Below are positions 1-64,000 of a stretch of 64,000 bases of DNA, in pieces; position 1 is the first letter of the stretch, and the number at the start of each line of letters is the position of its first letter. A model generated the notes under the pieces. The model did not search any database, had not been told where the DNA came from, and worked only from the letters and a program-made list of their open reading frames with translations. A program made the translations under genes and the position numbers. This stretch comes from an uncultured Alcaligenaceae bacterium (GTDB taxonomy: Bacteria; Planctomycetota; Planctomycetia; Gemmatales; Gemmataceae). Where the stretch lies: the NCBI GenBank assembly GCA_964423615.1, contig CAYRFQ010000011.1, forward strand, positions 84,548 through 148,547. The letters run 5' to 3'.

Positions 1-98
1 AAGGCCGCGAATCGTGAGGACCCGTTCAGCTGAGGTCCTTGGTGGAGGGACGACTGCCGATAAGTCCCATTCCAAATCTTCTGTGGGGAGTGGCTCTC

Positions 99-905
99 AT
101 GCAAATAAAACAAACATACGTTCTGTTTTTCGTTGCGTTCGGACTGTTGGTTTTCGCTGGCACCTTGCCCAATTCCGGAGCCCAAGAGCCGCAAGGGGCG
201 ATGGAGGAACAAGTTCTTTACTGGACGAACTATTATCGCAGTCATTTCGGCCGCAGGCCACTTCGACTCAACGCGCAGTTAAACGTAGCTGCCAAACAGC
301 ACGCACAAGCGATGGCGAACCAAGAGCTTATGGCCCACACCATCAATGACAAGACGGTGGTCAATCGAGTTCGACAGCATGGGTATGTGCATCAAGTCGT
401 AGGAGAAAACATAGGCTATTCGTTTGGATATGAAAACCCAGCCTGGCGATGTTTCTCTGGTTGGATGTATTCACCGAGCCACTGGAGAAATATCCAATCT
501 CTCGAATATACCGAAACTGGTCTGGGAGTTTCCGAGTCGAAGTCCGGTAAGCTCTATTTCTGCCAAATCTTCGCAATCCCAGCCCACCAAGAAAAACTCA
601 TTCGTGTCCCGTCATCGCCTTTTGTTGCAGAAACTATCCCGGCTCGACCTCAAAGATCACAACCAGCAAGAACTAATGGAAGATACCCGAACAAGGCTTC
701 TGGCCTTCGAACGTACCCGCAAGGTCTTTCAGCATTTCCCGCAATGCCACATGCACTTCGGTCTCAGTTTCCCTATCCCAGAGTTCGGACAACTCTGTAT
801 CCCAACCGAGAAGGCTTGTTCATTGGATTGGGAGGATTACAGTCTTTTCCGGTTGGAACTGGGGATTATTACGAGCATCCGTTCCAGAGTTATGTTGGGT
901 GGTAA
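99..905 (+). CDS. Secreted CAP/SCP/PR-1-like domain protein with Pro/Arg-rich C-terminal tail
   Basis: The ORF runs 39..905, but the internal Met at nt 99 begins a signal-peptide-like stretch (MQIKQTYVLFFVAFGLLVFAGT). The SCP-like core reads YWTNYYR...LxLNxxLNVAAKQHAQAMA...HT...GENIGY...YSPSHW. The C-terminal ~100 aa is low-complexity and P/R-rich. Confidence 0.55.
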   Translation: MQIKQTYVLFFVAFGLLVFAGTLPNSGAQEPQGAMEEQVLYWTNYYRSHFGRRPLRLNAQLNVAAKQHAQAMANQELMAHTINDKTVVNRVRQHGYVHQVVGENIGYSFGYENPAWRCFSGWMYSPSHWRNIQSLEYTETGLGVSESKSGKLYFCQIFAIPAHQEKLIRVPSSPFVAETIPARPQRSQPARTNGRYPNKASGLRTYPQGLSAFPAMPHALRSQFPYPRVRTTLYPNREGLFIGLGGLQSFPVGTGDYYEHPFQSYVGW

Positions 906-1114
906 CACGTAGGGTCATAAAATTATGTAGAAATGGAATGATCGGCTTTGGCCACTCGCAAACTTGATCGGGAGAAGGGAAAAAGCCGATTCGAGAGGCG
1001 AAAACTCAAACACCAAACACGAGTGGCGGAAAGAGTGTGGCAGTTGAAGACTACTTGGCAAAAGAAGAAAAATAAACAGCGTTGTTGAGTAAACCCGAAT
1101 GCGAGCTTGCCAAC

Positions 1115-2761
1115 TCAGGAATAGAATTCGTCGAGCTTGTCTTGGTATTTAGCGAAAACGACGTTCCGGCGTAATTTGAGACTCACTGTGAGTTCCTCGT
1201 TTTCTACCGTGAACGGTTCTGGAAGGACCAAGCACTTTTTGACCTGCTCCCAGCTTGCGAAGTCACGAAGAACTGTTTCCATCCGTTGGAGTAAGGTATC
1301 GATCACAGCTTTCTGTTGGCATAGATCCTTATCAGAAACTGCATCGAGATTAATAATACCCGATTGCGTCAACTGCAGCCTGAGTTTAGGCCAGTTTGGA
1401 ACAACTATGGCCGTGAGGAATGGACGCCCTTCCCCGTAGACCACAACCTGGTCCACGCATTCCTCGGTCACAAGGATGCTTTCGATCTGAGTTGGCAGTA
1501 GTTTCTTTCCGTTCGAAAGGACCAGTAATTCTTTCTTGCGTCCGGTGACCTTCAGGTGTCCGTCCTCGTCGATCATTCCCAGGTCTCCTGTGTGGAGCCA
1601 GCCGTCTTTGATGGCGTCAGCTGTCGCTTGCGGGTTACTCCAGTACCCTTGCATGACGTGGGGACCGCGAGTAAGGACTTCTCCATCGTCGGCTATTTTT
1701 ACCTCGATCCCGGGAATGGGTGGTCCGACTGTATCGAGCCTGGCGTTTCCAAGCAAATTCGTGGAGATGACGGGGGAACTCTCGGTCAGGCCGTAGCCGA
1801 TCAGGACTTCCAAACCGACATCGCGGAGGGCCTTTGCAACGGCGACGGGCATCGCGGCACCGCCCGCGCATAACCCTCGGATGCGATTACCGAAGACGGC
1901 CTTGAGATTCTCTCGAGGAACCCCTTGAACGACTTTTTCGTAGAATCGGGGAACCGCACAGAGCAACGTGGGGTTTACTTCCCGCAGCTGTTCCACGACA
2001 GTCTCCGCGGAGTCCGCAAGACATACACTGGTCCCACCAACTAGATTTGCGTAATGATCCACAGTCCTAGCGAATATGTGACTGAAGGGCAGCCAACTCA
2101 GAATTGGTCCTTCGTCTCGTGGGAAAATTGCGTCAGCCGTAGTCGAATTGCTCAGCAGATTCCCGTGCGAGAGCATAACTCCCTTCGGATTGCCCGTTGT
2201 TCCAGAGGTGTACATGATTGTTGCGAGTGATGAAGGAACCAGATTTTCTTCACGTCGGCGAAGTTCTTCCTCAACGTCAGCGAGGGCTGCGCGGCCTTTT
2301 TGCAAGAACTCAGTCCAGCTGATGCTGTCACTCGTGGTGCTGGCATCATCGAGTACCACGACGCCTTTGATGTTGGGCAACTCGTGTCGAACTTGGTGAA
2401 ACTTGTCCAGTTGAATCTTGTCGGAAACGAACAGCCAACTGACATCGGCATTCGAAAGTTGGAATTGAACTTGTCGAGGAGCCAAAGGAGCATGGGACGG
2501 GACGTTGACCGCAGCCGCTGTCAAAATCCCCATGTCGGCAATCAACCACTGGACCGAATTCTCGGCCAACAGGCCAACCCGGTCGCCAGGTTCGATTCCA
2601 TGAGCGATGAGGCTGGCGGCACACGCGATCGCTTGCTCGCGATATTCGTTCCAGCTGACCTCGTGGTAAGTGCCGCCCCGACGAAAACGAAGAGCGGGAC
2701 GTGGACCAAGCCGTTCGCTTTGCCTTTGGTGCAACTCGCTGAGATTCTTGTAGTTGGTCAT
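1115..2761 (-). CDS. Long-chain-fatty-acid--CoA ligase (AMP-dependent synthetase/ligase family)
   Basis: AMP-binding motif MYTSGTTGNPKGVMLSHGNL is present, plus GYGLTESS and a C-terminal ...TGRKKELLVLSNGKK...-type motif. The start is trimmed to Met-20 (MTNYKNLSEL), which I verified in frame at nt 2761. Confidence 0.85.
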   Translation of the reverse strand: MTNYKNLSELHQRQSERLGPRPALRFRRGGTYHEVSWNEYREQAIACAASLIAHGIEPGDRVGLLAENSVQWLIADMGILTAAAVNVPSHAPLAPRQVQFQLSNADVSWLFVSDKIQLDKFHQVRHELPNIKGVVVLDDASTTSDSISWTEFLQKGRAALADVEEELRRREENLVPSSLATIMYTSGTTGNPKGVMLSHGNLLSNSTTADAIFPRDEGPILSWLPFSHIFARTVDHYANLVGGTSVCLADSAETVVEQLREVNPTLLCAVPRFYEKVVQGVPRENLKAVFGNRIRGLCAGGAAMPVAVAKALRDVGLEVLIGYGLTESSPVISTNLLGNARLDTVGPPIPGIEVKIADDGEVLTRGPHVMQGYWSNPQATADAIKDGWLHTGDLGMIDEDGHLKVTGRKKELLVLSNGKKLLPTQIESILVTEECVDQVVVYGEGRPFLTAIVVPNWPKLRLQLTQSGIINLDAVSDKDLCQQKAVIDTLLQRMETVLRDFASWEQVKKCLVLPEPFTVENEELTVSLKLRRNVVFAKYQDKLDEFYS

Positions 2762-2872
2762 TGCCGATCCCGGTTGTTTGATTCGGATCGAGAAAACATG
2801 TTTCGTTTGCCCATTCACTCTACAATAAAGCTGGAAGATTTGCAGTCAGTTCACAATGGATAGGGGGACGGA

Positions 2873-3157
2873 ATGGAAACAAACCATGACGAAGGTGGCA
2901 AATGGCTCGGGATTTTTCTGACGGTATTGTTTGGCGGCGGGTTCGTCGTATTTCTGATGTTGGTCTCTGGTGGCTTTTTTCTCTACGTTGGTTTTGCCGG
3001 GATCGCCATCGCTTTATTGGGTGGGCTTCACTACATCACGTGGGGCCGATCGATGTCTCAAGAAGCGGCTGTCGAGAGGGCCCAACAAGAGGCGAACAGA
3101 CGTTTCGAGAGGGATCGCTACTACGCGGACGATTCAGAGCACATTCAGGAATTGTAG
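2873..3157 (+). CDS. Small hypothetical membrane protein with two predicted TM helices
   Basis: A 94-aa ORF sits in the gap between two minus-strand genes. It has two hydrophobic segments (LGIFLTVLFGGGFVVFLMLV and FFLYVGFAGIAIALLGGL) and a charged tail. No family was recognised. Confidence 0.35.
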   Translation: METNHDEGGKWLGIFLTVLFGGGFVVFLMLVSGGFFLYVGFAGIAIALLGGLHYITWGRSMSQEAAVERAQQEANRRFERDRYYADDSEHIQEL

Positions 3158-3173
3158 GACGCCGAGACCTTAC

Positions 3174-4253
3174 CTATCTTGGAGCTTTCCAAAAAGCCAT
3201 CGAGATGTGCAAGAGGCTCCAATAGATGAAGTTGGACCCTTCAACGAGTTGGCTCAGGATGCCGACTCGATCCCACACATACACACGTAGGGCCATCAAG
3301 CTCAACACGATGCCGACAATAGAGATGTGGAGGACAATAAACCCTGTTGGCGTCCGGCGTAACCAAGTCCAGAGCGTAAACCGTTCGGGACGTGTTTCGT
3401 TGGCTAGTTGGTAAGAGACAAAGACCAACCATGCTCCCGCGTGAACAAGAATGATCAAGTTGAAAGCAGTCGAACCCACAATCATTCCGAATGAGAGCGT
3501 CAGGAAGATGATGCCATAGATCGTGGCCAACGGCTTGTGTTTGAGGAGAGCTTGATCGACCGAACCGTACGTTTGTATCGCTGCACGTCGTACGTTGACC
3601 AGAGCCAGGGCACACAATAGCGCTATACCCAGGCTTCCGATCATGTACCAATGCGAAGGAATTGTGTACAGGATTTCTTTATGTTTGATGCACATTCCGT
3701 GGATGACTTGACCAATCGCAAGTATGGCTACCAGAAACGTGATTGTGGCCCACCGAAGGGCGGGCAAGAATGTCTTTGTTTTTTCTCCATCCCCTGGAGC
3801 GTCTCCGTAGCGTTGATAGATATTCGATTGGTCGCGTAACTCGTGAACGAGAAAGTATCCATAGAAAAGTATTATGACGAAGGGATTACTCGATGCTCCC
3901 AGGAAGTACACAAAGAAACACAATCCAATGCCAATGAGGGTGAGCCAGCCAAGTCGCATGGCCGCACGTGGGTTCCGGACTCTGGAGGACGTGAACAGAA
4001 ATAACCACCCGATGATGAAGTGCGCCAAACCACAAGCACGCATGGTCACGGCGGCTGGTGATTCCATGAACCGTCTGGGCGGTTGCAGGAGATACTTTTC
4101 GAGCAGGTAGATGAGACAACCGATCGCAATCGCTGCCCAGGCGCAGGCGATGGCATAGACAAACTGTCTGACAGATCGTTTGTCCAATTCCTCTCGCCAT
4201 GTTCTGGCAATGGTGAACAGCGCCATCCTGCACTTCCCTTCCGTGGAATCCAA
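3174..4253 (-). CDS. Hypothetical polytopic integral membrane protein
   Basis: The 359-aa ORF has at least 8 hydrophobic helices. No catalytic motif was recognised. An alternative start lies at Met-10 (nt 4226). Confidence 0.5.
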   Translation of the reverse strand: MDSTEGKCRMALFTIARTWREELDKRSVRQFVYAIACAWAAIAIGCLIYLLEKYLLQPPRRFMESPAAVTMRACGLAHFIIGWLFLFTSSRVRNPRAAMRLGWLTLIGIGLCFFVYFLGASSNPFVIILFYGYFLVHELRDQSNIYQRYGDAPGDGEKTKTFLPALRWATITFLVAILAIGQVIHGMCIKHKEILYTIPSHWYMIGSLGIALLCALALVNVRRAAIQTYGSVDQALLKHKPLATIYGIIFLTLSFGMIVGSTAFNLIILVHAGAWLVFVSYQLANETRPERFTLWTWLRRTPTGFIVLHISIVGIVLSLMALRVYVWDRVGILSQLVEGSNFIYWSLLHISMAFWKAPR

Positions 4254-4371
4254 ACCAAAATGTAGAGAAAACCGGCTGGATTATAACGACTCGTCAGGAT
4301 AAGAAAAGTCGCCTTGAAGCACCTCGGGTAGTATTTTCTAACGTTTTTGTAAAATCTTACCTCACTCTGTA

Positions 4372-4884
4372 ATGTCTCCACAAAACACACACAATGACGA
4401 CGATTCGGGAAAAAATGTCCTTCGAGGAATTCAGGAAAAGATGGGCATAATTCCACACGTGTTTCGGGCCATGAACGCGTGTCCCGAAGTGGTGGAAGCC
4501 ACCTTATTGTTTGAAGAAGGTACGAAATCCTATCTCGATCCCAAGTTGTGGGAACTCGCTTATCTCAAAGCCAGTTCTCTGAATGGTTGCCAACCGTGTG
4601 TGAACTACCACGCCAAGAAAGGAAAACAGTCTGGACTGACTCCAGAGCAACTACAAGCTGTTGAAACTGGTGGATCAATGGAGTCTTTCGACGACCTGGA
4701 ACAAGGTGTCTTACGGTTTGTCGAACAATGGATCGTCGGAGGTTCGGTGGATTCTGAGTTAGTCCAGAGATTGTGTAGCGAGCTAGGAGAGAGTGGCCTG
4801 ACGGCGTTGGCCGCGACAATTTCTTTGGCGACATGGATTAACCAATTTACCAAAGTTGCCGAGATCCTCCGTCGAAGTCGCTGA
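4372..4884 (+). CDS. Carboxymuconolactone decarboxylase / AhpD-like family protein
   Basis: At 170 aa, with the motif ...LNGCQPCVNYH... (CxxC plus His), it matches the AhpD/CMD core and size. Confidence 0.55.
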   Translation: MSPQNTHNDDDSGKNVLRGIQEKMGIIPHVFRAMNACPEVVEATLLFEEGTKSYLDPKLWELAYLKASSLNGCQPCVNYHAKKGKQSGLTPEQLQAVETGGSMESFDDLEQGVLRFVEQWIVGGSVDSELVQRLCSELGESGLTALAATISLATWINQFTKVAEILRRSR

Positions 4885-5022
4885 TTCCTTCTGACTTCTC
4901 CGCCCCTCCCTTGTTTTGCTTTTTCCCATCTGTTACTTGTCTTGTGCATAGCCGTTCACGGATCGAACTGCTTTCTCCTTTGCGACTGCCACGATTGCCT
5001 TTCTAACAATTCGAAGAAAGGA

Positions 5023-7464
5023 ATGTATATGAACGCATGGATGCGTTTATTCCTTCTATCGGCATCGTTACTGTGCTGCCTCGGAACTTGCTACGCCCAA
5101 CAAGCTCCTCAGAAATTCCCCGTACGCGAACATCAACACGTTGATCTACTTCCCAAACAGGCCATCGCTCGCGTGGGTACGACACGTCTGCGACACAGTG
5201 CCGATTTGTTATCCGTTGTCCACTCTGTGGACGGTCGATTCATCGCTACGGTTGGAAAGGACTTTCGAGTGTGTGTCTGGGACGGTCGTCAATGGCATCT
5301 CGTCTGCGAGATCGCCGAGGCGAGAACGAATATTCATTCGGTGGCGCTCTCACCAGATGGAAATTATCTCGCAATTGGAACCGCAAACACGACGAAATCA
5401 CGGGACAGGCACGTCCGCGTCTATTCGCTGCCGTCAGGGAAACTTGTGTGGAAACACCAAGCGGATAGTTGGGTGATCACGACTCACCTTGCGTTTTCCG
5501 CCGATAACTCCGCGTTGGCTGCCTATGGTTTTGGCCAACTGTGTCGATGGGACACCAAGACTGGGCGGAAGTTAGGTTCGTTGAGGTGGGAGCAAGATGG
5601 TGGAACCGTGGCCATCTCGGCAGACCATCGGTTGATAGCCCATGACAACTCGCCAAGCTCGACCACCATCATCCTGAGAGACGCAAACTCCGGGAAAAAA
5701 GTCGGGAGGCTCGGATCGCACGACAATGTGATCTATACTTTTGCTTTCTCTCCGGACGGAAAGCGTTTGTTCTCCAGTTCATCCATTGGACCTGTGTTAG
5801 TGTGGGACGTGACGAAACAAACGATATGTCGGAAAATCTCCTCCGTCGGGGCGTCAAGTTTCGGATTCTCTGCCGATAGCCAGTTGGTGAGCATTCTGGA
5901 TGTAGGCGGGAGAGTATCGATCTGGAATCTCGCCACCAAGAAACAACTCTCGAAGTGGGCTCAGCGAGAGTTGTCAGCTCCCCTGGGCATCTCGGCAGCA
6001 GCCTTGTGTTCGGAGGGGAAGCAGTTGGCCGTTATCAAAACGGGTTCGCAAGTACTTTGGATGTATGACGTCCCAACAGGGAATCGGCTTTCTCCTCCAC
6101 GGAGCCATAATGGTCCGATCCGGTCGGTGGCTTTCTCTCCCCTCTCGACAACGGTTGCCGTCAGTTCGACCACGTTCGAATCCGCATTTCAGCCTCAGCA
6201 CGAACTCGCTCTATGGAACGCACAAAATGGAAAGCTCGAAAGGCCTCTCGAAAATCCCCCGATGACGTACTCGCGTGTCTTCGTGGATGTCATTCCGAAC
6301 ACGTTCATTGGCTCGACTTCTACTGGTTCGACACCAATTCTTTTCGATTGGAAGAATAACAAAAAGCTGGAATCTCCGTGGCAATCGAAGCCCCGACCAG
6401 ACCACAGTTCCACAGTCCCCCTCCCGGTTGCGGTTTCTCCTGGAGGTCTCGTTGCGTTTGCTTGTCACGACGACACCCTTCAAATCTGGAACTTAAAAGA
6501 CCGACGGCTTGTGGTGAAGTGCCCCAGTTTTTTACCCACCATCGGTTCGTTAGATTTCTCTCCCGATGGGCAAGAACTCGCCGTCTGTGGGGAGAATGGT
6601 GTAGTCTTGTGGAACTGGCAGTCAGGTGGTTGTTCTCCGATCTACCAAACGCCGAAGGCGGACCTCGTTCGGTATTCCGGGGACGGGCAAAGGGTGGCGA
6701 TCTTGGTTCGAGGGGACAGTTCACGAATAGCCCTTTGGAATCGGCAAACGCGACAACTCCGAGAGCGTTTCCTCGACTTGCCGATCGTTGGCGACTTGGC
6801 CTTTGCTCCCGATGGCAAAACGTTGGCTGTTGCTACGGCTGCAAAAGCCGATACTCTCACTCCGGAGTTGAGAATCTACGAAGTCGCCAGTGGCCAAATT
6901 CGCAGTTCCTTTCGGGGGCACACCGGGCTGATCAGCTGTCTGGCCTTTTCTCGGGATGGAACGCGACTGGCATCTGGTAGCGAGGATACAACGACCTTGA
7001 TTTGGAACGTGAGTCCATCGTCGGGGGCAAATCAAAAACGAAAACCGTTGACCGCCATCCGATTCGAGAAGTTATGGTCGCTTCTCAAATCTGAGAATGC
7101 CGGGAAGGCCTACGGGGCTATGCGAGTGTTGGTCAGTCATGGTCGACAGGCCGAAGGCCTCATCACCCAGAAACTCACTGAGGCAGTGACCATTACGCCT
7201 ACAGAAATTGATCGAACGATACGGCTTCTTGATCACAAAAGATACGCCTATCGAGAACGAGCGATGATTCGTCTCGTCCACCTTGGTCGAAATGCCATTC
7301 CGCAACTCCAAGAAGCGCTCGCCAAAGAAACATCACGCGAACTCCGAGAACGCATCGACACGTTGTTGGTGCGGATCCGGGAGAAGCCCCTGGAAGGAGA
7401 TCAACTTCGGACGACGCGGGTGAACGAAGTTCTCGATTGGATCAGGCGGTTGTCCAAGCCTTAG
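5023..7464 (+). CDS. Secreted WD40 β-propeller protein with conserved ~140-aa C-terminal α-helical module
   Basis: The ORF is 4942..7464, and the likely start is Met-28 (MYMNAWMRLFLLSASLLCCLGTCYAQQ, a signal peptide). It contains many WD repeats (e.g. VAFSPDG..., ...IWNL..., LAFSRDGTRLASGSEDTTTLIWNV). Its C-terminal segment is paralogous to the C-terminus of the 14834..17539 protein. Confidence 0.75.
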   Translation: MYMNAWMRLFLLSASLLCCLGTCYAQQAPQKFPVREHQHVDLLPKQAIARVGTTRLRHSADLLSVVHSVDGRFIATVGKDFRVCVWDGRQWHLVCEIAEARTNIHSVALSPDGNYLAIGTANTTKSRDRHVRVYSLPSGKLVWKHQADSWVITTHLAFSADNSALAAYGFGQLCRWDTKTGRKLGSLRWEQDGGTVAISADHRLIAHDNSPSSTTIILRDANSGKKVGRLGSHDNVIYTFAFSPDGKRLFSSSSIGPVLVWDVTKQTICRKISSVGASSFGFSADSQLVSILDVGGRVSIWNLATKKQLSKWAQRELSAPLGISAAALCSEGKQLAVIKTGSQVLWMYDVPTGNRLSPPRSHNGPIRSVAFSPLSTTVAVSSTTFESAFQPQHELALWNAQNGKLERPLENPPMTYSRVFVDVIPNTFIGSTSTGSTPILFDWKNNKKLESPWQSKPRPDHSSTVPLPVAVSPGGLVAFACHDDTLQIWNLKDRRLVVKCPSFLPTIGSLDFSPDGQELAVCGENGVVLWNWQSGGCSPIYQTPKADLVRYSGDGQRVAILVRGDSSRIALWNRQTRQLRERFLDLPIVGDLAFAPDGKTLAVATAAKADTLTPELRIYEVASGQIRSSFRGHTGLISCLAFSRDGTRLASGSEDTTTLIWNVSPSSGANQKRKPLTAIRFEKLWSLLKSENAGKAYGAMRVLVSHGRQAEGLITQKLTEAVTITPTEIDRTIRLLDHKRYAYRERAMIRLVHLGRNAIPQLQEALAKETSRELRERIDTLLVRIREKPLEGDQLRTTRVNEVLDWIRRLSKP

Positions 7465-7558
7465 TCGTCCGTTTCAAAAATAACGTCCCGGTTAGTCTGG
7501 CCCTCGGATCAATCGTCTTGAACGGCTTGATTTTGGGGTTGGACTCGTCATTGGACCG

Positions 7559-8878
7559 CTATTTCGGACGTCGTCGACTATCGGGAATGAGACCTTCTCC
7601 AATCATCCGTCGAAATAGCACGTACTGAATGATCGAGTAATATCCCTCTTGTTTTTCTGGAACGACTACCATGGGAACAAGGCACATCTCGTCGCTTGTT
7701 TGTTCGCCGAACGTCACACGTTTGGGAGGGCTATTCGGGTTGAACGGGTTATTGTCGGAATTATCGTAGACCGCGTTGATCGTGAGCTTTGTTCCCTTCG
7801 GGAGCTTAAACGGCTTTTGAAAAATGTATTGGTCTTGCCAATCGAAGTCCCAATCTGGAATGCGGACGAGGACTTTCTTCTTCGCTTCCCCAGGTAGCTT
7901 GGCAAGCAGTTCAATCTTTCGCCCAATCAAGTGCATATGGGGAAAAGTCCCATAAACAGTCACGTCTGTTGGAAGTGTGGCGTGGGTGGTGATTTTGTAG
8001 TCGTTTTTGCCCGCTGGGATGTCGATGTGTCGGGTCCCAATGGTGAACGGAAGCAGCGCTTTTCCTTTCTTCTTGGTGAAATAAATTCCAACCTCCGATT
8101 GATCTTTCTCGACCTTTCCAGTCGGGTGATAGTGCATCTGCAAGATGAGATCGGCTCCACCAGGGAGCCACCACCCAACGTTGCCAGGCCAACGCCGAGG
8201 GCTCACGCCCGGTGCCCATCCGCCGAGAATCCCGATGGCAGGGACTCCAGGTCCCCCGAAGGATGTGTATCCTGGGCCTTTTTCTTGCTTGTCCCGTTCG
8301 CGTCCGATGCCGGATTTGTCGAGAAAGAACACCGAGTGATGAACGACCCTCCGGTTTCCAGGATGAAACTCGACTGCGGCAACCGTTCGATCTTCTTTCA
8401 AACCGGTCGGAATTGCAAAACACCGATAGACATCGGGACCATCGGCCGGAATGGTGAAAGGCTCTGGCATTCGCAAGATCAAATCGGGCTGGCCGAGGAC
8501 CCAACCTTTTTTGAATTTGGGAATGGCAGGCATGTCCTTGGGATCACCTTTCGGCGCTCCGGCTTTGGCCCATCGGACCAAAACATCCAATTCTTCGTTA
8601 GACAACCCGCGTTCATCTCGAAACTGTATGTGGCCACGTTCCGCCTTCCAAGGCGGCATTCGTTTGTTCTGGGTGACTTCGACAAGGAAATTCGCACGCT
8701 TCGCCGCGTCTTTGTAACTCAAAAGTGAGAACGGAGCTACTTCGCCAGGCCGGTGGCAACGAGCGCAATGCTGGAACAAAATCGGAGCAACGTCCTTACA
8801 GTAAGTTACTTGGCTTGCGTAGGCAGTGGAACCAGTAGTTATCGTCAAAAGAACGGTAAAAAGATAGTGTTTCTTCAT
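7559..8878 (-). CDS. PSCyt1-type heme-c domain fused to copper type II ascorbate-dependent monooxygenase-like (PHM/DBH-like) domain
   Basis: A signal peptide (MKKHYLFTVLLTITTGSTAYAS) is followed by CARCHRPGEVAPFSLLSY (a CxxCH heme site typical of Planctomycete cytochrome C). Downstream, VVHHSVFF, QMHYHP, FPHMHLIG and DEMCLV occur with roughly 65-85-aa spacing. That spacing matches the CuH (H,H,H) and CuM (HxH...M) ligand sets of PHM-like monooxygenases. The start is trimmed to Met-16. Confidence 0.55.
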   Translation of the reverse strand: MKKHYLFTVLLTITTGSTAYASQVTYCKDVAPILFQHCARCHRPGEVAPFSLLSYKDAAKRANFLVEVTQNKRMPPWKAERGHIQFRDERGLSNEELDVLVRWAKAGAPKGDPKDMPAIPKFKKGWVLGQPDLILRMPEPFTIPADGPDVYRCFAIPTGLKEDRTVAAVEFHPGNRRVVHHSVFFLDKSGIGRERDKQEKGPGYTSFGGPGVPAIGILGGWAPGVSPRRWPGNVGWWLPGGADLILQMHYHPTGKVEKDQSEVGIYFTKKKGKALLPFTIGTRHIDIPAGKNDYKITTHATLPTDVTVYGTFPHMHLIGRKIELLAKLPGEAKKKVLVRIPDWDFDWQDQYIFQKPFKLPKGTKLTINAVYDNSDNNPFNPNSPPKRVTFGEQTSDEMCLVPMVVVPEKQEGYYSIIQYVLFRRMIGEGLIPDSRRRPK

Positions 8879-8938
8879 GGGGCGACTCTCCTTCTCAACA
8901 GGGATCCGTTTTCTGGGGTGCATCTTGCGTTGTTCACT

Positions 8939-9538
8939 CTATTTACTTTGTCCAGGGAGAGCAGGAAGTGGACAACCAAAAGCCTTGGTCCGCTGGACTC
9001 GGGGTTGTTTCCCTGCAATGACGGCATCGAGGGCCTCGCGAAGGTCGCGTTTGCGAGGTTCCCTTCGACGTCGACCGTTGAGGAGATACCAGTCATCGAT
9101 CCGCCCGCCGTAGAAGAGCTCTCCTCGGTTGTTCAACAATGCGGCTTCCGGAACGCGTTTCGCCCGTGTGTGCTGCGCGAAAGTTTGTGCCGGGTCGAGA
9201 AGCACAGGAAAGGTGAACTTGTATTCTTTCGCGTGCTTACGAATATGTTTGGCAGAGGCTTCGGGGTCAGAAATGATACCGTAGAAAACCACTTGTTGTT
9301 TCGAGTATTTCTCGGCAATACGATTCATCTCAGGAACATACAGTTTCGACACCGGACACTCTGTGTCCATAAAGAACAGCACCACAAACTTGGAATCTTT
9401 CCACTCCTTCTCGGTGCGAAGTTGTCCATTCACATCGCGTAGCTGGAATTCGAGCTGTGTAGTCGGTTCCGCTTGACCAGAGATCTCTTGGACGGAAAGA
9501 AAGAAGAGCATGTAAGTAAGTAGACCCGCAGAAAACAT
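8939..9538 (-). CDS. Thioredoxin-fold redoxin (AhpC/TSA / thiol-disulfide oxidoreductase-like), secreted
   Basis: Residues FVVLFFMDTECPVSKLYVPEM contain a CxxS/thioredoxin-like active-site context. A signal-like N-terminus begins at the internal Met (MFSAGLLTYMLFFLSVQEISGQA), which I verified at nt 9538. The longer 281-aa ORF has a low-complexity N-terminal extension. Confidence 0.5.
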   Translation of the reverse strand: MFSAGLLTYMLFFLSVQEISGQAEPTTQLEFQLRDVNGQLRTEKEWKDSKFVVLFFMDTECPVSKLYVPEMNRIAEKYSKQQVVFYGIISDPEASAKHIRKHAKEYKFTFPVLLDPAQTFAQHTRAKRVPEAALLNNRGELFYGGRIDDWYLLNGRRRREPRKRDLREALDAVIAGKQPRVQRTKAFGCPLPALPGQSK

Positions 9539-10062
9539 GAGCAAGGACTCCTTTGAATTGTTCCCGGTCTTGAGTTTCAGTAAGGGAAGCGAAAAAAAGC
9601 CTCTCAGGAGTATCACCACCAAGATTGTACCAAAGGAGTTGCAAGGAGGGGATTTTTGCCCCGTGGAGGTGTGTTTGTTGGAAACCGGAGGACTGTGGTT
9701 GAAGAAGTCGTCGGTCCGAGCCTTTGTCAACTGCCCCCGTACTGCTTTGTTGGGAATCTCGAGGAAAATTTGTGGGGAGGACACGTGGTCTTGTGCTTTC
9801 TGGGCTTCCCGAGATGTATCTCCAAGAGGATGCCCAGAAATTCCGGTTTACTCTGCGTTCGGCTATAATAATGCCCTGTCTATTCCAGTTCGAGAATAAG
9901 GTGTTTTGGTCCTGGATGATAAGTTAGTGGTCGTGAAGGTGCGCTTTTGGTTATGGTGGTGTATGCCGAGGTCACGAACAAAGATGATCAATTCGATTCC
10001 AATCTCAGGCCTGAAGGCGCACCCATAACTTTCCTTACATTCGTATCGGAACTCCCAATCTC

Positions 10063-11709
10063 ATGCTTCGTTGCCAGGTCACTTTTAATCGAGAAACCCA
10101 ACACATCCACCACAAAGAAGGTGCGTTGGAATTTGGTCGCGGCCCCAAGCGTCCGCCCGTTCCTCGTTGTATGATTCCTGATCCTTACGTTTCCAAGGAT
10201 CACGTACGAGTCCATCCGCTCGGCAACGACACCATCATGGTGGAAAACCTGAGCCGCAAACAACCGATCTGGCTAACGTCCGAGGAAGCCATTGAACCTG
10301 GCCAATCGTTGAAACTCTCGCTCCCCACGAGGTTGCACCTGGGAGATTCGGTCATCGAGATCGAGTCCGACGAATATGACACGGTCGACCGCGATTTCCT
10401 CCAGACGATCGCTGCGCCCGTGGTGCGACTCGAACGACATGGCGATAATCCCAGTCTCCTTCGTCTTGGCGAGGTTCCGTCCGCCGAAACGCTTGTGCAT
10501 TGGTTCGAGGCCGTCATCGCGGTCCAGCGAGCCGCCGCCGGGAGTCCGGAGTTCTATCAACAAACGGCTCAAGCTCTCGTCGACCTTGTCGGAATGGATC
10601 GGGGACTCGTTTTGCTTCGTCATGGCGATGCCTGGAAAGTCGTCGCCAGGGCGTTTCTCGACGAGGGAGGTCCTGGCAGAGAGTTTAGCCAAACGATCTT
10701 GCAACAAGTCATCGAGGAACGCCGGACGTTCTACCAATCGGTCTCCAAGATCGCTCAAACGGACAGCTTGCAAGGCGTCCAGGCAGTCGTGGCGTCGCCC
10801 ATCTTCGACGCTCGGGAGGCCGTGGTCGGCGTCGTCTACGGGTCCCGGAGTCGCGGGGTCATCCAACGGGACATTGGGACGCTCGATGCTCAGGTCGTTC
10901 AAGTCTTGGCGGCGGCAGTCGGCAGCGGCCTTGAGAGGATGGAACGAGAACAGGAAGCCAACCGTATGCGTGTCGCCATGGAAGCGACCGCGCACGCCGA
11001 TCAGGCCAAGAGTCAATTTTTAGCGAACATGAGCCACGAACTTCGGACTCCTCTCAACGCCATCATAGGCTACAGCGAAATGCTCCAGGAAGAAGTTGCC
11101 GATGATGGGCAGGATGCCTACATGCCGGACTTACAGAAAATCCACAGTTCTGCCAAACATTTACTCGCGCTGATCAACGACATACTCGACCTTTCCAAGA
11201 TCGAAGCGGGGAAGATGGAGCTTTCGCTCGAAACGTTCGCTCTCGAACGTTTGGTCGAAGACGTCCGAGCCACCATCGAACCCCTTGCGGCCAAAAACTC
11301 CAACACGTTCCAGGTCGAGACGCAACCGAACCTCGGAGAGATGAATGCCGACGTCACACGGGTTCGACAGTGTTTGCTTAACTTGATTAGCAACGCGTGT
11401 AAATTCACGTCCGAAGGAATCATTCGGTTCGAGGTTGGCCTCGTTGCCAACGGCGGACAACGATGGGTGCAATTCGTCATCCAGGATACCGGCATCGGGA
11501 TGACCCCCGAACAACTCCAAAGGCTGTTCAAACGATTCGGGCAGGCCGACGCGTCCACGACTCGAAAATATGGCGGGACGGGGCTCGGACTTGTGATCAC
11601 GCGGCATCTCGCTCAGATGATGGGCGGGGATGTCACGGTACAAAGCGAAATCGGGAAGGGCTCGACGTTTACGATGTATATTCCGGTGAAGGTGCAACAG
11701 GCGAAATAG
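10063..11709 (+). CDS. FHA–GAF–histidine kinase (sensor kinase with N-terminal forkhead-associated domain)
   Basis: The N-terminus has an FHA signature (FGRGP...[11 protein letters not shown]...N). The middle region is GAF-like. The C-terminus has HisKA ([23 protein letters not shown]) and HATPase_c ([12 protein letters not shown]...[13 protein letters not shown]...GKGSTFT). Confidence 0.8.
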
Positions 11710-11892
11710 TGGTGCGGAGAAAGGACAAGTACCTGGCCATTCTGACCAGGTTACGATGACCTTGCCCTTCGGCCAAAAGAAAAAACGGTTCGGATGGATT
11801 CGTCGTCGTGGGTGAAAGGCGAATAGCCTGACCTTCCTAATTGCTGGGCTGACACTTCATTGACTGCACAGGTCTCAATGACTTCCTCCCGG

Positions 11893-12810
11893 TTATTCCT
11901 TCAATGTTGGCAACGTCTTTCCCTGAGCGGCTAATATCTGCGCCAGATTATCGATCGACAATCTCGGGTCGTCGAGCAATAAATTTCGCATCTCCGTCCG
12001 AACATAATCGGAGAGATTGTCGCCGGTCCAGCCTCGCTCGATCATCTTTTTGCTGACCGTTTCTTTCCACTGTTCACTAAGGGCGTCAGTGCGGCGGGAT
12101 ATAGTCCCTTCGTGGATTTCGAGAATCCCAGCGACGTCGCGTTGACTGAGGTTATATCGCAGACGGAGGCCGAGGATCAACAATTCCTTGTCGCCGATCG
12201 ATTGCAGCCATTCGCGAGCCGCTTCGCAAAAGACGTCGCGCCAGCGGTCAGGTTGGGGAGCCGGAATGGGGATGATGTCGTCTTCGGGAAGGGCCTGCTC
12301 GCCCTTCTTGTTGCGTAACTTCGATAGGTGATGATTCTGGAAGACCCGGATGAGCCACGGGATCAACGGACGGAGCCCGTCGTAGCGTTTCAAGACGGGA
12401 AGTCCTTGAGGGGTATCGGGCGGTATGAACAAGTTGCTCCAAAATTCGAGAACAGAACTCTCCTGGCGTTCTTCGTTGCGAGGATACAACCAAGCAGCCC
12501 GAGAACGTAAGGCATCCATTAAAAGGCAGTCGCTTCGGTAGGCTCTTGCAGCGAAAAGGTAATCCCAAGCCGGTTCGTTGCCTTCCAGGCAAGCCGCCGT
12601 GATGAACCAATCGAGCGGGTAGAGGTTGTCCAGGTAAAAGTCCCAGGTGATCGATTCGTCCTTGCTTTTGGACTGGTACAACTGGAAGGTGCGTTGCAGA
12701 TGGCCTTCGCACACATCGGGTGGCAAACTGACCGCTGGTAGTTGCATGCGGCAGAACGAGTACAACAGATCGACCCGTGCCTGGTCGGGGGCTCCAATGA
12801 CGTTTGACAT
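11893..12810 (-). CDS. ECF-type RNA polymerase sigma factor with long N-terminal extension
   Basis: A region-2.4-like segment (PLIPWLIRVFQNHHLSKLRNKKGE) and a region-4 helix-turn-helix (ELLILGLRLRYNLSQRDVAGILEIHEGTISRRTDAL) are present. About 140 aa precede the σ2 region. Confidence 0.55.
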   Translation of the reverse strand: MSNVIGAPDQARVDLLYSFCRMQLPAVSLPPDVCEGHLQRTFQLYQSKSKDESITWDFYLDNLYPLDWFITAACLEGNEPAWDYLFAARAYRSDCLLMDALRSRAAWLYPRNEERQESSVLEFWSNLFIPPDTPQGLPVLKRYDGLRPLIPWLIRVFQNHHLSKLRNKKGEQALPEDDIIPIPAPQPDRWRDVFCEAAREWLQSIGDKELLILGLRLRYNLSQRDVAGILEIHEGTISRRTDALSEQWKETVSKKMIERGWTGDNLSDYVRTEMRNLLLDDPRLSIDNLAQILAAQGKTLPTLKE

Positions 12811-12900
12811 TCGTTGAGGATAGCGTTCCAGTGTGATCCTGGCCAGTGATTTCCGACTAGAGAAATCCCCGGCACCCGCAGGCGTTCCTCTGCAGCAACA

Positions 12901-14394
12901 TTACTCCGGCACAAACACGATGATCTCGACTCGTGCCGTCGGCAGCTTTTTCTTCTCCGGAACAGGGGTTGGCCCCACTCCGCAGCCCAGAGCTTTGACG
13001 CGACGATTCGACCAGAACCAGTATCCCATGCGGTGAATTTTGTGATGGTCTTTCACAAAACCCATCACGGCTTTCGCTTGTTCCTCGGTCAGGCGTTTCG
13101 CGAACTCCGGTTTCTGTTTTGGATCGGCAAAGACGGCGATGACGACTTCGGATTTCTTTTCTTTGTGAGTGTTCAACCAATCCCCTGCCGCACGCAAGTT
13201 CCGCTGGCCCATGCGAGTGATCGTCGCGCGATCGTCCTCGAAGATTTGATAAATCGGATACACAATCCGGTGTCTTTTGCAATTCGGACGAACCAGCTCC
13301 TTGGTCAAGTCCACGACGTAGTTACGCACGATCGGCAGGCGTTTGACGGCGTCCGAATTTTGCTTCACGGAGCTGACCATTTGGCGAACATCTTTGAGTG
13401 ACTTGACCGTCTCCTGGTAGGCCGTTTTGTCTTTGAGGAATTTACCAAGCGAGCCTTGGCCCTCTTCAATGTTGGCCAGAGCGAGTTGGATTCTGTTGAG
13501 CGACGATGTGAAGTCTTTGTAGAGTTTTTCGTCCGTCAAAAGCTTGCCGAGCGTCCCTTTGCCGTTTTGGAGATTATCGATCGTCACGTCAGCCTTGGCC
13601 AAAATCGTGTTCAGTTTGTCGGTGGCCTTCCGCAGGTCGGCGGTCGCCTTTCCGACCGGTCCGTCTCCTTCGTTGTAAGCGACGACAGCTTTGTTGGCTT
13701 CGGTGATGACCTTGTCGAGTTTATCGGTGGTCTGTTTGAGTTCCATGGCCACCGAGCCAATTGGTCCTTTGCCGGTGTTGTACTCCCGGAGGGCCTGGTC
13801 GGCACGGTCGACGACGGTCACAAGTTTTTTCGTTGCCTGGGAGAGATCCTTGGCGGCGCTGCCAATTGGTCCCTTTCCCTGCTCGTAGTTTTCGGTGGCC
13901 CGATCGACACGATCGACGATTCGGATGAGTTTTTCGCTGACCTGACTCAGGTTGCCCGTTGTTGTCGAAAGGTTGGCAAACATTCCCTCCTGGGGAGAGT
14001 TCGGTAAGAGGGCGTTTTCTCCGATGGCTTCGGCGGATTTGCCATTAACGATCCGGATGACGTTCGCGGACATAGGACCGTTGCTGGTGATTTGGGCATG
14101 GGAGCCCTTTCGGATGATTTTGCGAAACCGCCCCTTGAGGTGCAGGACCAAAACCACATGTCCTGGCTCTTCCAATTGGACCTCCGTCACTTCCCCAGCA
14201 TCGACGCCTTGGACTTCGACTCGGGTTCCGACCTCGACCCCCGATACGTCAGGGAAGCTCGCGCGGAGGCGGAAGGCATTTCCGAGCCAATCGCGACTTC
14301 CGACCAGGAACAGCCCGACCGAACCGAGTGCCAAGGTGACCAGGACCACGAGTCCCAAAACCGTTGCTTGCCAAGGGGTGAGTGATCGAGACAC
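12901..14394 (-). CDS. MCE/MlaD-family protein fused to C-terminal OmpA-like peptidoglycan-binding domain
   Basis: An N-terminal TM helix (LGLVVLVTLALGSVGLFLVG) is followed by an Mce domain (ASFPDVSGVEVGTRVEVQGVDAGEVTEV). Five ~28-34-aa helical repeats follow (YEQGKGPIGS..., YNTGKGPIGS..., YNEGDGPVGK..., NGKGTLGK..., EGQGSLGK...). The C-terminus resembles OmpA_C (...RLTEEQAKAV..., NRRVKAL..., RVEIIVF). Confidence 0.65.
   Translation of the reverse strand: MSRSLTPWQATVLGLVVLVTLALGSVGLFLVGSRDWLGNAFRLRASFPDVSGVEVGTRVEVQGVDAGEVTEVQLEEPGHVVLVLHLKGRFRKIIRKGSHAQITSNGPMSANVIRIVNGKSAEAIGENALLPNSPQEGMFANLSTTTGNLSQVSEKLIRIVDRVDRATENYEQGKGPIGSAAKDLSQATKKLVTVVDRADQALREYNTGKGPIGSVAMELKQTTDKLDKVITEANKAVVAYNEGDGPVGKATADLRKATDKLNTILAKADVTIDNLQNGKGTLGKLLTDEKLYKDFTSSLNRIQLALANIEEGQGSLGKFLKDKTAYQETVKSLKDVRQMVSSVKQNSDAVKRLPIVRNYVVDLTKELVRPNCKRHRIVYPIYQIFEDDRATITRMGQRNLRAAGDWLNTHKEKKSEVVIAVFADPKQKPEFAKRLTEEQAKAVMGFVKDHHKIHRMGYWFWSNRRVKALGCGVGPTPVPEKKKLPTARVEIIVFVPE
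13400..13950 (-). repeat. Intragenic tandem coding repeats (~28-34 codons ×5) within the MCE gene
   Basis: The G(K/D)GP(I/V)G(S/K) motif recurs in the translated protein, which implies periodic nucleotide repeats. The coordinates are approximate. Confidence 0.45.
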
Positions 14395-14833
14395 AATGAA
14401 GCTCCCTTGTTTGGAGAATTAGAACGGCCAACAAGCGTCGCTCCATTATAGGATCGATAATCGCTCGGGGGAATTGGTCGGAGAGTTTACCAAGAAGAAG
14501 AGAAAAGTCTGCTGTCTAGCTATGGTACAGAGGAGGAAATATCTCTCATCATGCCCTCTACAGCTTTACCAGATTCTCAAGGCATGCACAAGCCGGGCAG
14601 ACAGAGGTGGTGATTCTTAGGGTGTGCCTCTGGGTTTTGAAATTCTGTGTTCGTTGTAGGCACAAGTGCGCCATGTGGGTCCACGATTGCCCGGCAAATC
14701 CAAGTTCCACAATTCAGAGGAGGACGAGATTCTTTTGGACCTTCCAGTGATTGTTTTCAGGTGTGATGAGCAAGGCGTGGCGAAGCGAGGGAACACCAAC
14801 AAACCTCGGTCGTTGAGCGTTCCCAGGCCGAAA

Positions 14834-17539
14834 TCACGACGTTTGTGACTCGGTTCTCAATCGTAACCGAGCGAGTGCCCCCTTGGCGTCGTTGGTCAAC
14901 GGTGCACCGGGTGCTCCCTCGGCGAGGGTCGAGAGTAACTGGCGAGCTTCTTCGTTTCCGATCCATTCGAGGATTTCCACCCCACGCATGTCCGCCAACC
15001 GAGTGGGAGTCACGACAGGACGACGGGCCTCTCGCAACAACTTCGTAATCCGCGTTCGGAGTTCTCTTGAACTCGTCTTCTCCAATTTGGGTTGAAGATA
15101 CTCGATGGCTTGCGTCCCAAGTTTTTTGAGTTGTAGCGTCGCCGTCTCGCGAATCTTGTATCGGTTGCTGTCAAGTTGCTCGATCCAACGAAGTATATCT
15201 TTCTCGGTGACGGCGTTTCCATCGGCCGGTCGAAGGGTCTTCTTCAAGTGAGCCAACGCGACGTCGGGGTGAGCGACTAACTTCCCAACGGCTTCATGCG
15301 CCGCAGTCGCATTGTCGGCTTGGAGGGCGTTGGTAAGGCGTTCGATTTCTGCTTTCGTCAATTCCTTCTTCCTGGATGTGCCGTATTTTCGTTGGCCGGT
15401 CAAGTCCCAGAACAAAATGGTCGTGTCGTAGCTGCCCGTTGCCAGAACTCGACAGTCGGGGGAGAAAGCGACGCTGGAGACCATGCCTCTGTGGCCATGG
15501 AACATCGATCGCCGCTTCCCCGTTGCCGCTTCCCAGACGTGGATGTACGCCAGATATCCAGTCGAGGACGAAGAGGTGTAGCTCGTCGCCACTACAAAGC
15601 GTCCATCGGGAGAGAACGCCACGTTTTGATGACTGGAACTGGAACTCTCGAGGTCTCGGATTTTGCTTCCGTTGCTGGCATCGTACACGGCCAACTGGTT
15701 TTTCTCATTGTCCAGGATGACGAGGTTGCCGTCGGGCGAGAAGGCCGGGGCTTGGGTGCTGCTAGAATTTCGGTCTATGCGGAAGAGTTCTTTTCGCTTC
15801 GTCAAGTCCCAAACGGCAACGCTGGATGTCGAGCGTCCCGTTTGTCCGTCGTAGGTTCTCCACGAGAGAGCCAACCTTTTGTTGTTCGGGGAGAAACCCA
15901 TCTGGCCGGATTGGATGCCGCCGTTCCACCGATTAATCACCTTTTCGATCACCTTGATCCGAGCGACCTCCTCGCCAGAAAGAGTGTTCCAGACGCTCAC
16001 CATTCCAGGGTAGAGGAAGCAACCGACGCGAGACCCATCCTGGGAGATGGCTGGGGAATTCGCACTCGACTGAGAATTCGAATCGAAGTCGAAGAGGACT
16101 CGGTTTGCGTCGAGGTCCCAAAATTGAACGGTTCGATTGCTGTAAGAGCTCACGGTGGCCATGTACTTGCCGTTCACCGAGAACCTGGGGGTTTGAAAGG
16201 CATTGGCGTTTGGATTCGGACGATATCCGCTGGGATACGCCGAATCGAAATCGACTCGTTGGCGACGAAGGGGTTTGCGCGACTTGACGTCCCAGGAGCA
16301 TACGTAGCCGTATTGATCGACGGATCGGAGTGTTCGTCCTTTGGACCCGAAAGCCAAGGCACTGACGGTGTGATAATGGCCGCTGAGAGGGGTGAACACT
16401 TTTCCGGTCAGGACGTCCCAAACGCACAGGACTTGTTGGTTGCGGCCATAACCCAAGATTTTCCCGTCTTTGCGGAACATGACGCCTGTTTGGAAGCATA
16501 ACGGCCCCGGTTTCGTGCGCACCCGAGTTTGTTTCTTGCGGTCCCAAATCTGGACATCGCCGTTATTCCCAGCCGCCGCCAAGTAACGTCCATCTGCCGA
16601 ATATTTCAAGAAGGTTCCCAACCCTCGGCGACCCGCAAAGCGTCGCTTGAGTTTACCGGTTTTCACGTCGTACAAGCTCAGTGTGGACGAACCGTTGATC
16701 AATGCCAGTTCTTCTCCGTCGGGCGAAAAGGCGACCGTATTGAGGACAGTCGAGTCGGTTTCGATTCGTCGGATTTCTTTGCTCGTGGAAACGTCCCAAA
16801 GCTGAAGTGTGACGGGTGGTTGTGTCGGGCGATTTTGGTAGGTTCCCCAGGAAAGGATGATCTTTCCGTCGGGAGAGAAAATGCCGCGAGGTTGGTAGTC
16901 TTGCATCACTTGAAGAGTCCCGACGGATTTCCCGTCGGTCACATTCCAGACGTAGATCGTGTTGCCTCGGTTGTACCTTCCGGGTGCGGCTAGGAGTAGT
17001 TTGTTGTCGGGAGAGAATTCGACGGTCGACCAGGACGAACTCGTCCGCACGGCGGGACGGAAATAGCGGATTCTTCTTCCCGTTTTGGTGTCGTAGATTT
17101 GGACTTGGTTGTAGCCACCCACGGCGAGCTTTTTGCCATCCGGAGACAAAGCCGATCCGTAGGAGCTTGTGTTTACAGGAATTCTTCGGATTTGCTTTCC
17201 GGTGGCAACTTCGATGATAGCCGTGCCGGAATTAGTGGTCACCGCTACGGTCTTTCCATCGCCCGACGGAATCATCCGTTGCACGTACTGGTCCAATCGA
17301 AACTCGACCGAGCCCAAGCGTCCGAGGGCTTCTTTCGGGAGGGCTGTTGGTGAAAGCGTGCTGTTCGACAACCTTCCACCTCCGCCCGGTTGCGGGTAGT
17401 AGGGCCCCCCTGGTCCGATTGGCCCGATCCCTGGCGGTGGAGGAATGTTTGGGATTTGAGGTTGGGCAACAGCGGAATAGTGGGTGGCAGGGAAGGCAAG
17501 CACTACCCACAAAAGGTACGTGCGAAGTTGGAAGCGCAT
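14834..17539 (-). CDS. Secreted WD40 β-propeller protein (Pro/Gly-rich linker) with conserved C-terminal α-helical module
   Basis: A signal peptide (MRFQLRTYLLWVVLAFPATHYSAVAQP) is followed by a PPPGIGPIGPGGPYYPQPGGGG linker and then more than 12 WD repeats (AFSPDG..., ...VWDL..., ...FWDL...). The ~180-aa C-terminus aligns with the C-terminus of the 5023..7464 protein. Confidence 0.75.
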   Translation of the reverse strand: MRFQLRTYLLWVVLAFPATHYSAVAQPQIPNIPPPPGIGPIGPGGPYYPQPGGGGRLSNSTLSPTALPKEALGRLGSVEFRLDQYVQRMIPSGDGKTVAVTTNSGTAIIEVATGKQIRRIPVNTSSYGSALSPDGKKLAVGGYNQVQIYDTKTGRRIRYFRPAVRTSSSWSTVEFSPDNKLLLAAPGRYNRGNTIYVWNVTDGKSVGTLQVMQDYQPRGIFSPDGKIILSWGTYQNRPTQPPVTLQLWDVSTSKEIRRIETDSTVLNTVAFSPDGEELALINGSSTLSLYDVKTGKLKRRFAGRRGLGTFLKYSADGRYLAAAGNNGDVQIWDRKKQTRVRTKPGPLCFQTGVMFRKDGKILGYGRNQQVLCVWDVLTGKVFTPLSGHYHTVSALAFGSKGRTLRSVDQYGYVCSWDVKSRKPLRRQRVDFDSAYPSGYRPNPNANAFQTPRFSVNGKYMATVSSYSNRTVQFWDLDANRVLFDFDSNSQSSANSPAISQDGSRVGCFLYPGMVSVWNTLSGEEVARIKVIEKVINRWNGGIQSGQMGFSPNNKRLALSWRTYDGQTGRSTSSVAVWDLTKRKELFRIDRNSSSTQAPAFSPDGNLVILDNEKNQLAVYDASNGSKIRDLESSSSSHQNVAFSPDGRFVVATSYTSSSSTGYLAYIHVWEAATGKRRSMFHGHRGMVSSVAFSPDCRVLATGSYDTTILFWDLTGQRKYGTSRKKELTKAEIERLTNALQADNATAAHEAVGKLVAHPDVALAHLKKTLRPADGNAVTEKDILRWIEQLDSNRYKIRETATLQLKKLGTQAIEYLQPKLEKTSSRELRTRITKLLREARRPVVTPTRLADMRGVEILEWIGNEEARQLLSTLAEGAPGAPLTNDAKGALARLRLRTESQTS

Positions 17540-18684
17540 ACCCAGATTCTCCGAAATCTAGCGGTAAGTCGATCTACGTGGTGAGAACGAAGCTCAGTTC
17601 GAGCTTTCTGACATCGTTCGGGTTCGTCGGAACAAAAGAAAAAGTCCGATTGAGGGAACGACGATTCCAGATAAACTTTGGTTTTTTGAGAAGTCTATTC
17701 GAAAAGTATGGTATCGCAAACGACGGCCGTTCGCCAGAGGAATGTGAGCTAAGGGCACCGCCCAATATCTTCGTTCGACGAGAATGGCCGGTTAGAGAAG
17801 TTGCGCTCTTCGGTCTGGATGAGCGAGCGATGGATCGACTGTGTCGATGATTTTCGTGTCCACCAGAGTTCGGGATGGGCTTGGCCGTGAAAACGAAACT
17901 GCTGGAGTCATTTTTGGAATGTTATTGAGAACTGCGTGACTACTTGAGCAGGCACGCTCGAAACGGAAAGTGCACAGGTGTTGTTTTTTTGTAGATGGTT
18001 AGGAAAATGCGTCGGTGCCTTTCGCAACTTAACGTTGGGAAACACGTTACCTATTGAGCACTGCGAGGGCAATGCAACGGTCGTTGATGACCTTTGACGT
18101 AAGACGACCGAAGCTCCGTAGCCTAGCCCTACCAAGAGACGAACGGCAAGATAAGAGAGTGCTTGCTACTTTTTCCAAAATCGAATGGAGTGACTAATCG
18201 AAATGGTTCTCTCGACAAAGCGGAGAGACTGGTTATAATTAAGGAGGAAGTGATAGCGTGAGGAGGCCGACTCGCAAAAGCCTGCCTCACGCTGGTGCTG
18301 AAAGGAAGAGTTTGGTGTGAATAGTGCGTTGTGAGGTATCTTGGATTGGGACTCGCATCCAATCCGCATCTGTAAGGAGCAACAGGCGTACCACTCGCTC
18401 GAATAGCCCTTTTGTTTTCTGCATTTGTTACATAAAGCCATTTCTGACAACAGTTTACATTTATATTTTTTCGGCATTCTGTCTTTCGATTTTTTCGTCA
18501 GAATCATTATTCTGCTCAGTCTGGATGATTCCGCAACAAGTGACTGAAGCGTAATTGCTCGAAATGCGCTATTTTGCATCTCCGTACAAAATCGTTCCAA
18601 TCGGCGCAAATTCCCCCAAACTTGCCCTTCCCGTCGCCATGAATAGATCAACGAAAAGATCACTTGGAACGGGTGGATTCTCCT

Positions 18685-19455
18685 ATGGCAACACCTTCTG
18701 CTTTGATATTGCGGTCTCCTGGTGCAAATTGCGACATCGAAACTCAGTTTGCGTTCGAGCAAGCTGGAGCCATCGCGGATCGCGTGCACATCAACCGGCT
18801 TCGAGAACAGCCAGCTCTGTTGCACAAGTATCAGATTCTGGTAATCCCCGGTGGCTTCAGCTACGGCGACGATGTTGCCGGTGGTAAAATTTTGGCGAAC
18901 CAGCTTCGACACCTCTTGGCCGAGACGATCCAGGAATTTCGCGACCTTGACCGTCTTATTCTGGGTATCTGCAATGGTTTTCAGGCTTTACTCAAAGCTG
19001 GTTTAATCGTTCCTCCCGACGAAGACGGGCCATTGGTGACGTTGACCCATAATGATTCGGGACGGTACGAAGATCGCTGGGTGCATCTCTCTGTAAACGC
19101 CGACAAGTCGCCATTTCTAGTCGACGACGCGCCGATGTATTTGCCGGTTGCTCATGGAGAAGGCAAAATCAAATACCGCGAAGAGTGGATTGGGATGGGA
19201 CTGACCCAGAGCGGGCAAGCATTGTTGAAATATGTTGGGCCGGATGGAAAGCCCGGCGACTTTCCTGTGAATCCCAATGGTTCTGAGGAGCACACGGCTG
19301 GACTGTGTGATGCGACTGGTCGTGTGTTTGGGCTCATGCCGCATCCCGAGCGATATGTGTTGCCGACACACCATCCTCGGTGGACAAGATTGGGCCTGTC
19401 TGAGGAACCCGATGGATTACGCATCTTCCGAAACGCCGTGCAGTATTTCGAATGA
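18685..19455 (+). CDS. purQ: Phosphoribosylformylglycinamidine synthase subunit PurQ (glutaminase)
   Basis: The class-I glutamine amidotransferase fold shows a nucleophile elbow (GICNGFQAL) and the His/Glu pair (MPHPER). Size and layout fit PurQ. The start is trimmed to MATPSALIL. Confidence 0.75.
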   Translation: MATPSALILRSPGANCDIETQFAFEQAGAIADRVHINRLREQPALLHKYQILVIPGGFSYGDDVAGGKILANQLRHLLAETIQEFRDLDRLILGICNGFQALLKAGLIVPPDEDGPLVTLTHNDSGRYEDRWVHLSVNADKSPFLVDDAPMYLPVAHGEGKIKYREEWIGMGLTQSGQALLKYVGPDGKPGDFPVNPNGSEEHTAGLCDATGRVFGLMPHPERYVLPTHHPRWTRLGLSEEPDGLRIFRNAVQYFE

Positions 19456-19467
19456 GACGGCGGGTTG

Positions 19468-20511
19468 TCAGAGCGTACACATGTCGACGTTGTTGAAGTT
19501 GCGGCCGTAGAATTGCATGTAATTCACCTTCCGTTCGAGAGCGTTTAGAACGTACTTGGTGAAATTGATCTTCGTGAAGGCCTGGGCTCGACCGAGACCG
19601 CCAGGGCTGAAAACGTTGATTTCCATCAGCTTCTCCCCGACGACATCAAGGCCGACGAGGAACATCCCGTCTTGGACGAGTTTGGGTCGGACGATTTCGG
19701 CGATCCTGAGAGCGTTATCTCCGACTTCGGCCGGGGCACTGGTTCCCCCGGCGTGAATGTTGCTGCGCATGTCGCCCGAGCTTCTGAGCCTACGAAAGGC
19801 TGCGTATTTCCCCTTCACCACAAGAGGTCGTCCATTCATCATGAACAACCTCATGTCGCCTTCTTCGGCAGCTGGTAGATATTCTTGGGCGATCACGAAT
19901 CCGTCACGGCTTACGGCGTCGATCATTTGATTGAGGTTCGGAATATCGCTTTTCTGGACGAGGAATACACTCGCGCCGCCTGAACCCTGAAGTGGTTTCA
20001 AAACGCAACGGCCTTCGTCCTTGGCGAAGGCTTTGATTTCTCCCCGGTCACGGGTAATGAGGGTTCGAGGCCGGACCTCCTGAGGAAACAACTGAAAGTA
20101 CATCTTCGTCGTAGCCTGGGCGAGGCCATCGGGGTCGTTGACTACGATGACCCCACGACGCATGGCGAACCGACCAAACTCGGCGGCGGATGTGGCGGCC
20201 CAGGGACGCTTGAGGTAGTCGTTGGAGGGAACATTGCGGAGCATCAAGACGTCGAGTTCATCGACGGTAATCCGAGCTTGGAATTCTCCTTTGCTTTGCA
20301 AGTCTTTCAGGTAGGTCTCAACTGACTTGTACTTCTTTTGGGGCATGGCGATCGCGCGAGCACGGATCGATTCGTCGGGGTCGTAGGCAATGTCTCCTAC
20401 CCCGAAGACGAACACCTGGTGGCCCAAATTGAGGGCCTCAAAGCCCAATCGGGTCGTCGTGTAGCTAGCTTCTTCGGTCATCACATCGTTGACGAGGAAT
20501 CCAATCTTCAT
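19468..20511 (-). CDS. gshB: Glutathione synthetase (ATP-grasp)
   Basis: The sequence aligns with bacterial GshB over its full length (MKIGFLVND..., VLKPLQGSGGASVF, ...NIHAGG..., FLVGLDVVGEKLMEINVFSPGG). Confidence 0.7.
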   Translation of the reverse strand: MKIGFLVNDVMTEEASYTTTRLGFEALNLGHQVFVFGVGDIAYDPDESIRARAIAMPQKKYKSVETYLKDLQSKGEFQARITVDELDVLMLRNVPSNDYLKRPWAATSAAEFGRFAMRRGVIVVNDPDGLAQATTKMYFQLFPQEVRPRTLITRDRGEIKAFAKDEGRCVLKPLQGSGGASVFLVQKSDIPNLNQMIDAVSRDGFVIAQEYLPAAEEGDMRLFMMNGRPLVVKGKYAAFRRLRSSGDMRSNIHAGGTSAPAEVGDNALRIAEIVRPKLVQDGMFLVGLDVVGEKLMEINVFSPGGLGRAQAFTKINFTKYVLNALERKVNYMQFYGRNFNNVDMCTL

Positions 20512-20776
20512 AGCTCACCTTGCTGTATCTCGTTCGTGTCGGCGACGATGTGCGGGGATTGTACCAGTCCCACCATCAGTCGAGACAACATCGTGCGCTC
20601 CGACAATCGTTCAAACCGACTTATCATTACTATGGATTGGACCGCAGAAAGGAAAATTGTCAAGGTCGAACTCCGGCAATTGTTCAACGCTCGGATCAGC
20701 AACTTATCGTAGGTTACTTGGAATCGGAACGTCTTTGTGGTTCGTTCGATTCGGCCCAAAGCTGAATGGACGATGC

Positions 20777-22495
20777 CTACCCTGTCGAACTCTTGAATCG
20801 GGCTTGAGTCAGCTTCGGGATACCACTTTTACTCTTATCCACAAACACACGATGAACTCCGAGCGTTTGGGAATAGCCAGGAATTTCTTGTTCCCCGAGA
20901 TCGACTGTGGTGATGCGGCCGTTAAGATATTGTCGCGTCTGGTCGCTTATTAAGATCGGTCCGTCGAGACGCTTGGTCATCTGTTCAAGACGTTGAGCGA
21001 GGTTGACGGTCTCTCCGATGGCGGTAAACTCTCGCCGGAGAGTTGGCTCTCCGTTGTCCAACATGATGTGAGCCCCGACGCATCCAACGAGCGCCCGACC
21101 TGTGTGGATACCGATGCCAACTTTGAGGGGAGCTTGTCCTTGTTGAGCCAGGCGTTGGTTGAGTTCCTCCAGCCTCTGTACGAGTGCGATTGCGCTATTG
21201 ACGCCTTCTTCGGCGTAGTTGCGGGCAACGCAAGGCTCTTCGGTCTGCTCCATGAACTTCCCGAAGAGGGCGAGGAAACCATCTCCCAAAAACTTGTGGA
21301 CGACGCCTCGACTTTCTTCCTTTTCGATGACCAGCACGGCGAGGGTCATAAACTGGTTGATCAGCTCGAAGACTTCCTCTGGCGGCACTCCCGCGGTACG
21401 GCGGGTGAACCCACGAATGTCGGCGAACATCACAGTCACTTCCTGGACCTCACCTCCGAGCCCAGGGTACTTCTCCAGAATGATGTCTCGCAGGACGGGG
21501 TGAGATATTTGACCAAATGTTTCGCGGACGTGAGCGGCCTGTTCGAGTTCTTCAGCCATGTCGTTAAAACGGTCGGTGAGGCGCCCCCACTCGTCCGGAC
21601 GTTTTTCGAACACGCGCGTTTTCAGATCCCCCGCGGCGATGCGAGCCGTAGCTTGCTTGTGGTCGTTGAGCCATCGCAACAGTCCGCTTCCTACCAAAAA
21701 GCTGACTCCGCCACCGAAGACGATCCCGCCGACGACAATGACCAGAAACAAAACCGACAACCAGCGGTCGAGATATTGCACTTCCCACGCGACAAGTCCT
21801 ACGGACACCAGGGGCACGAATGTGACTGCGGACCAGAGCATGGCCAGACGATAGGGGTAGGCGATCGCCCGTTCCTTCACATCGGTCGGTCGGGCGTTCT
21901 GGAAATACACCGGGTAGAACACCCGGATCAACACTTCTTCGACGATGAAGAACGACGAGACCATGGAAAACAACGCCGAGATCACGAAGGAAATAATGAA
22001 TCGTCCCCAAATCTCCCCAGCCTGGTGATCGCTTCCGAGCGTGCAAATGACCAACGGGAAAATGATGGCTCCTGGAAGCCACCCAAGACTGTTCACCCCG
22101 ATTTGGTACAGTGGCAACTCGACAAGTACTTTCCGGCACCTTTGCAACTCGTCTTCCGAGACCGAATGCCCCGCCAAAAGTTTTGGGTTGGTTCGTCGGA
22201 GGGGCCAGAGAATATACAGTGTGAGCCCAAAACACAGTGGATAGATGAACCCGTTGTAAACCAATGCAACGTTCCCGAAGACTTCTCTTTGTGTTTCGTC
22301 CATTCGCGAGTTGACGATCAGGATGAAGTTGTAAGCAATGTTGAACATGCTACCCAAACCGTTGCAGGCAAAAGCACTGGCCACGATCGAAAGCATCGGA
22401 TGTCGGCGAGCAAACCCGACAAGTCCACGTCGGCGTTGGTGCCACCATGTTGGTTTCTGTTCCGGCTGGCGGTATGTGCCCGAATGGAATTCCAT
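20777..22495 (-). CDS. Membrane-bound class III adenylate/guanylate cyclase with HAMP domain
   Basis: A multi-TM N-terminal half is followed by a HAMP-like linker and then the cyclase homology domain (VTVMFADIRGFTRRT...KFLGDGFLALFG...GIHTGRALVG...TAIGETVNLAQRLE). Confidence 0.8.
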   Translation of the reverse strand: MEFHSGTYRQPEQKPTWWHQRRRGLVGFARRHPMLSIVASAFACNGLGSMFNIAYNFILIVNSRMDETQREVFGNVALVYNGFIYPLCFGLTLYILWPLRRTNPKLLAGHSVSEDELQRCRKVLVELPLYQIGVNSLGWLPGAIIFPLVICTLGSDHQAGEIWGRFIISFVISALFSMVSSFFIVEEVLIRVFYPVYFQNARPTDVKERAIAYPYRLAMLWSAVTFVPLVSVGLVAWEVQYLDRWLSVLFLVIVVGGIVFGGGVSFLVGSGLLRWLNDHKQATARIAAGDLKTRVFEKRPDEWGRLTDRFNDMAEELEQAAHVRETFGQISHPVLRDIILEKYPGLGGEVQEVTVMFADIRGFTRRTAGVPPEEVFELINQFMTLAVLVIEKEESRGVVHKFLGDGFLALFGKFMEQTEEPCVARNYAEEGVNSAIALVQRLEELNQRLAQQGQAPLKVGIGIHTGRALVGCVGAHIMLDNGEPTLRREFTAIGETVNLAQRLEQMTKRLDGPILISDQTRQYLNGRITTVDLGEQEIPGYSQTLGVHRVFVDKSKSGIPKLTQARFKSSTG

Positions 22496-22754
22496 ATGTC
22501 CTGTGTCCTGTAGCGTCCGAGTTCCTGGCTATTCCTACCAAGATACCCGCTGGCGTCGGAATGTTCGCCAGGAAACCAGTGAAGGCGAACCCACCGATGT
22601 CGGTCAAAGGGCAACGAATTATCAGACGGACGACGACTTGGGAAAAACTTGCACAAAATTGTCCATCGTTGCCAGGTCGCTATACAAAAGCCGAGAATGA
22701 TCGATCGCGACTTTCTTGTGTGCTCGCCTCCAACAACTTATCCGGAATCCGACC

Positions 22755-23750
22755 ATGAAACTGCTGATCTATCCCGCCGTTTCCGCATGGCGTTTGGCCA
22801 AGATTCAAGAAGCGGCCGGTTCGATGCATGTTGCCCAAGCCGAGGATGAAGACCAGGCCATCGCCGAAATCGCCGACGCGGATGCTCTGTTCGGATACCT
22901 GACGCCACCGATGTTGCACGCGGCAGGAAAACTCTATTGGGCTCAATCACCGACTGCGAGCATGGAGAAGTATCTCTATCCAGAACTCGTCGAGTCTCCT
23001 GTCATCGTGACGAACATGCGAGGAATCTACTCGGACGTCATCGCGGACCATGTCTTTGGATTCATCCTTTGTTTCGCGAAGAACTTTCACACGTACATTC
23101 GCCAACAGATTCAGGGGATCTGGCATGCTCTTGGTCGCGACGCCGAGGAACTGCCTGGATACGGCGGTCCAGGAGAAGTCCATCCGTCGGACCGCGCGGC
23201 CATTACTCTTTCCGATTGTACGCTGGGAGTCGTGGGTCTGGGTGGTATTGGTGCCGAAGTTGCTCGACGCGGCCAAAGTTTCCACATGAACGTGATTGGG
23301 ATGGACCCAACGGCGACTGCGCCCGAGGGCGTGATGCATTACCCCCCCGAGGAACTCGACGAAATGTTGGGGTTCTGTGATTTCGTCGTCATCGCCGCGC
23401 CTCACACACCAGAGACTTATAAACTCTTCGACCTCAGACGTATCAGGCAGATGAAGAAGACGGCCTATTTGATCAACATAGGACGCGGTGTCGTCGTCGA
23501 TCTCGATGACTTGACAGCGGCGTTGCAAGCTGGAGACCTTGCGGGTGCAGGCCTTGATGTGTTCGAGACAGAACCGTTACCAGCAGACCATCCACTCTGG
23601 AGGATGGAAAATGTGATCATCACGCCCCACTGCGCGGCGGCGTCTCCGCGTGTCCCCGAGCGACATTTGGAAACGGTGCTCGAAAACGTCCGGCGGTTTG
23701 TCAATGGTGAGACGCTACTGAACGTGGTGGATAAACAAAGGTGGTGTTAA
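22755..23750 (+). CDS. D-isomer-specific 2-hydroxyacid dehydrogenase (phosphoglycerate/glyoxylate reductase-like)
   Basis: The NAD-binding motif GVVGLGGIGAEVARR is present, with catalytic R/E/H context (INIGRG..., ITPHCAAAS). The start is trimmed to MKLLIYPA. Confidence 0.8.
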   Translation: MKLLIYPAVSAWRLAKIQEAAGSMHVAQAEDEDQAIAEIADADALFGYLTPPMLHAAGKLYWAQSPTASMEKYLYPELVESPVIVTNMRGIYSDVIADHVFGFILCFAKNFHTYIRQQIQGIWHALGRDAEELPGYGGPGEVHPSDRAAITLSDCTLGVVGLGGIGAEVARRGQSFHMNVIGMDPTATAPEGVMHYPPEELDEMLGFCDFVVIAAPHTPETYKLFDLRRIRQMKKTAYLINIGRGVVVDLDDLTAALQAGDLAGAGLDVFETEPLPADHPLWRMENVIITPHCAAASPRVPERHLETVLENVRRFVNGETLLNVVDKQRWC

Positions 23751-24364
23751 TTGGGTTGTTTCGCGTTCATGGCGTGGTGCCACTCATCCTATAACTGGGT
23801 CGTGGCATCGAGCCGATAGTAGGCCGATTGCCACACGAACACGGATGATTTCGCGCTCGCTGTCCCTCGGATTCTCGTGCCCCATTCTACCTTCTCGTTC
23901 GCTTGAGCAGCAGTACCCCAAGAGACAACGCTTGCGTTCCAGGGTACGATTCGAGTAGCCCAAGCGAGGCTGCCGTTTCGTCGAACGCATCCAGACAGTG
24001 GTTCCAATCTCTCGTTTGCAAAAACGCAATGTGTTGGAAGATCTGCATGATGCCATTCTCCCAACCCGAGAGGGCCGACCATGTCCCAAATTACTTCCTC
24101 AGAATTGAACGGTTACATTACTTTTTCCATCGCTTTCCTGCACGAGCAAGCGTAAAGTGCGTCCGAGTGCCTGACGGCTTAAACTTGCCAATCAAAGCGG
24201 ACGAAGTACAGACGCACCTCGTTGACGTTGTAGTACATTCCTTGAATAATAGCACCAAACATTCGAACGCTTTCATCTTGTCTGGCTATTCGACCGGAAC
24301 GACAGCCACCAATGATCCGCAAATCGACAACTTCTGCCTTTGCACCTCTGGGGAACCAATAATC

Positions 24365-26269
24365 ATGAAACCGCGGAACAAACGCTACCCTATTTTCTTT
24401 CAATCAACATTTGGTTTGTTAGGGGCGTTACTGTTTGTGGCAAGTGCCCACTGTGATGATTCCAAGACTGCTAACAAAGTTGGCCCAATACTGAAGGATG
24501 GCCGAACCCAAGTAGTCCCGGAATTCAAGAACCCCAAGGAGTGGATTCGCCACGATCTTTGGGTGGATACGGGGGTTGATTCTGACAAGGACGGCAAAAA
24601 AGACCGTGTACATGTGGGCGTCACAAGACCTTGGCAAACCAAGAGTGGAAACCTCAAGCTACCAGTGATTTTCATTTGCAGCCCTTACTTTGGCGGAACG
24701 CCACCCAACGCGAGAGACTATTTCTGGGATGTAAGACACGAATTGGGCGCTCGTCCAAAGCCACGCACGTACATTCCACCCTTCAAACAGAGGGGAAAGC
24801 GGCCGATCATATCCAACTCCCACATTCGACAATGGGTGCCCCACGGCTATGTCGTGGTCCATGCCTCGTCGCCAGGAACGGGGCTGTCACAAGGATGTCC
24901 AACGATCGGACGGGAGAATGAGTCGCTTGCTTGTAAGGCGGTCATCGACTGGCTCAACGGACGCGCTTGTGGTTTTACAACTCCAGACGGGAAGGAACAA
25001 GTTCACGCCTTTTGGTCTACCGGGAAGGTTGGAATGACCGGGACGTCTCATCCGGGTACGTTCGCGCTTGCTGCCGCGACAACCGGGGTCGATGGCCTTG
25101 AAGTCATTATTCCCATAGCTCCAAACACGTCTGGCTATCTCTACTACCGTTCTAACGGACTGGTCCGTCACCCTTTCGGATACCTCGGAGAAGACATCGA
25201 CTGCATGTATGAATTCGTGCACAACGCCAGTCGAAAAAATAGTGCCAAGTGTAACACCATGGTCCGAGACGGGGAGATGGCAAAAGGCATGGACCGGCTC
25301 ACCGGAGACTTCAACGAATTCTGGGCCAAACGCGACTACATGAAAGACATTGGGAAAGTAAAGGCTGCCGTCCTGATGGCCCATGCATTCAACGATTGGA
25401 ATGTCATGCCCGAACATAGCAACCGAATCTATCAAGCGCTCAAAGCGAGAGGCGTCCCGGCTCATATCTACTACCATCAGGGTGGCCACGGTGGACAACC
25501 CCCGCCTGATATGATGAACCGGTGGTTTGCGCGATATCTCTACGGAGTTCAGAACGGAGTTGAGAAGGGACCCCGTGCCTGGATTGTGCGTGAGAACGAT
25601 CAACGATTAAAGCCGACTCCCTACAAGGACTTTCCGAACCCTGCAGCGTCGCCGACCAAACTGTATCTCGTTGGAGGGAGCCCAAAACCAGGACTGTTGA
25701 GTCTGAAAGCACGTGCGCGACAAAGAAAAGAAACGATCGTCGACAATTTCTCGTTCTCGGGCTCAACACTGGCCCAAGCCGAATGGACGAATCACCGATT
25801 AATCTACCTCAGTCCAAAGCTGGTCCGACCTGTCCACTTGTCAGGAACGTCGAGCATCACCATCAAACTGGCTTCAAGCAAACCCGCAGCCAATTTGTCC
25901 GTCTGGTTGGTTTCCTTGCCGTGGAAAACGGGCAGTAGCTCCAAAGTGACCGACAACATCATCACCCGAGGATGGGCCGATCCGCAAAACCACAAGTCGA
26001 TTACCAAAAGCCGACCCTTGGTGCCGGGAAAGTTCTACCAGATGACGTTTGATCTTCAACCCGACGACCAGGTCATTCCTGTTGGTCAACAGATTGGCCT
26101 GATGATCTTCTCGAGTGACCGCGATTTTACTCTATGGCCTGATCCAGGCACTCAGCTAACTATCGATCTTGGATCGACGTATTTCACATTACCTGTGGTC
26201 GGTGGCCGGAAAGCGTACAAGAAGGCAACTCAAAAGACATCCGATGTCAAAGAAAATAGCCGCAGATGA
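24365..26269 (+). CDS. Secreted Xaa-Pro dipeptidyl-peptidase-like (S15 / CocE-NonD) α/β hydrolase with C-terminal β-sandwich domain
   Basis: A signal peptide (MKPRNKRYPIFFQSTFGLLGALLFVASAHC) was verified at an ATG at nt 24365. The S15-like core has a nucleophile-like motif (VGMTGTSHPG), and the size and C-terminal domain match PepX/CocE architecture. The 462-nt in-frame upstream extension is low-complexity and is treated as non-coding. Confidence 0.55.
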   Translation: MKPRNKRYPIFFQSTFGLLGALLFVASAHCDDSKTANKVGPILKDGRTQVVPEFKNPKEWIRHDLWVDTGVDSDKDGKKDRVHVGVTRPWQTKSGNLKLPVIFICSPYFGGTPPNARDYFWDVRHELGARPKPRTYIPPFKQRGKRPIISNSHIRQWVPHGYVVVHASSPGTGLSQGCPTIGRENESLACKAVIDWLNGRACGFTTPDGKEQVHAFWSTGKVGMTGTSHPGTFALAAATTGVDGLEVIIPIAPNTSGYLYYRSNGLVRHPFGYLGEDIDCMYEFVHNASRKNSAKCNTMVRDGEMAKGMDRLTGDFNEFWAKRDYMKDIGKVKAAVLMAHAFNDWNVMPEHSNRIYQALKARGVPAHIYYHQGGHGGQPPPDMMNRWFARYLYGVQNGVEKGPRAWIVRENDQRLKPTPYKDFPNPAASPTKLYLVGGSPKPGLLSLKARARQRKETIVDNFSFSGSTLAQAEWTNHRLIYLSPKLVRPVHLSGTSSITIKLASSKPAANLSVWLVSLPWKTGSSSKVTDNIITRGWADPQNHKSITKSRPLVPGKFYQMTFDLQPDDQVIPVGQQIGLMIFSSDRDFTLWPDPGTQLTIDLGSTYFTLPVVGGRKAYKKATQKTSDVKENSRR

Positions 26270-26582
26270 ATCTGTTGGAGTAAAGCGTAACTCGCGATGC
26301 CCCGACGCGATTGTTATGGTTCAAGGCACGTCCGAAACACCGATTGCAGTTTCGGACGTCTTGAATTGTTGGCGGTTGCATCGACCAAACACAACCGGGT
26401 TTGTTTGAACAGCTATCAAGGGCCCTTACGTTTGTGATTCGAGCTAAGGTCGAAGTCTACGTGGCAGTCGGGAATGGAAGTTCGCAATTGACTGGCCATC
26501 AAGCTAACCAAAACGGGACATTATTCTAAATCCAGTGTCTCATCGACTTCTCAGGACTTGTTTCCTGGTGTTTTGCGAGTGA

Positions 26583-27344
26583 TCAGGAGCCTGCCTTTGG
26601 CTTCGTGAAGAAACTGGCGTCTACCCGCGGCAAATTTCGTTGGTTGGAGTACTCTTCTATGATGGCGTCTTTGCCGTCGCGTTGGATCACAAGTTTGTGG
26701 AATACTTTCGCACCATTCTGGTCTCTGTACTCACTGAAGTAGACATCCTGCTTCTGTTTTGTCCCAGTGAATTCGCTGATGATGGTTGTTGTGGTCTTTT
26801 TCAGTAGCCACGTCTTTTTGTCAAAGTACAAACTTACATCTCGTTTGCCTTTGCGTTTTGCACGTATGCCAATGAGAGTTGCCTCGCCAAGTTTTGATTC
26901 CCCCAAGAGGGTCAACTTATATTTCTGGCTCCTGAGTGGGAACAGATTCGCCACTGCCATGGAGTAGACGTTATGTTGAAACTCGATCGCTTTCGTTTTC
27001 TCCATCACGCGAACCTGGGACCCCATTTGTTCCCACGCCGTTTTACCGTCAGAAGCCGCGCTCAATTTGATCTGTTTGCCATCCATGTCCATCGCCAAGT
27101 CGAAGCGAAATTTGACTGGCATGACGATCGTGTAGACTGCCGTGTATTTCAGTTTGTTTCCCCCGAAGATCATCACGCCCTTAACGTTCATCTTCTGAGC
27201 TTTGATCTTCGCCTTCTTCCCCCCATGGGCCTTGATGGCTTTTTCAACAAGCGATCGCGCTTTCGAATCCGACCCAGCCCAGGCGGAATTCGTCACAGCG
27301 ATGAACACGCACACCAATGCACTGGACTTTAATATTCCTTGCAT
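26583..27344 (-). CDS. Hypothetical secreted protein (LolA-like size/fold possible)
   Basis: A 253-aa protein with signal peptide (MQGILKSSALVCVFIAVTNSAWAGS). It is Lys-rich, and no motif was recognised. Confidence 0.45.
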   Translation of the reverse strand: MQGILKSSALVCVFIAVTNSAWAGSDSKARSLVEKAIKAHGGKKAKIKAQKMNVKGVMIFGGNKLKYTAVYTIVMPVKFRFDLAMDMDGKQIKLSAASDGKTAWEQMGSQVRVMEKTKAIEFQHNVYSMAVANLFPLRSQKYKLTLLGESKLGEATLIGIRAKRKGKRDVSLYFDKKTWLLKKTTTTIISEFTGTKQKQDVYFSEYRDQNGAKVFHKLVIQRDGKDAIIEEYSNQRNLPRVDASFFTKPKAGS

Positions 27345-27731
27345 TTCATGACTCCTGCAATTCGAGAAAGGAAAAAGGTTGATGAAGTTTAACGAGTAGC
27401 CAATTCGATGGGAATGTCAGTAACCAGCAGAAGAGGCGGGTTTTTGTCAGGAAAGAAGTGCGTTCAGATGCACCGAACAGACGGCAGGTGAAAGGGTACT
27501 TGCGCTTGCGCTAGATGTGTGGGCAAGAATGAAATGCAGAAAACCGTATGTGGTTAACTGGTCAACGAACCTAATGGCCCCAAGCAAATTCAGATAGCTT
27601 CGTTTAGGTTGGTGGCTTCTCACTATTGCGACCTGCGCGGCCAAGGAAACAGTCGTTGATCGCCTTTGGCGCTAAACGCTCAAGTACCCAATCATTATGA
27701 CCAGGCTACTATAACCTTGGCCTTGGGTGGA

Positions 27732-27860
27732 CGGATCAACAAGTGTCGTGTTTGTGTTGGTTCATTGCGTTTCGTGGGTTTGTACCGACGGTTAGGCCCT
27801 ATCGCTCCCTGGGAGCTTAGAAACCAAACCACGACTCTTGTTTAGCCGACTGCTAGAGTG
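27732..27860 (+). repeat. Intergenic structured repeat element, copy A (family of 3 in this window)
   Basis: The 5' arm (GGACGGATCAacaAGTGTCGTGTTTGTgtTGG...TTTCGTGGGTTT) and the 3' arm (AAACCAAACCACGACTCTTGTTTAGCCGACT) are the conserved parts shared with the other two copies. Copy A's 3' arm is imperfectly complementary to its 5' arm. Confidence 0.7.
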
Positions 27861-28064
27861 TGCTTACTACTTTGTCCTCGCAGGTCTCAATAGTGAGTTT
27901 TCCACAACATTGAGGAGGCTTGAGAGAGCTTAGAATTTGGGGATTCTTTTGTTCCTCACGCTAATGGGAAGATTGATGACGAATGAAACATGATTTTAGT
28001 GTTGGCGGGTAAGGTAAGCCGAAAGCGGGGCAGGCGACGACACGCTCTACAAAAGGACATCGTC

Positions 28065-30356
28065 TCACCCCCGACTGACGATCTGCAATTTCGCCATCTT
28101 GGCTCGAAAGCTCCGTTCGCCGTGGGAAGGAAAGAGCACTTTGACGGTTTGGGTCGCTCCAACGCCATGCACTTGTGTGATTTTTCCGGCTCCATATTTT
28201 TCATGAAGAACGACAGAGCCAACTGTGTATTCATCGGGGTTCGCAGGAGTCACCTTGGCCGGTGACTCGGAGACTGGGTCATCTTGTCCACGAGGTTTAT
28301 TTTGCTTTTTGAGATGGTCAATGGCGACGCCCGCGTCGATCCAACCCTCTTCGGATGCTGTAGTCCCGGTGCGGAATTGGTTTGCAGCGCTTGTCGGATC
28401 GTCTCGGTCCCCGAGGTGTTCTCGATCGATGCCCTCCTCCGGCAACTCGAAGAGAAATCCGCTCGGCTCGGCCCAAAGGGTTTGCCCTCGGAACTCCCGG
28501 ACTTCTGCTAGTGTCAGGTAGAGTTCTTCCTTCGCACGGGTCATTCCGACGAACGCCAGCCGTCGTTCTTCTTCTACTTCCTCTTCTTTTTGTTGGGCTC
28601 GGTGATGGGGTAAGATGCCCTCCTCGACCGCCATCATGTATACGACAGGGAACTCCAATCCCTTGGAGGCGTGCAACGTCATGACAGACACACAATCCTG
28701 AGTTTCATCCCACCCGTCGAGGTCGCTTGCAAGGGTGATGTTCTCCAAGAAGTCGATGATCGTGTGCTCGTCGTTCTCTTGACCAAACTGTTTGGCTGCC
28801 GTGATCAACTCTTCCACGTTTGCGAGTCGTTGGTCGTCTTCCGAGTCGCCCGTGGCCAGCATATCTCTGTAGCCCGTTTGGTCGATGACTTCCTTGAGAA
28901 CGACGTCCGGCGAGAACGACAAAAACTCCCTCAAATTCGCCATCGTCGCGTAGAATTGTTTGAGTCCTTTTCGAGCTTTCCCTTTGATCGTGTCGATCCT
29001 ATCGACCTCCCCGGCTGCATCGAGCAACGGTAACTCTCTGGGTTCGGCATAATCTACAAGTCGCTGGAGAGATACTTTGCCGATTCCACGTGCTGGCTCG
29101 TTGATGATCCGTAGGAAAGATACGTCGTCGCGAGGGTTGACCAACAAACGTAAATACGCCAGGATGTCGCGGTTTTCTTTTCGGTCGTAGAAGGCGAGTC
29201 CGCGAACGATCTGAAACGGTACCCGATGTTTCACGAAGGCGCTTTCCAAAGTCCGTGTGAGGGCATTCATCCGAAGGAAGATGGCGAAGTCGTGGTACTT
29301 TCGTTTTCCAGATTTCACGGCTTCCTGGATCCGTCGGACGATGCCGTCGGCTTCGTCCACGGACGTCTTGAAGGTGATCACACCGACAGGAACGCCTTCG
29401 GGATTCTCTGTTGTGAGGCCTCGGGACTTTCGTTGCGAGTTGAACGCGATGAGGTGACTAGCCGTTCGCAAGATCGCTCTGGTGCTGCGGTAGTTCGCCG
29501 CGAGGGTGATAGTCCGGGCTTGGGGATAATCGCGTTCAAAGTCGAGGATGTTGCGGATGTCCGAACCACGGAACTTGTAGATCGACTGATCAGGGTCACC
29601 CACAACGCAAATGTTTTGGTTGTCCTTGGAAAAGGCGCGTGCGATTTCGTACTGTGCTTTATTTGTGTCCTGGTATTCGTCGACAAGGACGTAGCGGAAT
29701 CGTTCATCGAGTTCGGCCCGGAGGTCTGGACGGTTCTTCAACACTAACGCTAACTGGTAGAGCAAGTCGTCGAAGTCGAAGGCGTTGGCGTCCCGCATTC
29801 GTTTCTCGTAAATGGGATAGACGTGGGCCACCGTCTGGGTAAAAAAATCCTTCGCATCGTGTCCGTACTTCGGTGGCGTGAGGAGTTGATTCTTCGCCCG
29901 ACTGATGGCCCCCATGATCGTTTCAGGGGTGAACTTGACGTTGTCGAGGTCCGCTTGCTCGATCGCACTTTTGACCACCTTGACGCGGTCAGTCTGGTCG
30001 TAGATCGTGAAGTTCTTCTCAAGGTCAATTCGTTCAGCGTACTCTCGCAGCAACCTTGCTCCGAGACTGTGAAAGGTGCTTATCCAGACACGGCAGTTCG
30101 GGACCAACGATTCGATCCGCTGCCGCATTTCACCAGCGGCCTTGTTGGTGAACGTGATGGCCAAAATGTTGCGGGGTCGAATCCCTTGTTGGATAAGGTA
30201 CGCCACCCGACGTGTGATGACTCGGGTTTTCCCGCTACCCGGGCCTGCGACGACCAGGAGCGGTCCTTCGAGATGTGTCACAGCCTCACGTTGAGACGCT
30301 GTGAGGTCCTCCAACAAATCGACTTTGTCCTTGTCCCAGTCATCATTCATGGTCAA
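28065..30356 (-). CDS. uvrD: ATP-dependent DNA helicase UvrD/PcrA family
   Basis: Walker A (AGPGSGKTRVITRRVAYL), motif II (DEYQDTN) and Q-motif context (LTASQREAV) are present. The gene is full length, with a C-terminal Tudor-like tail. Confidence 0.9.
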   Translation of the reverse strand: MTMNDDWDKDKVDLLEDLTASQREAVTHLEGPLLVVAGPGSGKTRVITRRVAYLIQQGIRPRNILAITFTNKAAGEMRQRIESLVPNCRVWISTFHSLGARLLREYAERIDLEKNFTIYDQTDRVKVVKSAIEQADLDNVKFTPETIMGAISRAKNQLLTPPKYGHDAKDFFTQTVAHVYPIYEKRMRDANAFDFDDLLYQLALVLKNRPDLRAELDERFRYVLVDEYQDTNKAQYEIARAFSKDNQNICVVGDPDQSIYKFRGSDIRNILDFERDYPQARTITLAANYRSTRAILRTASHLIAFNSQRKSRGLTTENPEGVPVGVITFKTSVDEADGIVRRIQEAVKSGKRKYHDFAIFLRMNALTRTLESAFVKHRVPFQIVRGLAFYDRKENRDILAYLRLLVNPRDDVSFLRIINEPARGIGKVSLQRLVDYAEPRELPLLDAAGEVDRIDTIKGKARKGLKQFYATMANLREFLSFSPDVVLKEVIDQTGYRDMLATGDSEDDQRLANVEELITAAKQFGQENDEHTIIDFLENITLASDLDGWDETQDCVSVMTLHASKGLEFPVVYMMAVEEGILPHHRAQQKEEEVEEERRLAFVGMTRAKEELYLTLAEVREFRGQTLWAEPSGFLFELPEEGIDREHLGDRDDPTSAANQFRTGTTASEEGWIDAGVAIDHLKKQNKPRGQDDPVSESPAKVTPANPDEYTVGSVVLHEKYGAGKITQVHGVGATQTVKVLFPSHGERSFRAKMAKLQIVSRG

Positions 30357-30397
30357 CCTTCCTTCCCCACCTGTCGGGGTCGATTGGGTTTCCCCAA

Positions 30398-30422
30398 GTG
30401 TACAACTTTACCGATTGTACAA
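30398..30422. promoter_or_regulatory. Candidate operator: GTGTACAA-N9-TTGTACAA in uvrD/acpS divergent promoter
   Basis: Two copies of the palindromic hexamer TGTACA(A) lie ~17 bp apart, centre to centre, in the 135-bp divergent intergenic region. Confidence 0.25.
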
Positions 30423-30491
30423 TTCCCGGCACTTTTTGCTAAGATCAGAAACCTCGGGAAAAATGACCGAACGACACGCCTGACCCAAGGA

Positions 30492-30923
30492 ATGGAAGAG
30501 GCTCGACCCTTTATGGAAATCGTGGGAATAGGTACGGACATCATCGAGTGTTCGCGGATTGGCAAGATGATCGAACAACACGGCGAGTTGTTCTTAACGC
30601 GTGTCTACACCCCTTCAGAGATTCGATACTGTCACGCAAATAGAGATTCGACGGAACGATTTGCCGGACGTTGGGCGGCCAAGGAAGCCATCTTGAAATG
30701 TCTTGGAACGGGATGGCGCAACGGTATCGCCTGGACAGACATGGAAATCCGAAATGATCCGACGGGAGCCCCTCATGTTTACGTTTCGGGTGTTGCCCGC
30801 GAACATGCCCTGGAACAAGGTATCTCCAAGATCCTCATTTCGATCTCGCACTGTCGGGCTTATGCGACGGCTTACGCCATGGGGGTAACCGGAAGCACCC
30901 CGCTGCCACCAATTCCCGATTAG
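30492..30923 (+). CDS. acpS: Holo-[acyl-carrier-protein] synthase
   Basis: The segment MEIVGIGTDIIECSRI...RFAGRWAAKEAILKCLGTG is typical of AcpS. The upstream 29823..30491 part of the ORF is antisense to uvrD and is rejected. The start is an in-frame ATG at 30492 or 30513. Confidence 0.8.
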   Translation: MEEARPFMEIVGIGTDIIECSRIGKMIEQHGELFLTRVYTPSEIRYCHANRDSTERFAGRWAAKEAILKCLGTGWRNGIAWTDMEIRNDPTGAPHVYVSGVAREHALEQGISKILISISHCRAYATAYAMGVTGSTPLPPIPD

Positions 30924-31362
30924 GGCGACTGAAGTTTTGTTGCTTTTGGAGCGCGGCTTGACGCCGCTTCTGTCTTCTGTCTGGTTTTCGAACAGGCCCC
31001 AGTCATCCGGAATAGCTTTGTCGTAGGTCCCGTCTCACTCGACGGAGCTACTGCACCACGTCCACAATCAACTGTCGAGCGACCTTGTAAGCTTGCCGCA
31101 AGGTTGTTGCTCGAGCTTCGAGTTGCCCTTCGTTGAAGTACTTTCCGTGTTCCGATTCCGGAAGCCCGGCCAGCGCCAAAGTGACCGGAAGTAATCGCAT
31201 GAACTCGTTGACTCGTTGTTGTTGTTTTTCTGCCTCGGGGGTCATGGCGTAACCTTTGTGAATAGAAGGAAGAATGGTGTCACGAATACGACAGCGGTCT
31301 TCCTTCCAGGTTACTGATCTGGGAAAGGTATCTCAACCCATGGGGACCGAGAGGGGTAGGGC

Positions 31363-32553
31363 TCATGCGGCCGCTTTTTTCGCTGCAATCTGTTCAAACA
31401 ACTGGCGAAGTTGTTGGTAATGATGATCGAACGTCCATGAGTTGCCTGTCTTGCGGGCTGCAGATGCACAACGGTTTCTGTGTTCAGGGTCCAGGAGTTG
31501 GGCCATCGACCACGCGAGTTGAGAATGGTTGTGGGGGTCGTCCACGACATAACCATTCTGGCCCTGCTCTAGTAATTCGCTCGCGCCGTTGTACCGCGTC
31601 GTGACGACTGGAAGGGCACACGCCAGTGCTTCCAGGGCCACCAACGAGCAGGGATCGTAAAAGGTGGGATGAATCAAAAAGTCGGCAGCGAAGTAAGCTT
31701 CTCGCATCTCTCCGCAGTGTCCCACGAACGTCACCTTGTCGGCAATCCCCAACCGTTGGGCCATTCGAAGGTAGCGCCGGTGGTTGGGATGTCCCGCCAC
31801 GACGAGACGGAACTCGCGTGCTCGTGGTTGATATTCCGGCGTGTTGAAAAGAGTCGCAACGCTGTGCAACAGAGGGACAAGTCCCTTGAGTCGATAGTTC
31901 ATTGCGGCAAACAACCCAACAGTTTCGTTGGCTGGGATGTTCCATCGTGATCGCCATTCGAGTCGCCGACGAGGTCGGTCCGTCTCACAGAAGCGATTTG
32001 GATCGATCGCGCTGCGGATGACGTGAAGTTGCTCCGGTTGGATGCCATAGTGTTCGTGGAAGTGCCGCCGAACCATGAAACTGTTGACGACGATGGCCGT
32101 CGGAGGACAAGCGAGATACTGCTTCTGTTCCAGACGAGTGAACGACCGGTGTGCCAGATCTCCGCCCTTTAAGACCCGAACCAGATAACGCATCCACTCC
32201 TGTGGATATTTCCGGAGGTTGTGCTCGAACGACGCAGCATGGAGTCCACCCTGCGGGTAGAGGATATCCTGGCCCCACGTTTTATTGAACCCTATGGACA
32301 CGTCATGGACATTGCTTGCAAGTGCCTTTTCGCACCTGGCAGCAAACTTCCACGGACGAAGAAAACGGGGACCACTCACTCTCGGGATTCTGTGATATTG
32401 GACACCATCGGGCATCCGTGTCTCGTCCCATCGGCTGGCATACAAGTGGACCTGGTGTCCTTCCGATAGGAGTCGACGTGCGAGGTCCGTAATGTAGGTT
32501 TCACACCCACCTCGTTCGGGGAGGACGCTCTCGTAACAAAAAGCAATGTTCAT
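31363..32553 (-). CDS. Glycosyltransferase family 1 (GT4), LPS-core type
   Basis: The start MNIAFCYESVLPERGGCETYI was verified at an ATG at nt 32553. The C-terminal EX7E region (FLIHPTFYDPCSLVALEALACALPVV) is present. The stop overlaps the downstream kinase start by 4 nt. Confidence 0.8.
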   Translation of the reverse strand: MNIAFCYESVLPERGGCETYITDLARRLLSEGHQVHLYASRWDETRMPDGVQYHRIPRVSGPRFLRPWKFAARCEKALASNVHDVSIGFNKTWGQDILYPQGGLHAASFEHNLRKYPQEWMRYLVRVLKGGDLAHRSFTRLEQKQYLACPPTAIVVNSFMVRRHFHEHYGIQPEQLHVIRSAIDPNRFCETDRPRRRLEWRSRWNIPANETVGLFAAMNYRLKGLVPLLHSVATLFNTPEYQPRAREFRLVVAGHPNHRRYLRMAQRLGIADKVTFVGHCGEMREAYFAADFLIHPTFYDPCSLVALEALACALPVVTTRYNGASELLEQGQNGYVVDDPHNHSQLAWSMAQLLDPEHRNRCASAARKTGNSWTFDHHYQQLRQLFEQIAAKKAAA

Positions 32554-33467
32554 GCCGCAGCCTCTTTCTTGCTGGAACTCTGCCGCTCGATCCTTCGGAG
32601 TCGTTTCTCGTTGTGATCCTTGTAACGCCACCACTTCACTCGAATACACCATTCGAAAAACTTGGTCCGGAGACCACGGCGGGAACCTTGTCGGTAGAGT
32701 CTCCAAAAACGGATACAATCCCGAGTCGTCACGCCTTCAACGTCAGTGGAGTAAAGCAACTGGGCGAGATCCTTGATCTGCCACCAAGTCCTTGTCACTG
32801 GATGGTGCCCTAGGCGGTGGAAGTCGATCAAGTGCAAATCACCTTGGAGACTCTCCCTTTGATATTGTCCCGCCCAGCCGTAAATGACCGCGCGGGGCAG
32901 ATAGAAATGACAGAGATAAAGGTCCTTGTGAAAATGATTTCGTGTATGGAGTTTACGCGAGAGTCGGGCCATCTCGACGACGAGGGCCTTCTTCCACGTC
33001 AAAAAATCGCTAGGAGCAAGGACATCCTGGGCATAGGGGATCGCCTGATGCAAGGGGAGCATGTCGGCTAATTCTTTGATGGCGAGCATACTTTGAAGTT
33101 TCCATCCTGGACCAGCATACTCCGCCCCAGCGACAGGAGTTGGGACAGGTATTCCTTGTGCTTCAGCCCAGTTCAGGTGGCGCCACTCCTGCAGACCCGG
33201 AGCCCAATGTGCCCAAGGGAACAGAAGTGAGAAAAGACCTTGCCACCAAGGAAGCTGGTAATGGCGTTTGAGATACACGCTAAGCTGTTGACCGTTTTTC
33301 TTGATGATCCACCGACACGTCGAACGTCCCTGTTTCTCGTGAAAGTCGTCTGTGGGAATGACCGTCATGATGGTGTCCGGCCAGTCATTACCAACGAACT
33401 CGATCCAATCGGGGCGAGCTTTTATTGTCCGACATCCTCGGAAGAGCCGAGCGAAGAAGTTTCTCAT
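32550..33467 (-). CDS. Lipopolysaccharide kinase (Kdo/WaaP/InaA) family protein
   Basis: A protein-kinase-like catalytic loop (HFHKDLYLCHF) is present, with DFHRLG. The ~300-aa size is typical of WaaP/KdkA. Start and stop overlap the neighbouring genes. Confidence 0.65.
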   Translation of the reverse strand: MRNFFARLFRGCRTIKARPDWIEFVGNDWPDTIMTVIPTDDFHEKQGRSTCRWIIKKNGQQLSVYLKRHYQLPWWQGLFSLLFPWAHWAPGLQEWRHLNWAEAQGIPVPTPVAGAEYAGPGWKLQSMLAIKELADMLPLHQAIPYAQDVLAPSDFLTWKKALVVEMARLSRKLHTRNHFHKDLYLCHFYLPRAVIYGWAGQYQRESLQGDLHLIDFHRLGHHPVTRTWWQIKDLAQLLYSTDVEGVTTRDCIRFWRLYRQGSRRGLRTKFFEWCIRVKWWRYKDHNEKRLRRIERQSSSKKEAAA

Positions 33468-35065
33468 AAAGTGGCTAACTCCTCTCTCGACTCTTCATCC
33501 AGATCAACCACAGAGTGAGGCAGTGCCAGCTGTTGTATCTCATGGCTACCTTGACGGCTTACTGTCAGAAAGTAAGCGAACTCGTCTTGAGAACACAACG
33601 ATCCGAGCTGATCCCAGGTTTCCGACAGGTTGTGTCGAGGGTGTTGCCTCTTCACTCTTTCGGGGGCATTGATCATCACGGTGTGGGCTGTGCTTGAAAT
33701 TTTAACTCCGAGGACATCTGGTCCTTCAATGCTATATCCAACCTGGTGGGCTTTGTGGCATATAGCCCCGGCCTGGGAAAGGACGGAGCGTCGCAGTCGA
33801 GCGTTAGCTGCTCCGGTGGTCTTCACCAACCAGACATCCAGCGGCACGCAATCTCGAACCTGTTCGGTGAGGAGGAACGACCGCAGTGTGCCGCACTCCA
33901 TGACTTTGTGACCAACGGCCAAAACTGTCGGCACCGGGAACCCGAATCGTTCCAACCGAAAGATCGTTTTGGCCACCTCGAATTGTTTTCCAACCAGAGA
34001 CTTTTTTCGAAACCAGTTCCAGAAACGAGTCGTCGGAGGATCTTGGTCTTGAACAACGAGTGTTGCCGGGGATTGCCTCGTCTCAGAGATGTTTGTTGGT
34101 GGTAAAGTCAGGTCGAAAACCAGTCCCCCGTCATTCGCACACGATTCCGGCTTGGCGTACACATCCTCTAACACTTCGGGTACTCGTCCACCAACATCTG
34201 TCGCAAATTCACGGCTGAAGCAGAAGGTCTCCCCCTCGAACCAGATCAAGTTTTGTGCACCAGCCCGCAAGGGAGGTTGTCGCATTTCATGAAATCGACT
34301 TTTGTGCCACAGGCGACGTCGTCGCTGTCGAATAAACCGGAGTGCAGCCGAGAATGAAGGGACGTGGGTCTCAAGAGTCTCCATCGTATCGAGGTAGCAT
34401 CGCAGGAAGGATAGTTGTTGCTCCTCTGGAGCAAGATACGGGGCGATGGTGGCATGCAAAGAAGACAAATCCCGAAGGCGGTTGTTCCACGAACGTGAAC
34501 GAACGGCTCGCTGCCAGTCAAGCAGGATGATGTCATCCAGCTTTGCCGTTGAGAACAGGACGTGCTTGGAGTAGAGGTCTTTGTGGACCCATCCCGTAGC
34601 ATGAAAACGAGCGATTGTCGTTGCCAAGGACGTGAAGACCTCTTGACGGTCCAGGTGACAGTCGAGGTTTTCCAATAATTCACGCAAATCAACGACTTCT
34701 ATGCATTCTTTGAGGAGTAAGAACGCTTGTCCCTGGTCATCTTCTCCAGCAGCGATGGGGGTCGGAATTCCGACCACCTGCTTCTTGCGCATGACTTGGA
34801 GTGTGTGAAATTCACGAACAGACTTGGACGTCCAACCAAATCCATTGGTCCAGTTTTCCAAGCGATCTTTCCATCTCGTCTGGTGTTCTCTTTTGAGAAA
34901 ACACTGCTGGTGTTGAGTGCCGTTACCAACCTCAACCCGAGACACATTGCGGTCGAGGTGTCCGGAGTAGATGACCCCTTGCAGGTTGAGAAAGTCGGAG
35001 ACGGTCTTGAGTCCGTAGTGTTGCAAGAGTCGCTGGTAGTCAGGATGAATGAGCAATTTAGGCAT
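33464..35065 (-). CDS. Tandem (duplicated) lipopolysaccharide-kinase-family protein
   Basis: There are two kinase-like halves. The N-terminal half has GWVHKDLYSKHVLF...LLDWQR. The C-terminal half resembles the preceding gene (FEVAKTIFRLERFGFPVPTVLAVG...). The start is trimmed to MPKLLIHPDYQ. Confidence 0.6.
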   Translation of the reverse strand: MPKLLIHPDYQRLLQHYGLKTVSDFLNLQGVIYSGHLDRNVSRVEVGNGTQHQQCFLKREHQTRWKDRLENWTNGFGWTSKSVREFHTLQVMRKKQVVGIPTPIAAGEDDQGQAFLLLKECIEVVDLRELLENLDCHLDRQEVFTSLATTIARFHATGWVHKDLYSKHVLFSTAKLDDIILLDWQRAVRSRSWNNRLRDLSSLHATIAPYLAPEEQQLSFLRCYLDTMETLETHVPSFSAALRFIRQRRRRLWHKSRFHEMRQPPLRAGAQNLIWFEGETFCFSREFATDVGGRVPEVLEDVYAKPESCANDGGLVFDLTLPPTNISETRQSPATLVVQDQDPPTTRFWNWFRKKSLVGKQFEVAKTIFRLERFGFPVPTVLAVGHKVMECGTLRSFLLTEQVRDCVPLDVWLVKTTGAANARLRRSVLSQAGAICHKAHQVGYSIEGPDVLGVKISSTAHTVMINAPERVKRQHPRHNLSETWDQLGSLCSQDEFAYFLTVSRQGSHEIQQLALPHSVVDLDEESREELATL

Positions 35066-35145
35066 CGAGTGGCTTCGCTTTGTTGGAGGGTAATGCGACG
35101 TCACGCCATCAGACCGACACGTATTCAATTGATAGGACGTGCCCG

Positions 35146-36216
35146 TTACGCCACTTTCTTGTCGGGTGTCTTTTCAGCAGAAGGCGAACATCGCGACAGC
35201 AAGTTGATCGCCTCGACAAACACCTCATTGGCGGTCAGTTCTTTCATACATCTGTGATCCAACGGACACACTCGGAGTTGACAAGGCCCACAGGGAACAT
35301 CCCGTTGCAGACAAGTTTCTTTGGCGTGGTAGGTGACGGTCCAGGGTATATGCGTTGGGCCAAAAAGACTCACGACGGGCTTGTCAAAGGCTGCTGCAAA
35401 ATGCCTCGGGCCACTGTCGGTGGTGATCAACATGTCAGCGCGACGGACACATCCCTTGGTCAGTCCAATCGACTGGGGCACGTCGGCCAGAGTCTTGACT
35501 CCATCCCTTCGAGAAAGGTTCGCGATCTGACGTGCCAGGTCCCGTTCCTTTGGTCCACAAAGCACCAGTATGCCACTGCCTCGCTCCTCGACCAGTTTTC
35601 GGGCGAGTGTTGCGAAGTATTCTGTTGGCCAGTGTTTGGCAGCACCATAGGCAGCTCCTGGGTTGAGGCAAATGATCTCTGGGTACTTGCCCAGGTCGTA
35701 GCGTTCCCAAACCATTGTGGTCGCTTCCTCATCCTGGGGAGTTGTATACAGCTTCATCCGAACCCCAGGATGGGGACACCCGACTTGTTCCACCAAGAGG
35801 TTGTAGGCGTCGATGATGGGGCTCGGTTTGAAGTGTCCCTTCTCGTCCCGGAGTGGCTCCAGTCGGTCAGTCAGTAACCATCTGCGACCGTAGCGGTTGT
35901 ACCCAATACGTCGACGACATTTCCCAGCCCAAGCGACCATAGCTGACCGAAACGAATTGGGGAATATCACAGCAAGATCGATTCCGCGTCGACGAAGTTT
36001 CCAGGCGACACCGGGCCACCGACGCGACAACGGTCCCTTCTTCTCGAGGGGAATGAGTTCGTCGAACCAGGGTGCTCCTTCGAGGACATCTCCGACGTAA
36101 GGCTTGAGGATCCCGACGAACGAGGCCGAAGAGAAATGATGTCGTAGACTCCGAATGGCAGGCGTTGCCATGACGACATCGCCAATCCAGTTTGGGAGAA
36201 ATACCGCAATTCTCAT
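35146..36216 (-). CDS. ADP-heptose:LPS heptosyltransferase (GT9)
   Basis: MRIAVFLPNWIGDVVMATPAIRSLR is the GT9 hallmark N-terminus. ...HFAAAFDKPVVSLFGPT also fits. Confidence 0.8.
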   Translation of the reverse strand: MRIAVFLPNWIGDVVMATPAIRSLRHHFSSASFVGILKPYVGDVLEGAPWFDELIPLEKKGPLSRRWPGVAWKLRRRGIDLAVIFPNSFRSAMVAWAGKCRRRIGYNRYGRRWLLTDRLEPLRDEKGHFKPSPIIDAYNLLVEQVGCPHPGVRMKLYTTPQDEEATTMVWERYDLGKYPEIICLNPGAAYGAAKHWPTEYFATLARKLVEERGSGILVLCGPKERDLARQIANLSRRDGVKTLADVPQSIGLTKGCVRRADMLITTDSGPRHFAAAFDKPVVSLFGPTHIPWTVTYHAKETCLQRDVPCGPCQLRVCPLDHRCMKELTANEVFVEAINLLSRCSPSAEKTPDKKVA

Positions 36217-36305
36217 CGAGAGTTCCTTCTCACTGGGGTGCCTGTGCTGCGAAGACAAGGGATCGATGCACTTTCTGGTCTGACCCAGACCAGGCGATAA
36301 TGACT

Positions 36306-37799
36306 CTACGCTGCTCGGAGGTTGCCTGAAAGATTCGTTGCCGGGTAGGCCACCTCCACCGGTGGTTGCACCCGGCCCCCATACGACTCAACGAATTCCT
36401 TCTCAACGGCCTCAGTACTGATGGCGTTTTCCCTTGGCACAAGGACATCGGGGCGTATCATCTCGATTAAATTCCAAGGACTCGAGTCGTCGAATGTCAC
36501 CACGTAGTCAACGGACTCCAAGCTGGACACCACGGCAACACGTGCTTCGTGTGAGTTGACCAGAGGGTTGTGACCTTTCGAGTGATGATCGCTCGCGTCC
36601 GAACTCACACCGACAATGAGGACGTCGACTTCCGCCCTCGCCGCCCGGAAAGAATTAACATGCCCGACTTGCAACATGTCGAAATCGCCACTGGCAAACC
36701 CTACTCGTTGACCCAACGTCCGACGGATGCGCAACTCCTGGGACAAATCCTTTAGGGACACCACCTTCACGATGCTAGGGACCAAATCCGTTTGTGTTCC
36801 GGCTCCATGATGCAGAAGGTCTTGCAGTATTTCATCCCGAGTGACCGTCGCAACCCCGATCTTCTCGACTTCCAAGCCACCGGCAACGTTCGCCAATGCG
36901 ATGGCTTCTTCGTAATTTCGTCCAGAGGCCAAGACCATTCCCAACATGGCCAAGACCATGTCCCCTGCCCCGGTGATGTCGTACACTTGACGGGGGCGTG
37001 TGGGGAAGATCTTTTCTGTCCCATCTTGGTGAACAAACGCCATCCCGTCCTTGTCCAGTGTAATGAGCGAGGCCTCCAGACCGAGATCTTGAACTAACTG
37101 CTGCCCTGCTCGGAAAACGTCCTCTTTGTTGTTGAGGGTCAATTCTGTTCCGAGACTCGCTTCGAGTCGGTTTGGGGTGATTGCCGAGCAGCCATGATAC
37201 TTCCGATAGTCCTGACCTCGGATGGGATCTACGAGAATGCGAAGATTATTCCGTTTGGCGTTCGCAATGACCTGGGCGAGTAAGTTGGGTGTACACACCC
37301 CCTTGTCGTAGTCACTCACCAACACGATGTCCGACTGAAGGACCTGGCGTTGGATGTACCGTCCGAGTTCTCGTTCGATACCGTAGCCCACCGTCGACGC
37401 GTCTTCATGGTCGACGCGTAACATCTGTTGGGGGTGCCTGTGTTGTGCGCGTCCGATGTAACGTTCTTTGACGGTCGTTGGCCGGTCGGGATCCGAGATC
37501 ACGCCCTCGTAGTTGATAGACAACTCCGTGAGGAGTTGTTTCACTCGCAAGGCGTCCGAATCTGCCCCGACGACACCAGCGACTGAGACCTTGGCACCCA
37601 ACGCCCGCAGCATGGTGGCTACGCTGCTCGCGCCCCCGAGTCGTTCTTCCTTTCGGTCGGCTTTGAGGAGGATGACGGGAGCTTCCTGACTGATGCGTGA
37701 GGCATCACCCCAGACATACCGGTCGAGCATCAGGTCCCCGACAACCAACACCCTTGGTTGTCCGAGATTCTGCACCAGTTCGATCAAGTCTGCGGACAT
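36306..37799 (-). CDS. hldE: Bifunctional D-glycero-β-D-manno-heptose-7-phosphate kinase / heptose-1-phosphate adenylyltransferase
   Basis: An N-terminal ribokinase-like domain (RVLVVGDLMLDRYVWGDASRISQEAPV) precedes a C-terminal cytidylyltransferase domain (VGFASGDFDMLQVGHVNSF). Confidence 0.85.
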   Translation of the reverse strand: MSADLIELVQNLGQPRVLVVGDLMLDRYVWGDASRISQEAPVILLKADRKEERLGGASSVATMLRALGAKVSVAGVVGADSDALRVKQLLTELSINYEGVISDPDRPTTVKERYIGRAQHRHPQQMLRVDHEDASTVGYGIERELGRYIQRQVLQSDIVLVSDYDKGVCTPNLLAQVIANAKRNNLRILVDPIRGQDYRKYHGCSAITPNRLEASLGTELTLNNKEDVFRAGQQLVQDLGLEASLITLDKDGMAFVHQDGTEKIFPTRPRQVYDITGAGDMVLAMLGMVLASGRNYEEAIALANVAGGLEVEKIGVATVTRDEILQDLLHHGAGTQTDLVPSIVKVVSLKDLSQELRIRRTLGQRVGFASGDFDMLQVGHVNSFRAARAEVDVLIVGVSSDASDHHSKGHNPLVNSHEARVAVVSSLESVDYVVTFDDSSPWNLIEMIRPDVLVPRENAISTEAVEKEFVESYGGRVQPPVEVAYPATNLSGNLRAA

Positions 37800-37838
37800 G
37801 GTGGGATACCTCATCTATTGTGGTCGTCGATGGCAGTA

Positions 37839-38849
37839 TTAAGCCGCTTTCGCTGGAACGGTCTCGTCGACGACCGGTTTTATAGCAACCAACTGAGCCG
37901 CCACGGCTGCATGAATCAACGGAATCATGATTTCGTGATGTCCTGTAATCTCGATCCCTTCACTCGAAGGTCGCTCCAGAACGTTCACTCGAGACCGATA
38001 ATTGGATTGCTTGTCGATATCTACGGTGATCAAGCCATCGAGTGAGTACCCAAAGTTGATCGCTACTGAGACGGCTTTGAGGAACACTTCAGGCATGATC
38101 ACAGCACTGCCCAGATTGCACCAAACGCCTCGCTCCATGGTGGCTACCACCGAACACAGCCGTCGGAAGTCGATCAGGCTTGCTTCGCCCAGGGATGCTC
38201 CATCGACGTGGGGGTGCATGTGGACTATGTCAGTCCCCAAGGCCACATGAACTGTGCAAGGTATCTTAGCTTGATAGGCTGCCAGCAGTACACTGCACTC
38301 GGGATACGCACAATCTTGTGTGTCCAAGAATTCTCCCAAGGCCCACCCAAGTCCGACGTCGTTCTCAGCTCCAGTCCTGGCTGCGAGGGCAAAGGCATCT
38401 GCGGTTTCCCGGGCCATTCCGAAGCGTCCCAGTGGCAGCTGCGATGCCACGTCCTCGCTCGTTTTGCCACCGATGGCCAGCTCGACGTCGTGGATCGCTG
38501 CCGCACCATTGAGCGAAATTCCTGTCAATAGCCCCTTGCGAATCCAGTCGATCAGGTACGGTCCGCAACCGGTCTTGATGACGTGTCCACCGAGGGCAGC
38601 GACGACTGTCCGGCCCTCTTCGTGCGCCCCGCACAGGTGTGAGCACACTTTCCGAATGCTATTCCCGGCGAGTTGTCGAGGCAGCGAGTTGATCCAATCG
38701 TTGACCGAAACTTGACCTGTGACGGGCCTCCCCAAGTCAGTGTGGAACACCTTCGACGGTCGGGAGGTGAGGTTGTACGTTTGCAGACCATGGAGGTCGA
38801 AAGGGGGGAATTTTTGTTGATTATCTTCTGGGATGGGAGACGGGTTCAC
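37839..38849 (-). CDS. Hypothetical protein, deoxyhypusine-synthase-like (DHS-like NAD-binding fold) family; function unknown
   Basis: This 336-aa gene sits inside the LPS operon. Loose pattern similarity to the DHS glycine-rich regions (GISLNGAAAIHDVE, CNLGSAVIMPEV) is all that supports the call. Its stop overlaps the upstream gene by 4 nt. Confidence 0.4.
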   Translation of the reverse strand: MNPSPIPEDNQQKFPPFDLHGLQTYNLTSRPSKVFHTDLGRPVTGQVSVNDWINSLPRQLAGNSIRKVCSHLCGAHEEGRTVVAALGGHVIKTGCGPYLIDWIRKGLLTGISLNGAAAIHDVELAIGGKTSEDVASQLPLGRFGMARETADAFALAARTGAENDVGLGWALGEFLDTQDCAYPECSVLLAAYQAKIPCTVHVALGTDIVHMHPHVDGASLGEASLIDFRRLCSVVATMERGVWCNLGSAVIMPEVFLKAVSVAINFGYSLDGLITVDIDKQSNYRSRVNVLERPSSEGIEITGHHEIMIPLIHAAVAAQLVAIKPVVDETVPAKAA

Positions 38850-39889
38850 TCGGCTGCTTCCTTTAGCATGCGGTCAAGACGGTCCCGGCCTTCGGTGATC
38901 CGCAGCTCGATGCGTAATGCCCATAGCTGACGTTCGCCGATACGGTTGAGTCGAATCTTGACCAAATCCTTTTGGGTCGTAACGATCACGCAATCCATTG
39001 CCAGGTTCCTTGCCCAGCGTCGCAGGTCTTCGACGTCTTCACGTGTGTAAGCGTGGTGGTCGGAAAACGTGCGAAAGTCTACTAACTCGACGTCCAACAT
39101 TTCAAGTGTGTTCCGAAAAGCCTGTGGGTTGCCGATTCCACAAAACGCGGCGACCTTAGTCTCTTGAAGTCGTGACAGTGGCGATGTCTCCTGATCGGAG
39201 TTAATCAAAGTCGTGGGTGAGTGTGTCGTTTGAACGATGGGCTTATCGGGAGCCAAGCTTTGGATTCGAGTTAGAATCCTGTTGTATTCCTCCGGTGTCA
39301 CTTGGTCGCTCCGGGTGACGAGAATCAAGCTCGCCCGTTGGAGGCCCGAGAGTGGTTCGCGTAAGAGTCCTCTCGGAAGGACTGATCCGTAGCCCCAAGG
39401 TGCCAATGCATCGATCAGTACGATGTCCAAGTTACGGGCGAGGCGTCGGTGTTGGAATCCATCGTCCAAGACTGCGACTTCGCTTTCGAGTTCTTCTGCT
39501 GCCGTCGTTGCCAGTTCGCTTCGATCGGGCCCCTGGAGATGCGGCACGTCTGGAAGATTTTCTTCCAGGAGGAGTGCTTCATCGTTGGGGCCTTCTTTAA
39601 CACCGTATCCTCGGCTCAAGATGACTACCCGTAGGTCGTGTCTCCGAAACCACTTCGCGACGTACTCCACGCAGGGTGTCTTCCCAGTCCCTCCGACGGT
39701 CAAGTTTCCGATGCTGATGACCGGGATGGGGGCTTCGTGGGTCTTTTTCCAGCCAGCGTCGAAGAGCCAGTTTCGGGCCCGAGCAGCGATTGCGTAGGGT
39801 ATACTCAGTAGCCACAGGCCGAGACGTAGAAGCCATGGCCAGAGGCCGCGTTGTTCTCCTCGGATCAGGCAAAGGTAATACTCTTGCAC
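38846..39889 (-). CDS. lpxK: Tetraacyldisaccharide 4'-kinase
   Basis: VISIGNLTVGGTGKTPCVEYV is the LpxK P-loop. The size is right. Confidence 0.8.
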   Translation of the reverse strand: MQEYYLCLIRGEQRGLWPWLLRLGLWLLSIPYAIAARARNWLFDAGWKKTHEAPIPVISIGNLTVGGTGKTPCVEYVAKWFRRHDLRVVILSRGYGVKEGPNDEALLLEENLPDVPHLQGPDRSELATTAAEELESEVAVLDDGFQHRRLARNLDIVLIDALAPWGYGSVLPRGLLREPLSGLQRASLILVTRSDQVTPEEYNRILTRIQSLAPDKPIVQTTHSPTTLINSDQETSPLSRLQETKVAAFCGIGNPQAFRNTLEMLDVELVDFRTFSDHHAYTREDVEDLRRWARNLAMDCVIVTTQKDLVKIRLNRIGERQLWALRIELRITEGRDRLDRMLKEAAE

Positions 39890-40212
39890 ACCTGTGTCAC
39901 CAGTTTCTGGGATGCGAGCGTGAGTTTAGCGAAAGGTGTTATATTCGCAGCGGCGTTTTTGTGTCAACGGTATTCGCGTCCTCGTCCCATGTTGAAACGG
40001 GTTTTCGACGCGCCGGGAACATTACCTGAAAAGCCGACGCGAGTGCAAAGAGAGGAACCTTCACTTGTGCTTCGGGTGTCGTCGGAGAGGTCCCCGATTG
40101 CGTTGAGTGGACTTGCTTTTTCCAAGGTGAAGGGCTGGAACGCCTCGAACCGAAAAGAACATACGCGTACACCGATTTTCTTGGAACACCCCTCATCCTC
40201 AATCATCTCCCC

Positions 40213-40345
40213 TCGGGTAGGCGGGTCAATTGTGTCGCGTTTGTTGTGGTTCTTTGGGTTCGGTGGGTTTCCACTCACGGCGAGGATCTGGCGCCCCTTC
40301 GGAGCCTAAAAACCAAAACACGACTCTTGAGCCGACTACCCGAGC
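40213..40345 (+). repeat. Intergenic structured repeat element, copy B
   Basis: The 5' arm is GGTAGGCGGGTCAattGTGTCGCGTTTGTTGTGGTTCTTTGGGTTCGGTGGGTTT. The 3' arm is AAAACCAAAACACGACTCTTGAGCCGACTACCCGAGCG. It is alignable with copies A and C. Confidence 0.7.
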
Positions 40346-40785
40346 GAGAAGAAGGACTTTGATGTGCTCCCACCGCAAACGGAAACCCCTCTAAATTCCC
40401 GTTTTCAGGGCAAGGGGTGTCACCGGCTTGGGAAGCCACTTCGGAACCACAATGGTGTGCCGTCGCAGGCTAGTCTCACCCTATCATGATTTCTCGGCAC
40501 GTCATTTCGGAGCCTCTTTTCGCGGCGATACCTTAGTTGGGTTTCAAGAGATTCCTGCTCCTTCGTGATGTCGACTTCAGGGGGAGCCCTGAGAGAGGTA
40601 AGATCGGAAGATTGTTCCGGTTGTTGCACCGAAACCTATCCAGTTTTGGCAACCTTCGTTGGTTTTCCCAACAGTCATCCAACCGGGCTTTGTCGATACC
40701 TTGAGAATAAGTAAGCGACGCTCTTGCACCATTTGGATGCTCTCACTGTCGAGCACCTCGATTCACCCGAGAGGAGAGGTCAGAA

Positions 40786-41565
40786 ATGCCTTGGATACGA
40801 TATGGACTGGTTCTGACCGTTATGACGGCATCGGTTGCGGCGACACAAGGTGGGATTTTCGGCCGACGACAAACACCGGAACAATCTGCAAATCGTGTGG
40901 CCCAGTTGATCGTTCAAGCCCAAACCGAGACAAACTACTACAAGCGTGCAACAGCGATTTCCCAGCTCCGTGAATACAGCGCGGCAAAATATCCAGAGAT
41001 TATTCCCGTTCTGGTTCAGGCGCTTCAAACGGATCAGGCTATTACCGTTCGGATTGAGGCAGCCCGGAGCCTTGGTCGTATTCGTCCGTTAACTTCGATG
41101 GCCAAATCGGCTTTGTCTCATGCCTCGACGGGAGATTCTGCATTTCGTGTTCGGTGGCAGGCTCGCACTTCGTTGATGTACTACAATGTGGTTGGTCTGA
41201 ACCCCAACAACCATGCTAAGTCTGGTGGGAACGATCCGAAGGTAGTCATCTCGCCTCCGTCGGGCAGCCCTCGCACTTCACCCTTGGGAGCACCTGGTGA
41301 ATTGCTGGTTCCAAGCCACCCCACCTCCGTCGAGTATCCGCGACCGCTTCCGAAAGGCCCTGCAGCACCGCTGAAGCCCAAACAATCCGAACCGCCACTA
41401 GCGGTCCCTGTGCCGGTCGGCTCGCCTCAACAGCCACGTCCGGTCGAAGTTCCGCCGATTCCCTTGCCACACATTCCTGTCGCCCCTCCACCTTTACAAG
41501 GCAACCCGAACCAACAGATTCGAACGACAACGCCTCCGGTCTTGCTTGCCCCTCCACCAGAATAA
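40786..41565 (+). CDS. Secreted HEAT/PBS-lyase-like repeat protein with Pro-rich C-terminal tail
   Basis: A signal peptide (MPWIRYGLVLTVMTASVAAT) is followed by HEAT-like repeats (IIPVLVQALQTDQAITVRIEAARSLGRI). The last ~110 aa are P-rich (PPLAVPVPVGSPQQPRPVEVPPIPLP...). Confidence 0.5.
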   Translation: MPWIRYGLVLTVMTASVAATQGGIFGRRQTPEQSANRVAQLIVQAQTETNYYKRATAISQLREYSAAKYPEIIPVLVQALQTDQAITVRIEAARSLGRIRPLTSMAKSALSHASTGDSAFRVRWQARTSLMYYNVVGLNPNNHAKSGGNDPKVVISPPSGSPRTSPLGAPGELLVPSHPTSVEYPRPLPKGPAAPLKPKQSEPPLAVPVPVGSPQQPRPVEVPPIPLPHIPVAPPPLQGNPNQQIRTTTPPVLLAPPPE

Positions 41566-41743
41566 CAGACCTGGTGACCAAGAGACGCTCAAGTAAGTAC
41601 CTGGTCAAAAATGGCCCAGGCTGGGATGGAGGTTGGCCTTGGGACGAAAAATAACGATGCGGATAGATTTGTCGCCGTGGGCGAATGGCGAATATCCTCG
41701 CCTTTCAAATTGCTGGACAGACGCTTCATGAACTTCGCAGTTC

Positions 41744-42571
41744 TCAGTTAGATCGCAATCCCACCTCGGTCATGAGTTTGGCGGTCTTGTCGTAGGCTTC
41801 CTGAACCCATTCGACGATCTTGTCGGGTTCGGGGGAATACTCCAACTCGATACTGATCGCGGCATCGTCAATTCCCAGTTCTTTGATTTCTTTCAGGTAC
41901 GGCACAAAGTCGACGACACCACGACCGGGCGGTAAGTCTCCGTGGACTTTTCCATCACAATCGCTCAGATGGACGTGGATCGTTTTTCCTTTGAGACGTT
42001 TGATCTGTTCGGCTGGGGTATCCGATAGATGAAGGTGAGATATGTCGATGTTGGCTTTCACAGCCGGGTGGTCAACGTCTTCGAGAAACTGAACCATCGT
42101 GTCGACGTCATTGATCAAAGAGAGTTTGAACGGCTCGAGTTCGAGGGCAATTTCCAGGCCCAGATCCTCAGCATATTCTCCAAGTTCGCGGACATTACCG
42201 ACGCCCGTTCTCAATTGCTCCTCGGGCGGAATGACTTCCTTCTGCCAAATGTACTCCCCAAGGACGAGTAACAAATTTTTGGCTTCGTATTCGTAGGCCA
42301 GATCCAAATATTCGCAACATCGGTCGAGATGAAACTGTTGGACGGTGGGGTTGAAGTCGATCAATCCGACGGCCACACAAGCTATACTGACGATCGGGAG
42401 CCCAGCCTTATCGCATTCTTGTTTTATGAGCCGACGCTCCTTGATGTCCATCTCCATCGGATCGGCGAATATGTCAATCGTGTCGAACCCGATTTCTTTT
42501 GTCTTGCGGATGCCATAGGCCGTATCTTGACCGGCTTGGGCCCAAGCAGAGTTGATCAATCCCAGTTTCAT
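41744..42571 (-). CDS. Sugar phosphate isomerase/epimerase (xylose-isomerase-like TIM barrel)
   Basis: MKLGLINSAW... is followed by metal-binding-style segments (LELEPF..., IHVHLSDCDG..., SIELEY). Confidence 0.7.
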   Translation of the reverse strand: MKLGLINSAWAQAGQDTAYGIRKTKEIGFDTIDIFADPMEMDIKERRLIKQECDKAGLPIVSIACVAVGLIDFNPTVQQFHLDRCCEYLDLAYEYEAKNLLLVLGEYIWQKEVIPPEEQLRTGVGNVRELGEYAEDLGLEIALELEPFKLSLINDVDTMVQFLEDVDHPAVKANIDISHLHLSDTPAEQIKRLKGKTIHVHLSDCDGKVHGDLPPGRGVVDFVPYLKEIKELGIDDAAISIELEYSPEPDKIVEWVQEAYDKTAKLMTEVGLRSN

Positions 42572-42667
42572 GATGGTCTTCCCGGTGTCGAACAAAAAGC
42601 AAAGAAGAAAAGAGCAGCTCTTTTAGACTCGATTTTCTCCGGTCGATCACCGGGTGTCCAGGAACTT

Positions 42668-43888
42668 TCAGGCGACTGCCGCGAGTAACCCCTCGGCGTG
42701 TTCGGCTTCTTCGTTGCGGATGAAGGTGATTTGTTCTTTCAAGTCGGTGAGAATGTCCCGAATGTGGTCCTCAGTTAAGGGAAATTCGTTCTGGATTTCG
42801 GCCTCCACTTTTTCCAACTTATTCGTCGTGGAACCTAGCGTTTTTTCTCCCTTGGCACCTTTCTCGGCATAGACTTTGGCTCGCTTGGTGATCAACTCCT
42901 TGGCCGCCTTGAAGGGTTTGATGTCGTCGGGCAAGGCACAGTTGGCCAGTTCCTTCCATCGGTCATGAAGCACTTGGTACCCACCAGCGAGTTCTTCGAG
43001 CGTTGGGTTCTCGAGGATGTCAGCAGCTTCGACAAGGAAATCATGATACAAGGCCCGGTGGAGTCCTCCGACATCGCTGAGAGTTTCGATCGAAACGTAG
43101 ACGTCGCGGAGGGCTCGGTACATCAACCCATCGCGATAGAGTTTGAGCCAACCGTCCTTGTTTTTGTCGTTATCGATGAGCTTGACCCATTTGTCTAGCC
43201 CGGCGAGAGTGAACGTGCCGATTCGGCCACGAAGCATCGACTCGGCGCAGGCTCGAATTCCCAACGTTACCGCTGATTGGAGTTGTTTGAGCGAAACGTC
43301 ACCTGTGGAGTGCAACGTGAAGGTACGGTTCTTGTGACTGCAAACTCCGGCCCGAGCCTCTGCGAGTTGTTCGAGCGAAAGTGTCCATTTTGTCGGGGCT
43401 CGGTCGTTGACCAAGGCGACATTGTTTCCTTCGTCCACACCGGAAACGAGGAACTGTCCCATGAACCCGTCGCAAGCGTCGTGCGAATTCAAAATAAATG
43501 GGATTTTTGGTCTCGAACACCAGACGATTGTGGGGTGTCCTTGCTCGAGTTCATCGATAAGGTTCTGCAAGGCCTTCTTCTTCGCAGAGGTTTCGGTGAT
43601 GTGGGAATCCAGTTCCAATCGGTCGCAGAACTCTTGATACCAACTCGAATCCGTGGCCATGGCCTTGTATCGCCCGACGATATGGAGTCCAGTTCCCATC
43701 CCGTGACGAACGACCGATGGACAGAAAGAGTATCCGGCCCCAATTCCTCCCGCCACGCCGAAACACAAGGCTTCGGAAAATAACTCGTGGGTTTTGGGAT
43801 GGGTCACACCAACAAACGCCATCAGATTCCTCAAGTTCGTGGAATCCGTGAGGACCCCTCCGGCGTGTTCATAATTCGCAACTTGCAT
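42668..43888 (-). CDS. Hypothetical protein (possible BtrH_N-like papain-fold N-domain + C-terminal helical domain)
   Basis: A ~405-aa protein with no secretion signal. The N-domain has a conserved-looking Cys/His (ALCFGVAGGIG...SFCPS...H). The assignment is tentative. Confidence 0.45.
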   Translation of the reverse strand: MQVANYEHAGGVLTDSTNLRNLMAFVGVTHPKTHELFSEALCFGVAGGIGAGYSFCPSVVRHGMGTGLHIVGRYKAMATDSSWYQEFCDRLELDSHITETSAKKKALQNLIDELEQGHPTIVWCSRPKIPFILNSHDACDGFMGQFLVSGVDEGNNVALVNDRAPTKWTLSLEQLAEARAGVCSHKNRTFTLHSTGDVSLKQLQSAVTLGIRACAESMLRGRIGTFTLAGLDKWVKLIDNDKNKDGWLKLYRDGLMYRALRDVYVSIETLSDVGGLHRALYHDFLVEAADILENPTLEELAGGYQVLHDRWKELANCALPDDIKPFKAAKELITKRAKVYAEKGAKGEKTLGSTTNKLEKVEAEIQNEFPLTEDHIRDILTDLKEQITFIRNEEAEHAEGLLAAVA

Positions 43889-44141
43889 GGATGCCTCGCG
43901 TGGTGGTGTCATTCGAGTGACAACGGACCGTCATCCTGATCTCACCCCAAAAGTGGTGGATACGTGTTGTAAACTGATCGGTCTAGTAACGGCTATGTCA
44001 GTAGTCGGAAATGTGCGGTGTGAGGTATTCCAGTTGGTGGGAGTGGCACACCCGCCAGATCCGGGATTGTCCGGACTTTTTATAAGTGTTATCTTGCTTA
44101 CCCGTTTTAACAACAATCTACCGGATGCGAGGGACCGCACC

Positions 44142-47100
44142 GTGCAAGTGAGCCTCATCAGTTTTAACGCCAGGGAAGGCGATGCCATCGGACTCCAGGT
44201 CGTAACCCAAGCGAACTTCTTTCGCGAACGCGGTTCGTCGGTCCGGGTCTATGTTCAGCAGACGCAAGCGATCCATCCCGATCTAGAAAAATCTGTGCAG
44301 GCCATTCCCGATGGATTGTTGTCGGCGGAAGAATGGGAATATCTCCAATCGTCGGATTTGATCATCGCGCAATACGGTCAGCACTACGAGTTGCTGGATC
44401 ATCTCCCCGGGTTGGTTCGTGCCAAGCCGAGGATTCTTGTCGACTATCACGGAGTGACGCCACCTCACCTGTGGGGCACGCACAACAATAAAGCCTTGGT
44501 CCAGGGCGTCCGGCGACGGGACCTACTTTGGTTTGCCGATGCCATTTTGACTCACAGTGATTTCACGACGAACGAACTCAAGCGTTTTGGTATTCCAGCT
44601 GGCCGCATCTGGAAAGTAAGGTATGCCATCGATCTGCCGGAACTCGATCAGGAACGGTCCCGGAATCGATTCCGTCAACGTATGGGATTTCGTGAGCAAC
44701 GAGTTCTGTTGTATGTGGGTCGGTTCGCGGCCAACAAACGGGTTCCGTTACTCGTCGAATCGCTCAAGAGTCTTGTCAGTGTTGGGGAAGATGCCCACCT
44801 TTGTTTGGTCGGAGACACCAGTGATCTTTACCAACAAGAACTGGAAAAAGTCGCGACAGCATCGGCCGATTACGAACTTTCGGACCGCGTTCATGTTTTG
44901 GGCCATCTCGTTGGCACGGCCTTGTACGATGCGTTTTGTGGCAGCGATGTATTCGTCACCGCTTCGGAATGGGAGAGTTTCTGTATTCCCCTTGTGGAAG
45001 CAATGCACTTCGGATTGCCCGTCGTCGGAGCCCGTGCGACCGCCATTCCCGGCACGATCGCGAATGATGGATTGACGTTCTCGTTGAACAACGCGTCGGA
45101 GCTTGCAGACGTCTTGGTACGGATGAATGAGCCTGGATCGGTCATTGCACCAGCCGGAAACCCGAGCGAGGAGAGGAAAGGTGTGCCAGCGCTGCGTTTG
45201 TCACACCCCACAAGCAAGCCTACCATCGGCATTGTCATCGACGATGGCTCCATCGTGAATGGGGTAACGAATTCACTCAAGACGATGGCTCGGTCTCTCG
45301 TCACAAGCGGCCACACGGTGGAAGTATTCGTGTCTGGAAAGCCCAAAGGAAATGAATCGGACGAGTTCCGCGGGGCGAAGGTTTCGTTCTACCAACCCGA
45401 GTCCGGACGTCCGGAAGTCGTTCAAGAAATCACGAGAGGCCTTCAACACAGCCGATGGCCAACTCCGGAGGAGCAAGAACGTTATCTCGATTCACTGCCC
45501 TCCTCCCCGTCTCTGGTGGACGCCGTACGATCCCGCACAGATGAATTGTCGGCAGTGATAGTTGGACCGTATTTGTCACGGTTGAGTGCGGAAGTCGTGG
45601 AGGCATGCCCAGAGAAAACGCTCCTCGTTCCGTGCTTTCATGACGAACGACAAGCTCACTGGCCAATGTGGCCTAGTGCCTATCGGCGGGTCGGCGGGTT
45701 TCTCTTTCACAGTCAAACGGAAGCGGACTTCGCTCATGCTCAACTTGGCTTCAACCACCCGAATTCCGAAATAGTTGAGACGTTTCTCGACGCACCCAAA
45801 CTCCACGCAAATCTCCCGCGACGATTGCAAGATCGACGGTATCTGGTTTATTGTGGACGCTACATTGCAGAGAAAAACGTGCCGCTGCTACTCGAATGGG
45901 CCGAGAGATACCAAGCCGCACATCCGGACCGATGGCAATTCGTTTTCATCGGCAGCGGATCGATTGCCATCCCAAAGGCCAAATGGGCCTTCGATCTTGG
46001 CGTTGTCTCCCGGGAGTATAAGGATGTCATTCTTGGCCATGCCGATGCGTTGATCCAACTGTCGTGCAACGAGTCGCTGTCGTTGGTGGCCCTGGAGGCG
46101 TGGCAACAAAGTACGCCGGTCATTGGACATCAGGACTGTGAGGTCCTCAGGGAGCACATGGAAAGTGCAGAAGGCGGTTCCTCTGGCTGGCTCGTTACGG
46201 ATTATCGTTCGTTTGCCGGAACCTTGAATTCGGTGTGGGAAAACGAAGATATTGCTCGAGTTGCTGGAGTAGCCGGCCGCCGGTTTGTGGAATCGAAGTA
46301 CCGAGACCAACAGAAGTTCACGGCGAAAATCGAACAGGCTGTGGATCGGTTGTCGATTTCCCTCGCCGAACAAATGCGAAGGCGTGGAGTCGCGCGGGCA
46401 ACACAGTACTCGCCGTTACGATGGCGAGAAACATTCACCGAAGTAGTGGAAAGAATCCTCCACCAAACGCCGCGTGAACCGCAACTGGCACTTGAGGTTC
46501 GGCGTCGAGTCGCCAAGCGGAAAGTTCCTGGTGGGACGCCTACTTATCTACTCCCCACACGAATTCGCAATTGGGGAGAATATCCGGTTGTCCCCGACGG
46601 ACCAATGCGTGTCGAGCTGTGTTCGCAGGCTATGGATCCAGAGACCAGTGAACCGGTAACCCGGGTAATGACGACAACGCTGCCGAAAACCGTTGCACCC
46701 GGCCAAACGATTTCGGCAGCGGTTCGAGTTCGGGTCCCGGAAGCACCTGGAAAATACCACGTCCGATTATGGGCGCGACTGGTTGAAGGGAACGACGAGG
46801 TCATGCCTCCTCGCGGAGACAAACTGACCAGTACCATGAAGTTACTTGTAACCGGGCAGGAAAAAGCGGATTCGCACCTTGGGTGTTCTGTCTTGATGGA
46901 TCACGTTCACGATGACATCCAAGAAGCCGAGGAACTTCAGAAACTCCCTGATGACTACCTCGATGTCACCCAAGGTACACTCGCGAAACTCAAGCGACGT
47001 ATCAAACACAAGCTGTTGAACAATTTCAAGGTGGCCTATGTCGATGTGCTTTCGCGGCAACAATCGGCGTTCAACCAACAAATTTTGAACGTCGTGAAGG

Positions 47101-47207
47101 AACTCGCTGAGTGCTGTGCTCTACTCGATCATGCTGTCGAGCAACTCCAACAGCAAGTCAACACCGCAAGCCAATCTTTACCCAAACGAGTCCGTCAGCG
47201 ACAATAA
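44142..47207 (+). CDS. Giant tandem glycosyltransferase (two GT4/family-1 domains) with C-terminal coiled-coil region
   Basis: GT4 domain 1 ends with the EX7E motif (SEWESFCIPLVEAMHFGLPVVG). GT4 domain 2 has NESLSLVALEAWQQSTPVIG. The C-terminal ~300 aa are helical and charged. The ORF opens at 43887, overlapping the upstream gene. The start is proposed at an in-frame GTG at 44142 (VQVSLISF...), with an alternative ATG at 43995. Confidence 0.65.
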   Translation: MQVSLISFNAREGDAIGLQVVTQANFFRERGSSVRVYVQQTQAIHPDLEKSVQAIPDGLLSAEEWEYLQSSDLIIAQYGQHYELLDHLPGLVRAKPRILVDYHGVTPPHLWGTHNNKALVQGVRRRDLLWFADAILTHSDFTTNELKRFGIPAGRIWKVRYAIDLPELDQERSRNRFRQRMGFREQRVLLYVGRFAANKRVPLLVESLKSLVSVGEDAHLCLVGDTSDLYQQELEKVATASADYELSDRVHVLGHLVGTALYDAFCGSDVFVTASEWESFCIPLVEAMHFGLPVVGARATAIPGTIANDGLTFSLNNASELADVLVRMNEPGSVIAPAGNPSEERKGVPALRLSHPTSKPTIGIVIDDGSIVNGVTNSLKTMARSLVTSGHTVEVFVSGKPKGNESDEFRGAKVSFYQPESGRPEVVQEITRGLQHSRWPTPEEQERYLDSLPSSPSLVDAVRSRTDELSAVIVGPYLSRLSAEVVEACPEKTLLVPCFHDERQAHWPMWPSAYRRVGGFLFHSQTEADFAHAQLGFNHPNSEIVETFLDAPKLHANLPRRLQDRRYLVYCGRYIAEKNVPLLLEWAERYQAAHPDRWQFVFIGSGSIAIPKAKWAFDLGVVSREYKDVILGHADALIQLSCNESLSLVALEAWQQSTPVIGHQDCEVLREHMESAEGGSSGWLVTDYRSFAGTLNSVWENEDIARVAGVAGRRFVESKYRDQQKFTAKIEQAVDRLSISLAEQMRRRGVARATQYSPLRWRETFTEVVERILHQTPREPQLALEVRRRVAKRKVPGGTPTYLLPTRIRNWGEYPVVPDGPMRVELCSQAMDPETSEPVTRVMTTTLPKTVAPGQTISAAVRVRVPEAPGKYHVRLWARLVEGNDEVMPPRGDKLTSTMKLLVTGQEKADSHLGCSVLMDHVHDDIQEAEELQKLPDDYLDVTQGTLAKLKRRIKHKLLNNFKVAYVDVLSRQQSAFNQQILNVVKELAECCALLDHAVEQLQQQVNTASQSLPKRVRQRQ

Positions 47208-47247
47208 AGAATCCAAAGACTCAGCTAAAATTTTCGGAGCTCAGGCA

Positions 47248-48174
47248 ATGCGATGTTTGGTTACTGGTGCGGCAGGGTTTATCGGTTCTCATCTCTGTGA
47301 ACGACTCCTCTCAGACGGGCACGAAGTCGTTGGCCTTGACGCTTTCATCCCCTACTATCCGCGGGCCATCAAGGAAACGTATCTCACGGGTTTGAGAGAT
47401 CACCAAGCGTTTACGTTTCACGAACTGGATCTTCGCAGCGACCCTCTCGTGGCGGCGACGGAGGGAGTGGAAGTGGTTTTCCATTTGGCGGCGATGGCTG
47501 GGCTCAGGAAGAGCTGGACGGACTTCGATCTCTATCAGAGCTGTAACTTGACGGCGACTCAGCGACTGATCGAAGCTGTCCGGGACTGTGACACACTCAA
47601 ACGTTTTGTGTATGCTTCGACTTCTTCGGTCTACGGGAGGTTTTCTTCGGGGAACGAGAGCTTGCCAACTCGGCCCACGTCGCCTTACGGTGTGACCAAG
47701 TTGGCGTCAGAGAATTTGTGTGGAGCGTTTGCGGAGGAATTCGGTCTGCCGTTGGTGATCATCCGGTACTTCTCGGTGTACGGGCCGCGGCAACGTCCCG
47801 ATATGGGTTACTGGAAGTTCATCAACGCGATCCTCAACGACGAAGAAATTACGGTGTTCGGGGACGGTCTGCAGGCTCGTGGCAACACCTACGTCACCGA
47901 CTGCGTCGAGGCGACGATGGGGGCCGTGGATTGCATCGTGGGTGAAGCCTATAACCTCGGAGGTGGAGAAACGGCTAACGTTTGGGACATCATTCGCAAA
48001 GTCGAAGCGATTCTTGGAAAGAAGGCGAAGGTCAAACAAGGTCCCGCTCGACCGGGGGATCAACGTTACACTTGTGCCGACACGTCGAAACTCAAACGAC
48101 ACATCGGCTGGACTCCTAAAACGACTCTCGATGAGGGATTGGCCCAACAGGTGGAATGGCAACGGAAGAGTTAG
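47248..48174 (+). CDS. NAD-dependent sugar epimerase/dehydratase (extended SDR)
   Basis: MRCLVTGAAGFIGSHLCERLL is the GxxGxxG Rossmann motif. The catalytic YxxxK (PYGVTKLASE) is present. The ATG was verified at nt 47248. Confidence 0.85.
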   Translation: MRCLVTGAAGFIGSHLCERLLSDGHEVVGLDAFIPYYPRAIKETYLTGLRDHQAFTFHELDLRSDPLVAATEGVEVVFHLAAMAGLRKSWTDFDLYQSCNLTATQRLIEAVRDCDTLKRFVYASTSSVYGRFSSGNESLPTRPTSPYGVTKLASENLCGAFAEEFGLPLVIIRYFSVYGPRQRPDMGYWKFINAILNDEEITVFGDGLQARGNTYVTDCVEATMGAVDCIVGEAYNLGGGETANVWDIIRKVEAILGKKAKVKQGPARPGDQRYTCADTSKLKRHIGWTPKTTLDEGLAQQVEWQRKS

Positions 48175-48318
48175 AACCCAAGTACTTCGAGCCAGGAGAG
48201 AACGGACCAGGAGTTTTTGTAACTGGTTGATCGTTCAGAAAGCCGCGGATCGACCGCCGTTCCGCGGCTTCGGCTTTAGTCAGGAAACATAGATTCCCTT
48301 TGCCAACACCACGCTTGG

Positions 48319-49104
48319 CTACCGCTGGGGCCATTTCCCTTTGAAGACCTGAAGTGCCTCGTCGTGAACGAGTCCGTTGCTCGCCATGACGTCGCGACGG
48401 TAGATGGTCGAGTTGCCTTCCCAGTCGGTGAGTTTCCCACCAGCTTCGGCGATGATCGCAGCCAGAGCACAAAGGTCCCAGGGACTGCAGCCGTATTCGA
48501 ACATCATCTCGCCTGACCCTTGGGCCACCAACATGAAGCCCCAGAAATCGCCATAGCCACGTTGCCGTTCGGTCCGATGGATCAGTTCGAGAAAGGCTCC
48601 CTCGTTGCCTTTCTCCATGAACCATTTGAGGCTGGAATAGAAGAGGTGCGATTTCTCGAGGGTGTCAACGGTAGAAACCTTGATGGGTTTGTCGTTACAG
48701 TAAGACCCGTCTCCGCGTAAACCACGAAAGTTGATGCCGAGGGCCGGAGCGTCGGCAACCCCGGCGATTTGCTCGCCTTTGTACTCGAGGCCGACGAGCG
48801 TTCCCCAGATGGGGTTGCCACGGACAAAGCTACGGGTTCCATCGATCGGGTCAAGAATCCAACGATATCCCGAACTGCTCGGGATGTCTTCCATCTCCTC
48901 CCCGAGGAAGCCGTCGTCGGGAAACTTCTCGCTCACGATCTCACGGATCATGATTTCGGCTTCTTTGTCGGCGATGGTGACGGGGCTTTCGTCGGCCTTC
49001 CATTCGACTTCAAAGTCGGTGTCGAAGTAGCTGAGGGCATGTTTTCCGGCTTTGGCGGCGGCTTCTTGGGCCACCTCGTATCGGTTTCGCCAGTCGGGAT
49101 TCAT
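48319..49104 (-). CDS. Inositol monophosphatase / histidinol-phosphatase (IMPase) family protein
   Basis: Motifs ...GEEMEDIPS..., WILDPIDGTRSFVRG and WDLCALAAIIAEAGG are present. The start is trimmed to MNPDWRN, verified at nt 49104. Confidence 0.8.
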   Translation of the reverse strand: MNPDWRNRYEVAQEAAAKAGKHALSYFDTDFEVEWKADESPVTIADKEAEIMIREIVSEKFPDDGFLGEEMEDIPSSSGYRWILDPIDGTRSFVRGNPIWGTLVGLEYKGEQIAGVADAPALGINFRGLRGDGSYCNDKPIKVSTVDTLEKSHLFYSSLKWFMEKGNEGAFLELIHRTERQRGYGDFWGFMLVAQGSGEMMFEYGCSPWDLCALAAIIAEAGGKLTDWEGNSTIYRRDVMASNGLVHDEALQVFKGKWPQR

Positions 49105-49177
49105 GGTCGTTGGATTCCTTATTTCTTCACGGCGTCGTTGCACTTGGGTGGACGAGTTTGGCTTTTGGGGCACTTGG

Positions 49178-49981
49178 CTAAATGTGTATGCCGTGCTGTC
49201 TTAGCCACGGGACAGCCCATTCGGCGAGGTTACGAGACAGCGGCAGAAAGGGATCGTCTGTGTAGTCGATCCGACGGCCAAAACCACCAGCTTCGTAACA
49301 CCGAGCCAGGAGGGTTTGCAGGTCCAGGACCAGATCCGGATCGCTGCCCGCAACCGGAACGGCTACCTTCGGTAACCGATCTCTGAGGGTGAATCCCCAC
49401 ACTTCGCAAAATTCACGACCTCCGCTGCGAGAGAGACTGACAAGGTAGTGGGACTTGCCGCGACGGAGGATTCGTTCTTGCGGAGCCAAGACGGTGTGGA
49501 CCCCGGTCCGAAGCAGATCGATTTCGAGTATATGACTGTCGTCAGCCAGAGCCTTTCTTTGTCGTGTGCGATACAGTTCATGGCCCTTGTTCCCAATTGT
49601 TTTATTGGGGAAGCTGAGAAACTCAATAACCGTGAGAGGCTCATCGCGTCCCGTCGTAGCGAAAATTTCGACGTAGTATTCGCGGAGTTCCTCGTGCGTC
49701 GAAGGGATGTTCCATGGTGGCGTGACGGCGGACTCAGGTTCGTTGGGATGGGTGAAGTGGTTGTTCGAGGGAGTGATGCATAATGGACTCGGTGAAAGGT
49801 GGTCCGAAATGTCTATTTCGGCTTCGGTCCGGTAAACGCGGTCTTGGATGTTCACAAGGTAGCGGCGCGGCAGAACTTCTGTGAGGGTATCGGCCAGGTG
49901 AGTTATGAAATATTGTTGGAGATCGTGCCACAGGATTGGATGTTCCAGGTAAGGGTCCATTCCAGGGAAGGGACTGGACAT
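49178..49981 (-). CDS. DUF4058-family hypothetical protein
   Basis: The N-terminus MSSPFPGMDPYLEHPILWHDLQQYFITHL is characteristic of the DUF4058 proteins common in Planctomycetes and cyanobacteria. Confidence 0.55.
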   Translation of the reverse strand: MSSPFPGMDPYLEHPILWHDLQQYFITHLADTLTEVLPRRYLVNIQDRVYRTEAEIDISDHLSPSPLCITPSNNHFTHPNEPESAVTPPWNIPSTHEELREYYVEIFATTGRDEPLTVIEFLSFPNKTIGNKGHELYRTRQRKALADDSHILEIDLLRTGVHTVLAPQERILRRGKSHYLVSLSRSGGREFCEVWGFTLRDRLPKVAVPVAGSDPDLVLDLQTLLARCYEAGGFGRRIDYTDDPFLPLSRNLAEWAVPWLRQHGIHI

Positions 49982-50258
49982 GGCTTACCTCCCTTGGACA
50001 AGGCTGTTTCGTCCTTTTGGACAATCCTCATCGCATAGGCCCACAAATACGGCACGCGGCTGCATCGAGGGCCTCATTCGAACAGTCCAGGGATGTAGAA
50101 GGTTTGCTACGTAATACATTCTGCCATTATGACGATCGACAGCTGGAACGGCAATGGGCCACGTTGTTTACGTCGTTCCTCTGGTTTTCGGACGGCTCCG
50201 CTGTCCAAGAGGCTCTGGGCCATGACCTGGCAAGCCTCCTAAACAAACGGTGACCGGT

Positions 50259-52037
50259 TTAGTTCGCACTTCCTTTCCGCGTAAACATCAACAGCCGGAA
50301 GTCCATCGCCTGCGAACCTGGAATCTCGGTGGCTCGCAAAATGAGTTTTCCGCGACCTCGCTTCAAGCGGATCGTTCCAAGGCTCATGGGTTTGAAGTCT
50401 TTGACGTAGGCTTCTATTCGCTTCACGCGGTCGTTTTCGGCTCCTCGTAAGGGCGGGTCGTGGGGCTTGGTGATTTTGGCGGTGACGTGGGCTTGACCAA
50501 GGCTCAATTTGATCTTTAAGCCGACGTCGGCCTTCGGGCAGGTATAGTACAGTTCGACGTCGTACTCTCCATTCGCTCCGACTTCGACGTCCCAGGTGAT
50601 CTTGTCTTTGGTGCTCTTCCAGTTCGTGAAGAACGAACAATTTGGAAACCGGTTCGATCGCTTGATCTTGCCGAACGCCTCGCCATCACGGGCTGGGAGT
50701 TGAGTGTACTGGTACTTCGGGTGGCCGATCAAAAACGGTCGTTGGCTTTTTTGATAATCGGCAAGGACATCTTTGCGCCAGGCGGCGGCCGCATTCTGCA
50801 ATTTCTTTACGATCTGAGGATTCTGTTTGGCAATGTTTTTGTCCTGGCCCGGATCAGCCTTCATGTCGAAGAGATTGCCATTGTTGTCGAGGCGATATTG
50901 TTGGGTCCGGACGCTCACCCGCCCGCGCCAATGGGAGAAGATCATTCTGTCTGGCCACTCACAACAGGCACCGGTGAGTAATGGCTTGAGGCTCATGCCA
51001 TCGAGCGGTTTTCTGGCCTGGAACTTGACGTCGGCGAGGTCCGCAATCGTGGGCAACAGGTCGATGGCTCCCGCGATCGGAACAATCGTTCTGCCCCCTT
51101 TGATTCCGTCGGGCCAACGAATGAGGAGGGGAGAGCGTACGCCGCCTTCGTCGGTTGAGCCTTTGCGACCTTTCATTCCGCCGTTCCACCGGCGTCCATT
51201 CGGTCCGTTGTCACAGAAGAAAATGACAATCGTGTTGTCGGCGATGCCCAGGTCTTGTAATTTCTGAAGAATCCGACCAACGTTCCAGTCGATGTTTTCA
51301 CACATGGCGAGGGCCGCGCGGGTATGCCCAAGGTTTTCCCTTCGTGCCTCGCGGTGACGCATCTTGAGTGGGTCATTCTTGAATTTTTCCCACCAACGAT
51401 CAGGGACTTGCATTGGCGAATGTGGTGTGTTGTAGGGGATGTAGGCGAAGAACGGCCGTTTCTTGTTTTTGGTCATAAACTCCATTGCTTTATTTGTGAG
51501 ATCGTCGACGAGGAACCCTTTTCCCTTCACGATCTTGCCGTTGCGTTCCAACATCGGACTGAAATAGTTGCCCCAGTGGCCCGAGCAAAACCCATAATAC
51601 TCGTCGAATCCCCGTCCGTTGGGGTGATACGGGAACTGCATCCCGTTATGCCATTTGCCGAACGCTCCAGTGATGTATCCAGCGGCCTTCAGGACCTCAG
51701 CGATCGTCATTTCATCGAGGTCGAGACGTTCGCCACCAGCCGAAGTGCTGTAGACGTCTCCACGTGGATGATAGCGTCCTGTCAAGAACTCGGCCCGTGT
51801 CGGTGAACAGACAGGGCACACGTAAAAGCGATCAAACTGGACGCCATTCTTGGCGAGCGAGTCGATGTTGGGGGTGCTGAGATTTTTGTTGCCGTTGAGA
51901 CTCAAGTCTCCCCATCCTTGGTCGTCGGTCAGGATGACCACTATGTTGGGTCGGGAAGAAGCCGAAACGAACGGCGTCAATGATACCCACGTGACACAGG
52001 CCACAACGAACGTAGAAACAAGTCGGAGAGTTCTCAT
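50259..52037 (-). CDS. Arylsulfatase (formylglycine-dependent sulfatase) with C-terminal extra domain
   Basis: A signal peptide ([20 protein letters not shown]) is followed by the sulfatase signature [15 protein letters not shown] and [11 protein letters not shown]. The Met-111 start was verified at nt 52037. The upstream 110 codons are rejected. The C-terminal ~200 aa lie beyond the catalytic domain. Confidence 0.85.
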
Positions 52038-52426
52038 CGCAAACCTTCTCAAAGGGATTCCAGAATTGCAAAGGACGTCCTGGTTCGGTTTTAGTCCGAG
52101 TCTCGCAATGTCGACTAAAAATCCTTTTCTGCGATTACGAGGACAGAAAGGCAAGGGAAAAGTCCGAACGGGAGTCTGGTTTACTGGAAACTGCGTCTGA
52201 GGAACCAGAGCTGCGGGTACACTGGAAGGACGGAATCGTCGTCGTTTTTTACGATTGGGTTGGTAGGTACACACGAGAGACGTGAACCTACGATTCCAAA
52301 ATCGAGAGAAGCCGTGTGTCCTGGACTCGTGTGGTCGGAATTGATCTCGTTCGATATGGTAAATCAAATATCATCTTCGGCCAAAGCCCGCCGGAAGTTC
52401 AGAGATAGATAGATCGAGGATACCTT

Positions 52427-54463
52427 ATGACAGCACCCCAAAAAGAACAACGACCGCCTTCCGGCAATCGCCGCCGTCCGGAGGCGATGCCCGGTGGTGC
52501 GCTGTGGGTTTTGATCTTGGTGCTTGTCCTGTTGGTGTTGGGATTGCTCTTTTGGCGAACGACCGGCCTCGTGGACTACAAGTCGGAGTTCATTGATCTG
52601 CTCGTGGTAAAGGGTTACGAGGCGGCTCAGGCCGAAGCAAAAAAGGAAGACAAGAAGCCCAACGCGATCCCGAACGCCTTCATCGAAGAACTCGAAATCA
52701 TTGGACGACGCGTTCAGGGGCAGTTGACACAACCAGCAGAAGAGCTGGCGTTGCCCGAAACACTCCAGGAAAAAATTCCTCAGAAGACTTTCGTCGTTTG
52801 GGTTCCTGACTCCGAAATCCAGAATGGTGCGTTGACGAGTAAGCTCGACAAGTATGGGGTGAACTACCGCAGCCGTCAGGAACAATGGAATTGGGGTGCA
52901 ACGCTCGTTTTGTTTTTGTTGCCCACGGCTCTGCTCATCGGTCTGTTCGTGTTGTTCGTGTTGCCGCGTTTTCGAGACCCATTGGGTGGTGGTTTCCTCT
53001 CGAGCTACATCAAAAGTCCAGCACGCCGCTACGAGAAAACCAAGGGTCGCGTGACGTTCGACGACGTCGCCGACATGGAATACGCCAAGAGTGAACTGCA
53101 GGAAATCGTCGAATACCTCAAGACGCCGGAGAAGTTCCAGAGGCTTGGGGCCCAAGTTCCGAAGGGCGTTCTGCTGATTGGTCCTCCGGGGACGGGGAAG
53201 ACACTTCTCGCGCGGGCCACCGCTGGTGAGGCGGGTGTGCCGTTCTTCAGCATCAGTGGTTCGGAGTTCATCCAGATGTTTGTGGGGGTCGGGGCGAGCC
53301 GAGTGAGGGACTTGTTCAAAACGGCCAAGGACACGGCCCCGTGTTTGATCTTCATCGACGAGATCGATGCCGTCGGGCGAATGCGAGGCGCAGGCGTGGG
53401 TGGTGGGTCAGACGAACGCGAGCAAACCCTCAATCAAATCTTGAGTGAAATGGATGGGTTTCAGCCGAACGAATCGATCATCGTACTTGCCGCCACGAAT
53501 CGCCCGGACGTTCTCGACTCCGCCCTTCTTCGTCCTGGTCGTTTTGACCGACACGTTACGATCGACCGGCCGACCTGGCAAGGCCGCAAGCAAATCCTTG
53601 AGGTCCACACACGCAACAAGCCCCTCGACGAAGGCGTCGACCTTGAGCAGATCGCCCGAACGATGATCGGAATGACCGGCGCCGACCTGCGTAATCTGTG
53701 CAATGAGGCCGCACTTTTGGCCACGCGAGAAGGCAAGCACCGCATCGGTCGTGTCGATTTCGAACACGCGGCGGATCGGGTGTTAATGGGCCCGAAGCGA
53801 GAAGAAGTGCTGACGACCGAAGGCAAGCAACGCACGGCCTATCACGAAGCGGGACACGCTCTCGTAGGGTGGCTCGAACCGGAATGCGACCCGCCGTTGA
53901 AGATTTCGATTGTGCCACGTGGTCGGGCGCTGGGCGTCGTCTTCAGTCTTCCGGAAGAGGAACGGTTTCACCACGGGCTCGACTACTTCAAGGCCCGTTT
54001 GGCCCAGGTCATGGGTGGCCGGGCGGCCGACCGACTCATCTATGGCCAAGCCTTCTCGGGCCACGAAGACGACCTGAAGCAAGCCACCAAGATTGCCCGC
54101 TACATGGTGACGCACTGGGGGATGAGCGACCGACTCGGACCGATGGCCTTTCGGATCGGCGAAGAGCACGTATTCCTCGGCAAAGAAATCCAGGAGGCAC
54201 GCGACTTCAGCGAGTCCACCGCTGCCGTGATCGACGAAGAAATCCAGAAACTCCTCCGGGAAGCCGACGAACGGGCCGAGCAACTGCTTGCATCGCACCG
54301 AGATTTGCTCGATAAACTTGTCGAAGCTTTGCTCGACCAAGAAGAACTCTATCGCGAGCAGATCAAAGATATCCTTGGCCCCAACACCACATCGAACGTC
54401 GAGAAAAACGGGCAGAAGGAAGAAACGACATCGCCCCAACCGAGTAGTTCGGAAAACGAGTGA
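52427..54463 (+). CDS. ftsH: ATP-dependent zinc metalloprotease FtsH
   Basis: Two TM helices are followed by the AAA Walker A motif (GPPGTGKT), Walker B (IIFIDEID), SRH, and the HEAGHAL zinc site. Confidence 0.95.
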
Positions 54464-54664
54464 CAGCTTTTAGAGCGGTTTGGGGTTTTGTGAGATACGG
54501 TGGGCAGTCTCTCGAGGTACTTAGCCCAGCGCATTTCCTGCTTCGCTCGGTTCAGGCTTCTCGAGGTAAGACCACTTCGTGATCCTTCCGGTTCCGTTAC
54601 GTTCTCCGCTTCACTCGCTATGATTCCCGCTTCGCTCGGGTTTGGGGCCTTTTTTCCGCAAGGA

Positions 54665-54800
54665 TGGACGGATCAGTAAGTGTCGTGTTTGTTCTGGCTC
54701 TTTGGGTTTCGTGGGTTTGAACACACGGCTAAGATCTCTCGCTTCGAAAGAGCTTACAAACGAAAACACGACACTTGTTTATCCGACTACCCAAGCGGGG
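54665..54800 (+). repeat. Intergenic structured repeat element, copy C
   Basis: The 5' arm is TGGACGGATCAgtaAGTGTCGTGTTTGTTCTGGCTCTTTGGGTTTCGTGGGTTT. The 3' arm is ACAAACGAAAACACGACACTTGTTTATCCGACTACCCAAGCG. The 5' GTGTCGTGTTTG pairs with the 3' AAACACGACAC. Confidence 0.7.
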
Positions 54801-54965
54801 AGAGGAACTTTGAATCCGAAAAAATTGTCCCCGATACAAGCGGGAACCGCTCAAACGTTTACTTCTTCCGACAGGAGCGGAGAAGCTCCTCTTCCGACTT
54901 CATTCTGCTCGTAAAATAATGCGAATAGGATTCGATCAACGCCACCACCATAGCGGGGTCCCTTC

Positions 54966-57428
54966 ATGTCATCCGCCAATTCGTCGAAAATGTATTTGCT
55001 ATCCGGCAACGGTAGTACCGCCGGGTGGTGGCGTGATGCGTTGCCGCATTTCCAACGACTCGAGCCGATTCCGTTAGAACTTCCTGGGTTCGGTGATAAT
55101 CCAGATACCCGATTCCACAGCCTGGACGAATTGGCCGAAGCACTTATCGAGATGACTAAGCCGGGCCACCAGATTTTCGTGGTCGGCGTGAACGGGCTCG
55201 TTGTTTTGCACGCGTTGGTTCGTGCTCCGCGACATTTCGACCGTGTCATTCTGCTGGCACCCGTCGGGGCCTTTCTGTGGGAACGCAACTTCGTCAAAGT
55301 GATGAAGCTCAAGCCGTTTCGGAAACTGATCCACTGGATTCTTCGCACAAACCCCAAATTCTTTCGCCGCAAGTTCACCCAACAACAGTGGCCCGACGAA
55401 ACTTACGAACGTCTTGCCGAGGGCTACCGGAAGTGCCGCGCGTTCCAGCCGTATTTTGATATCGTTCAAGCTCATTCGGCGCTCAATTTGTTCGAGTGGA
55501 TCACCACACCAGTAGACTTGGTCTGGGGAACGAAAGATGGCGTGCTCGGGGTGGAACAGGCTGCGGCGTGGGACTCGATCCTGCCACGCGCTCCTTTGAC
55601 GATTACGATCCGCGAGGATTGGGGGCACTACCCTTATCTCGATGATCCAGCTGCCTTTGTTCACGATTTGGAATCGTTCCAGGGTGAGTTTCCAGCCCAC
55701 ACCAAGGCTGGTCGATTGAAACTTGCCAAACTGGCTGGGCTTCCCGTACCCAAGCAAACTTTCGTTGCCAACGTTGATGAATTGGAATCGGCCCTTGCCG
55801 ACTTTTCCCAAGATCAAGTTTACGCTGTTCGTTCGTCGGGGGTCGGGGAAGACCACATCGAGCATTCTCACGCCGGTCAGAACGAGACATTCCTTCGCGT
55901 GCCGTCTGCTGACATACACGAGAAAGTCCGCCTGTTGCTTGAAGAGCACGAATTGGCTTCAGCAGTCGTTCAGCAATTCATTGAACCTCGAGTTTCGGGT
56001 GTTGCCTTTTGCCGGTGGATGTCGCTGGAGATTGAGTACGTTTCCGGCCACCTGGAAGAATACATCAGTGGGAAGGCGACGCCGCACCGCGCGATCCTGT
56101 CGAAGATGCCGGGGGACTGGACGTTAGGTCCGCAGCCGTTGCCTCAGGAGCCAACTTTTTCCTTCACCGAACTGGGGAAATTCCTACGTCGGTGCCTTAA
56201 GGCCTTTCACTATCATCCGTCAGACATCGAGTGGGCGTGGGACGGCAGAGACTTTTACCTCCTTCAGCTACGACCAATCACGCAGTACGATTGGCGACGC
56301 TGCCTGACTTCGGCCAACCTGGACGAGTTGTTACCTCCACGAGTCAGCCGCGTCATGGAGCAAGGGCAGCGGCATGCTTCGCTTTCGATCAGTCGAATCT
56401 ACGCTTTGTGGGACCCCTGCGTTCTGAATGATCACGAGCCCTTCACGACGACGAGCAACGATGCCTCCTACATCAATGCCGACTTGTTTCTCTCTCGCAT
56501 GTTCGACTGGGGTTTACCGAGTAGCTTGCTGGCGAAAGAGATTGGCGGGGCGGTTCCGCGGTTTTCGTTCAACTTTTTTCGATTCGTCCGAAGCTTGCCG
56601 ATCCTTTTGAAGATGCAACGAGTGGTACGGCGAGAGATTCAAAAGGTTGAGCAAGGACTCCTCCAGTTCGAACAGGAGTTAACCCAACTTGAGCAGCGAG
56701 AATGGACCAGTTCTGCCCTTCGAGACGAAGCTCTCGTCAACTGGTTTGTACGATACTATGCGTTTATCGTCCGGTCGAACATGATCATTAATGCATGTTT
56801 GACGACGTCTGGGGGAAATTTCCTGGGGCGGCCTCGAACCGTCTATCGGGACATGGAAGGCGGTAAATCGCTCCATCGTCTGGAGTTCGAAAGTGATCCG
56901 GCCACACCGCGGGAGAAAGGGGAAGCTCCACCTTTGCAACCATTTCCCAAATGGGGTTTTTGGACGCGGCTTGGGAACTGGTTAGGCGTTCCGGGGTTGG
57001 GAGGTCGGTATTTCGAAGTGCGAGAGTGGTTCCGCGATAACAATATGCGTTTGTTCTTCCGATTGCATCATGCACTTCAGGGAAGCGAATGGTTGCAGCC
57101 CATTTCTGGTACCCGTGATCGCAGCGGAACCTTCTGGCAATCCGGGGGGGAAACACTGCAACAAGATTTTTCGTTCGTGATCTACCCTGGGAAAGTCACT
57201 GGGACGGTCGGAGAGGACATCTTGATCGTCGATGCACTCGAACCGGGGCACTACGAACGCTACAAGGAAGCTAAAGCCGTGGTCGCCCGCACGGGAGGGC
57301 GGTTATCTCACGGAGCAACGTTGCTCCGTGAACTGCGTAAACCATCAGCGGTGTTGCAAGAATTGCCTGCTGGGTTGGAAGTGGGACGAGAAGCGGTTTA
57401 CGACAATGGACGGCTAACAGGGAAATGA
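54966..57428 (+). CDS. Fusion protein: N-terminal α/β-hydrolase-fold-like domain + PEP-utilising enzyme (PEP synthase / rifampin-phosphotransferase-like) ATP-grasp and mobile phosphohistidine domains
   Basis: The N-terminal ~240 aa are α/β-hydrolase-like. The central region matches the PPDK_N/PEP-synthase nucleotide-binding domain (VYAVRSSGVGEDHIEHSHAGQNETFL...VVQQFIEPRVSGVAF...DIEWAWDGRDFYLLQLRPIT). The C-terminus is the mobile His domain (VVARTGGRLSHGATLLRELRKPSAV). Confidence 0.7.
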   Translation: MSSANSSKMYLLSGNGSTAGWWRDALPHFQRLEPIPLELPGFGDNPDTRFHSLDELAEALIEMTKPGHQIFVVGVNGLVVLHALVRAPRHFDRVILLAPVGAFLWERNFVKVMKLKPFRKLIHWILRTNPKFFRRKFTQQQWPDETYERLAEGYRKCRAFQPYFDIVQAHSALNLFEWITTPVDLVWGTKDGVLGVEQAAAWDSILPRAPLTITIREDWGHYPYLDDPAAFVHDLESFQGEFPAHTKAGRLKLAKLAGLPVPKQTFVANVDELESALADFSQDQVYAVRSSGVGEDHIEHSHAGQNETFLRVPSADIHEKVRLLLEEHELASAVVQQFIEPRVSGVAFCRWMSLEIEYVSGHLEEYISGKATPHRAILSKMPGDWTLGPQPLPQEPTFSFTELGKFLRRCLKAFHYHPSDIEWAWDGRDFYLLQLRPITQYDWRRCLTSANLDELLPPRVSRVMEQGQRHASLSISRIYALWDPCVLNDHEPFTTTSNDASYINADLFLSRMFDWGLPSSLLAKEIGGAVPRFSFNFFRFVRSLPILLKMQRVVRREIQKVEQGLLQFEQELTQLEQREWTSSALRDEALVNWFVRYYAFIVRSNMIINACLTTSGGNFLGRPRTVYRDMEGGKSLHRLEFESDPATPREKGEAPPLQPFPKWGFWTRLGNWLGVPGLGGRYFEVREWFRDNNMRLFFRLHHALQGSEWLQPISGTRDRSGTFWQSGGETLQQDFSFVIYPGKVTGTVGEDILIVDALEPGHYERYKEAKAVVARTGGRLSHGATLLRELRKPSAVLQELPAGLEVGREAVYDNGRLTGK

Positions 57429-57434
57429 ATTGGC

Positions 57435-57848
57435 TTACCTGTTGTGTTTTGGTCGGTACGAGGCACAACAATTTGGCGTTTCCCACAAAACCACTTCGAC
57501 GACGTCCAGACCGAATTCACAAGCCTTGTCGTAGATGAGTTTGGCAATGTTTTCGGCCGTCGGATTCGAATCCATCACGAAAATGGGTTCGTCGTGTTGT
57601 TTCAGGACGGGCACGAGAGGATCATCCTGGCTCAACAAGAGCTTGTGGTCAAGATGATCATCGATCCATTGGCGAATCGTTTGTTTTAAATCTCCAAAGT
57701 CGACCACCATTCCGAGTTCGTCGAGTTCGGGCGAGGTGACCGTCACGACAGCCCGACCGTTGTGTCCGTGCAGATAGCGACACTTGCCCGCGTGGCCAAG
57801 CAAGCGATGCCCATAACAAAAATGAATCTCCCGAGTGACGGCAAACAT
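57435..57848 (-). CDS. queD: 6-carboxy-5,6,7,8-tetrahydropterin synthase / 6-pyruvoyl-tetrahydropterin synthase family
   Basis: The zinc/catalytic motif FCYGHRLLGHAGKCRYLHGH (CxxxHGH) is present. The start is trimmed to MFAVTREIHF (nt 57848). Confidence 0.8.
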   Translation of the reverse strand: MFAVTREIHFCYGHRLLGHAGKCRYLHGHNGRAVVTVTSPELDELGMVVDFGDLKQTIRQWIDDHLDHKLLLSQDDPLVPVLKQHDEPIFVMDSNPTAENIAKLIYDKACEFGLDVVEVVLWETPNCCASYRPKHNR

Positions 57849-58763
57849 TCGATTTCCTTTTCCTTGCCAATTTAAGCGGGTTGCGAATGGGTGTCGCGTC
57901 TGTGAGCTTGTGTCGGGTAGGATAGGAAACTTGCGACTATTACCCACCACAAAGTTCCATGGTATGCCTACGCTTCGTTGCGGCCTCGCTTGTCAAACCC
58001 GACGGCAAAACTCGAACCGATTCTGATCGCTACATTCATTTGCAATCCGCTCCAATGCGCTCGTATGCTATCGACCCGACGAAAGAGTGACAAGAGGACT
58101 CTGACTCGCCCAGACCTAAGAAGTAAGGTCTTGAGGGATTACAAAATCCTCAGGGATTCGTTGCATCAAAACAACTGAGGCATCCATGAACAAAAGCCAA
58201 TGAAGTTTTCAGAGAACTGGGATTGATTCTGTGTAGGCAGCCAGTGTGGGAATTGGGGAAAACTGTTTCCGAGCCAGACCTGGATGAGAACGGCTAACGC
58301 TTGTGTCGACTACAACTGACGTGGCCAAGGGAGGTACGAGTCGGGAAAACAATGGCCTTAACGGAGCTATCTTGGGACATTAGCGGACCAATTACAGGCT
58401 CGATTGGGTAGAGCTGTTAACATAACGTTGTCAGTCCACGGCGGCCTGCAACACCGAGGATAGGCCGACCGCAGAACGATGCTATGTCCAAAACGATCTG
58501 GCAGGTGACCTGGAAAGTCAAGTTGCCGTGTCAGGAGTCGAGACATCCAGTCTTGGCCAAGACTTGCACAACGTTTTGGGCCAGGATATGCTCTTGCAGA
58601 AGAGATAGTCGATCGAGCTTTTCCGGAAAAGCTTGGGCTGTCCTCGGGGTCTGGCTCTTTTGGCTTCTTTTACGCTTGCTCTGGTTGTTGGTTTGTGGGC
58701 AACCTCTGAGTTACCGAGGCCCCTGACTTTCGCTTCCTTCAACGTAATTGGTTTTGATACCCC

Positions 58764-61700
58764 ATGCATCGCGAGATTTCGCACATTGATGAAGTGTTCC
58801 ACCCCGAACACAACTACACGCTTTACCTCATGACGATCGTCATGGGTCTGCTGATCGGTGCGGACTTGTGGTTGATGTTTGCCGGTTGGCCCGTCGGGTG
58901 GACGAACACGGTTTCGCTCGGGCCGTTGTTGGGCGAATGGCGGATTGGATTGATCGCGGCGTTGTTGGGCGCGGCTCGAATCCTCTACACGTCGCTCGAA
59001 TCGCTTTCCGAGGGTCGCCTTGGGGCCGACATCGCCTTGGGGATTGCGTGCATCGCAGCGATCCTCCTTGGTGAACCGCTTGTGGCTGCCGAGATTGTCT
59101 TCATTGGTTTGTTCGGGGAGTGCCTCGAAAGTTTCACTTTCGAACGGACGCAGACCGCGATTCGACAACTGGTCGAAATTCAACCACGTCGGTGTTGGTT
59201 GCTCAAAGATGGTCAGGAAGTCCGTGTCTTCACCGACCAAATTGAAGTAGGCGACAAGGTGGTCGTCAAGCCGGGTGCGAGGATTCCCGCCGATGGCAAA
59301 GTCGTCGAGGGGCAATCCGCCGTCGACGCGAGCACCATCACTGGTGAATCGCTTCCGGTCGACAAGGGGCCTGGAGATCAAGTCCTGGCGGGTTCACTCA
59401 ATCAATTTGGAGCCCTCACGATCGACTGCGAACGGGTGTCGGACCAGACCGTTATCGGGCGAGTCGTCAAGCTCACTTCGGAAGCCCTCAAGAACAAAGC
59501 TGGTATCGAACGGCTGGCCGATCAGATGGCGAGGTACTTCTTGCCGGTCGTGTTGGGACTGGCGTTGCTCACGTTTTTCGGCGGCCTTGTGTACTACGGA
59601 ACGACGTGGTTTCGCGGTGCCGAAGCGGCAACGATCGACTGGAAAGTGACTTTCCGGATGGCGACGTATCCATCCCTGGCGGTATTGGTGGTTGCGTGTC
59701 CGTGTGGTTTGATCCTGGCGACCCCCGCGGCCGTCATCGCAGCCTTGGGGAGACTCGCCGGAACGGGCGTCTTGCTCAAGAGTGGTGGTGCGCTCGAACG
59801 CTTGGCGACGGTTTCGGGCTTTGCGTTCGACAAGACCGGAACGTTGACCGAGGGCAAACTCCATCTGGGCGATGTCGTTGGTCTCCACGGAACCGAAGAG
59901 AACCAACTGCTCTGGCTCGCAGCGACTGCCGAACAGAGAAGCGAACACCCGATCGCCCAAGTCATCCTGACGGAAGCCAAGAATCGCAACATTAGTTTCA
60001 CGGAAATTCAAGACTTCCAGGCCCATCCCGGTGCTGGAGTTTCGGCACGAACGTCCGAAGGCGACCTGGTGGTCGGTAACCGACGATTGATGGAGGACCG
60101 AGGAATCCACATCGGTCCGGAAGTCGAAGAGGCCCTCGAGAAGTTCGACGAAACCGGACAAACGACGCTCTTGGTGGCGCAAGACAATCAGATTCGTGGG
60201 GTCATTGGAGCTCGGGATGAACTGCGGGACGATGCGTTTTCGGTCCTCCAACAACTCCGTGAACTGGGCATTCTTGATTTGGCGTTGTTGACAGGGGATC
60301 GGAAGGCTGTTGCCAACACGATAGCCACTCGTCTCGAAATCGCCAACGTTCATGCTGAGGTGTTGCCCGCCCAAAAAGCGGAGATCGTTGGCCAGATGAA
60401 GCGATCGGCTGAGGAGCGGGTCAAAAGCCAGGCGGAAACGAAGAAGCTCTTTGCGGCTCCTGCTGAGGGGCGTGTCGCGATGGTTGGCGACGGAATCAAC
60501 GATGCTCCGGCTCTTGCGACGGCGGACGTGGGGTTGGCCATCGGTAGCGGGACGGATGTTGCTGCCGAAGCGGGCGACATCGTTTTCATGGGCGATCCAC
60601 TCAAGCCCTTGCCGTTGTTGGTGAAGCTATCGCGAGAGACCGTCTCGATCATCCGACAGAACATCCTCATTTTTGCGTTCGCGGTGAACCTTGTAGGGAT
60701 TGTGGTGACGGCGTGGTTGTGGCCGATACTGTGGCCGCTCTTTAAAGAGCTCGTTGGGTGGCAAGATTGGGAGGTGGAGTCGACGACGAGTGGTGTCATC
60801 GCGGCCGTAGTCTATCACCAATTCGGGTCGTTTGCCGTCCTGGTCAACTCGATGCGTCTGTTGTGGTTCGAACGAACTGGAGAAGGAACCGTTATTGGTC
60901 GGATTCGTTCGGGCTTCCAAGGCGTCGACCAATGGATCGAAAAGTATCTGAATGTTGGGGAAGCGATACACATCATTGCCCACCAGTGGAGGATTACCCT
61001 TCTCTGCGTGGGACTTTTGTCGGTTGGCGTGTATTTCCTGAGTGGGTTTACGCAAATCAATGCGGACGAAATCGGCATTGCCCAACGGTTCGGAAAAGTC
61101 GTGGACGAACTCAAGCCAGGATTACATTATCGTTGGCCGTGGCCAATCGAATCGGTGGCTCGCATTAAGCCCGACGCCATTCGGACTGTCACTTTGGGTT
61201 ATCGCGTGACGGACGAGAAGGGGACTCCGAAAAGTTTCTCCTGGAGTGCCAAGCACGCCGAACAGCAGCGGATTCCGGAGGAGTCGCAAACCATAACTGG
61301 GGATGGGTATTTCATAGAACTCCAAGTTGCCTTGCACTATCGGGTGAGCGATCCGAAGAGCTTTCTGTTCGAGGTTCGCGACCCGGAAGAAGTTATCCGA
61401 GCGGCTTTGGAAGCGACCCTGCGAGAAATCGCCTTGCAAAAGTCGGTTCCACAAATGTTGACCGAGCAGCGTGAAAAACTGGAGGAGCAAGCTCTCGCTG
61501 AGGTCACCCGGCGTTGCCTCGCTTACGGTCCGAGCGGGGTCGGTGTGGAGTTCGAGAGTCTTGCGTTGCGGGACTTACACCCACCTCCGGAAGTCGTTCC
61601 AGCATACATCAAACTTTCCAAGACGCTCGAAATCAACGAGAAGAAGATGATTCGGGCGAAGACCGAAAGTCAGCGAGCCATCGCACAAGCCCAAGCGGAC

Positions 61701-62009
61701 AAGCAACAAACCAGCGAAGTCGCGGCCGCTGCCAAGGATAGCACTATCGCCAAGAAAATGGCGTGGATGCAAGCCAACCTCACGGTAGCTGAAGCACGGA
61801 AGAAAAATCCCCAATTGACGGATATGGAACTTGCACTGAAGGCCAAGGAAGAAACTTTGAGAGATCGCACGATTCATCTTTCGAACCCTGATTATGTCAT
61901 CGTTCGATTGGTCTACTACGGGCGGGATCTTGTGAATTCGTTACGGAGGTTGGTTCCGACGTTTCGACCGGGACCGGAACCGCGGCGACCGTTCGAGCCA
62001 GGAAGATAG
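58764..62009 (+). CDS. P1B-type heavy-metal-translocating ATPase fused to C-terminal HflK-like SPFH (band 7) domain
   Basis: The TM metal site is ACPCGL (CPC). The phosphorylation site is FDKTGTLT, the hinge is VGDGINDAPAL, and the TM8-like segment is HQFGSFAVLVNSMRLL. No N-terminal HMA/CxxC domain is present. The His-rich N-terminus reads MHREISHIDEVFHPEH. After an extra TM helix (ITLLCVGLLSVGVYFL), ~300 aa align with HflK. The aligned segments are IGIAQRFGKVVDELKPGLHYRWPWPIESV..., LHYRVSDPKSFLFEV..., ...LRDLHPPPEVVPAYIKLSKTLEINEKK. Confidence 0.85.
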   Translation: MHREISHIDEVFHPEHNYTLYLMTIVMGLLIGADLWLMFAGWPVGWTNTVSLGPLLGEWRIGLIAALLGAARILYTSLESLSEGRLGADIALGIACIAAILLGEPLVAAEIVFIGLFGECLESFTFERTQTAIRQLVEIQPRRCWLLKDGQEVRVFTDQIEVGDKVVVKPGARIPADGKVVEGQSAVDASTITGESLPVDKGPGDQVLAGSLNQFGALTIDCERVSDQTVIGRVVKLTSEALKNKAGIERLADQMARYFLPVVLGLALLTFFGGLVYYGTTWFRGAEAATIDWKVTFRMATYPSLAVLVVACPCGLILATPAAVIAALGRLAGTGVLLKSGGALERLATVSGFAFDKTGTLTEGKLHLGDVVGLHGTEENQLLWLAATAEQRSEHPIAQVILTEAKNRNISFTEIQDFQAHPGAGVSARTSEGDLVVGNRRLMEDRGIHIGPEVEEALEKFDETGQTTLLVAQDNQIRGVIGARDELRDDAFSVLQQLRELGILDLALLTGDRKAVANTIATRLEIANVHAEVLPAQKAEIVGQMKRSAEERVKSQAETKKLFAAPAEGRVAMVGDGINDAPALATADVGLAIGSGTDVAAEAGDIVFMGDPLKPLPLLVKLSRETVSIIRQNILIFAFAVNLVGIVVTAWLWPILWPLFKELVGWQDWEVESTTSGVIAAVVYHQFGSFAVLVNSMRLLWFERTGEGTVIGRIRSGFQGVDQWIEKYLNVGEAIHIIAHQWRITLLCVGLLSVGVYFLSGFTQINADEIGIAQRFGKVVDELKPGLHYRWPWPIESVARIKPDAIRTVTLGYRVTDEKGTPKSFSWSAKHAEQQRIPEESQTITGDGYFIELQVALHYRVSDPKSFLFEVRDPEEVIRAALEATLREIALQKSVPQMLTEQREKLEEQALAEVTRRCLAYGPSGVGVEFESLALRDLHPPPEVVPAYIKLSKTLEINEKKMIRAKTESQRAIAQAQADKQQTSEVAAAAKDSTIAKKMAWMQANLTVAEARKKNPQLTDMELALKAKEETLRDRTIHLSNPDYVIVRLVYYGRDLVNSLRRLVPTFRPGPEPRRPFEPGR

Positions 62010-62632
62010 TGAGTTGTTGTGTTGACTTGGCTCTCGGGCAACTTTTCAGGGATAGAAACTTTCGTCCTTCTCGTTCCTCAATCCTTCTGGCCCAAGCGAT
62101 GAGATCAACCCGCGGTCTTCTTTTGGTGGTACGCTCTGAATGAAGTGATGCGAGTGGGTTTCACAGAACTTCGAAGAGTTTTTTTGTACGTGGCCACTTT
62201 GTGAAAAATGGGCATGGTGCTAAATCCTATCCCATGATGAGGCAGGGCCTTCGCATTAAAAGTTACCTGCCTTGCGATTAATTCTTCGAGATTCCCATTG
62301 GCATGAGTTTTCTCGAGCCGAAACCAAGCGTAAAATGCCGAGCCTCAAAAACTCGATGGAGAACAACCTGGCGAGTTTCGTTGAATCCCGAATCGTATTT
62401 GAGACACACATCATAGCAAAAGCAGTTTTCCGCGAGAAAGACCCCGCTTGTTACTTTGTTTCCCCAGCTTCATGCAAGCTGGGGAAAGTTTGATGCGTAG
62501 GCCCTGCATGATGAGGAGATGCGCACCATGCTGATTGTTGACTTCAGAAGCGCTGGAAAATGCATCGATTGGCGCCACTTTTCGAAAACTTTGGTAGACG
62601 AGGATAGCAGGCGATCGCGTTGCCACAAACCA

Positions 62633-63676
62633 TTACTCCGCGTGGTTAAGAAAATTAATCAACATCCGCAACTTGCCAAGGTTGCGTTTGTTGAAGTGAA
62701 ATCGGAGCCGGGGGAGTTCCGCAATTTCTGGTTCGTTGGCCTCGGCGGGTAAGGCGTTGGTGACCTCAAATTGACCAGACATGAGGATATCGGAGAATCT
62801 CTGGTTCAATATTTCGATTTGCGCTGCCGTCGGCCTTTCGGTCAATCGGAGTACCAGATCGTCTTCAACGAAACGCATGCTGTGATAGATGCGATAAAAC
62901 GAGAGAACCTCTGTAACTGCTTCGTCGACGGAGTCGGTCACTTTGAATAGGGCCAGATCCTCTTCCGAAATCATCCCACGAGCCAACAACATCTCCTTGA
63001 GGTACTCCTGAAATCGGATCCAGAAGTCGTCACCTGGCGGCGCCACCATGACGATCGGCATGAGGTGGCTTTTTCCCGTTTGGACCAAGGTAAGCGTCTC
63101 GAAGCCCTCATCGAGAGTTCCGAAGCCGCCGGGGAACAAAACGACCGCGTCGGATTCTTTCACGAACAGGAGTTTGCGTGTAAAAAAGTATTTAAAGTGC
63201 ATCAACTTGGAATCGTTGACAATGATGGGGTTGGCGTTCTGTTCGAAGGGCAGCAAGATGTTGACTCCGATGCTGGCTTCACGTCCCGCTCCGACATGTC
63301 CAGCTTCCATGATCCCGTTGGCCGCTCCGGTGATGACCATGAATCCGGCTTTGGCCATTCGCTTTCCGAATTCTATCGCTTGGACGGAGGCAGGGTGGTC
63401 GAGAGGCAGTCGTGCCGAACCAAAGATGCTTACTTTCCGGCGATCGGCGTATCTCGCAAAGACTTTGAAGGCGTATCGAAGTTCTTTCAGTGCCGTGCTC
63501 AAGAGTTTCACGTCTCCGCGTCCGGCGTTGTCTTTGAGCAACTTGTCGGCTGTTTCCTTGATTTGCTGGGCGAAGAATACTGGTGATCGGAAGTTGGGTT
63601 CGGTGGAAGTATCTTCTCCTGCATCAGACATCTGATAAAAGTGATTATTTTCAGGTTGGGGGGGCAGATTGCTCAT
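62633..63676 (-). CDS. LOG-family (lysine-decarboxylase-like / cytokinin riboside 5'-monophosphate phosphoribohydrolase) protein with C-terminal extension
   Basis: LOG motifs VSIFGSARL..., GFMVITGAANGIMEAG and VVLFPGGFGTLDEGFETLTLVQTG are present. About 110 aa follow the LOG core. Confidence 0.7.
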   Translation of the reverse strand: MSNLPPQPENNHFYQMSDAGEDTSTEPNFRSPVFFAQQIKETADKLLKDNAGRGDVKLLSTALKELRYAFKVFARYADRRKVSIFGSARLPLDHPASVQAIEFGKRMAKAGFMVITGAANGIMEAGHVGAGREASIGVNILLPFEQNANPIIVNDSKLMHFKYFFTRKLLFVKESDAVVLFPGGFGTLDEGFETLTLVQTGKSHLMPIVMVAPPGDDFWIRFQEYLKEMLLARGMISEEDLALFKVTDSVDEAVTEVLSFYRIYHSMRFVEDDLVLRLTERPTAAQIEILNQRFSDILMSGQFEVTNALPAEANEPEIAELPRLRFHFNKRNLGKLRMLINFLNHAE

Positions 63677-64000
63677 TGGAGTTCCTCGCCGACAGGTGCG
63701 ACCATGCGAATCGCGAAGGACGGTAGAAAGAAAATCATTATAGACGGAAAAAGGAAAGATTTGCGACGAGTGTTCTGAATGTTCTTGCGGACTGAGTTAC
63801 CGAGACGCAGTTGAATCCGAAAATTGGAAAAGAGGCTTTGACCCCCGACCATCGATACGTCCGATGTTTTGCGTCGCTTTGTGGGATCACGAACGCCAGT
63901 GCCCATGGAAAGGCTGTGTGTCGGTCCTCGATTCTGTCAGACCTGGGGTGCATCGCCTTGTTTGCGATTTTGCCCGGCTAGGCCGCCATCGTCGTTTGCT

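Follow-up and report, generated by a model that had tools for sequence, protein, structure and literature searches.

ECF sigma factors fused to WD40 domains form expanded families in Gemmataceae (PMC8567305, PMC11032199), and their expansion in Gemmata was described by Jogler et al. 2012, as cited in PMC8567305. Sigma factors with WD40-like extensions make up the ECF57 group (PMC8999054). In planctomycetes, sigma domains have been inserted before pre-existing genes, whose products became C-terminal extensions of the resulting fusions (PMC7671368). A literature search found nothing on HEAT repeats together with WD40 in Gemmata.

The window analyzed here, a 64-kb stretch of DNA from a Gemmataceae MAG, encodes two exported-looking WD40-HEAT proteins, referred to as A and B. 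Like the ECF57-type sigma-WD40 fusions of the same lineage, A and B combine homologous tandem WD40 propellers with a HEAT module, and in both groups the propeller-HEAT unit has a predicted extracytoplasmic location. In contrast to the fusions, A and B carry a signal-peptide-like N-terminus instead of the sigma2/sigma4 domains and a membrane-spanning segment, and they therefore cannot be transcription factors. They match the type of free-standing gene that was captured by inserted sigma domains according to PMC7671368.

Sigma-70 fusions are frequent among the homologs of A and B, and for each of the two they rank with the best full-length homologs (27–32% identity, with alignments covering more than 85% of the query). 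One relative, P0045, carries Sigma70_r2 and r4, and a hydropathy scan of ten sigma-fused relatives located a single hydrophobic segment in each, at residues 250–270. Neither Sigma70_r2 nor Sigma70_r4 is matched by Pfam in A or B, and the hydropathy scan detected no membrane-spanning segment of the sigma-fusion type in either protein.

A second group for comparison comprises the HEAT_2/PBS-lyase HEAT-like proteins (PF13646 and PF03130), such as CpcE/CpcF, NblB, E. coli YibA, and the designed alphaRep. The window module differs from these in its fixed three-unit architecture of roughly 170 aa and in strongly conserved motifs of its own (LW..L...DA, IADLDS..F..RE.A..EL..LG, and LR..RAVEVLE.IGTPEAR). 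It is also predicted to be periplasmic, is attached to WD40 propellers, and is essentially limited to Gemmataceae.

In SSU-processome proteins of the UTP/PWP2/WDR3 type and in Aip1, as in B, a C-terminal helical domain comes after two seven-bladed WD40 propellers. Foldseek comparison of the B model with these eukaryotic tandem-propeller proteins gives E-values of 1e-27 to 1e-34 at 13–17% identity. The likeness is architectural only; compartment and helical domain differ, and there is no sign of shared function.

Two exported-looking WD40-HEAT proteins

A preliminary description of this DNA had reported two secreted WD40 proteins, and both open reading frames are present at the positions it gave (Table 1). 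Gene A is read here from the ATG at 5023, whereas the public record starts two codons later and gives 811 aa. For gene B, the public record has a TAG at window position 15428 that splits it into a propeller ORF and a HEAT ORF, which may be either a true strain variant or an error in the consensus. The Pfam WD40 family PF00400 scores 108.9 bits in A and 93.3 bits in B, far above the cut-off of 27, and several other propeller families also exceed their cut-offs.

Export is predicted from the N-termini, which were judged by eye and by hydropathy from sequence only. Protein A begins with MYMNAWMRLFLLSASLLCCLGTCYA followed by QQ, and protein B with MRFQLRTYLLWVVLAFPATHYSAVA followed by QP. Both N-termini are signal-peptide-like, with a positive n-region, a hydrophobic stretch of 10–13 residues, and a small-x-small motif (CYA in A, AVA in B). 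Beyond the N-terminus, the hydropathy scan found no further hydrophobic segment in either protein. In B, a Pro/Gly-rich linker follows the signal-peptide-like region, and the AlphaFold model places an N-terminal helix at residues 4–14 and disorder at residues 18–61.

In the full-length AlphaFold model of B (pLDDT 87.6, pTM 0.87), residues 71–712 contain 53 beta strands. The best Foldseek matches of the model are double seven-bladed propellers, namely 2ymu (E = 7e-36), 1nr0, and the UTP proteins. As modeled, B has a closed propeller fold made up of two seven-bladed WD40 propellers in tandem.

Table 1. Features of the two WD40-HEAT genes (positions within the window).
Feature	Position	Strand	Length or extent	Evidence
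Gene A, exported-looking WD40-HEAT protein	5023..7464	+	813 aa	ORF and translation; Pfam WD40/beta-propeller families above cut-off
Signal-peptide-like N-terminus of A	5023..5097	+	~25 aa, ends CYA before QQ	Read from sequence
WD40 propeller region of A	5149..7032	+	~aa 43–670	Pfam propeller matches over residues 50–678; aligns full length with B propellers
HEAT module of A, truncated variant, last repeat missing	7033..7461	+		Family-profile hmmsearch, E = 1.2e-40
Gene B, exported-looking WD40-HEAT protein	14834..17539	-	901 aa	ORF and translation; Pfam WD40 above cut-off
Signal-peptide-like N-terminus of B	17465..17539	-	~25 aa, ends AVA before QP	Read from sequence
Tandem WD40 propellers of B	15404..17341	-	~aa 67–712	AlphaFold model, Foldseek
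HEAT module of B, full length	14843..15373	-	Residues 723–899	Profile positions 3–177

A and B had been presented as paralogs, but the identity values do not single them out as a special pair. The two proteins are 25% identical overall, and B is about 36% identical to many other proteins; a recent duplication giving rise to the pair was rejected on these values. The B tail shares 24–42% identity with 46 other family tails, compared with 38% with the A tail. Judged by these comparisons, A and B are not close paralogs and appear as separate members of a large family. The nearest related genome, GCA_964474955.1, contains an ortholog of each, P0013 for A (52% identity) and P0152 for B (71% identity). 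A scan of the genome contigs with protein A found no close relative.

The C-terminal HEAT module

The two proteins share a related C-terminal tail, for which about 35% identity over some 140 aa had been noted earlier. BLASTP over 141 residues agrees with that estimate (36% identity, E = 8e-20), a similarity far beyond chance. Searching the 64-kb window by tblastn gives only the A and B copies of the module and no third.

As the preliminary description had suspected, the tail common to both proteins is a genuine domain of the alpha-helical, HEAT/ARM-like kind, about 170 residues long. Among 48 aligned family members, 34 match HEAT_2 (PF13646; E < 0.01, best E = 1.1e-11) and 10 match HEAT_PBS (PF03130), while CpcE, CpcF, and NblB give weak matches to the module. 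An AlphaFold model of the module has nine helices (pLDDT 95.5). Comparison of module thirds by hhalign identifies an internal repeat between residues 4–49 and 54–100 (probability 92%, E = 6e-7); the second third matches the last third weakly (E = 0.0035). The module is an alpha-solenoid of stacked antiparallel helix pairs with tandem repeats of about 30–50 residues, and its HEAT-like units of about 46 residues are of the PBS-lyase/HEAT_2 type.

In the window itself, the B tail scores 20.8 bits for HEAT_2 against a cut-off of 27.7, and the Pfam scan gives no HEAT match in the A tail. Because both tails fall below the HEAT_2 cut-off, their assignment as HEAT domains rests on other family members and on the fold. 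No dedicated Pfam or NCBIfam model for the module was found, in agreement with the earlier view of an uncharacterised domain.

The module of A is shorter than that of B. In hmmsearch with the family profile, it covers positions 2–139 of 178, and the module of the A ortholog on L003 stops at the same point (positions 5–140). A frameshift artefact was considered as the origin of the short tail of A and rejected; the tail of the ortholog breaks off at the same point of the profile, and the start of the following gene lies 95 nt further on.

Family size and lineage

The module belongs to a very large family. Counted as representatives of protein clusters at 50% identity, the matches of an exhaustive profile search number 19,492 at E <= 1e-3, of which 13,749 pass the stricter threshold of E <= 1e-10. 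A word-indexed homolog search with the two-tail alignment gave no match, which reflects the sensitivity limit of the index, as the exhaustive search gave thousands. In 147 of the best 150 matches, the module ends at most 25 residues from the C-terminus. Two or more copies are present in 52 of the best 150, where the module occurs internally and in tandem. Occasional passengers other than WD40 are seen, for example a prenyltransferase-like toroid, and the module also exists stand-alone behind a signal peptide.

Twenty-six module loci were picked by similarity to the module consensus sequence. The majority (21) are labelled Gemmataceae, Fimbriiglobus, or Limnoglobus, four are placed at other Planctomycetota ranks (three Planctomycetota, one Planctomycetaceae), and one is probably mis-binned. 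According to this genome scan, the module is found essentially only in Gemmataceae.

The locus itself is of little weight, with A and B being routine members of an expanded WD40 repertoire that earlier work on Gemmataceae had described. The novelty is modest, consisting only of a HEAT module without a dedicated Pfam or NCBIfam model. As a by-product, the analysis defines a lineage-restricted C-terminal HEAT module of about 14,000 clusters in proteins that are now named just "WD40 repeat protein". Secreted propeller proteins have this module in common with ECF sigma-WD40 fusions, which carry it in their extracytoplasmic part. A profile built for the module would allow better annotation of planctomycete genomes and would offer an experimental handle on the input side of these fusions.

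Possible functions of the WD40-HEAT family

With high probability, A and B belong independently of each other to a family of exported Gemmataceae proteins that has undergone massive expansion, and their flanking of a redox/kinase/MlaD stretch is a coincidence in a genome crowded with WD40-HEAT genes. Each protein consists of a putative signal peptide of the Sec type, a tandem pair of seven-bladed WD40 propellers (~640 aa), and a C-terminal alpha-solenoid (~170 aa), with the shared tail representing the standard C-terminal domain of the family.

HEAT and WD40 domains are interaction modules in general. For this reason, and because the propeller-HEAT unit forms the extracytoplasmic extension of ECF sigma-WD40 fusions after one membrane-spanning segment, the domain types suggest that A and B may be periplasmic scaffolds or sensors that bind proteins or ligands. 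The propellers would supply binding surfaces that vary, and the HEAT domain, which is conserved, would make a constant protein–protein contact, be it to its own propeller, to a further copy, or to a shared partner.

It is also conceivable, though unlikely, that the free exported WD40-HEAT proteins act in trans, pairing through the HEAT module with membrane-anchored ECF sigma-WD40-HEAT fusions as co-sensors or periplasmic modulators. Such pairing would be consistent with the high sequence conservation of the module, which is common to secreted and sigma-fused forms and is better conserved than any other part of these divergent proteins. Tandem-module proteins and stand-alone modules behind a signal peptide would likewise fit module–module association. 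However, the window contains no sigma-WD40 fusion gene, with tblastn finding just two module copies, and conservation of the module is equally explicable by an intramolecular contact with the propeller, as hinted by the high pTM of the full-length model. The broader proposal that the HEAT module is a Gemmataceae-specific periplasmic association domain joining free WD40-HEAT proteins and sigma fusions is similarly doubtful. If true, the family would form a combinatorial extracytoplasmic sensing network, not a set of independent binders.

A sorting or anchoring role, in which this lineage-specific module directs exported proteins to an envelope location or secretion route much as other C-terminal domains restricted to a lineage do, appears very improbable. 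The C-terminal position of the module in nearly all of the best 150 matches and its confinement to one bacterial family would suit this role, as would its attachment to signal-peptide proteins, sometimes with non-WD40 passengers, and its occurrence alone. However, a 170-residue HEAT solenoid is unlike known sorting domains, and internal and tandem copies occur in 52 of the best 150 proteins. In addition, the repeat that is most conserved, the last one, is missing from A and its ortholog, the module is nearly always found with WD40 and not with diverse cargo, and no dedicated neighboring machinery recurs.

Genomic neighborhood

The genes between A and B had been labelled as a PSCyt1–copper-monooxygenase-like protein, a redoxin, an FHA–GAF histidine kinase, an ECF sigma factor, and an Mce–OmpA protein. 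Pfam matches to Cu2_monoox_C, AhpC/redoxin, GAF-HisKA-HATPase, and MlaD with a weak OmpA match uphold part of this labelling. The FHA domain of the kinase is sub-threshold (E = 0.005, 17.7 bits against 20.7), and PSCyt1 was not detected, the protein having just a CxxCH motif and weak haem-binding/cytochrome matches. The 305-aa gene labelled ECF sigma scores 35 bits for TIGR02937 against a cut-off of 42.9, with Sigma70_r4 at E = 0.016, and to judge from these matches it encodes only a divergent sigma-like HTH protein. A promoter/terminator scan of positions 4200–18200 gave counts not above those of shuffled sequence and is uninformative on operon structure; scanning the window for Rfam families and tRNAs gave no match.

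The preliminary description suggested that the module could be an interaction tag tying the propellers to the ECF/FHA signalling genes. In this model, both propeller proteins would be coupled with the intervening genes for the sigma-like protein, the FHA-like kinase, and MlaD, and the 12.6-kb stretch would be a single functional island. A and B do converge on this stretch, B shares its strand with the MlaD-OmpA and sigma-like genes, and propeller-HEAT relatives are fused to ECF sigma factors. However, the gap between B and the MlaD gene is 440 nt, and the module is predicted to be periplasmic, whereas the sigma-like protein and the kinase, which have no membrane segments, would be cytoplasmic. 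With more than 13,000 clusters carrying it, the module is also ubiquitous in its lineage.

Among the 26 other loci, any one flanking gene family is present at 4 at most. Island genes lie nearby at only one of the 26 (L028), where a WD40-HEAT gene sits 3.8 kb upstream of an MlaD-OmpA/sigma-like pair. This WD40-HEAT gene is not orthologous to B, and neither that pair nor any other island gene was found near the other 25 module loci. The proximity at L028 may be due to chance at such gene density, though a loose association is conceivable.

Synteny tests, which covered the short contigs of a single relative (4.7 and 4.9 kb in GCA_964474955.1) and the 26 loci picked by consensus similarity, largely refute the functional island as far as gene order can indicate, and a tagging role is very improbable. 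Nothing was found that ties A and B to the intervening genes, and the supposed island would be a chance arrangement. The preliminary description had itself named ubiquity of the module, without linkage to this neighborhood, as evidence against its proposal, and this is the pattern seen. The A and B orthologs lie on different contigs, and the island-facing flanks of both are unrelated to the window genes. Unrelated genes follow the B ortholog, and the A ortholog retains only the upstream CMD/AhpD gene. Downstream of the A ortholog, in place of Cu-monooxygenase-like or redoxin genes, are a 178-aa gene, L28, and a partial 246-aa ORF. The sequence of this partial ORF suggests a GTPase.

Architecture of proteins A and B

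Proteins A and B are exported-looking, combine two propellers with a HEAT solenoid that is conserved, and belong to a huge, lineage-specific family that has no conserved gene context. Their open reading frames lie where the preliminary description placed them, and its WD40 propellers stand: the WD40 scores of both proteins lie far above the Pfam cut-off, and numerous propeller families match over most of their length. Both N-termini read like signal peptides, in which a charged n-region precedes a short hydrophobic core and small-residue cleavage-like ends (CYA-QQ in A, AVA-QP in B), and a hydropathy scan finds no membrane-type segment beyond the N-terminus of either.

Features of the window
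Feature	Position	Strand	Length or content
Protein A	5023-7464	+	813 aa
Protein B	14834-17539	-	901 aa
Pro/Gly-rich stretch of B	17359-17461	-	residues ~27-60
Cu2_monoox_C-like protein	7559-8923	-	N-terminal CxxCH motif; Pfam
AhpC/redoxin	8939-9784	-	Pfam
Probable two-gene redox unit	7559-9784	-	redoxin/AhpC-like gene, 15 nt gap, Cu2_monoox_C-like gene
Kinase	10063-11709	+	GAF-HisKA-HATPase; Pfam
MlaD protein	12901-14394	-	Pfam; weak OmpA match
MlaD-OmpA and sigma-like gene pair	11893-14394	-	
Multidomain protein	54966-57428	+	820 aa
P-type ATPase	58764-62009	+	E1-E2_ATPase and Hydrolase; C-terminal SPFH/Band 7

An AlphaFold model of full-length B, computed from 76 homologs (alignment A3), has a pTM of 0.87 and a pLDDT of 87.6. 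It predicts an N-terminal helix corresponding to the signal peptide, 53 beta strands across the propeller region (residues 71 to 712) and helices from residues 716 to 900; the high pTM hints that the HEAT domain is docked on a propeller. Foldseek searches with this model return double seven-bladed propellers as top matches (2ymu, E = 7e-36; Aip1, 1nr0), and the UTP/PWP2-type proteins among the best matches are likewise double propellers with a helical domain at the end. In B, a Pro/Gly-rich low-complexity stretch (PQIPNIPPPPGIGPIGPGGPYYPQPGGGG) separates the signal peptide from the first propeller blade, and the model is disordered over residues 18-61; A has no linker of this kind.

Over their full length, A and B share 25% identity (BLASTP, E = 4e-54). 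B has a 71%-identical ortholog, followed by very many proteins at ~36% over 92% of its length, so A and B are not each other's closest relatives and their status as a special pair is rejected. The tail of B shares 38% identity with that of A, within the 24-42% that it shares with 46 other tails (alignment A2).

The C-terminal HEAT-repeat module

Aligned alone, the tails (last 149 and 188 residues of A and B) share 36% identity over 141 residues (BLASTP, E = 8e-20). This agrees with the ~35% first reported, lies far from the E>0.01 that would have marked the likeness as insignificant, and makes the similarity real, neither chance nor compositional. These tails are the only two module copies that tblastn finds in the window. 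Neither has an above-threshold Pfam match; the tail of B reaches 20.8 bits against HEAT_2 (cut-off 27.7), and a PDB sequence search with the tails gives weak HEAT/alphaRep matches. Within alignment A2, which joins 46 modules from the best profile-search matches to the two window tails, 34 of the 48 members have a HEAT_2 match (best E = 1.1e-11) and 10 a HEAT_PBS match. Profile-profile comparison of module thirds identifies residues 4-49 and 54-100 as homologous repeats (probability 92%, E = 6e-7); the relationship of the third unit is weak (E = 0.0035). These family matches and internal repeats support the alpha-helical, HEAT/ARM-like domain originally suspected. It comprises three HEAT-repeat units of the PBS-lyase/HEAT_2 type and has conserved motifs of its own; its consensus includes ...LWADLAS.DA..AY.A...L...P..AV..L...L.P...IA.LIADLDS..F.VRE.A..ELE.LG..AEPALR.AL...PS.E.R.RIE.LL..L.....PE.LR..RAVEVLE.IGTPEAR..L..LA.GAP.A.LT.EA.AAL.RL.

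The module of A is shortened: of the 178 profile positions it reaches only 139-140. The A ortholog ends at the same position, which indicates a stable variant rather than damage. A scan of the 48 aligned members found no dedicated Pfam model, NCBIfam likewise has none (its CpcE, CpcF and NblB models, all for HEAT proteins, match weakly), and no paper describing the module was found in the literature. This is a modest annotation gap and no surprise.

Family size and domain architectures

An exhaustive search of 1.84 billion cluster representatives with the two-tail profile yields 19,492 proteins at E <= 1e-3; tightening the threshold to E <= 1e-10 leaves 13,749, and E <= 1e-30 leaves 77. With 13,749 clusters at E <= 1e-10, the module is not, as had been proposed, a feature linked to this neighbourhood. 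The best 150 of the 19,492 matches cover the whole profile; in 147 of them the match stops no more than 25 residues short of the C-terminus, and 52 of these 150 contain two or more copies. A consensus scan of one genome per GTDB species, which favours near-consensus copies and is thus a lower bound on distribution, confirmed at least 26 loci. Those listed are labelled Gemmataceae (17), the Gemmataceae genera Fimbriiglobus (two) and Limnoglobus (two, including L. roseus PX52), other ranks within Planctomycetota (three Planctomycetota, one Planctomycetaceae) and, in one case, 'Alcaligenaceae', for a MAG with planctomycete-type genes. This last contig (L028, CAZVZK010000004.1), labelled 'uncultured Alcaligenaceae', bears WD40-HEAT and other Gemmataceae-type genes and is probably mis-binned. 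Several MAGs appear two or three times among these loci, and five loci have a second copy in their flanks; together with the roughly 14,000 clusters, this points to tens of copies or more per genome.

Most matches consist of a signal peptide, one or two propellers and one or two modules. The giant relatives P0006, P0002, P0003 and P0004 are built of repeated propeller-HEAT units, reaching 3,223 aa and four modules ~800 residues apart in P0006. Separate module genes lie adjacent in three loci (L012, L016, L019), and the giants suggest fusion of tandemly duplicated genes. In P0085, P0083 and P0089, the module either follows a signal peptide with no other domain (proteins of 187 and 216 aa) or stands behind a prenyltransferase/squalene-cyclase-like alpha/alpha toroid, and is thus not strictly tied to WD40.

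Sigma-fused relatives and proposed role

A further architecture joins sigma70_r2/r4, one hydrophobic segment (~residues 250-270), propellers and a module. These are the known planctomycete ECF-WD40 proteins (PMC8567305; PMC11032199; group ECF57 in PMC8999054). Their single hydrophobic segment would place the propeller-HEAT unit outside the cytoplasm, on the same membrane side to which the signal peptides of A and B are predicted to direct these proteins. Planctomycete sigma domains have been argued to be duplicated and inserted before pre-existing genes, whose products became C-terminal extensions (PMC7671368); A and B resemble captured genes of this kind in their free-standing form. Earlier papers already describe the expanded WD40 and ECF-WD40 repertoire of Gemmataceae, and A and B are further members.

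As a description of the two genes, periplasmic binding scaffolds or sensors is the likely reading: target recognition would fall to the variable propellers, and the constant HEAT module may supply a common protein-protein contact. A trans-acting network of A/B-type proteins with their sigma-fused relatives seems improbable. That the C-terminal domain serves in sorting or anchoring is more doubtful still; its terminal position in 147 of the best 150 matches speaks for such a role, and its internal recurrence in the giant relatives speaks against it.

Gene neighbourhood

The proposal that A and B are a special pair bracketing a functional island is the least credible, given their low identity, differing ortholog flanks, island matches in a single locus and no widely recurring neighbours. 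In GCA_964474955.1, the only related genome found, the orthologs lie on different contigs. The genes downstream of the B ortholog (L002) encode a protein of 506 aa and one with a CxxCH motif, and bear no resemblance to the MlaD-OmpA or sigma-like genes of the window. At the A ortholog (L003), the CMD/AhpD-like gene is retained upstream (60% identity). In place of the Cu-monooxygenase-like and redoxin genes, its downstream side has a gene of 178 aa, the gene for ribosomal protein L28 and an incomplete ORF of 246 aa whose sequence suggests a GTPase.

When all island proteins are compared with the 26 listed module loci, matches come only from L028. There, a MlaD-OmpA gene accompanies a gene whose product is homologous to the 305-aa sigma-like protein (E = 2e-89), and a WD40-HEAT gene non-orthologous to B lies 3.8 kb away. 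MlaD-OmpA and the sigma-like gene are thereby shown to be a conserved pair in their own right; the finding does not extend to a propeller gene. In L028 the pair spans 12233-14280 and is followed by a sigma-54 activator on a planctomycete-type contig. All-against-all clustering of flanking ORFs, setting aside the WD40-HEAT family and its antisense shadow ORFs, finds no family in more than four of the 26 loci; the few recurrent ones (DUF1559, DUF1501, sigma-54 activators, Uma2) are generic high-copy planctomycete families.

Several labels first given to the intervening genes hold in part. The redoxin is confirmed. The kinase is a GAF-HisKA-HATPase protein with a sub-threshold FHA match (E = 0.005); Cu2_monoox_C is present and PSCyt1 undetected; and MlaD, given as Mce, stands with a weak OmpA match. 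The 'ECF sigma' is a sigma-like HTH protein so divergent that it reaches none of the sigma-70 family cut-offs (TIGR02937, 35 bits vs 42.9; Sigma70_r4, E = 0.016), and its family is therefore uncharacterised. The redoxin and CxxCH (haem-binding motif) genes probably form a periplasmic redox unit.

Other observations in the window

The window differs from record JBHJHG010000099.1 (Gemmataceae MAG GCA_050331035.1) at seven single bases in 22,112 nt (10863, 14158, 15428, 15449, 15458, 23238 and 23247); those inside the B, kinase and MlaD genes all fall at third codon positions. At 15428, Tyr704 of B (TAC) is TAG in the record, which splits B into a 703-aa WD40 gene, annotated 'WD40 repeat domain-containing protein', and a 175-aa ORF holding the HEAT module. 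Shorter starts are called in the public record for the redoxin and Cu2_monoox_C-like genes (199 and 439 aa).

Elsewhere the window carries the genes of an ordinary chromosome (UvrD, LPS/Kdo kinase, HldE-like kinase, glycosyltransferases, sulfatase, P-type ATPase). The 820-aa protein combines alpha/beta-hydrolase, PPDK_N and PEP-utilizers mobile domains, and the fusion of the P-type ATPase to SPFH/Band 7 is unusual.

Follow-up and report, generated by a model that had tools for sequence, protein, structure and literature searches.

A redoxin operon with a c-type heme domain fused to a PHM/DBH-like copper monooxygenase core in Gemmataceae: a candidate heme-fed hydroxylation system

On the minus strand of the window (the whole stretch of 64,000 nucleotides that was analysed) we identified a two-gene operon, encoding a redoxin and a protein of 439 amino acid residues in which a c-type heme domain is fused to a two-domain catalytic core of the PHM/DBH type. 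This fusion, already proposed by the initial annotation, is confirmed by family profiles, ligand conservation and predicted fold. We consider it probable, with a good share of doubt, that the two products constitute a periplasmic system in which the heme would feed electrons to a CuH site and from there to a CuM site for hydroxylation.

The gene structure is directly observed. A redoxin of 199 residues (9538..8939) is followed, after 60 nucleotides, by the 439-residue protein (8878..7559), both predicted to be exported, and each gene has its own Shine-Dalgarno sequence: AGGAG upstream of the redoxin start (ATG 9538) and AAGGAG just upstream of ATG 8878, the probable start of the monooxygenase within an open reading frame that spans 7559..8923 on the minus strand. 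No terminator was found in the 60-nucleotide gap. NCBI's gene call for this contig (GCA_050331035.1, Gemmataceae MAG), made independently, arrives at the same pair of products, in agreement with the gene coordinates initially reported. No paralogue of either gene was found elsewhere within the window, and the CxxCH motif of the monooxygenase is the sole one among the open reading frames of at least 250 residues.

8939..9538, minus strand: redoxin gene, 199 residues (Pfam AhpC-TSA and Redoxin; AGGAG; NCBI call)
7559..8878, minus strand: gene of the cytochrome c-PHM/DBH-like copper monooxygenase fusion, 439 residues plus stop (AAGGAG upstream)

The fusion protein starts with a predicted signal peptide followed by the heme domain, and covalent attachment of heme c requires export.

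8816..8878, minus strand: predicted Sec signal peptide MKKHYLFTVLLTITTGSTAYA, with cleavage after AYA, as read from the sequence
8549..8815, minus strand: predicted class I c-type cytochrome domain, residues 22-110 (Cytochrome_CBB3 in relatives; hhalign)
8753..8767, minus strand: heme-binding motif C38-A-R-C41-H42, kept in 353/353 relatives
8657..8659, minus strand: M74, putative sixth (distal) heme ligand, in M-P-P-W, kept in 353/353 relatives

The string CARCHRPGEVAPFSLLSY, in which a CxxCH motif had been claimed, is present, with the motif at residues 38-42 (positions 8753..8767). The four residues C38, C41, H42 and M74 are identical in all 353 relatives, the M-P-P-W motif is likewise invariant, and the Met-Pro of M74 aligns with the axial-Met region of cytochrome c6. 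The assignment of this domain to PSCyt1 (PF07635), also made initially, could not be maintained, as no match was obtained in the window protein at E ≤ 1, and PSCyt1 is absent among the families matched at E ≤ 0.01 in 27 relatives. By profile, the domain matches instead a class I cytochrome of the Cytochrome_CBB3 type: this family is matched in 25 of the 27 relatives (E ≤ 0.01) and lies above the gathering score in two of them (P0121 and P0123, 34-37 bits), with the window protein itself below threshold (16.3 bits, cut-off 27; E 0.013). Comparison by hhalign with cytochrome c6/c6A gave a probability of 83.5%, and the matches of the heme-domain profile in the PDB were weak (E 0.13-1.6). A Foldseek search with an AF2 model of the isolated, heme-free domain (pLDDT 76.7) found no cytochrome fold, a result that we treat as uninformative, since the fold probably depends on the heme.

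The remainder of the protein is formed by the putative copper-binding core, for which the following features were identified.

8039..8491, minus strand: predicted N-terminal beta-sandwich, equivalent of the CuH domain, residues 130-280
7655..8038, minus strand: predicted C-terminal beta-sandwich, equivalent of the CuM domain, residues 281-408 (Pfam Cu2_monoox_C; fold matches)
8336..8341, minus strand: putative CuH ligands H180-H181, corresponding to PHM H107/H108 (profile alignment; kept in 351 and 352 of 353)
8132..8134, minus strand: putative third CuH ligand H249 in LQMHYH, corresponding to PHM H172 (profile alignment; 352/353)
7931..7939, minus strand: putative CuM ligands H314-M-H316, corresponding to PHM H242/H244 (profile alignment; 352/353 each)
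7685..7687, minus strand: putative CuM ligand M398 in D-E-M-C, corresponding to PHM M314 (profile alignment; 350/353, two of the three exceptions being truncated sequences)

Cu2_monoox_C (PF03712) matches residues 298-401 above its gathering score (29.5 bits, cut-off 23) and is found in 26 of the 27 relatives. The initial expectation of a Cu2_monooxygenase profile was thus borne out for the C-terminal domain; for the N-terminal domain, Cu2_monooxygen (PF01082) was matched in 14 of the 27 relatives at E ≤ 0.01 (P0133 reaching 31.3 bits, cut-off 30), and the window protein gave no match at E ≤ 1. No NCBIfam model matched the monooxygenase. A search of the PDB with the single sequence gave no match and a family profile was needed; the latter aligns to PHM at E 3e-9 with VHH, LQVHY, HxH and DEMC in register, which places the six putative ligands on H107/H108/H172 and H242/H244/M314. 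The two-domain beta-sandwich core is present, and the predicted fold matches PHM and DBH across both domains. The ligand positions originally given, numbered on the 454-residue open reading frame, are right within 1-3 residues (HH 195-196, H 264 and also 266, HxH 329-331, M 413). Each of the six residues is kept in 350-352 of 353 relatives, and all ten heme and copper ligands together in 348 of them, from several phyla. With the heme residues at 353/353, such a ligand pattern is far beyond chance. Gln247, the equivalent of PHM Q170, is kept in 296/353.

The redoxin is composed of an N-terminal hydrophobic export/anchor segment, a thioredoxin fold and a C-terminal extension. It matches AhpC-TSA (2.6e-14) and Redoxin (4.2e-11) in Pfam, and its closest solved chains are 2cvb (1e-15), 3u5r and 2ywi.

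9347..9358, minus strand: redoxin active-site motif C61-P-V-S, with one thiol where thioredoxins have CxxC
8972..8977, minus strand: G188-C189, putative resolving/partner thiol, the second invariant cysteine

All 31 redoxin homologues have C61 and P62, and at least 90% of them S64; in 68 redoxins from the neighbourhood of related monooxygenase genes CPxS is predominant, with CPxC in a minority. The GC pair containing C189 is invariant in both sets and aligns in 2cvb, 3u5r and 2ywi. An identity as peroxiredoxin was rejected: the PxxxTxxC signature is absent, the sequence reads FFMDTECPVS with the cysteine at the first CxxC position of thioredoxins, and with the NCBIfam peroxiredoxin models it reaches 14 bits where cut-offs of 140-260 apply. 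A Sco-like Cys/Cys/His copper site was also considered and is weakened by H102, not conserved in the wider set. By sequence motif and alignment, the protein is a PrxL/2CVB-type two-cysteine protein (CPxS ... GC), which shares with PrxL or 'peroxiredoxin-like 1' (2CVB, 3U5R, 2YWI) the thioredoxin fold, the single active-site cysteine, the C-terminal extension and the GC pair; we take it to fall with Caulobacter PrxL in one class (CDD cd02969). The N-terminal hydrophobic segment suggests export, as for Caulobacter PrxL, which is periplasmic (PMC3322552).

The pairing with a secreted redoxin, pointed out from this single locus by the initial annotation, is much stronger than could then be known. 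We surveyed 83 related monooxygenase genes in 80 loci of Planctomycetota, Acidobacteriota, Armatimonadota and Verrucomicrobiota, and a homologous redoxin is adjacent or fused for 69 of them, in all four phyla: it is encoded next to the monooxygenase on the same strand in 36/83 and within the same open reading frame in 33/83. The remaining 14/83 have none nearby, so that not every member needs a redoxin in cis. Fusions are also found in 51 of 149 cluster representatives, and in every one of the 33 fused loci and 51 fused representatives the redoxin match precedes, on the N-terminal side, that of the heme-monooxygenase. All-against-all clustering of the open reading frames of the 80 loci gave no third conserved gene, ABC ATPases, TetR regulators, sigma factors, kinases and receivers being each present in at most 10 loci. 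Replacement of the redoxin by an EF-hand tail is unsupported, as 11 loci have both this tail and an adjacent redoxin. We also rejected an action of the redoxin on cysteines of the monooxygenase core, since many members linked to a redoxin lack both C153 and C399 (14/33 fused loci and 20/51 fused representatives).

PHM/DBH-type copper hydroxylases make animal neuropeptides and noradrenaline, and nearly all work known to us on PHM, DBH and tyramine beta-monooxygenase treats them as ascorbate-dependent enzymes of eukaryotes. The window protein has about 18-20% identity to PHM (1PHM, 1SDW), from which it differs by the N-terminal heme c domain, a bacterial and predicted periplasmic setting instead of ascorbate-fed eukaryotic secretory vesicles, and the absence of the PHM disulfide pattern and of the anchors R240, N316 and Y318. 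In contrast to dopamine beta-hydroxylase and tyramine beta-monooxygenase (4ZEL), it has neither DOMON nor C-terminal dimerisation domain, and the cytochrome c domain occupies the N-terminal position. Functional analogues in which a heme gives single electrons to copper are the cytochrome c-fused copper nitrite reductase, the cytochrome-LPMO pair of cellobiose dehydrogenase and the cytochrome b561/ascorbate relay of PHM and DBH; however, the cupredoxin nitrite reductase and LPMO are unrelated in fold, the b561 relay uses heme b across a membrane, and we know of no PHM-fold enzyme with covalently fused heme c among them.

In the mechanism that we favour, the exported 439-residue product would take one covalent heme c (C38/C41/H42, with M74 distal) and would contain a non-coupled two-copper centre of the PHM/DBH type, with CuH coordinated by H180, H181 and H249 and CuM by H314, H316 and M398. 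Single electrons from periplasmic or respiratory donors would enter the heme domain, reach CuH and pass to CuM, which would activate O2 and hydroxylate the substrate at a C-H bond. In PHM and DBH the copper sites are ~11 Å apart, and how electrons cross between them is still debated. The built-in cytochrome would take the job of ascorbate, which in the animal enzymes is regenerated through cytochrome b561, and the upstream redoxin (Cys61 ... Cys189) would act as its obligate thiol-redox partner, in electron supply, in the handling of product or substrate, or in maturation. Of this scheme, the gene structure, the folds of the domains, the conservation of the ligands and the link to the redoxin are shown here; we infer that heme and metals are bound, which way the electrons flow, that the reaction is a hydroxylation and what class of substrate is used. 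Ascorbate is an unlikely donor, because of the fused heme c and the bacterial periplasmic location, and it is reasonable to infer, as was initially proposed, a 'self-contained' hydroxylation system with a cytochrome replacing ascorbate. The name 'ascorbate-dependent monooxygenase', automatically given by NCBI, is probably a misnomer. Against a heme-fed scheme, periplasmic cytochromes c more often take electrons from enzymes than feed oxygenases.

The positions equivalent to R240, N316 and Y318, which in PHM anchor the carboxylate and backbone of the substrate (312, 400 and 402), are variable and occupied in the window protein by F, L and P, and position 312 does not commonly have Arg. Since these anchors are missing, the enzyme is not a peptidylglycine hydroxylase, its substrate would not be a C-terminal glycine, and the reaction may be other than a simple C-H hydroxylation. 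C-terminal TPR arrays, identified in 32 of 74 diverse relatives (43%), hint at a protein or peptide as substrate, an envelope protein or peptide being our best guess.

Could the redoxin, rather than the respiratory cytochrome pool, be the physiological reductant? A CcdA/DsbD/ScsB-type relay would keep its dithiol reduced, and two electrons would go into the heme to be metered singly to CuH and CuM. A redoxin-heme-CuH-CuM wire would match the domain order of all fused loci and representatives, and the frequency of fusion, about one-third, suggests a role in the catalytic cycle over one in assembly. In Caulobacter PrxL a disulfide of two distant cysteines is kept reduced by ScsB (PMC3322552). 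Nevertheless, CcdA/DsbD is not a conserved neighbour in the 80 loci, and a redoxin in cis is lacking in many members, those of the TPR and EF-hand types among them; we regard this explanation as unlikely. We also know of no precedent for electron transfer from a thiol to heme c without a flavin or metal mediator. A role of the redoxin in maturation, either keeping the CxxCH of the apo-protein reduced (ResA/CcmG/TlpA-like) or delivering or reducing copper (TlpA/Sco-like), agrees with its best NCBIfam similarities, StoA and ResA (all far below cut-offs), with a weak SCO1-SenC similarity in Pfam (E 0.012), and with the CxxCH pair being the only invariant cysteines of the monooxygenase, C153 and C399 both being missing in the fused forms counted above. 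We judge it rather improbable, however, as every other cytochrome is served by the general machinery of cytochrome c maturation, members without redoxin still keep CxxCH, the redoxin has CPxS in place of CxxC, conservation of the candidate Sco-like H102 does not extend to the wider set, and a single-use assembly factor fused to its client in one third of cases would be unusual.

The organic substrate itself may be questioned. In a periplasmic oxidant-detoxifying or oxidase module, the copper centre could pass electrons from cytochrome c to O2, superoxide or H2O2, with the redoxin removing peroxide or repairing oxidised thiols. The redoxin is called a peroxiredoxin in several annotation sources, H2O2 is a known reactant of PHM, and no substrate-related gene is a conserved neighbour in the 80 loci. 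Against such a module, the redoxin is devoid of the PxxxTxxC signature, the TPR fusions indicate a macromolecular target, and the full His3 / His2Met site is retained together with the Q170 equivalent, as in substrate hydroxylases. Moreover, the related Caulobacter PrxL showed no peroxidase activity (PMC3322552), and we hold this reading to be very improbable. That the protein would be a non-catalytic binding protein on a PHM/PNGase F fold, with the His/Met pattern as a relic, is barely credible, since relics do not remain invariant across phyla and 348/353 relatives keep the complete set of six copper ligands and four heme residues.

The monooxygenase is one member of a very large family of bacterial proteins, and a literature search, with subscription journals mostly uncovered and its silence therefore no proof of absence, found no experimental study of this family. 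Returning to the heme-fed copper monooxygenase, we put forward as tentative and rather doubtful the extension that this family comprises unrecognised periplasmic protein/peptide C-H hydroxylases in which redoxin dithiol, heme c, CuH and CuM form one chain without ascorbate; if true, such a four-centre chain would let O2 activation draw on the thiol or respiratory electrons of the cell. The eukaryotic PHM and DBH might also descend from this prokaryotic family.

A heme-fused bacterial relative would represent a natural answer to PHM/DBH chemistry without ascorbate and a soluble model, probably expressible in bacteria, with a built-in and optically visible electron-entry point, and the family offers thousands of sequence-diverse candidate C-H hydroxylases, whose probably misleading database name is corrected here. 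The solved and studied PrxL examples have no assigned function, Caulobacter PrxL having been studied as a separate ScsB substrate (PMC3322552), whereas the redoxin described here is genetically locked to, or in relatives fused with, a copper monooxygenase, so that the orphan PrxL/2CVB class gains its first firm functional partner. If the TPR forms act on proteins, Planctomycetota, Acidobacteriota, Armatimonadota and Verrucomicrobiota would have a new kind of modification, post-translational or of the envelope.

The interval flagged in the initial annotation is occupied by two minus-strand genes with an intergenic gap of 60 nt, coding for a redoxin and for a monooxygenase with a putative N-terminal heme c domain. 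They lie among the following genes:

Redoxin-monooxygenase gene pair and surrounding genes
4372..4884, plus strand: CMD/AhpD-like protein
4942..7464, plus strand: WD40 beta-propeller protein, flanking, convergent with the monooxygenase gene
8878..7559, minus strand: monooxygenase (439 aa), downstream gene of the pair, AAGGAG before the ATG
9538..8939, minus strand: redoxin (199 aa), upstream gene of the pair, AGGAG before the ATG
10063..11709, plus strand: histidine kinase (GAF-HisKA-HATPase), flanking, divergent from the redoxin gene
12901..14394, minus strand: MlaD-domain protein

Since no terminator-like site was found in the gap, the two genes look co-transcribed. A Gemmataceae MAG contig (GCA_050331035.1) carries identical redoxin and monooxygenase proteins with the same gene calls; the NCBI product names are "redoxin domain-containing protein" (199 aa) and "ascorbate-dependent monooxygenase" (439 aa), and the copper domain is already recognised by automated annotation. 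The 265-aa antisense ORF inside the monooxygenase gene (7931..8728, plus strand) was rejected as a gene, for ORFs like it form a cluster spanning 76 loci only as a by-product of sense-strand conservation.

The linkage to the redoxin is the strongest new result. We surveyed 83 monooxygenase genes in 80 related genome loci from Planctomycetota, Acidobacteriota (Bryobacterales), Armatimonadota and Verrucomicrobiota, and the pairing proposed in the initial annotation recurs widely:

Position of the redoxin relative to 83 monooxygenase genes
36 genes: redoxin adjacent, nearly always upstream and on the monooxygenase strand
33 genes: redoxin fused within one ORF, domain order redoxin-cytochrome-CuH-CuM
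14 genes: no redoxin nearby

The fusion is also present in 51 of the 149 representatives of 50%-identity clusters, and no conserved neighbour besides the redoxin was found among the 80 loci. Neither the CMD/AhpD-like gene, 2.7 kb from the monooxygenase gene and coding for a further thiol-redox protein (CxxC motif NGCQPCVNYH), nor the gene of the large WD40 protein (811-840 aa, with a hydrophobic segment at the N-terminus) is conserved beside the monooxygenase homologues of this set. About 6 of the 80 loci have kinases or receiver proteins less than 6 kb away, possibly by chance, and the MlaD-domain protein contains several internal repeats of ~40 aa with GKGPIGS. Five loci (L012, L026, L051, L061 and L039) have GTDB record titles such as "Klebsiella sp.", "Janthinobacterium lividum", "archaeon" and "Actinomycetes"; these MAG bins look mislabelled, as their gene is otherwise seen in Planctomycetota, Verrucomicrobiota and Armatimonadota.

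A copper core like that of PHM and DBH, also proposed initially, is borne out by domain, ligands and fold. Cu2_monoox_C (Pfam) matches residues 298-401 with 29.5 bits (cut-off 23), and there is no Pfam match to the N-terminal Cu2_monooxygen domain in the window protein; among 27 relatives at ~50% identity, the two domains match 26 and 14, respectively. An AlphaFold2 model built on the alignment of these relatives (mean pLDDT 83.9) retrieved, by Foldseek against the PDB, human DBH at 1.6e-13 and around thirty PHM entries at about 1e-12 to 1e-8, the matches spanning ~300 columns with a target-normalised TM of ~0.66. The family profile found PHM at E 3e-9, and its alignment with PHM places all six ligands:

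Copper ligands from the family profile-PHM alignment
H180-H181, motif VHH: PHM H107/H108, CuH
H249, motif LQxHY: PHM H172, CuH
H314/H316, motif HxH: PHM H242/H244, CuM
M398, motif DEMC: PHM M314, CuM

When the window protein was aligned with 269 proteins from databases and 83 ORFs of the genome loci (353 sequences in all), each copper ligand was kept in 350-352, which answers the initial question of ligand conservation, and all ten heme and copper residues together in 348. The equivalent of PHM Q170 is retained in 296/353; the positions matching the PHM substrate anchors (R240, N316, Y318) vary, arginine not being among their common residues, and conservation is also lacking at the PHM-like cysteines C153 and C399. 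This pattern argues for catalytic machinery of PHM/DBH type and a substrate pocket other than that of peptidylglycine hydroxylase.

The case for a putative heme c domain at the N-terminus rests on an invariant CxxCH...MPPW, above-threshold Pfam matches in relatives and a plausible Sec signal peptide, read by eye. Residues 35-105 give only sub-threshold cytochrome matches; Cytochrome_CBB3 matches 25 of the 27 relatives, and more distant ones exceed its gathering score. C38, C41, H42 and M74 are present in 353/353 sequences. The heme c motif of the initially proposed PSCyt1 domain thus stands, whereas the PSCyt1 label falls, as Pfam gave no such match. Residues 22-110 are predicted to be helical, with CxxCH at the end of the first helix and a C-terminal helix, a layout that fits a class I cytochrome c. 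Four of the five weak PDB matches of a heme-domain-only profile are c-type cytochromes; hhalign against Arabidopsis cytochrome c6A put CxxCH and the Met-Pro motif in register in a 73-column alignment (probability 83.5%); this target was chosen after these matches had been seen, and the E-value carries no correction for searching a database. Foldseek with the isolated, heme-free domain model returned nothing.

The most economical reading, from what is known of the family, would be a periplasmic hydroxylase in which the heme c domain provides one-electron entry to CuH and CuM in place of ascorbate.

The redoxin is matched by AhpC-TSA and Redoxin (Pfam). Its active site, C61-P-V-S, has a single cysteine at the first CxxC position of thioredoxins, and the second invariant cysteine (G188-C189) ends a C-terminal extension. 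This layout, lacking peroxiredoxin residues, led us to reject a peroxiredoxin identity. Among solved structures, the redoxin is closest to 2CVB, 3U5R and 2YWI, all from structural genomics, with alignments that run through the GC motif. The protein resembles what we take to be the "peroxiredoxin-like 1" class of CDD, in which Caulobacter PrxL is presumably also placed. Two distant cysteines of the periplasmic PrxL join in a disulfide, and the DsbD-like ScsB keeps the protein reduced (PMC3322552).

Electron supply to the monooxygenase through a thiol relay is one role considered for the redoxin, and fits the domain order of the fusions. A role in monooxygenase maturation would agree with the heme CxxCH pair being the only invariant cysteines of the enzyme, although general maturation systems exist and CxxCH is kept in members without redoxin. 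The redoxin might otherwise handle substrate, product or oxidants; against peroxide removal stand the absent peroxiredoxin residues and the negative assay of PrxL, whose peroxidase activity was not detectable (PMC3322552).

Searched exhaustively, 1.84 billion cluster representatives yielded 17,906 proteins at E <= 1e-3, the weaker of which may match by the cytochrome domain alone, and 3,876 at E <= 1e-30. Among 74 diverse representatives, 32 have C-terminal TPR arrays and 21 an N-terminal redoxin; EF-hand tails occur in other members, including many close relatives, and single relatives show fusion to an FGE-sulfatase domain (P0168) or DUF3471 (P0133), or tandem duplication of the whole enzyme (P0121). 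Some genomes have tandem or multiple monooxygenase copies. In the literature searched, with incomplete coverage, we found neither the heme fusion nor the redoxin linkage nor any bacterial member described or characterised.

TPR arrays are characteristically combined with hydroxylase domains in enzymes that hydroxylate proteins, collagen prolyl 4-hydroxylase and aspartyl beta-hydroxylase among them. By this analogy, the TPR arrays of the relatives would be the only clue to the substrate class; the window monooxygenase itself, which has no TPR, does not stand out within its large, unstudied family.

Follow-up and report, generated by a model that had tools for sequence, protein, structure and literature searches.

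A non-coding, hairpin-forming element of about 135 to 155 nt occurs three times, always on the + strand, in the 64-kb stretch of DNA that we analysed (the window). Judged from sequence comparison, these copies probably represent a palindromic repeat of MITE/ERIC/REPIN type that is non-autonomous, restricted to one lineage, and now or formerly mobile. Most likely we are dealing with an undescribed family of a type that is common in bacterial DNA, and not with a new class of RNA gene; the feature is of an ordinary kind, and what is new is its sequence. The earlier note on this DNA had proposed either a small-RNA family or a MITE- or REP-like element. The second proposal fits the anatomy better, as the element is a palindrome over its whole length, has terminal inverted repeats, and is present in equidistant copies scattered over unrelated contexts; the first is weakened by the lack of covariation and of a promoter or terminator. 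If our reading is correct, an undescribed palindromic repeat family is added for an uncultured lineage of the Gemmataceae, a family in which mobile DNA and non-coding RNA have hardly been explored. Repeats of this kind can affect how stable the mRNAs of adjacent genes are (in this case ftsH, uvrD and lpxK), and, because each of the three copies contains open frames of 45-90 codons, they can confuse gene callers.

Three copies in unrelated intergenic settings

Both blastn and nhmmer recover three + strand copies essentially where the earlier note had placed them (Table 1). Their alignment is well beyond chance, with 75-80% identity across 127-134 nt in pairwise blastn (E 1e-19 to 6e-29). A core of 131 nt is followed by a 3' tail of about 25 nt that terminates in ACTTTG(A), which brings the element to about 155 nt. 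The blastn alignment of copies B and C extends about 25 nt past the core on the 3' side, to positions 40362 and 54813, and the ACTTTG motif is spaced by 23 nt in the tail of copy A versus 24 nt in the other two. A profile built from the three copies recovers each of them, by construction, with E = 5e-48 to 6e-44, and its best non-self match in the window reaches only E = 0.15. In a repeat search of the 64 kb, the element is the only long repeat family. Successive copies are separated by 12.5 and 14.4 kb along the contig, and they are equidistant in sequence (pairwise identities 0.77, 0.78 and 0.78), a star-like divergence that is expected after a burst of copying.

Table 1. Positions in the window of the element copies, their arms and tails, surrounding inverted repeats and adjoining genes
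Feature	Position	Strand	Source and remarks
Gene left of copy A, 253 aa	26583-27344	-	no Pfam match
Left arm of locus-specific inverted repeat around copy A, CTCACTATTGCGACCTGCGCGG	27619-27640	.	partner 27876-27897
Copy A core	27721-27851	+	blastn boundaries; nhmmer E = 5e-47; covariance model 141.6 bits
Copy A left arm, helices 1 and 2	27722-27756	+	consensus structure; pairs with 27822-27858, several G:U
Copy A right arm	27822-27858	+	consensus structure
Copy A 3' tail	27852-27874	+	alignment; only the terminal ACTTTG (27869-27874) common to B and C
Right arm of locus-specific inverted repeat around copy A	27876-27897	.	begins two bases past tail ACTTTG
uvrD, right of copy A	28065-30356	-	Pfam
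lpxK, left of copy B	38846-39889	-	Pfam
Copy B core	40211-40337	+	blastn, nhmmer, covariance model
Copy B left terminal inverted repeat, CTCGGGTAGGCGGGTCAA	40212-40229	+	repeat search; pairs with 40327-40344; 18 nt, 89% complementary
Copy B right terminal inverted repeat, TTGAGCCGACTACCCGAG	40327-40344	+	repeat search
Copy B tail, purine-rich, CCCGAGCGAGAAGAAGGACTTTGA	40338-40362	+	blastn; homologous to copy C tail
HEAT-repeat gene, right of copy B	40786-41565	+	Pfam
ftsH	52427-54463	+	Pfam; stop codon 195 nt before copy C core
Two nested left arms around copy C, locus-specific	54602-54617, 54624-54640	.	repeat search
Copy C left arm	54656-54690	+	repeat search; pairs with 54764-54798; 35 nt, 77% complementary
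Copy C core	54658-54788	+	blastn, nhmmer, covariance model
Copy C right arm	54764-54798	+	repeat search
Copy C tail, purine-rich, ACCCAAGCGGGGAGAGGAACTTTGA	54789-54813	+	blastn
Matching right arms around copy C	54830-54846, 54869-54884	.	repeat search
Hydrolase/PEP-utilising gene, downstream of copy C	54966-57428	+	

The settings of the copies differ: copy A lies between two genes on the - strand, copy B in a divergent promoter region, and copy C between two genes on the + strand. Pfam agrees with the uvrD, lpxK, HEAT-repeat and ftsH identities given in the earlier note. Copy A had been described there as lying downstream of uvrD; the identity of the gene stands, but uvrD is on the - strand, and copy A is thus antisense to both adjoining genes.

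These locations bear on the reading that the palindrome is maintained by the host and is not mobile, with a REP/BIME-like function as a platform to which a nucleoid protein, a gyrase-like protein or a regulatory protein binds or, alternatively, as a hairpin that blocks transcription or exonucleases at selected intergenic sites. Copies are indeed found at gene ends and in promoter regions, and the sequences of the arms are conserved beyond mere complementarity. On the - strand the left arm also presents an outward-facing -35-like TTGAYC, with which a -10-like hexamer directed toward lpxK is aligned in copy B. However, the position of the element relative to gene ends and starts is inconsistent, its + strand hairpin is not followed by a T-run, and just 3 of the roughly 40 intergenic regions of the window carry it. 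Moreover, no copy is present at the lpxK-cluster loci of three relatives, where a conserved function should have left one (the LpxK of the nearest relative is at most 66% identical, and synteny at the site of copy B is lost). We regard maintenance by the host as quite improbable.

Nothing similar was found in any collection searched, as would be expected from the lineage specificity claimed in the earlier note. Among 185,579 species genomes the pattern GTGTCGYGTTTG N17-21 GTGGGTTT had 12 single matches in unrelated taxa, with about 11 estimated by chance, and none of these GTDB matches rescored with the profile (best E = 0.04). The source MAG (GCA_050331035.1) evidently lies outside this genome set, as the pattern, present in all copies, yielded no match in Gemmataceae. 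The pattern GTGGGTTT N44-50 AMCACGACNCTTG matched four times in JGI metagenomes, and 0 of the four rescored; a scan of IMG/VR gave two pattern matches, neither of which contained a covariance-model match. There was no blastn match in plasmids or phages, no covariance-model match in 54 kb from the nearest relatives, and no further copy in the 629 nt by which the window could be extended through its flanking proteins. Both open frames were without a match among 5.8 billion predicted proteins, a collection from which the open frames of the window's own elements are also missing, so that this negative carries no weight.

An apparent fourth variant, found where the NCBI MAG contig JBHJHG010000261.1 ends, was rejected as a contig-end artefact. 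This contig and the window are identical apart from the terminal ~100 nt on each side, where differences rise to about 20% at one end and 30% at the other. The differences at the other end fall in a coding region without codon-position bias, and relative to copy A, 23 of the 37 differences in the apparent variant hit columns that are invariant in all three copies, with 5 agreeing with B or C. On these three grounds we do not count it as a member of the family.

A hairpin over the whole length of the element

Each copy forms a long imperfect hairpin whose ends are terminal inverted repeats with the consensus CTYGGGTAGNCGG...CCGNCTACCCRAG. The consensus hairpin comprises 47 pairs, 28 of them in helices 1 and 2, and 90% of its cells are paired, versus 38-46% when the 3' partners are shifted by 1-3 columns. 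The complementarity of the 5' and 3' arms that the earlier note described is therefore genuine. Its further statement that the arms of B and C are reverse complements is true of copy C (GTGTCGTGTTT and AAACACGACAC match perfectly), but in copy B two positions are mismatched. The profile also matches the reverse strand of each copy, over positions 4-146 in B and C and 15-144 in A (E 2e-9 to 4e-5), which reveals that the element is palindromic over its whole length. We also considered a local REP-like hairpin in the 5' arm (RCGG...UCGY) that has one A-U to G-C switch, and rejected it as too weak (4 bp with a loop of 10-11 nt).

Single-copy RNA folds have z = -2.5 to -3.6, and both strands of the copies fold significantly better than shuffled sequences, as RNA and as DNA. 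The strands are not equivalent: the consensus fold energy is -41.2 kcal/mol for the + strand versus -27.6 kcal/mol for the - strand, and G:U outnumbers A:C by 21 to 2 cells and by 14 to 2 pairs (p = 0.004).

These are properties one might expect of paralogous small-RNA genes, each giving a + strand RNA of about 135-160 nt with a long G:U-rich hairpin and a purine-rich, single-stranded 3' tail, and acting in trans or engaging an RNA-binding protein or a double-strand-specific RNase, as its substrate or decoy. In keeping with this, paired columns are invariant more often than unpaired ones (72% versus 46%, p = 0.003), the length of the element is nearly constant at 22% divergence, with two indels only (1 nt and 3 nt), and all copies are on the + strand, irrespective of how the adjoining genes are oriented. 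However, the same orientation in three of three copies has a chance probability of p = 0.25, and the G:U excess is not significant (7 to 2, p = 0.18) in the outer helices, whose register is independent of the folding program. Compensatory double changes, which the earlier note had named as a check on the stem, occur at 0 of the 47 pairs, and the covariation score equals that of column shuffles, a comparison of low power with three sequences. Conservation is lowest in the unpaired stretches, which is where one would look for a seed region, and a continuous hairpin of about 60 bp is atypical for bacterial trans-acting small RNAs.

Signals of an RNA gene also speak against this explanation. No sigma-70-like promoter upstream or intrinsic terminator downstream is common to the copies on the + strand, although this is a weak negative, as promoters of Planctomycetota are poorly known. 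Homology begins abruptly, exactly at the left terminal inverted repeat, which means that the copying did not include a promoter. A match to Rfam, another check proposed earlier, is absent from the whole window at the gathering score; sub-threshold matches are to generic hairpin models only, e.g., mir-2831 with 24.6 bits versus a gathering score of 90. We consider paralogous small-RNA genes unlikely. They would be novel: a search of the literature on small RNAs in Gemmataceae found nothing, and we know of no small-RNA family described in Planctomycetota.

The copies show no codon periodicity, with the 30 variable columns split 10/11/9 over the codon phases, which agrees with the earlier claim that they share no coding potential; a small peptide from the frame containing CRVC.GSLGFVG was rejected on this ground.

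An attC site, a retron msr/msd, a CRISPR remnant, a tRNA-like element, chance or an assembly artefact are all highly improbable origins. The size and imperfect palindrome of the element superficially resemble those of attC sites (57-141 nt); however, its ends are CTYGGGTAG ... CTACCCRAG, without R'' (RYYYAAC) or R' (GTTRRRY) core sites, and the copies are not part of a cassette array but lie 12-14 kb apart among housekeeping genes. Retron, CRISPR and integron origins were rejected, as the 28 window proteins scanned include no reverse transcriptase, cas gene or integrase, and a tRNA-like origin was rejected because neither a tRNA or tmRNA nor an Rfam match was found. The Logan short-read contigs retrieved are 100% identical to the window in their overlaps, and one of them spans copy B, which argues that the element is not an artefact of assembly.

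Possible routes of mobility

Under the favoured reading as a mobile palindromic repeat, the copies would derive from one master copy by trans-mobilisation, through a transposase encoded elsewhere in the genome, and would have decayed by about 11% per copy since then. The high level of pairing together with the lack of compensatory double changes is roughly what neutral decay of a palindromic ancestor leaves. For the enzyme there are two candidates: a DDE transposase with the terminal inverted repeats as its recognition sites, and an HUH/Y1 (IS200/RAYT-type) enzyme acting on the + strand hairpin in single-stranded DNA. We lean slightly toward the single-strand route because the + strand hairpin is rich in G:U, all copies point the same way, on the strand whose GC skew is positive, and target-site duplications are absent. 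The G:U excess and the better + strand fold point to a single-stranded, strand-specific form, for which a classical MITE of the DDE type, recognised as double-stranded DNA, would have no need. Once in place, copies may be co-transcribed with their neighbours, and the long hairpin may act passively on the processing or stability of the mRNA, in the way of ERIC and Correia elements.

Several observations count against mobility. Target-site duplications at the ends, a third check that the earlier note had named, are not consistent among copies: none of the common boundaries, all of which were scanned, has a direct repeat of at least 3 nt at the same offsets in all three. Candidates confined to one copy, TACTA at A and ACCCCTC at B, are no more than chance would give. 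Short target-site duplications could be lost from copies as diverged as these. The 28 window proteins scanned against Pfam include no transposase or Y1 transposase, and the 3' tail renders the element asymmetric. Three copies are known from the window, and their genome-wide number could be very low, which would also count against a mobile element.

Two of the copies are themselves enclosed by inverted repeats. Around copy A, 20 of 22 positions match (p <= 0.001, local flank alignment with 1000 shuffles), and within the window this inverted repeat occurs at this locus only. Two nested pairs of arms surround copy C, with marginal support from the flank alignment (p = 0.04); the inverted repeat flanking copy B is not significant (p = 0.12). 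Copies A and C thus appear nested in local palindromes, as insertion into a pre-existing hairpin would leave them. A more specific explanation is a hairpin-seeking element that would move as single-stranded DNA by means of an HUH/Y1 enzyme into the apices of pre-existing intergenic palindromes or terminator hairpins, its orientation being fixed relative to replication; we give little credence to this explanation, or to a long-hairpin small-RNA family in its place. The hairpin-seeking element would explain why local inverted repeats surround A and C, why target-site duplications are absent, why the hairpin tolerates G:T and folds best on the + strand, and why every copy is on the strand whose GC skew is positive. 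With a complete genome in hand, and only then, the family would be well suited to testing hairpin-targeted or single-strand transposition, given its strand-biased hairpin and its nesting in local palindromes.

Comparison with known systems

With the structured small-RNA families of Rfam the element has in common that it is conserved, about 135 nt long and predicted to fold stably; it differs from them in scoring below the gathering score and in showing no covariation.

Bacteria, Planctomycetes among them, are known to carry palindromic repeats of this kind as well as GTAG-tagged REPs accompanied by tyrosine transposases (PMC3733652, PMC10969869), and the planctomycete R. baltica has GTAG repeats as well as many RAYT genes (PMC3733652). 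Like REPINs, which are associated with RAYT (Y1/HUH) enzymes, the element forms a long hairpin from two inverted halves, with GTAG near each terminus (exact in three of the six arms, with one mismatch in the remaining three); the strand-specific quality of the hairpin and the absence of target-site duplications are further similarities. However, GTAG lies inside the long stem between the arms, whereas in REPs it is an unpaired tag, and the arms lack the G+C-rich stem-loop of 20-40 bp that defines REPs, a single arm giving a stem of only 3-4 bp with a loop of 10-11 nt. The window contains no RAYT gene.

MITEs are 70-300 bp long, have terminal inverted repeats of 15-30 bp and no coding capacity, and often lie beside coding sequences (PMC3733652, PMC10969869). 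Like Correia/NEMIS, RUP, Nezha and Chunjie, the element is non-coding, intergenic, bounded by terminal inverted repeats, within this size range with or without its tail, and dispersed in several copies over one genome. It differs from these MITEs in that flanking target-site duplications are absent and complementarity extends across the whole element rather than being confined to the termini; nor did the window proteins scanned reveal a related insertion sequence or transposase.

The ERIC or IRU elements of Enterobacteriaceae and Vibrionaceae, and YPAL of Yersinia, are non-coding, imperfect palindromes over their whole length of about 127 bp; they occur in tens to hundreds of dispersed, intergenic copies and are often transcribed, and the hairpin in the RNA can alter mRNA stability (PMC10969869). 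The element described here belongs to another phylum, has an asymmetric 3' tail, and shows no sequence similarity to ERIC (there was no blastn match to the element in 5,426 E. coli genomes). Nevertheless, it resembles ERIC in its nearly equal size, its lack of coding capacity, its palindromic character throughout, and the long hairpin that its RNA would form.

Copies and fold of the element

The earlier note had described a repeat in three copies, and reading and then aligning the regions confirmed it as genuine; a repeat search of the window places the element as the sole long repeat family within the 64 kb. The nhmmer profile was made from copies A, B and C and hence matches them by construction (each at E = 5e-48 to 6e-44), with no site better than E = 0.15 in the rest of the window. 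Pairwise blastn among the copies gives 75-80% identity across 127-134 nt, and the whole core contains only two indels, both small. The three pairwise identities over a 98-nt ungapped stretch (0.77, 0.78 and 0.78) reveal that the copies are equidistant. A short-read Logan contig spans copy B uninterrupted, which agrees with the copies being diverged and not near-identical. Beyond the core, copies B and C also share a purine-rich 3' tail of ~25 nt, which reaches 40362 and 54813 and closes with ACTTTGA; copy A has kept just the ACTTTG, at the same spacing.

Coordinates of the element copies and of other features in the window
Feature	Position	Strand	Basis
Copy A, shared core	27721-27851	+	alignment
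Copy B, shared core	40211-40337	+	alignment
Copy C, shared core	54658-54788	+	alignment
uvrD	28065-30356	-	Pfam
Inverted repeat around copy A, arms	27619-27640 / 27876-27897		
13-nt ACAGTCGTTGATC	27649-27661		
-35/-10-like pair at copy B	40202-40229	-	
Direct TTCYCCGCTTCRCTCGG-like motifs at 54538, 54606, 54627	54534-54640	+	
Inverted, degenerate TTCYCCGCTTCRCTCGG versions (two)	54830-54884		
Lipopolysaccharide core synthesis cluster	31363-39889	-	
WD40 protein, 840 aa	4942-7464	+	
WD40 protein, 901 aa	14834-17539	-	
DUF4058 protein	49178-49981		
Protein without Pfam match	3174-4253		
Protein without Pfam match	11893-12810		
Protein without Pfam match	18166-18912		

The consensus fold of the element is one long imperfect hairpin of 47 pairs, whose outer arms read CTYGGGTAGNCGG(R)TCA ... 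CCGNCTACCCRAG. Folded singly, on either strand, the copies are more stable than their dinucleotide shuffles, with z = -2.2 to -4.5 as RNA and z = -2.7 to -5.6 as DNA. The profile also aligns to the reverse complement of each copy, over its positions 4-146 in copies B and C and 15-144 in copy A, which makes the element a true quasi-palindrome. Compensatory double changes are absent from the 47 pairs in the three copies, and the covariation score is that of column shuffles. In the alignment 90% of the pair cells are paired, versus 38-46% with the partners slid; by our own neutral estimate, ~11% decay per copy from a palindromic ancestor would leave ~83% of the pairs intact, and as the observed 90% was measured on pairs picked by the folding program, this comparison gives no clear sign of selection on structure. 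A palindrome maintained by the host, as a protein-binding or transcript-stabilising structure, is a reading that we consider quite improbable.

Transcription signals and strand asymmetry

Although frames of 45-90 codons are open in all copies, the variable columns are spread 10/11/9 over the three codon phases; the element is not coding, which upholds the earlier reading that the copies share no coding potential. In the Rfam search no family reached its gathering score, the sub-threshold matches being generic hairpins, and no tRNA or tmRNA was found; the element is no known RNA. An attC site, a retron and a CRISPR remnant were ruled out by end sequences, spacing and gene content. Copies A, B and C have no promoter-like site and no + strand terminator-like site in common, and the left inverted repeat is precisely where their homology starts. 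In this the element does not resemble an independent transcription unit.

The left arm, read on the - strand, has a -35-like hexamer that faces outward: TTGATC at 27734-27739 in copy A, TTGACC in copy B. The copy B hexamer is aimed at lpxK and has a -10-like GATGAT 16 nt away, in the flank; judged from sequence, the pair could be a putative hybrid promoter of the sort that insertion-sequence and MITE ends create.

The + strand has many more G:U pairs than A:C mismatches, 21 against 2 when counted as cells and 14 against 2 as pairs (p = 0.004), and its consensus energy is -41.2 kcal/mol versus -27.6 on the - strand. Nothing argues more strongly than this asymmetry for a single-stranded, strand-specific form, be it RNA or single-stranded DNA. 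Most of the G:U excess lies in the central helices, where the folding program chose the register; the outer helices have a non-significant 7 to 2. One orientation in three of three copies has a chance probability of p = 0.25. Cumulative GC skew stays positive across the window, from which, by the usual rule, we take the + strand to be probably the leading one. A family of paralogous small-RNA genes, one of the two possibilities raised in the earlier note, would be in keeping with the asymmetry between the strands, with the conservation of length and with the single orientation of the copies; such a family would here have neither covariation nor a shared promoter or terminator, and we regard it as unlikely.

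Flanking repeats and gene context

A locus-specific inverted repeat of 22 nt (20/22 matches, p <= 0.001), unique in the window, surrounds copy A and, on the left, 80 nt of unshared sequence. TTTT follows its right arm, and the element may have inserted into this repeat as an already existing hairpin or terminator. About 70 nt upstream of copy A, ACAGTCGTTGATC is 85% complementary to the start of copy A's 5' arm (27734-27746); it may be left over from a second partial copy in inverted orientation, or may offer that arm another partner for pairing. Nested local inverted repeats and a T6/A6 pair enclose copy C, and the 220-nt region as a whole adopts a single hairpin fold (z = -4.4); the copy C flank test alone is marginal (p = 0.04), and the flanking repeat of copy B is not significant (p = 0.12). 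The flank pattern would fit insertion into pre-existing hairpins, with most of the support coming from one locus. Just upstream of copy C a motif close to TTCYCCGCTTCRCTCGG occurs three times directly, and two inverted versions lie downstream, which turns the spacer after ftsH into a nested palindrome of ~280 nt with copy C at its center. The rest of the window has no enrichment in this motif (7 matches vs 2.8 expected).

Pfam searches bear out the neighboring genes named earlier. As uvrD is encoded on the - strand, copy A is antisense to both its neighbors; copy B lies between lpxK (- strand) and a HEAT-repeat gene (+ strand), and copy C between ftsH and a hydrolase/PEP-utilising gene, both on the + strand. 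The 28 window proteins scanned are all ordinary or typical of planctomycetes, with no transposase, integrase, reverse transcriptase or Y1/HUH enzyme among them. The window encodes two large WD40 beta-propeller proteins, a DUF4058 protein and three proteins of 248-359 aa without a Pfam match. The gene lpxK heads a lipopolysaccharide core synthesis cluster (one gene without Pfam match, PfkB/cytidylyltransferase, GT9 heptosyltransferase, two Kdo-kinase-family genes and GT4), whose order is mostly kept in Gemmataceae relatives with LpxK only 62-64% identical. Proteins 100% identical to the window LpxK occur in the Gemmataceae MAG GCA_050331035.1 and in Logan run SRR6462993; that of the next relative is only 66% identical, so that the lineage is isolated in current databases.

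Distribution and kind of element

Distribution was scanned with two different two-block patterns, each matching copies A, B and C. These gave 12 matches in 185,579 species-representative genomes, about the chance number estimated beforehand for the first pattern, and four in JGI metagenomes, none of which stood up to rescoring with the element profile. The element was not found in IMG/VR, plasmids, phages or E. coli genomes, and a covariance-model search of 54 kb surrounding lpxK in three relatives was likewise negative. The family, known from the three window copies, thus seems restricted to this Gemmataceae lineage. An apparent variant copy at the end of NCBI contig JBHJHG010000261.1 is not a genuine member: this 15-kb contig equals the window except for the last ~100 nt at both ends (19 and 29 differences; window 27724-27828 and 42701-42798). 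One of these ends falls on copy A; the other is inside the 3' end of a protein-coding gene, and there the differences have no codon-position bias. The differences look like a contig-end assembly artefact.

Of the two possibilities in the earlier note, the MITE-like one is preferred, if by a modest degree of confidence. The element is somewhat more probably than otherwise a small palindromic non-autonomous repeat of the MITE/REPIN-like kind, strict membership in MITEs, REPINs or ERIC not being established: target-site duplications as in MITEs were looked for and none common to copies A, B and C was found, the element falls outside the REP stem-loop definition, and it has no homology to ERIC. 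Its mobilisation would depend on either a DDE enzyme or an HUH enzyme that works on single-stranded DNA. It appears doubtful that the copies are single-strand transposons aimed at hairpins, or that they form a family of long-hairpin sRNAs in Planctomycetota. As a sequence family the element is new, without a match in the collections searched, but its kind is familiar. Small palindromic non-autonomous repeats form a well-known class that includes MITEs (ERIC, YPAL, Correia, Nezha) and REPIN-like dimers (PMC3733652, PMC10969869). Like these, the element is short and non-coding, has terminal inverted repeats and is palindromic over its whole length, occurs as scattered, equidistant copies in unrelated intergenic contexts, carries no transcription signals of its own and is confined to one lineage.

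Follow-up and report, generated by a model that had tools for sequence, protein, structure and literature searches.

A putative small-molecule dikinase carrying an alpha/beta-hydrolase-like domain that probably lacks its nucleophile, conserved as a fusion or as an adjacent gene pair

Background

What does a protein do in which an alpha/beta-hydrolase fold, seemingly deprived of its nucleophile, is joined to a kinase of the PEP-utilising type? The question is raised by a complete open reading frame of 820 codons plus stop (positions 54,966..57,428, plus strand) in a 64,000-nucleotide stretch of a Gemmataceae contig (CAYRFQ010000011.1), which we analysed as a whole and refer to as the window. 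Four modules follow one another in its product: a serine-less alpha/beta-hydrolase-like domain, a minimal ATP-grasp, a helical middle domain and a swivelling domain with a candidate phospho-carrier histidine. Pfam and a Foldseek structural match bear out the hydrolase fold, PPDK_N-type ATP-grasp and phosphohistidine domain of the first-pass annotation. Literature searches found no paper on this architecture, and existing annotations read 'alpha/beta hydrolase', 'PEP-utilizing enzyme' (NCBI and JGI) or, wrongly, 'pimeloyl-ACP methyl ester carboxylesterase'.

Upstream of the gene, beyond a gap of 500 bp, is ftsH; downstream comes a convergent 6-pyruvoyl-tetrahydropterin synthase (PTPS) gene, and sulfatase and P-type ATPase genes are also nearby. 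No operon partner was found in the gene context of the window, and that context offers no clue to the substrate; aromatic-catabolism or prodiginine (pig or red) genes were likewise not seen near the reading frame or its homologues in the contexts examined. Upstream, an Rfam search for a riboswitch or leader returned just sub-threshold miRNA-precursor matches to a long hairpin, which we rejected as a gene-specific regulator because it is a dispersed repeat.

Results and discussion

The kinase part probably belongs with the RPH-like dikinases

The ATP-grasp spans residues 245-440 (55,698..56,285, plus strand). It matches Pfam PPDK_N above the cut-off (E 5.5e-15), and the NCBIfam models of PEP synthases and rifampin phosphotransferases (RPH) align to residues 256-440. 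Its key nucleotide- and magnesium-binding residues, namely Lys247 in a 'GGK'-like motif, R289-S-S, E295-D296, D420-x-E422 and Q434-x-R436, are invariant in the 42 homologues over which all residue counts given here were taken, and the AVRSSxxxED, DIEWA and LLQxRP motifs align residue by residue with the PEP synthases 8A8E and 2OLS. As the PPDK_N match begins only at about model position 85, this ATP-grasp lacks the helical insert found in canonical enzymes. The mostly helical middle domain that follows (residues 441-745, about 305 amino acids; 56,286..57,200, plus strand) sits where RPH has its rifampin-binding domain and contains about 60 invariant residues; a search for similarity to the RIF-binding domain itself detected no direct match. 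The swivel domain closes the protein (residues 746-820; 57,201..57,425, plus strand; Pfam PEP-utilizers at 750-796). Its putative phospho-carrier, the invariant His782 (codon 57,309-57,311, plus strand) in G-G-R-L-S-H-G, corresponds in the alignment to the catalytic motif GGRT(S/C)H in PEP synthases and lies no more than about 50 residues from the C-terminus, a position used to define RPH-like dikinases (PMC12167813).

The first-pass annotation had named PEP synthases and RPH together as possible relatives. These two lines part at PEP-utilizers_C, the PEP/pyruvate-binding TIM barrel, for which Pfam gives no match even at E<=1. RPH-like enzymes have only the ATP-grasp and swivel domains in common with PPS and PPDK (PMC12167813), so the missing barrel agrees with that class and places the protein among RPH/PigC-like enzymes rather than PEP synthases. 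The suggestion that it might make PEP thus falls. That it is nonetheless a PEP synthase or pyruvate phosphate dikinase variant of central carbon metabolism, as its database names might imply, is scarcely credible: the PEP-synthase equivalog models do match weakly over the ATP-grasp and swivel, but at 48-61 bits against cut-offs of 598-972, and the swivel is C-terminal here, not central.

Within the RPH-like class, RPH itself is a candidate to be weighed. The Listeria monocytogenes enzyme (RPH-Lm; PDB 5HV1, 5FBS) is the best whole-model structural match found by Foldseek, and it shares with our protein the same order of ATP-grasp, large helical domain and C-terminal swivel with a GGxxSH histidine on one polypeptide. 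Identity to it is about 14%, however, and our protein differs in its extra N-terminal domain, in the lack of the ATP-grasp insert and in its middle domain. The NCBIfam RPH equivalogs score 40.6 bits against a cut-off of 999 (NF041857) and 25.4 against 1700 (NF000283). The family also occurs in taxa of no relevance as antibiotic targets (Planctomycetota, Bacteroidota), and its genes are frequently linked to a YfcH-type SDR. A mobile resistance gene was considered and rejected, as the only plasmids that match most of the protein are large non-mobilizable Burkholderia replicons. An RPH orthologue that inactivates rifamycin-type antibiotics and bears an incidental extra domain is therefore very improbable, and rifampin inactivation, which had been mentioned for stand-alone proteins of this class, is not indicated.

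The prodiginine-ligase equivalogs also score far below their cut-offs (PigC 33.4 bits against a cut-off of 1300, RedH 26.4 against 1350). The two-component phenol dikinases HpeHI, PpsAB and CreHI and the prodiginine ligases PigC and HapC do share the combination of an ATP-grasp with an acceptor-binding and swivel-histidine unit (PMC12167813; PMC13534948), and the two-component enzymes illustrate that modules can be divided between polypeptides, the divisible module in our family being the hydrolase-like partner. The members described in those two studies differ in having no alpha/beta-hydrolase-fold module, whether fused or paired.

The hydrolase-like domain keeps a catalytic dyad and has probably lost its nucleophile

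The N-terminal domain (residues about 8-240; 54,987..55,685, plus strand) has an alpha/beta-hydrolase fold with a helical lid. The first-pass annotation had tentatively placed Asn at the nucleophile position; when the family profile is aligned with BioH, AtD14 and RsbQ using hhalign, BioH Ser82, D14 Ser97 and the catalytic Ser of RsbQ all fall on Gly74 of the elbow Gly74-Val75-Asn76 (55,185..55,193, plus strand; codons checked), and Asn76 becomes nucleophile+2. The earlier register was thus probably off by two, while the idea of a hydrolase-like domain without a nucleophile survives, in that the position aligned with the catalytic serine holds no Ser, Cys or Asp. Gly74 is found in all 42 homologues, and position 76 is Asn in 40 and Ser in two. 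At positions 74-77, at the strand-beta5/helix-C elbow, 37 of the 42 have neither Ser, Cys nor Asp; the other five have Ser at 76 (two) or 77 (three), neither of which is the catalytic-Ser-aligned position. Distant relatives have G-H-G-I-G-G at the elbow, the classic GHSxGG with Gly in place of Ser. The register rests on profile alignments and family comparison at the level of sequence. Pairwise phmmer alignments were set aside as mutually inconsistent, one placing PlaF Ser137 on Gly77 and others deleting 'NS'.

The rest of the catalytic apparatus is at its canonical positions. By hhalign, Asp191 (55,536..55,538, plus strand) aligns with BioH Asp207 and D14 Asp218, and His221 (55,626..55,628, plus strand), in W-G-H-Y-P-Y, with BioH His235 and D14 His247. 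Both are invariant in the 42 homologues; in distant partners the acid is Asp or Glu and the histidine is retained in every case. The same alignments put Asn15 (55,008..55,010, plus strand; 42/42) at the oxyanion-hole residue position of BioH Trp22 and D14 Phe28, in an invariant G-N-G loop that distant partners also retain, fused or split. After strand beta6, this clade and the distant partners also share a conserved basic residue, Arg107 (P-V-G-x-x-L-x-x-R). Of the triad that the earlier reading left to be confirmed, acid and histidine are therefore kept and the nucleophile is lost: the catalytic Ser has probably been replaced by Gly74, with the His221-Asp191 dyad retained. At the level of sequence, this rules out canonical ester hydrolysis by way of an acyl-enzyme intermediate.

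The domain differs from BioH, D14, KAI2 and RsbQ in two of these places, the nucleophile Ser having become an invariant Gly and the oxyanion-loop residue an invariant Asn, and the BioH model scores only 41.5 bits against a cut-off of 207. Catalytically inactive proteins of this fold are familiar among eukaryotes, where ABHD5/CGI-58 has Asn and the neuroligins have Gly at the nucleophile position and the fold is used for binding or activation. They resemble our family in losing the nucleophile while keeping the fold, but they are not known to be linked to a kinase or to conserve the His-acid dyad strictly, as the fusion family does.

Hydrolase-like module and dikinase form a recurrent pair

Whether the fusion is conserved among homologues can be answered directly. 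Full-length fusions at 46-69% identity occur in at least 388 species genomes, among Planctomycetota, Bacteroidota, Pseudomonas, Burkholderia and other Betaproteobacteria. The same serine-less module accompanies more distant kinase relatives (about 30-34% identity), where it is recognisable by GHGIGG, HGNGG and W-x-H-F/Y-P. In three of these (P0187, P0225 and P0171) it is fused to the kinase; among seven stand-alone relatives examined, five have it as a separate upstream gene abutting or overlapping the kinase gene; for the stand-alone relatives P0178 and P0186 no such module was found adjoining the kinase gene. By hhalign, the kinase part matches the stand-alone relatives over its whole length (probability 100%, E 3e-62, 565 columns). 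A profile of the family's N-terminal domain gives the dikinase-associated modules 60-142 bits, against 21-25 for BioH, D14 and RsbQ, so that by sequence these modules are a subfamily of their own. The occurrence of one and the same module fused to the kinase or encoded directly upstream of it in distant relatives argues for an obligate hydrolase-like/dikinase pair and not a chance fusion; at the level of sequence, the fusion is one form of this wider pairing.

A second recurrent neighbour, of the fusion family and of a distant relative, is a YfcH-type SDR, and one relative has a fused AhpC/TSA_2 thioredoxin-fold domain. We found no established biochemical function for YfcH/DUF1731 in the literature. 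No YfcH-type SDR adjoins the Gemmataceae gene in the window: a search there for c1 (YfcH-SDR) and c3 (a membrane protein), which are partner genes in Pseudomonas, gave as its sole match an NAD-motif similarity to an ordinary sugar epimerase, and neighbour-gene clustering placed neither gene near the Planctomycetota and Bacteroidota homologues.

A proposed mechanism, and other roles for the pocket

Taken together, we favour, with a probability of roughly 60%, an ATP-dependent small-molecule dikinase of the RPH/PigC/phenol-dikinase class whose hydrolase-like pocket has been repurposed for a non-hydrolytic task. The overall reaction of RPH is ATP + acceptor + H2O -> AMP + Pi + phospho-acceptor (PMC4844700); the mechanism of the class is documented for RPH and also for PpsAB and HpeHI (PMC12167813). 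By analogy with these enzymes, RPH-type chemistry is expected here, in the following order. Mg-ATP would be bound by the minimal ATP-grasp; the swivel His782 would attack the beta-phosphate to give pyrophosphoryl-His and AMP; the gamma-phosphate would leave as Pi; and the swivel would carry the phosphohistidine to a second site, where an acceptor hydroxyl would be phosphorylated (or an oxygen activated). In this kinase clade the hydrolase-fold domain would then serve as an obligate partner and not as an esterase. With its His221-Asp191 dyad, its Asn15 oxyanion loop and a pocket that is lidded as in D14, KAI2 and BioH, it may bind and orient the acceptor or product, probably something small and hydrophobic, and it may add general-base and oxyanion-hole catalysis to phosphoryl transfer, the substrate hydroxyl taking the place of the serine hydroxyl.

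The high conservation of the middle domain and its RPH-like position, however, mean that the acceptor may bind there and that the hydrolase-like domain may be otherwise employed. One such employment would be as a ligand sensor or regulator by which the kinase is gated, comparable to the D14, KAI2 and RsbQ receptors or the pseudo-enzyme ABHD5, with the acceptor held in the helical domain alone, as rifampin is in RPH. We regard this as rather unlikely. A pure binding module has no need of an invariant His-Asp/Glu dyad and GNG loop, and both have been kept, in fused and in split form, across kinases of only about 30% identity; the translationally coupled split genes, too, suggest a stoichiometric catalytic partner, though a regulator is still compatible with them. 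Alternatively, the protein could be a bifunctional hydrolase-kinase, in which His221-Asp191 activates water directly, with no acyl-enzyme, and hydrolyses an ester, a lactone or a phospho-intermediate (the gamma-phosphate of pyrophosphoryl-His or the phosphorylated product, for example) in a step coupled to the kinase. The invariance of the dyad and oxyanion loop and the conserved basic Arg107 are in keeping with this; to our knowledge, nucleophile-free hydrolysis by alpha/beta hydrolases is rare. The dikinase cycle does include a hydrolytic step, the loss of the gamma-phosphate (PMC12167813), but RPH, P0178 and P0186 have no adjacent hydrolase-like module, so this step does not universally need one, and we consider such a bifunctional enzyme improbable.

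Pathway context and significance

The preferred reading, of a dikinase with a repurposed pocket, can be extended to a pathway, though this is speculative and unlikely to hold in full. The Gly-for-Ser module and the RPH-like dikinase, joined in many lineages by a reductase (mostly the membrane-anchored YfcH/TIGR01777 SDR, in one relative the fused AhpC/TSA_2 domain), would make up a conserved, hitherto unrecognised pathway that phosphorylates a hydrophobic alcohol, with the old esterase pocket as the site of phosphoryl transfer. Alkyl or isoprenoid alcohols would be candidate acceptors, for example, as would reduced lipid carbonyls or hydroperoxides; the substrate OH would replace the serine OH, His221-Asp191 would act as general base and the Asn15 loop would serve as a 'phosphate hole'. 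A possible parallel is Mycobacterium tuberculosis Rv2047c, which combines NAD-epimerase/SDR and PEP-utilizing swivel domains and lies in an operon with pks12. Its proposed, as yet undemonstrated, role is the reductive release of the mycoketide alkyl chain followed by phosphorylation of that chain (PMC2443190; PMC7058343). There too an SDR-fold reductase is linked to an RPH-like phosphotransfer module; Rv2047c differs in its SDR subfamily and in having no hydrolase-like domain. If this is true, the alpha/beta-hydrolase fold would have gained a new catalytic use, and the YfcH/SDR39U1 family its first pathway context.

RPH-like dikinases are an emerging class, with known members in antibiotic inactivation, the catabolism of phenol and lignin monomers, and prodiginine assembly. 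The clade defined here includes common plant-associated Pseudomonas and Burkholderia, and its presence in genetically tractable Pseudomonas makes the family readily testable. Whether the pocket catalyses or senses, the annotation of these proteins can be corrected now. If the hydrolase-like domain senses a ligand, bacteria would have their own version of the D14/KAI2 receptor logic, here connected to a kinase; if the pocket joins in phosphoryl transfer, one of the most studied enzyme folds would have been put to a new use.

A three-domain protein with an RPH-like kinase

The ORF at 54966-57428 on the forward strand is single and unbroken, starts with ATG and encodes 820 aa; every peptide string in the first-pass annotation is present in its translation, and the fusion of a hydrolase-like domain to a kinase reported there is confirmed as real. 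Three domains pass their curated Pfam cut-offs: Abhydrolase_6 at residues 11-232 (E 1.1e-9; Abhydrolase_1 also matches here, E 3e-6), the PPDK_N ATP-grasp (E 5.5e-15) and the PEP-utilizers mobile domain at residues 750-796 (E 4.9e-7). A deposited protein from a Gemmataceae MAG is identical, and the remainder of the window is planctomycete-like (sulfatase, DUF4058, large WD40 proteins). The AlphaFold2 model, built from 42 homologues, is confident (pLDDT 90.4, pTM 0.90).

The protein holds both a complete ATP-grasp and a complete swivel His domain. In residue-level alignment, the ATP-grasp motifs AVRSS-x3-ED, DIEWA and LLQ-x-RP match solved PEP synthases, while the phospho-carrier motif GGRLSH782G aligns with their catalytic GGRT(S/C)H; these residues, together with Lys247 of a GGK-like motif where the ATP-grasp domain begins, are invariant across 42 full-length homologues. 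Because the PPDK_N match starts near model position 85 of 328, and the 'LPVP' turn is, on direct reading, followed by 'AVRSS' after just 25 or so residues, the ATP-grasp is a minimal version without the helical insert of canonical enzymes. Pfam places the swivel domain at the C-terminus and finds no PEP/pyruvate TIM-barrel domain in the protein. A C-terminal swivel without a TIM barrel is the layout of rifampin phosphotransferase (RPH), the prodiginine ligase PigC and the phenol dikinases, unlike that of PEP synthase (PMC12167813), and on domain order the kinase part belongs with the former.

Residues 246-815 align end to end with stand-alone proteins of about 700 aa (hhalign probability 100%, E 3e-62, 565 columns). 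Several of these relatives carry Pfam Rph_4th, and they also align with the RPH and PigC models over the final 100-200 residues. A conserved helical middle domain (residues 441-745) sits at the acceptor position of RPH-type enzymes but gives no direct match to the RIF-binding domain.

The hydrolase-like domain has glycine at the nucleophile position

G74-V-N76-G-L had tentatively been read as the G-x-S-x-G elbow, Asn standing in for Ser. At this site phmmer pairwise alignments give conflicting registers, but profile alignments of the family against E. coli BioH, Arabidopsis D14 and B. subtilis RsbQ are concordant in all three cases: the catalytic Ser falls on Gly74, and Asn76 is nucleophile+2. 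The same alignments place the acid at Asp191, the histidine at His221 and the oxyanion residue at Asn15, so that two members of the triad are kept and the nucleophile is replaced. The modelled secondary structure (strand 68-73, coil 74-75, helix from 76) and the position of Pro88, 14 residues past Gly74 with equivalent spacing in the three reference proteins, are compatible with this register. The textbook elbow motif of alpha/beta hydrolases is GHSxGG, and the strongest support for Gly-for-Ser is that relatives read G-H-G-I-G-G, the same motif with Gly substituted.

Gly74, Asp191, His221 and Asn15 are each present in 42/42 members of the clade. At position 76, 40 members have Asn and two have Ser (P. 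protegens and P. chlororaphis). Acyl-enzyme hydrolysis is ruled out at the level of sequence, because Ser, Cys and Asp are all absent from positions 74-77 in 37/42, in any register, and the other five have Ser at 76 (two) or 77 (three), neither aligned with the catalytic Ser; the His-acid dyad is retained.

Conservation of the fusion and its split partners

The fusion is conserved among homologues. Full-length versions, 46-69% identical, come from Planctomycetota (Pirellulaceae) and Bacteroidota (Raineya, Porifericola, Thermonemataceae), from numerous Pseudomonas in the fluorescens and syringae groups, and from Burkholderia, Bordetella, Achromobacter, Rhodoferax and Chitinimonas, and a relative is encoded in 388 stretches of a species-level set with one genome per species. 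Source annotations read 'alpha/beta hydrolase', 'PEP-utilizing enzyme' or 'pimeloyl-ACP methyl ester carboxylesterase', and no others.

Searched exhaustively by HMMER, residues 245-820 (the kinase part on its own) delimit a close family of about five clusters at 50% identity, all with the N-terminal extension of about 240 aa, beyond which lie relatives at 30-34% identity. Three of these distant relatives again have a fused alpha/beta-hydrolase domain: P0187 (909 aa), P0225 (991 aa) and P0171, described below. Contigs were examined for seven stand-alone relatives (about 700 aa each), of which five have an alpha/beta-hydrolase gene (241-260 aa) directly upstream on the same strand, overlapping the kinase start in three pairs and lying 2 to about 100 nt upstream in the others. 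All these modules, fused or split, share H/G-G-N-G, with Gly at the nucleophile position, as well as W-x-H-F/Y-P, and their acid residue is Asp or Glu. On the family N-domain HMM they reach 60-142 bits, whereas BioH, D14 and RsbQ score 21-25. The pattern is one of fusion and fission (Rosetta-stone), marking the serine-less hydrolase as a dedicated, obligate partner of the dikinase clade.

A metagenomic relative, P0171 (1128 aa), has four parts, namely an AhpC/TSA_2 thioredoxin-fold domain, a serine-less hydrolase, an ATP-grasp and a swivel, and hints that the dikinase is tied to a reductase step.

Gene neighbours

Two genes usually precede the dikinase gene in Proteobacteria. One, found in 44 loci and nearly always directly upstream, encodes a protein of about 480 aa (cluster c1) in which an uncharacterised multi-pass membrane region of about 180 aa is followed by a YfcH/TIGR01777 SDR (Epimerase + DUF1731; 316 bits against a 207-bit cut-off). 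The other, often present, encodes a membrane protein (about 160 aa) that neither Pfam nor NCBIfam assigns to a family. The two form a conserved operon in Pseudomonas loci L016 (directly upstream of position 8001), L018, L019 and others. In the distant stand-alone relative P0186, a 300-aa Epimerase+DUF1731 gene overlaps the stop codon. A precedent for coupling an SDR to a swivel domain is M. tuberculosis Rv2047c, in an operon with pks12, for which reductive release and then phosphorylation of the mycoketide chain has been proposed, not demonstrated (PMC2443190, PMC7058343). In the Burkholderia, Bacteroidota and Planctomycetota loci, as in this window, the dikinase gene stands alone, without recurrent partners.

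In the P. fluorescens group (L018, L024, L029 and others), the c1-dikinase pair is flanked by variable arrays of small secreted or lipoprotein-like genes, including LprI-domain proteins (clusters c2, c4, c7, c9, c11, c13, c14 and c15), which resemble a hypervariable island more than a set of functional partners. The only plasmids that match most of the protein's length are large, non-mobilizable Burkholderia replicons, and this speaks against a mobile resistance determinant.

Other features of the window

An intergenic palindrome of about 125-145 nt, forming a long imperfect hairpin, is present in three copies (54656-54800, 27725-27851 and 40232-40346; 78-80% identity), one of them in the 500 bp that separate ftsH from the dikinase gene. 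Rfam returns only sub-threshold miRNA-precursor-like matches, reflecting a generic hairpin, and the element is probably a MITE/REP-like dispersed repeat. An unusual-looking fusion at 58764-62009 (+; 1081 aa) joins a P-type (E1-E2) ATPase to a C-terminal SPFH/Band 7 domain. A very large GT4 glycosyltransferase with two GT1 stretches (43887-47207, +; 1106 aa) adjoins a BtrH_N/DUF4872 protein (42668-43912, -); since its end overlaps an NAD-epimerase ORF (47116-48174) by about 90 nt, the latter's true start is probably further downstream. A Kdo/WaaP-family kinase (33464-35128, -; 553 aa) and, nearby, a PfkB-cytidylyltransferase (HldE-like) bifunctional protein (36306-37814, -) are both LPS-core-type genes in a planctomycete context.

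Proposed mechanism

We favour an RPH-like dikinase with a hydrolase-fold partner module, at a probability of roughly 0.6. By analogy with RPH and the two-component phenol dikinases PpsAB and HpeHI, ATP would bind the ATP-grasp, His782 would be pyrophosphorylated with departure of AMP, the gamma-phosphate would be released as Pi, and His~P would swivel to the acceptor site and phosphorylate an oxygen. Our best guess for the hydrolase-like domain, held more tentatively, is that its lidded pocket binds a small, probably hydrophobic acceptor or product, and it may add general-base (His221-Asp191) and oxyanion-loop (Asn15) catalysis.

It is rather unlikely that the domain serves instead as a ligand-sensor or regulatory module, and true bifunctionality, by direct water activation, we consider improbable. 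As to the kinase, the RPH-like layout agrees with the structure, the top Foldseek match of the whole model being Listeria RPH (5HV1, E 1.9e-16), but at orthologue level no family fits: the equivalog HMMs for RPH, PigC, RedH (a second prodiginine ligase) and PEP synthase give 25-61 bits against cut-offs of 598-1700. An RPH orthologue is on these scores very improbable, whatever the structural likeness, and PigC and RedH are likewise rejected at that level; PEP synthase, whose motifs are matched, is the least credible reading, given also the missing TIM barrel and C-terminal swivel.

The mechanism class is already known and the individual folds are ordinary. Against the literature and sequence libraries surveyed, three points are new: an RPH-like dikinase and an alpha/beta-hydrolase module without a nucleophile form a conserved, dedicated pair, the elbow register of that module is corrected to Gly from Asn, and the dikinase gene is recurrently linked to a YfcH-SDR.
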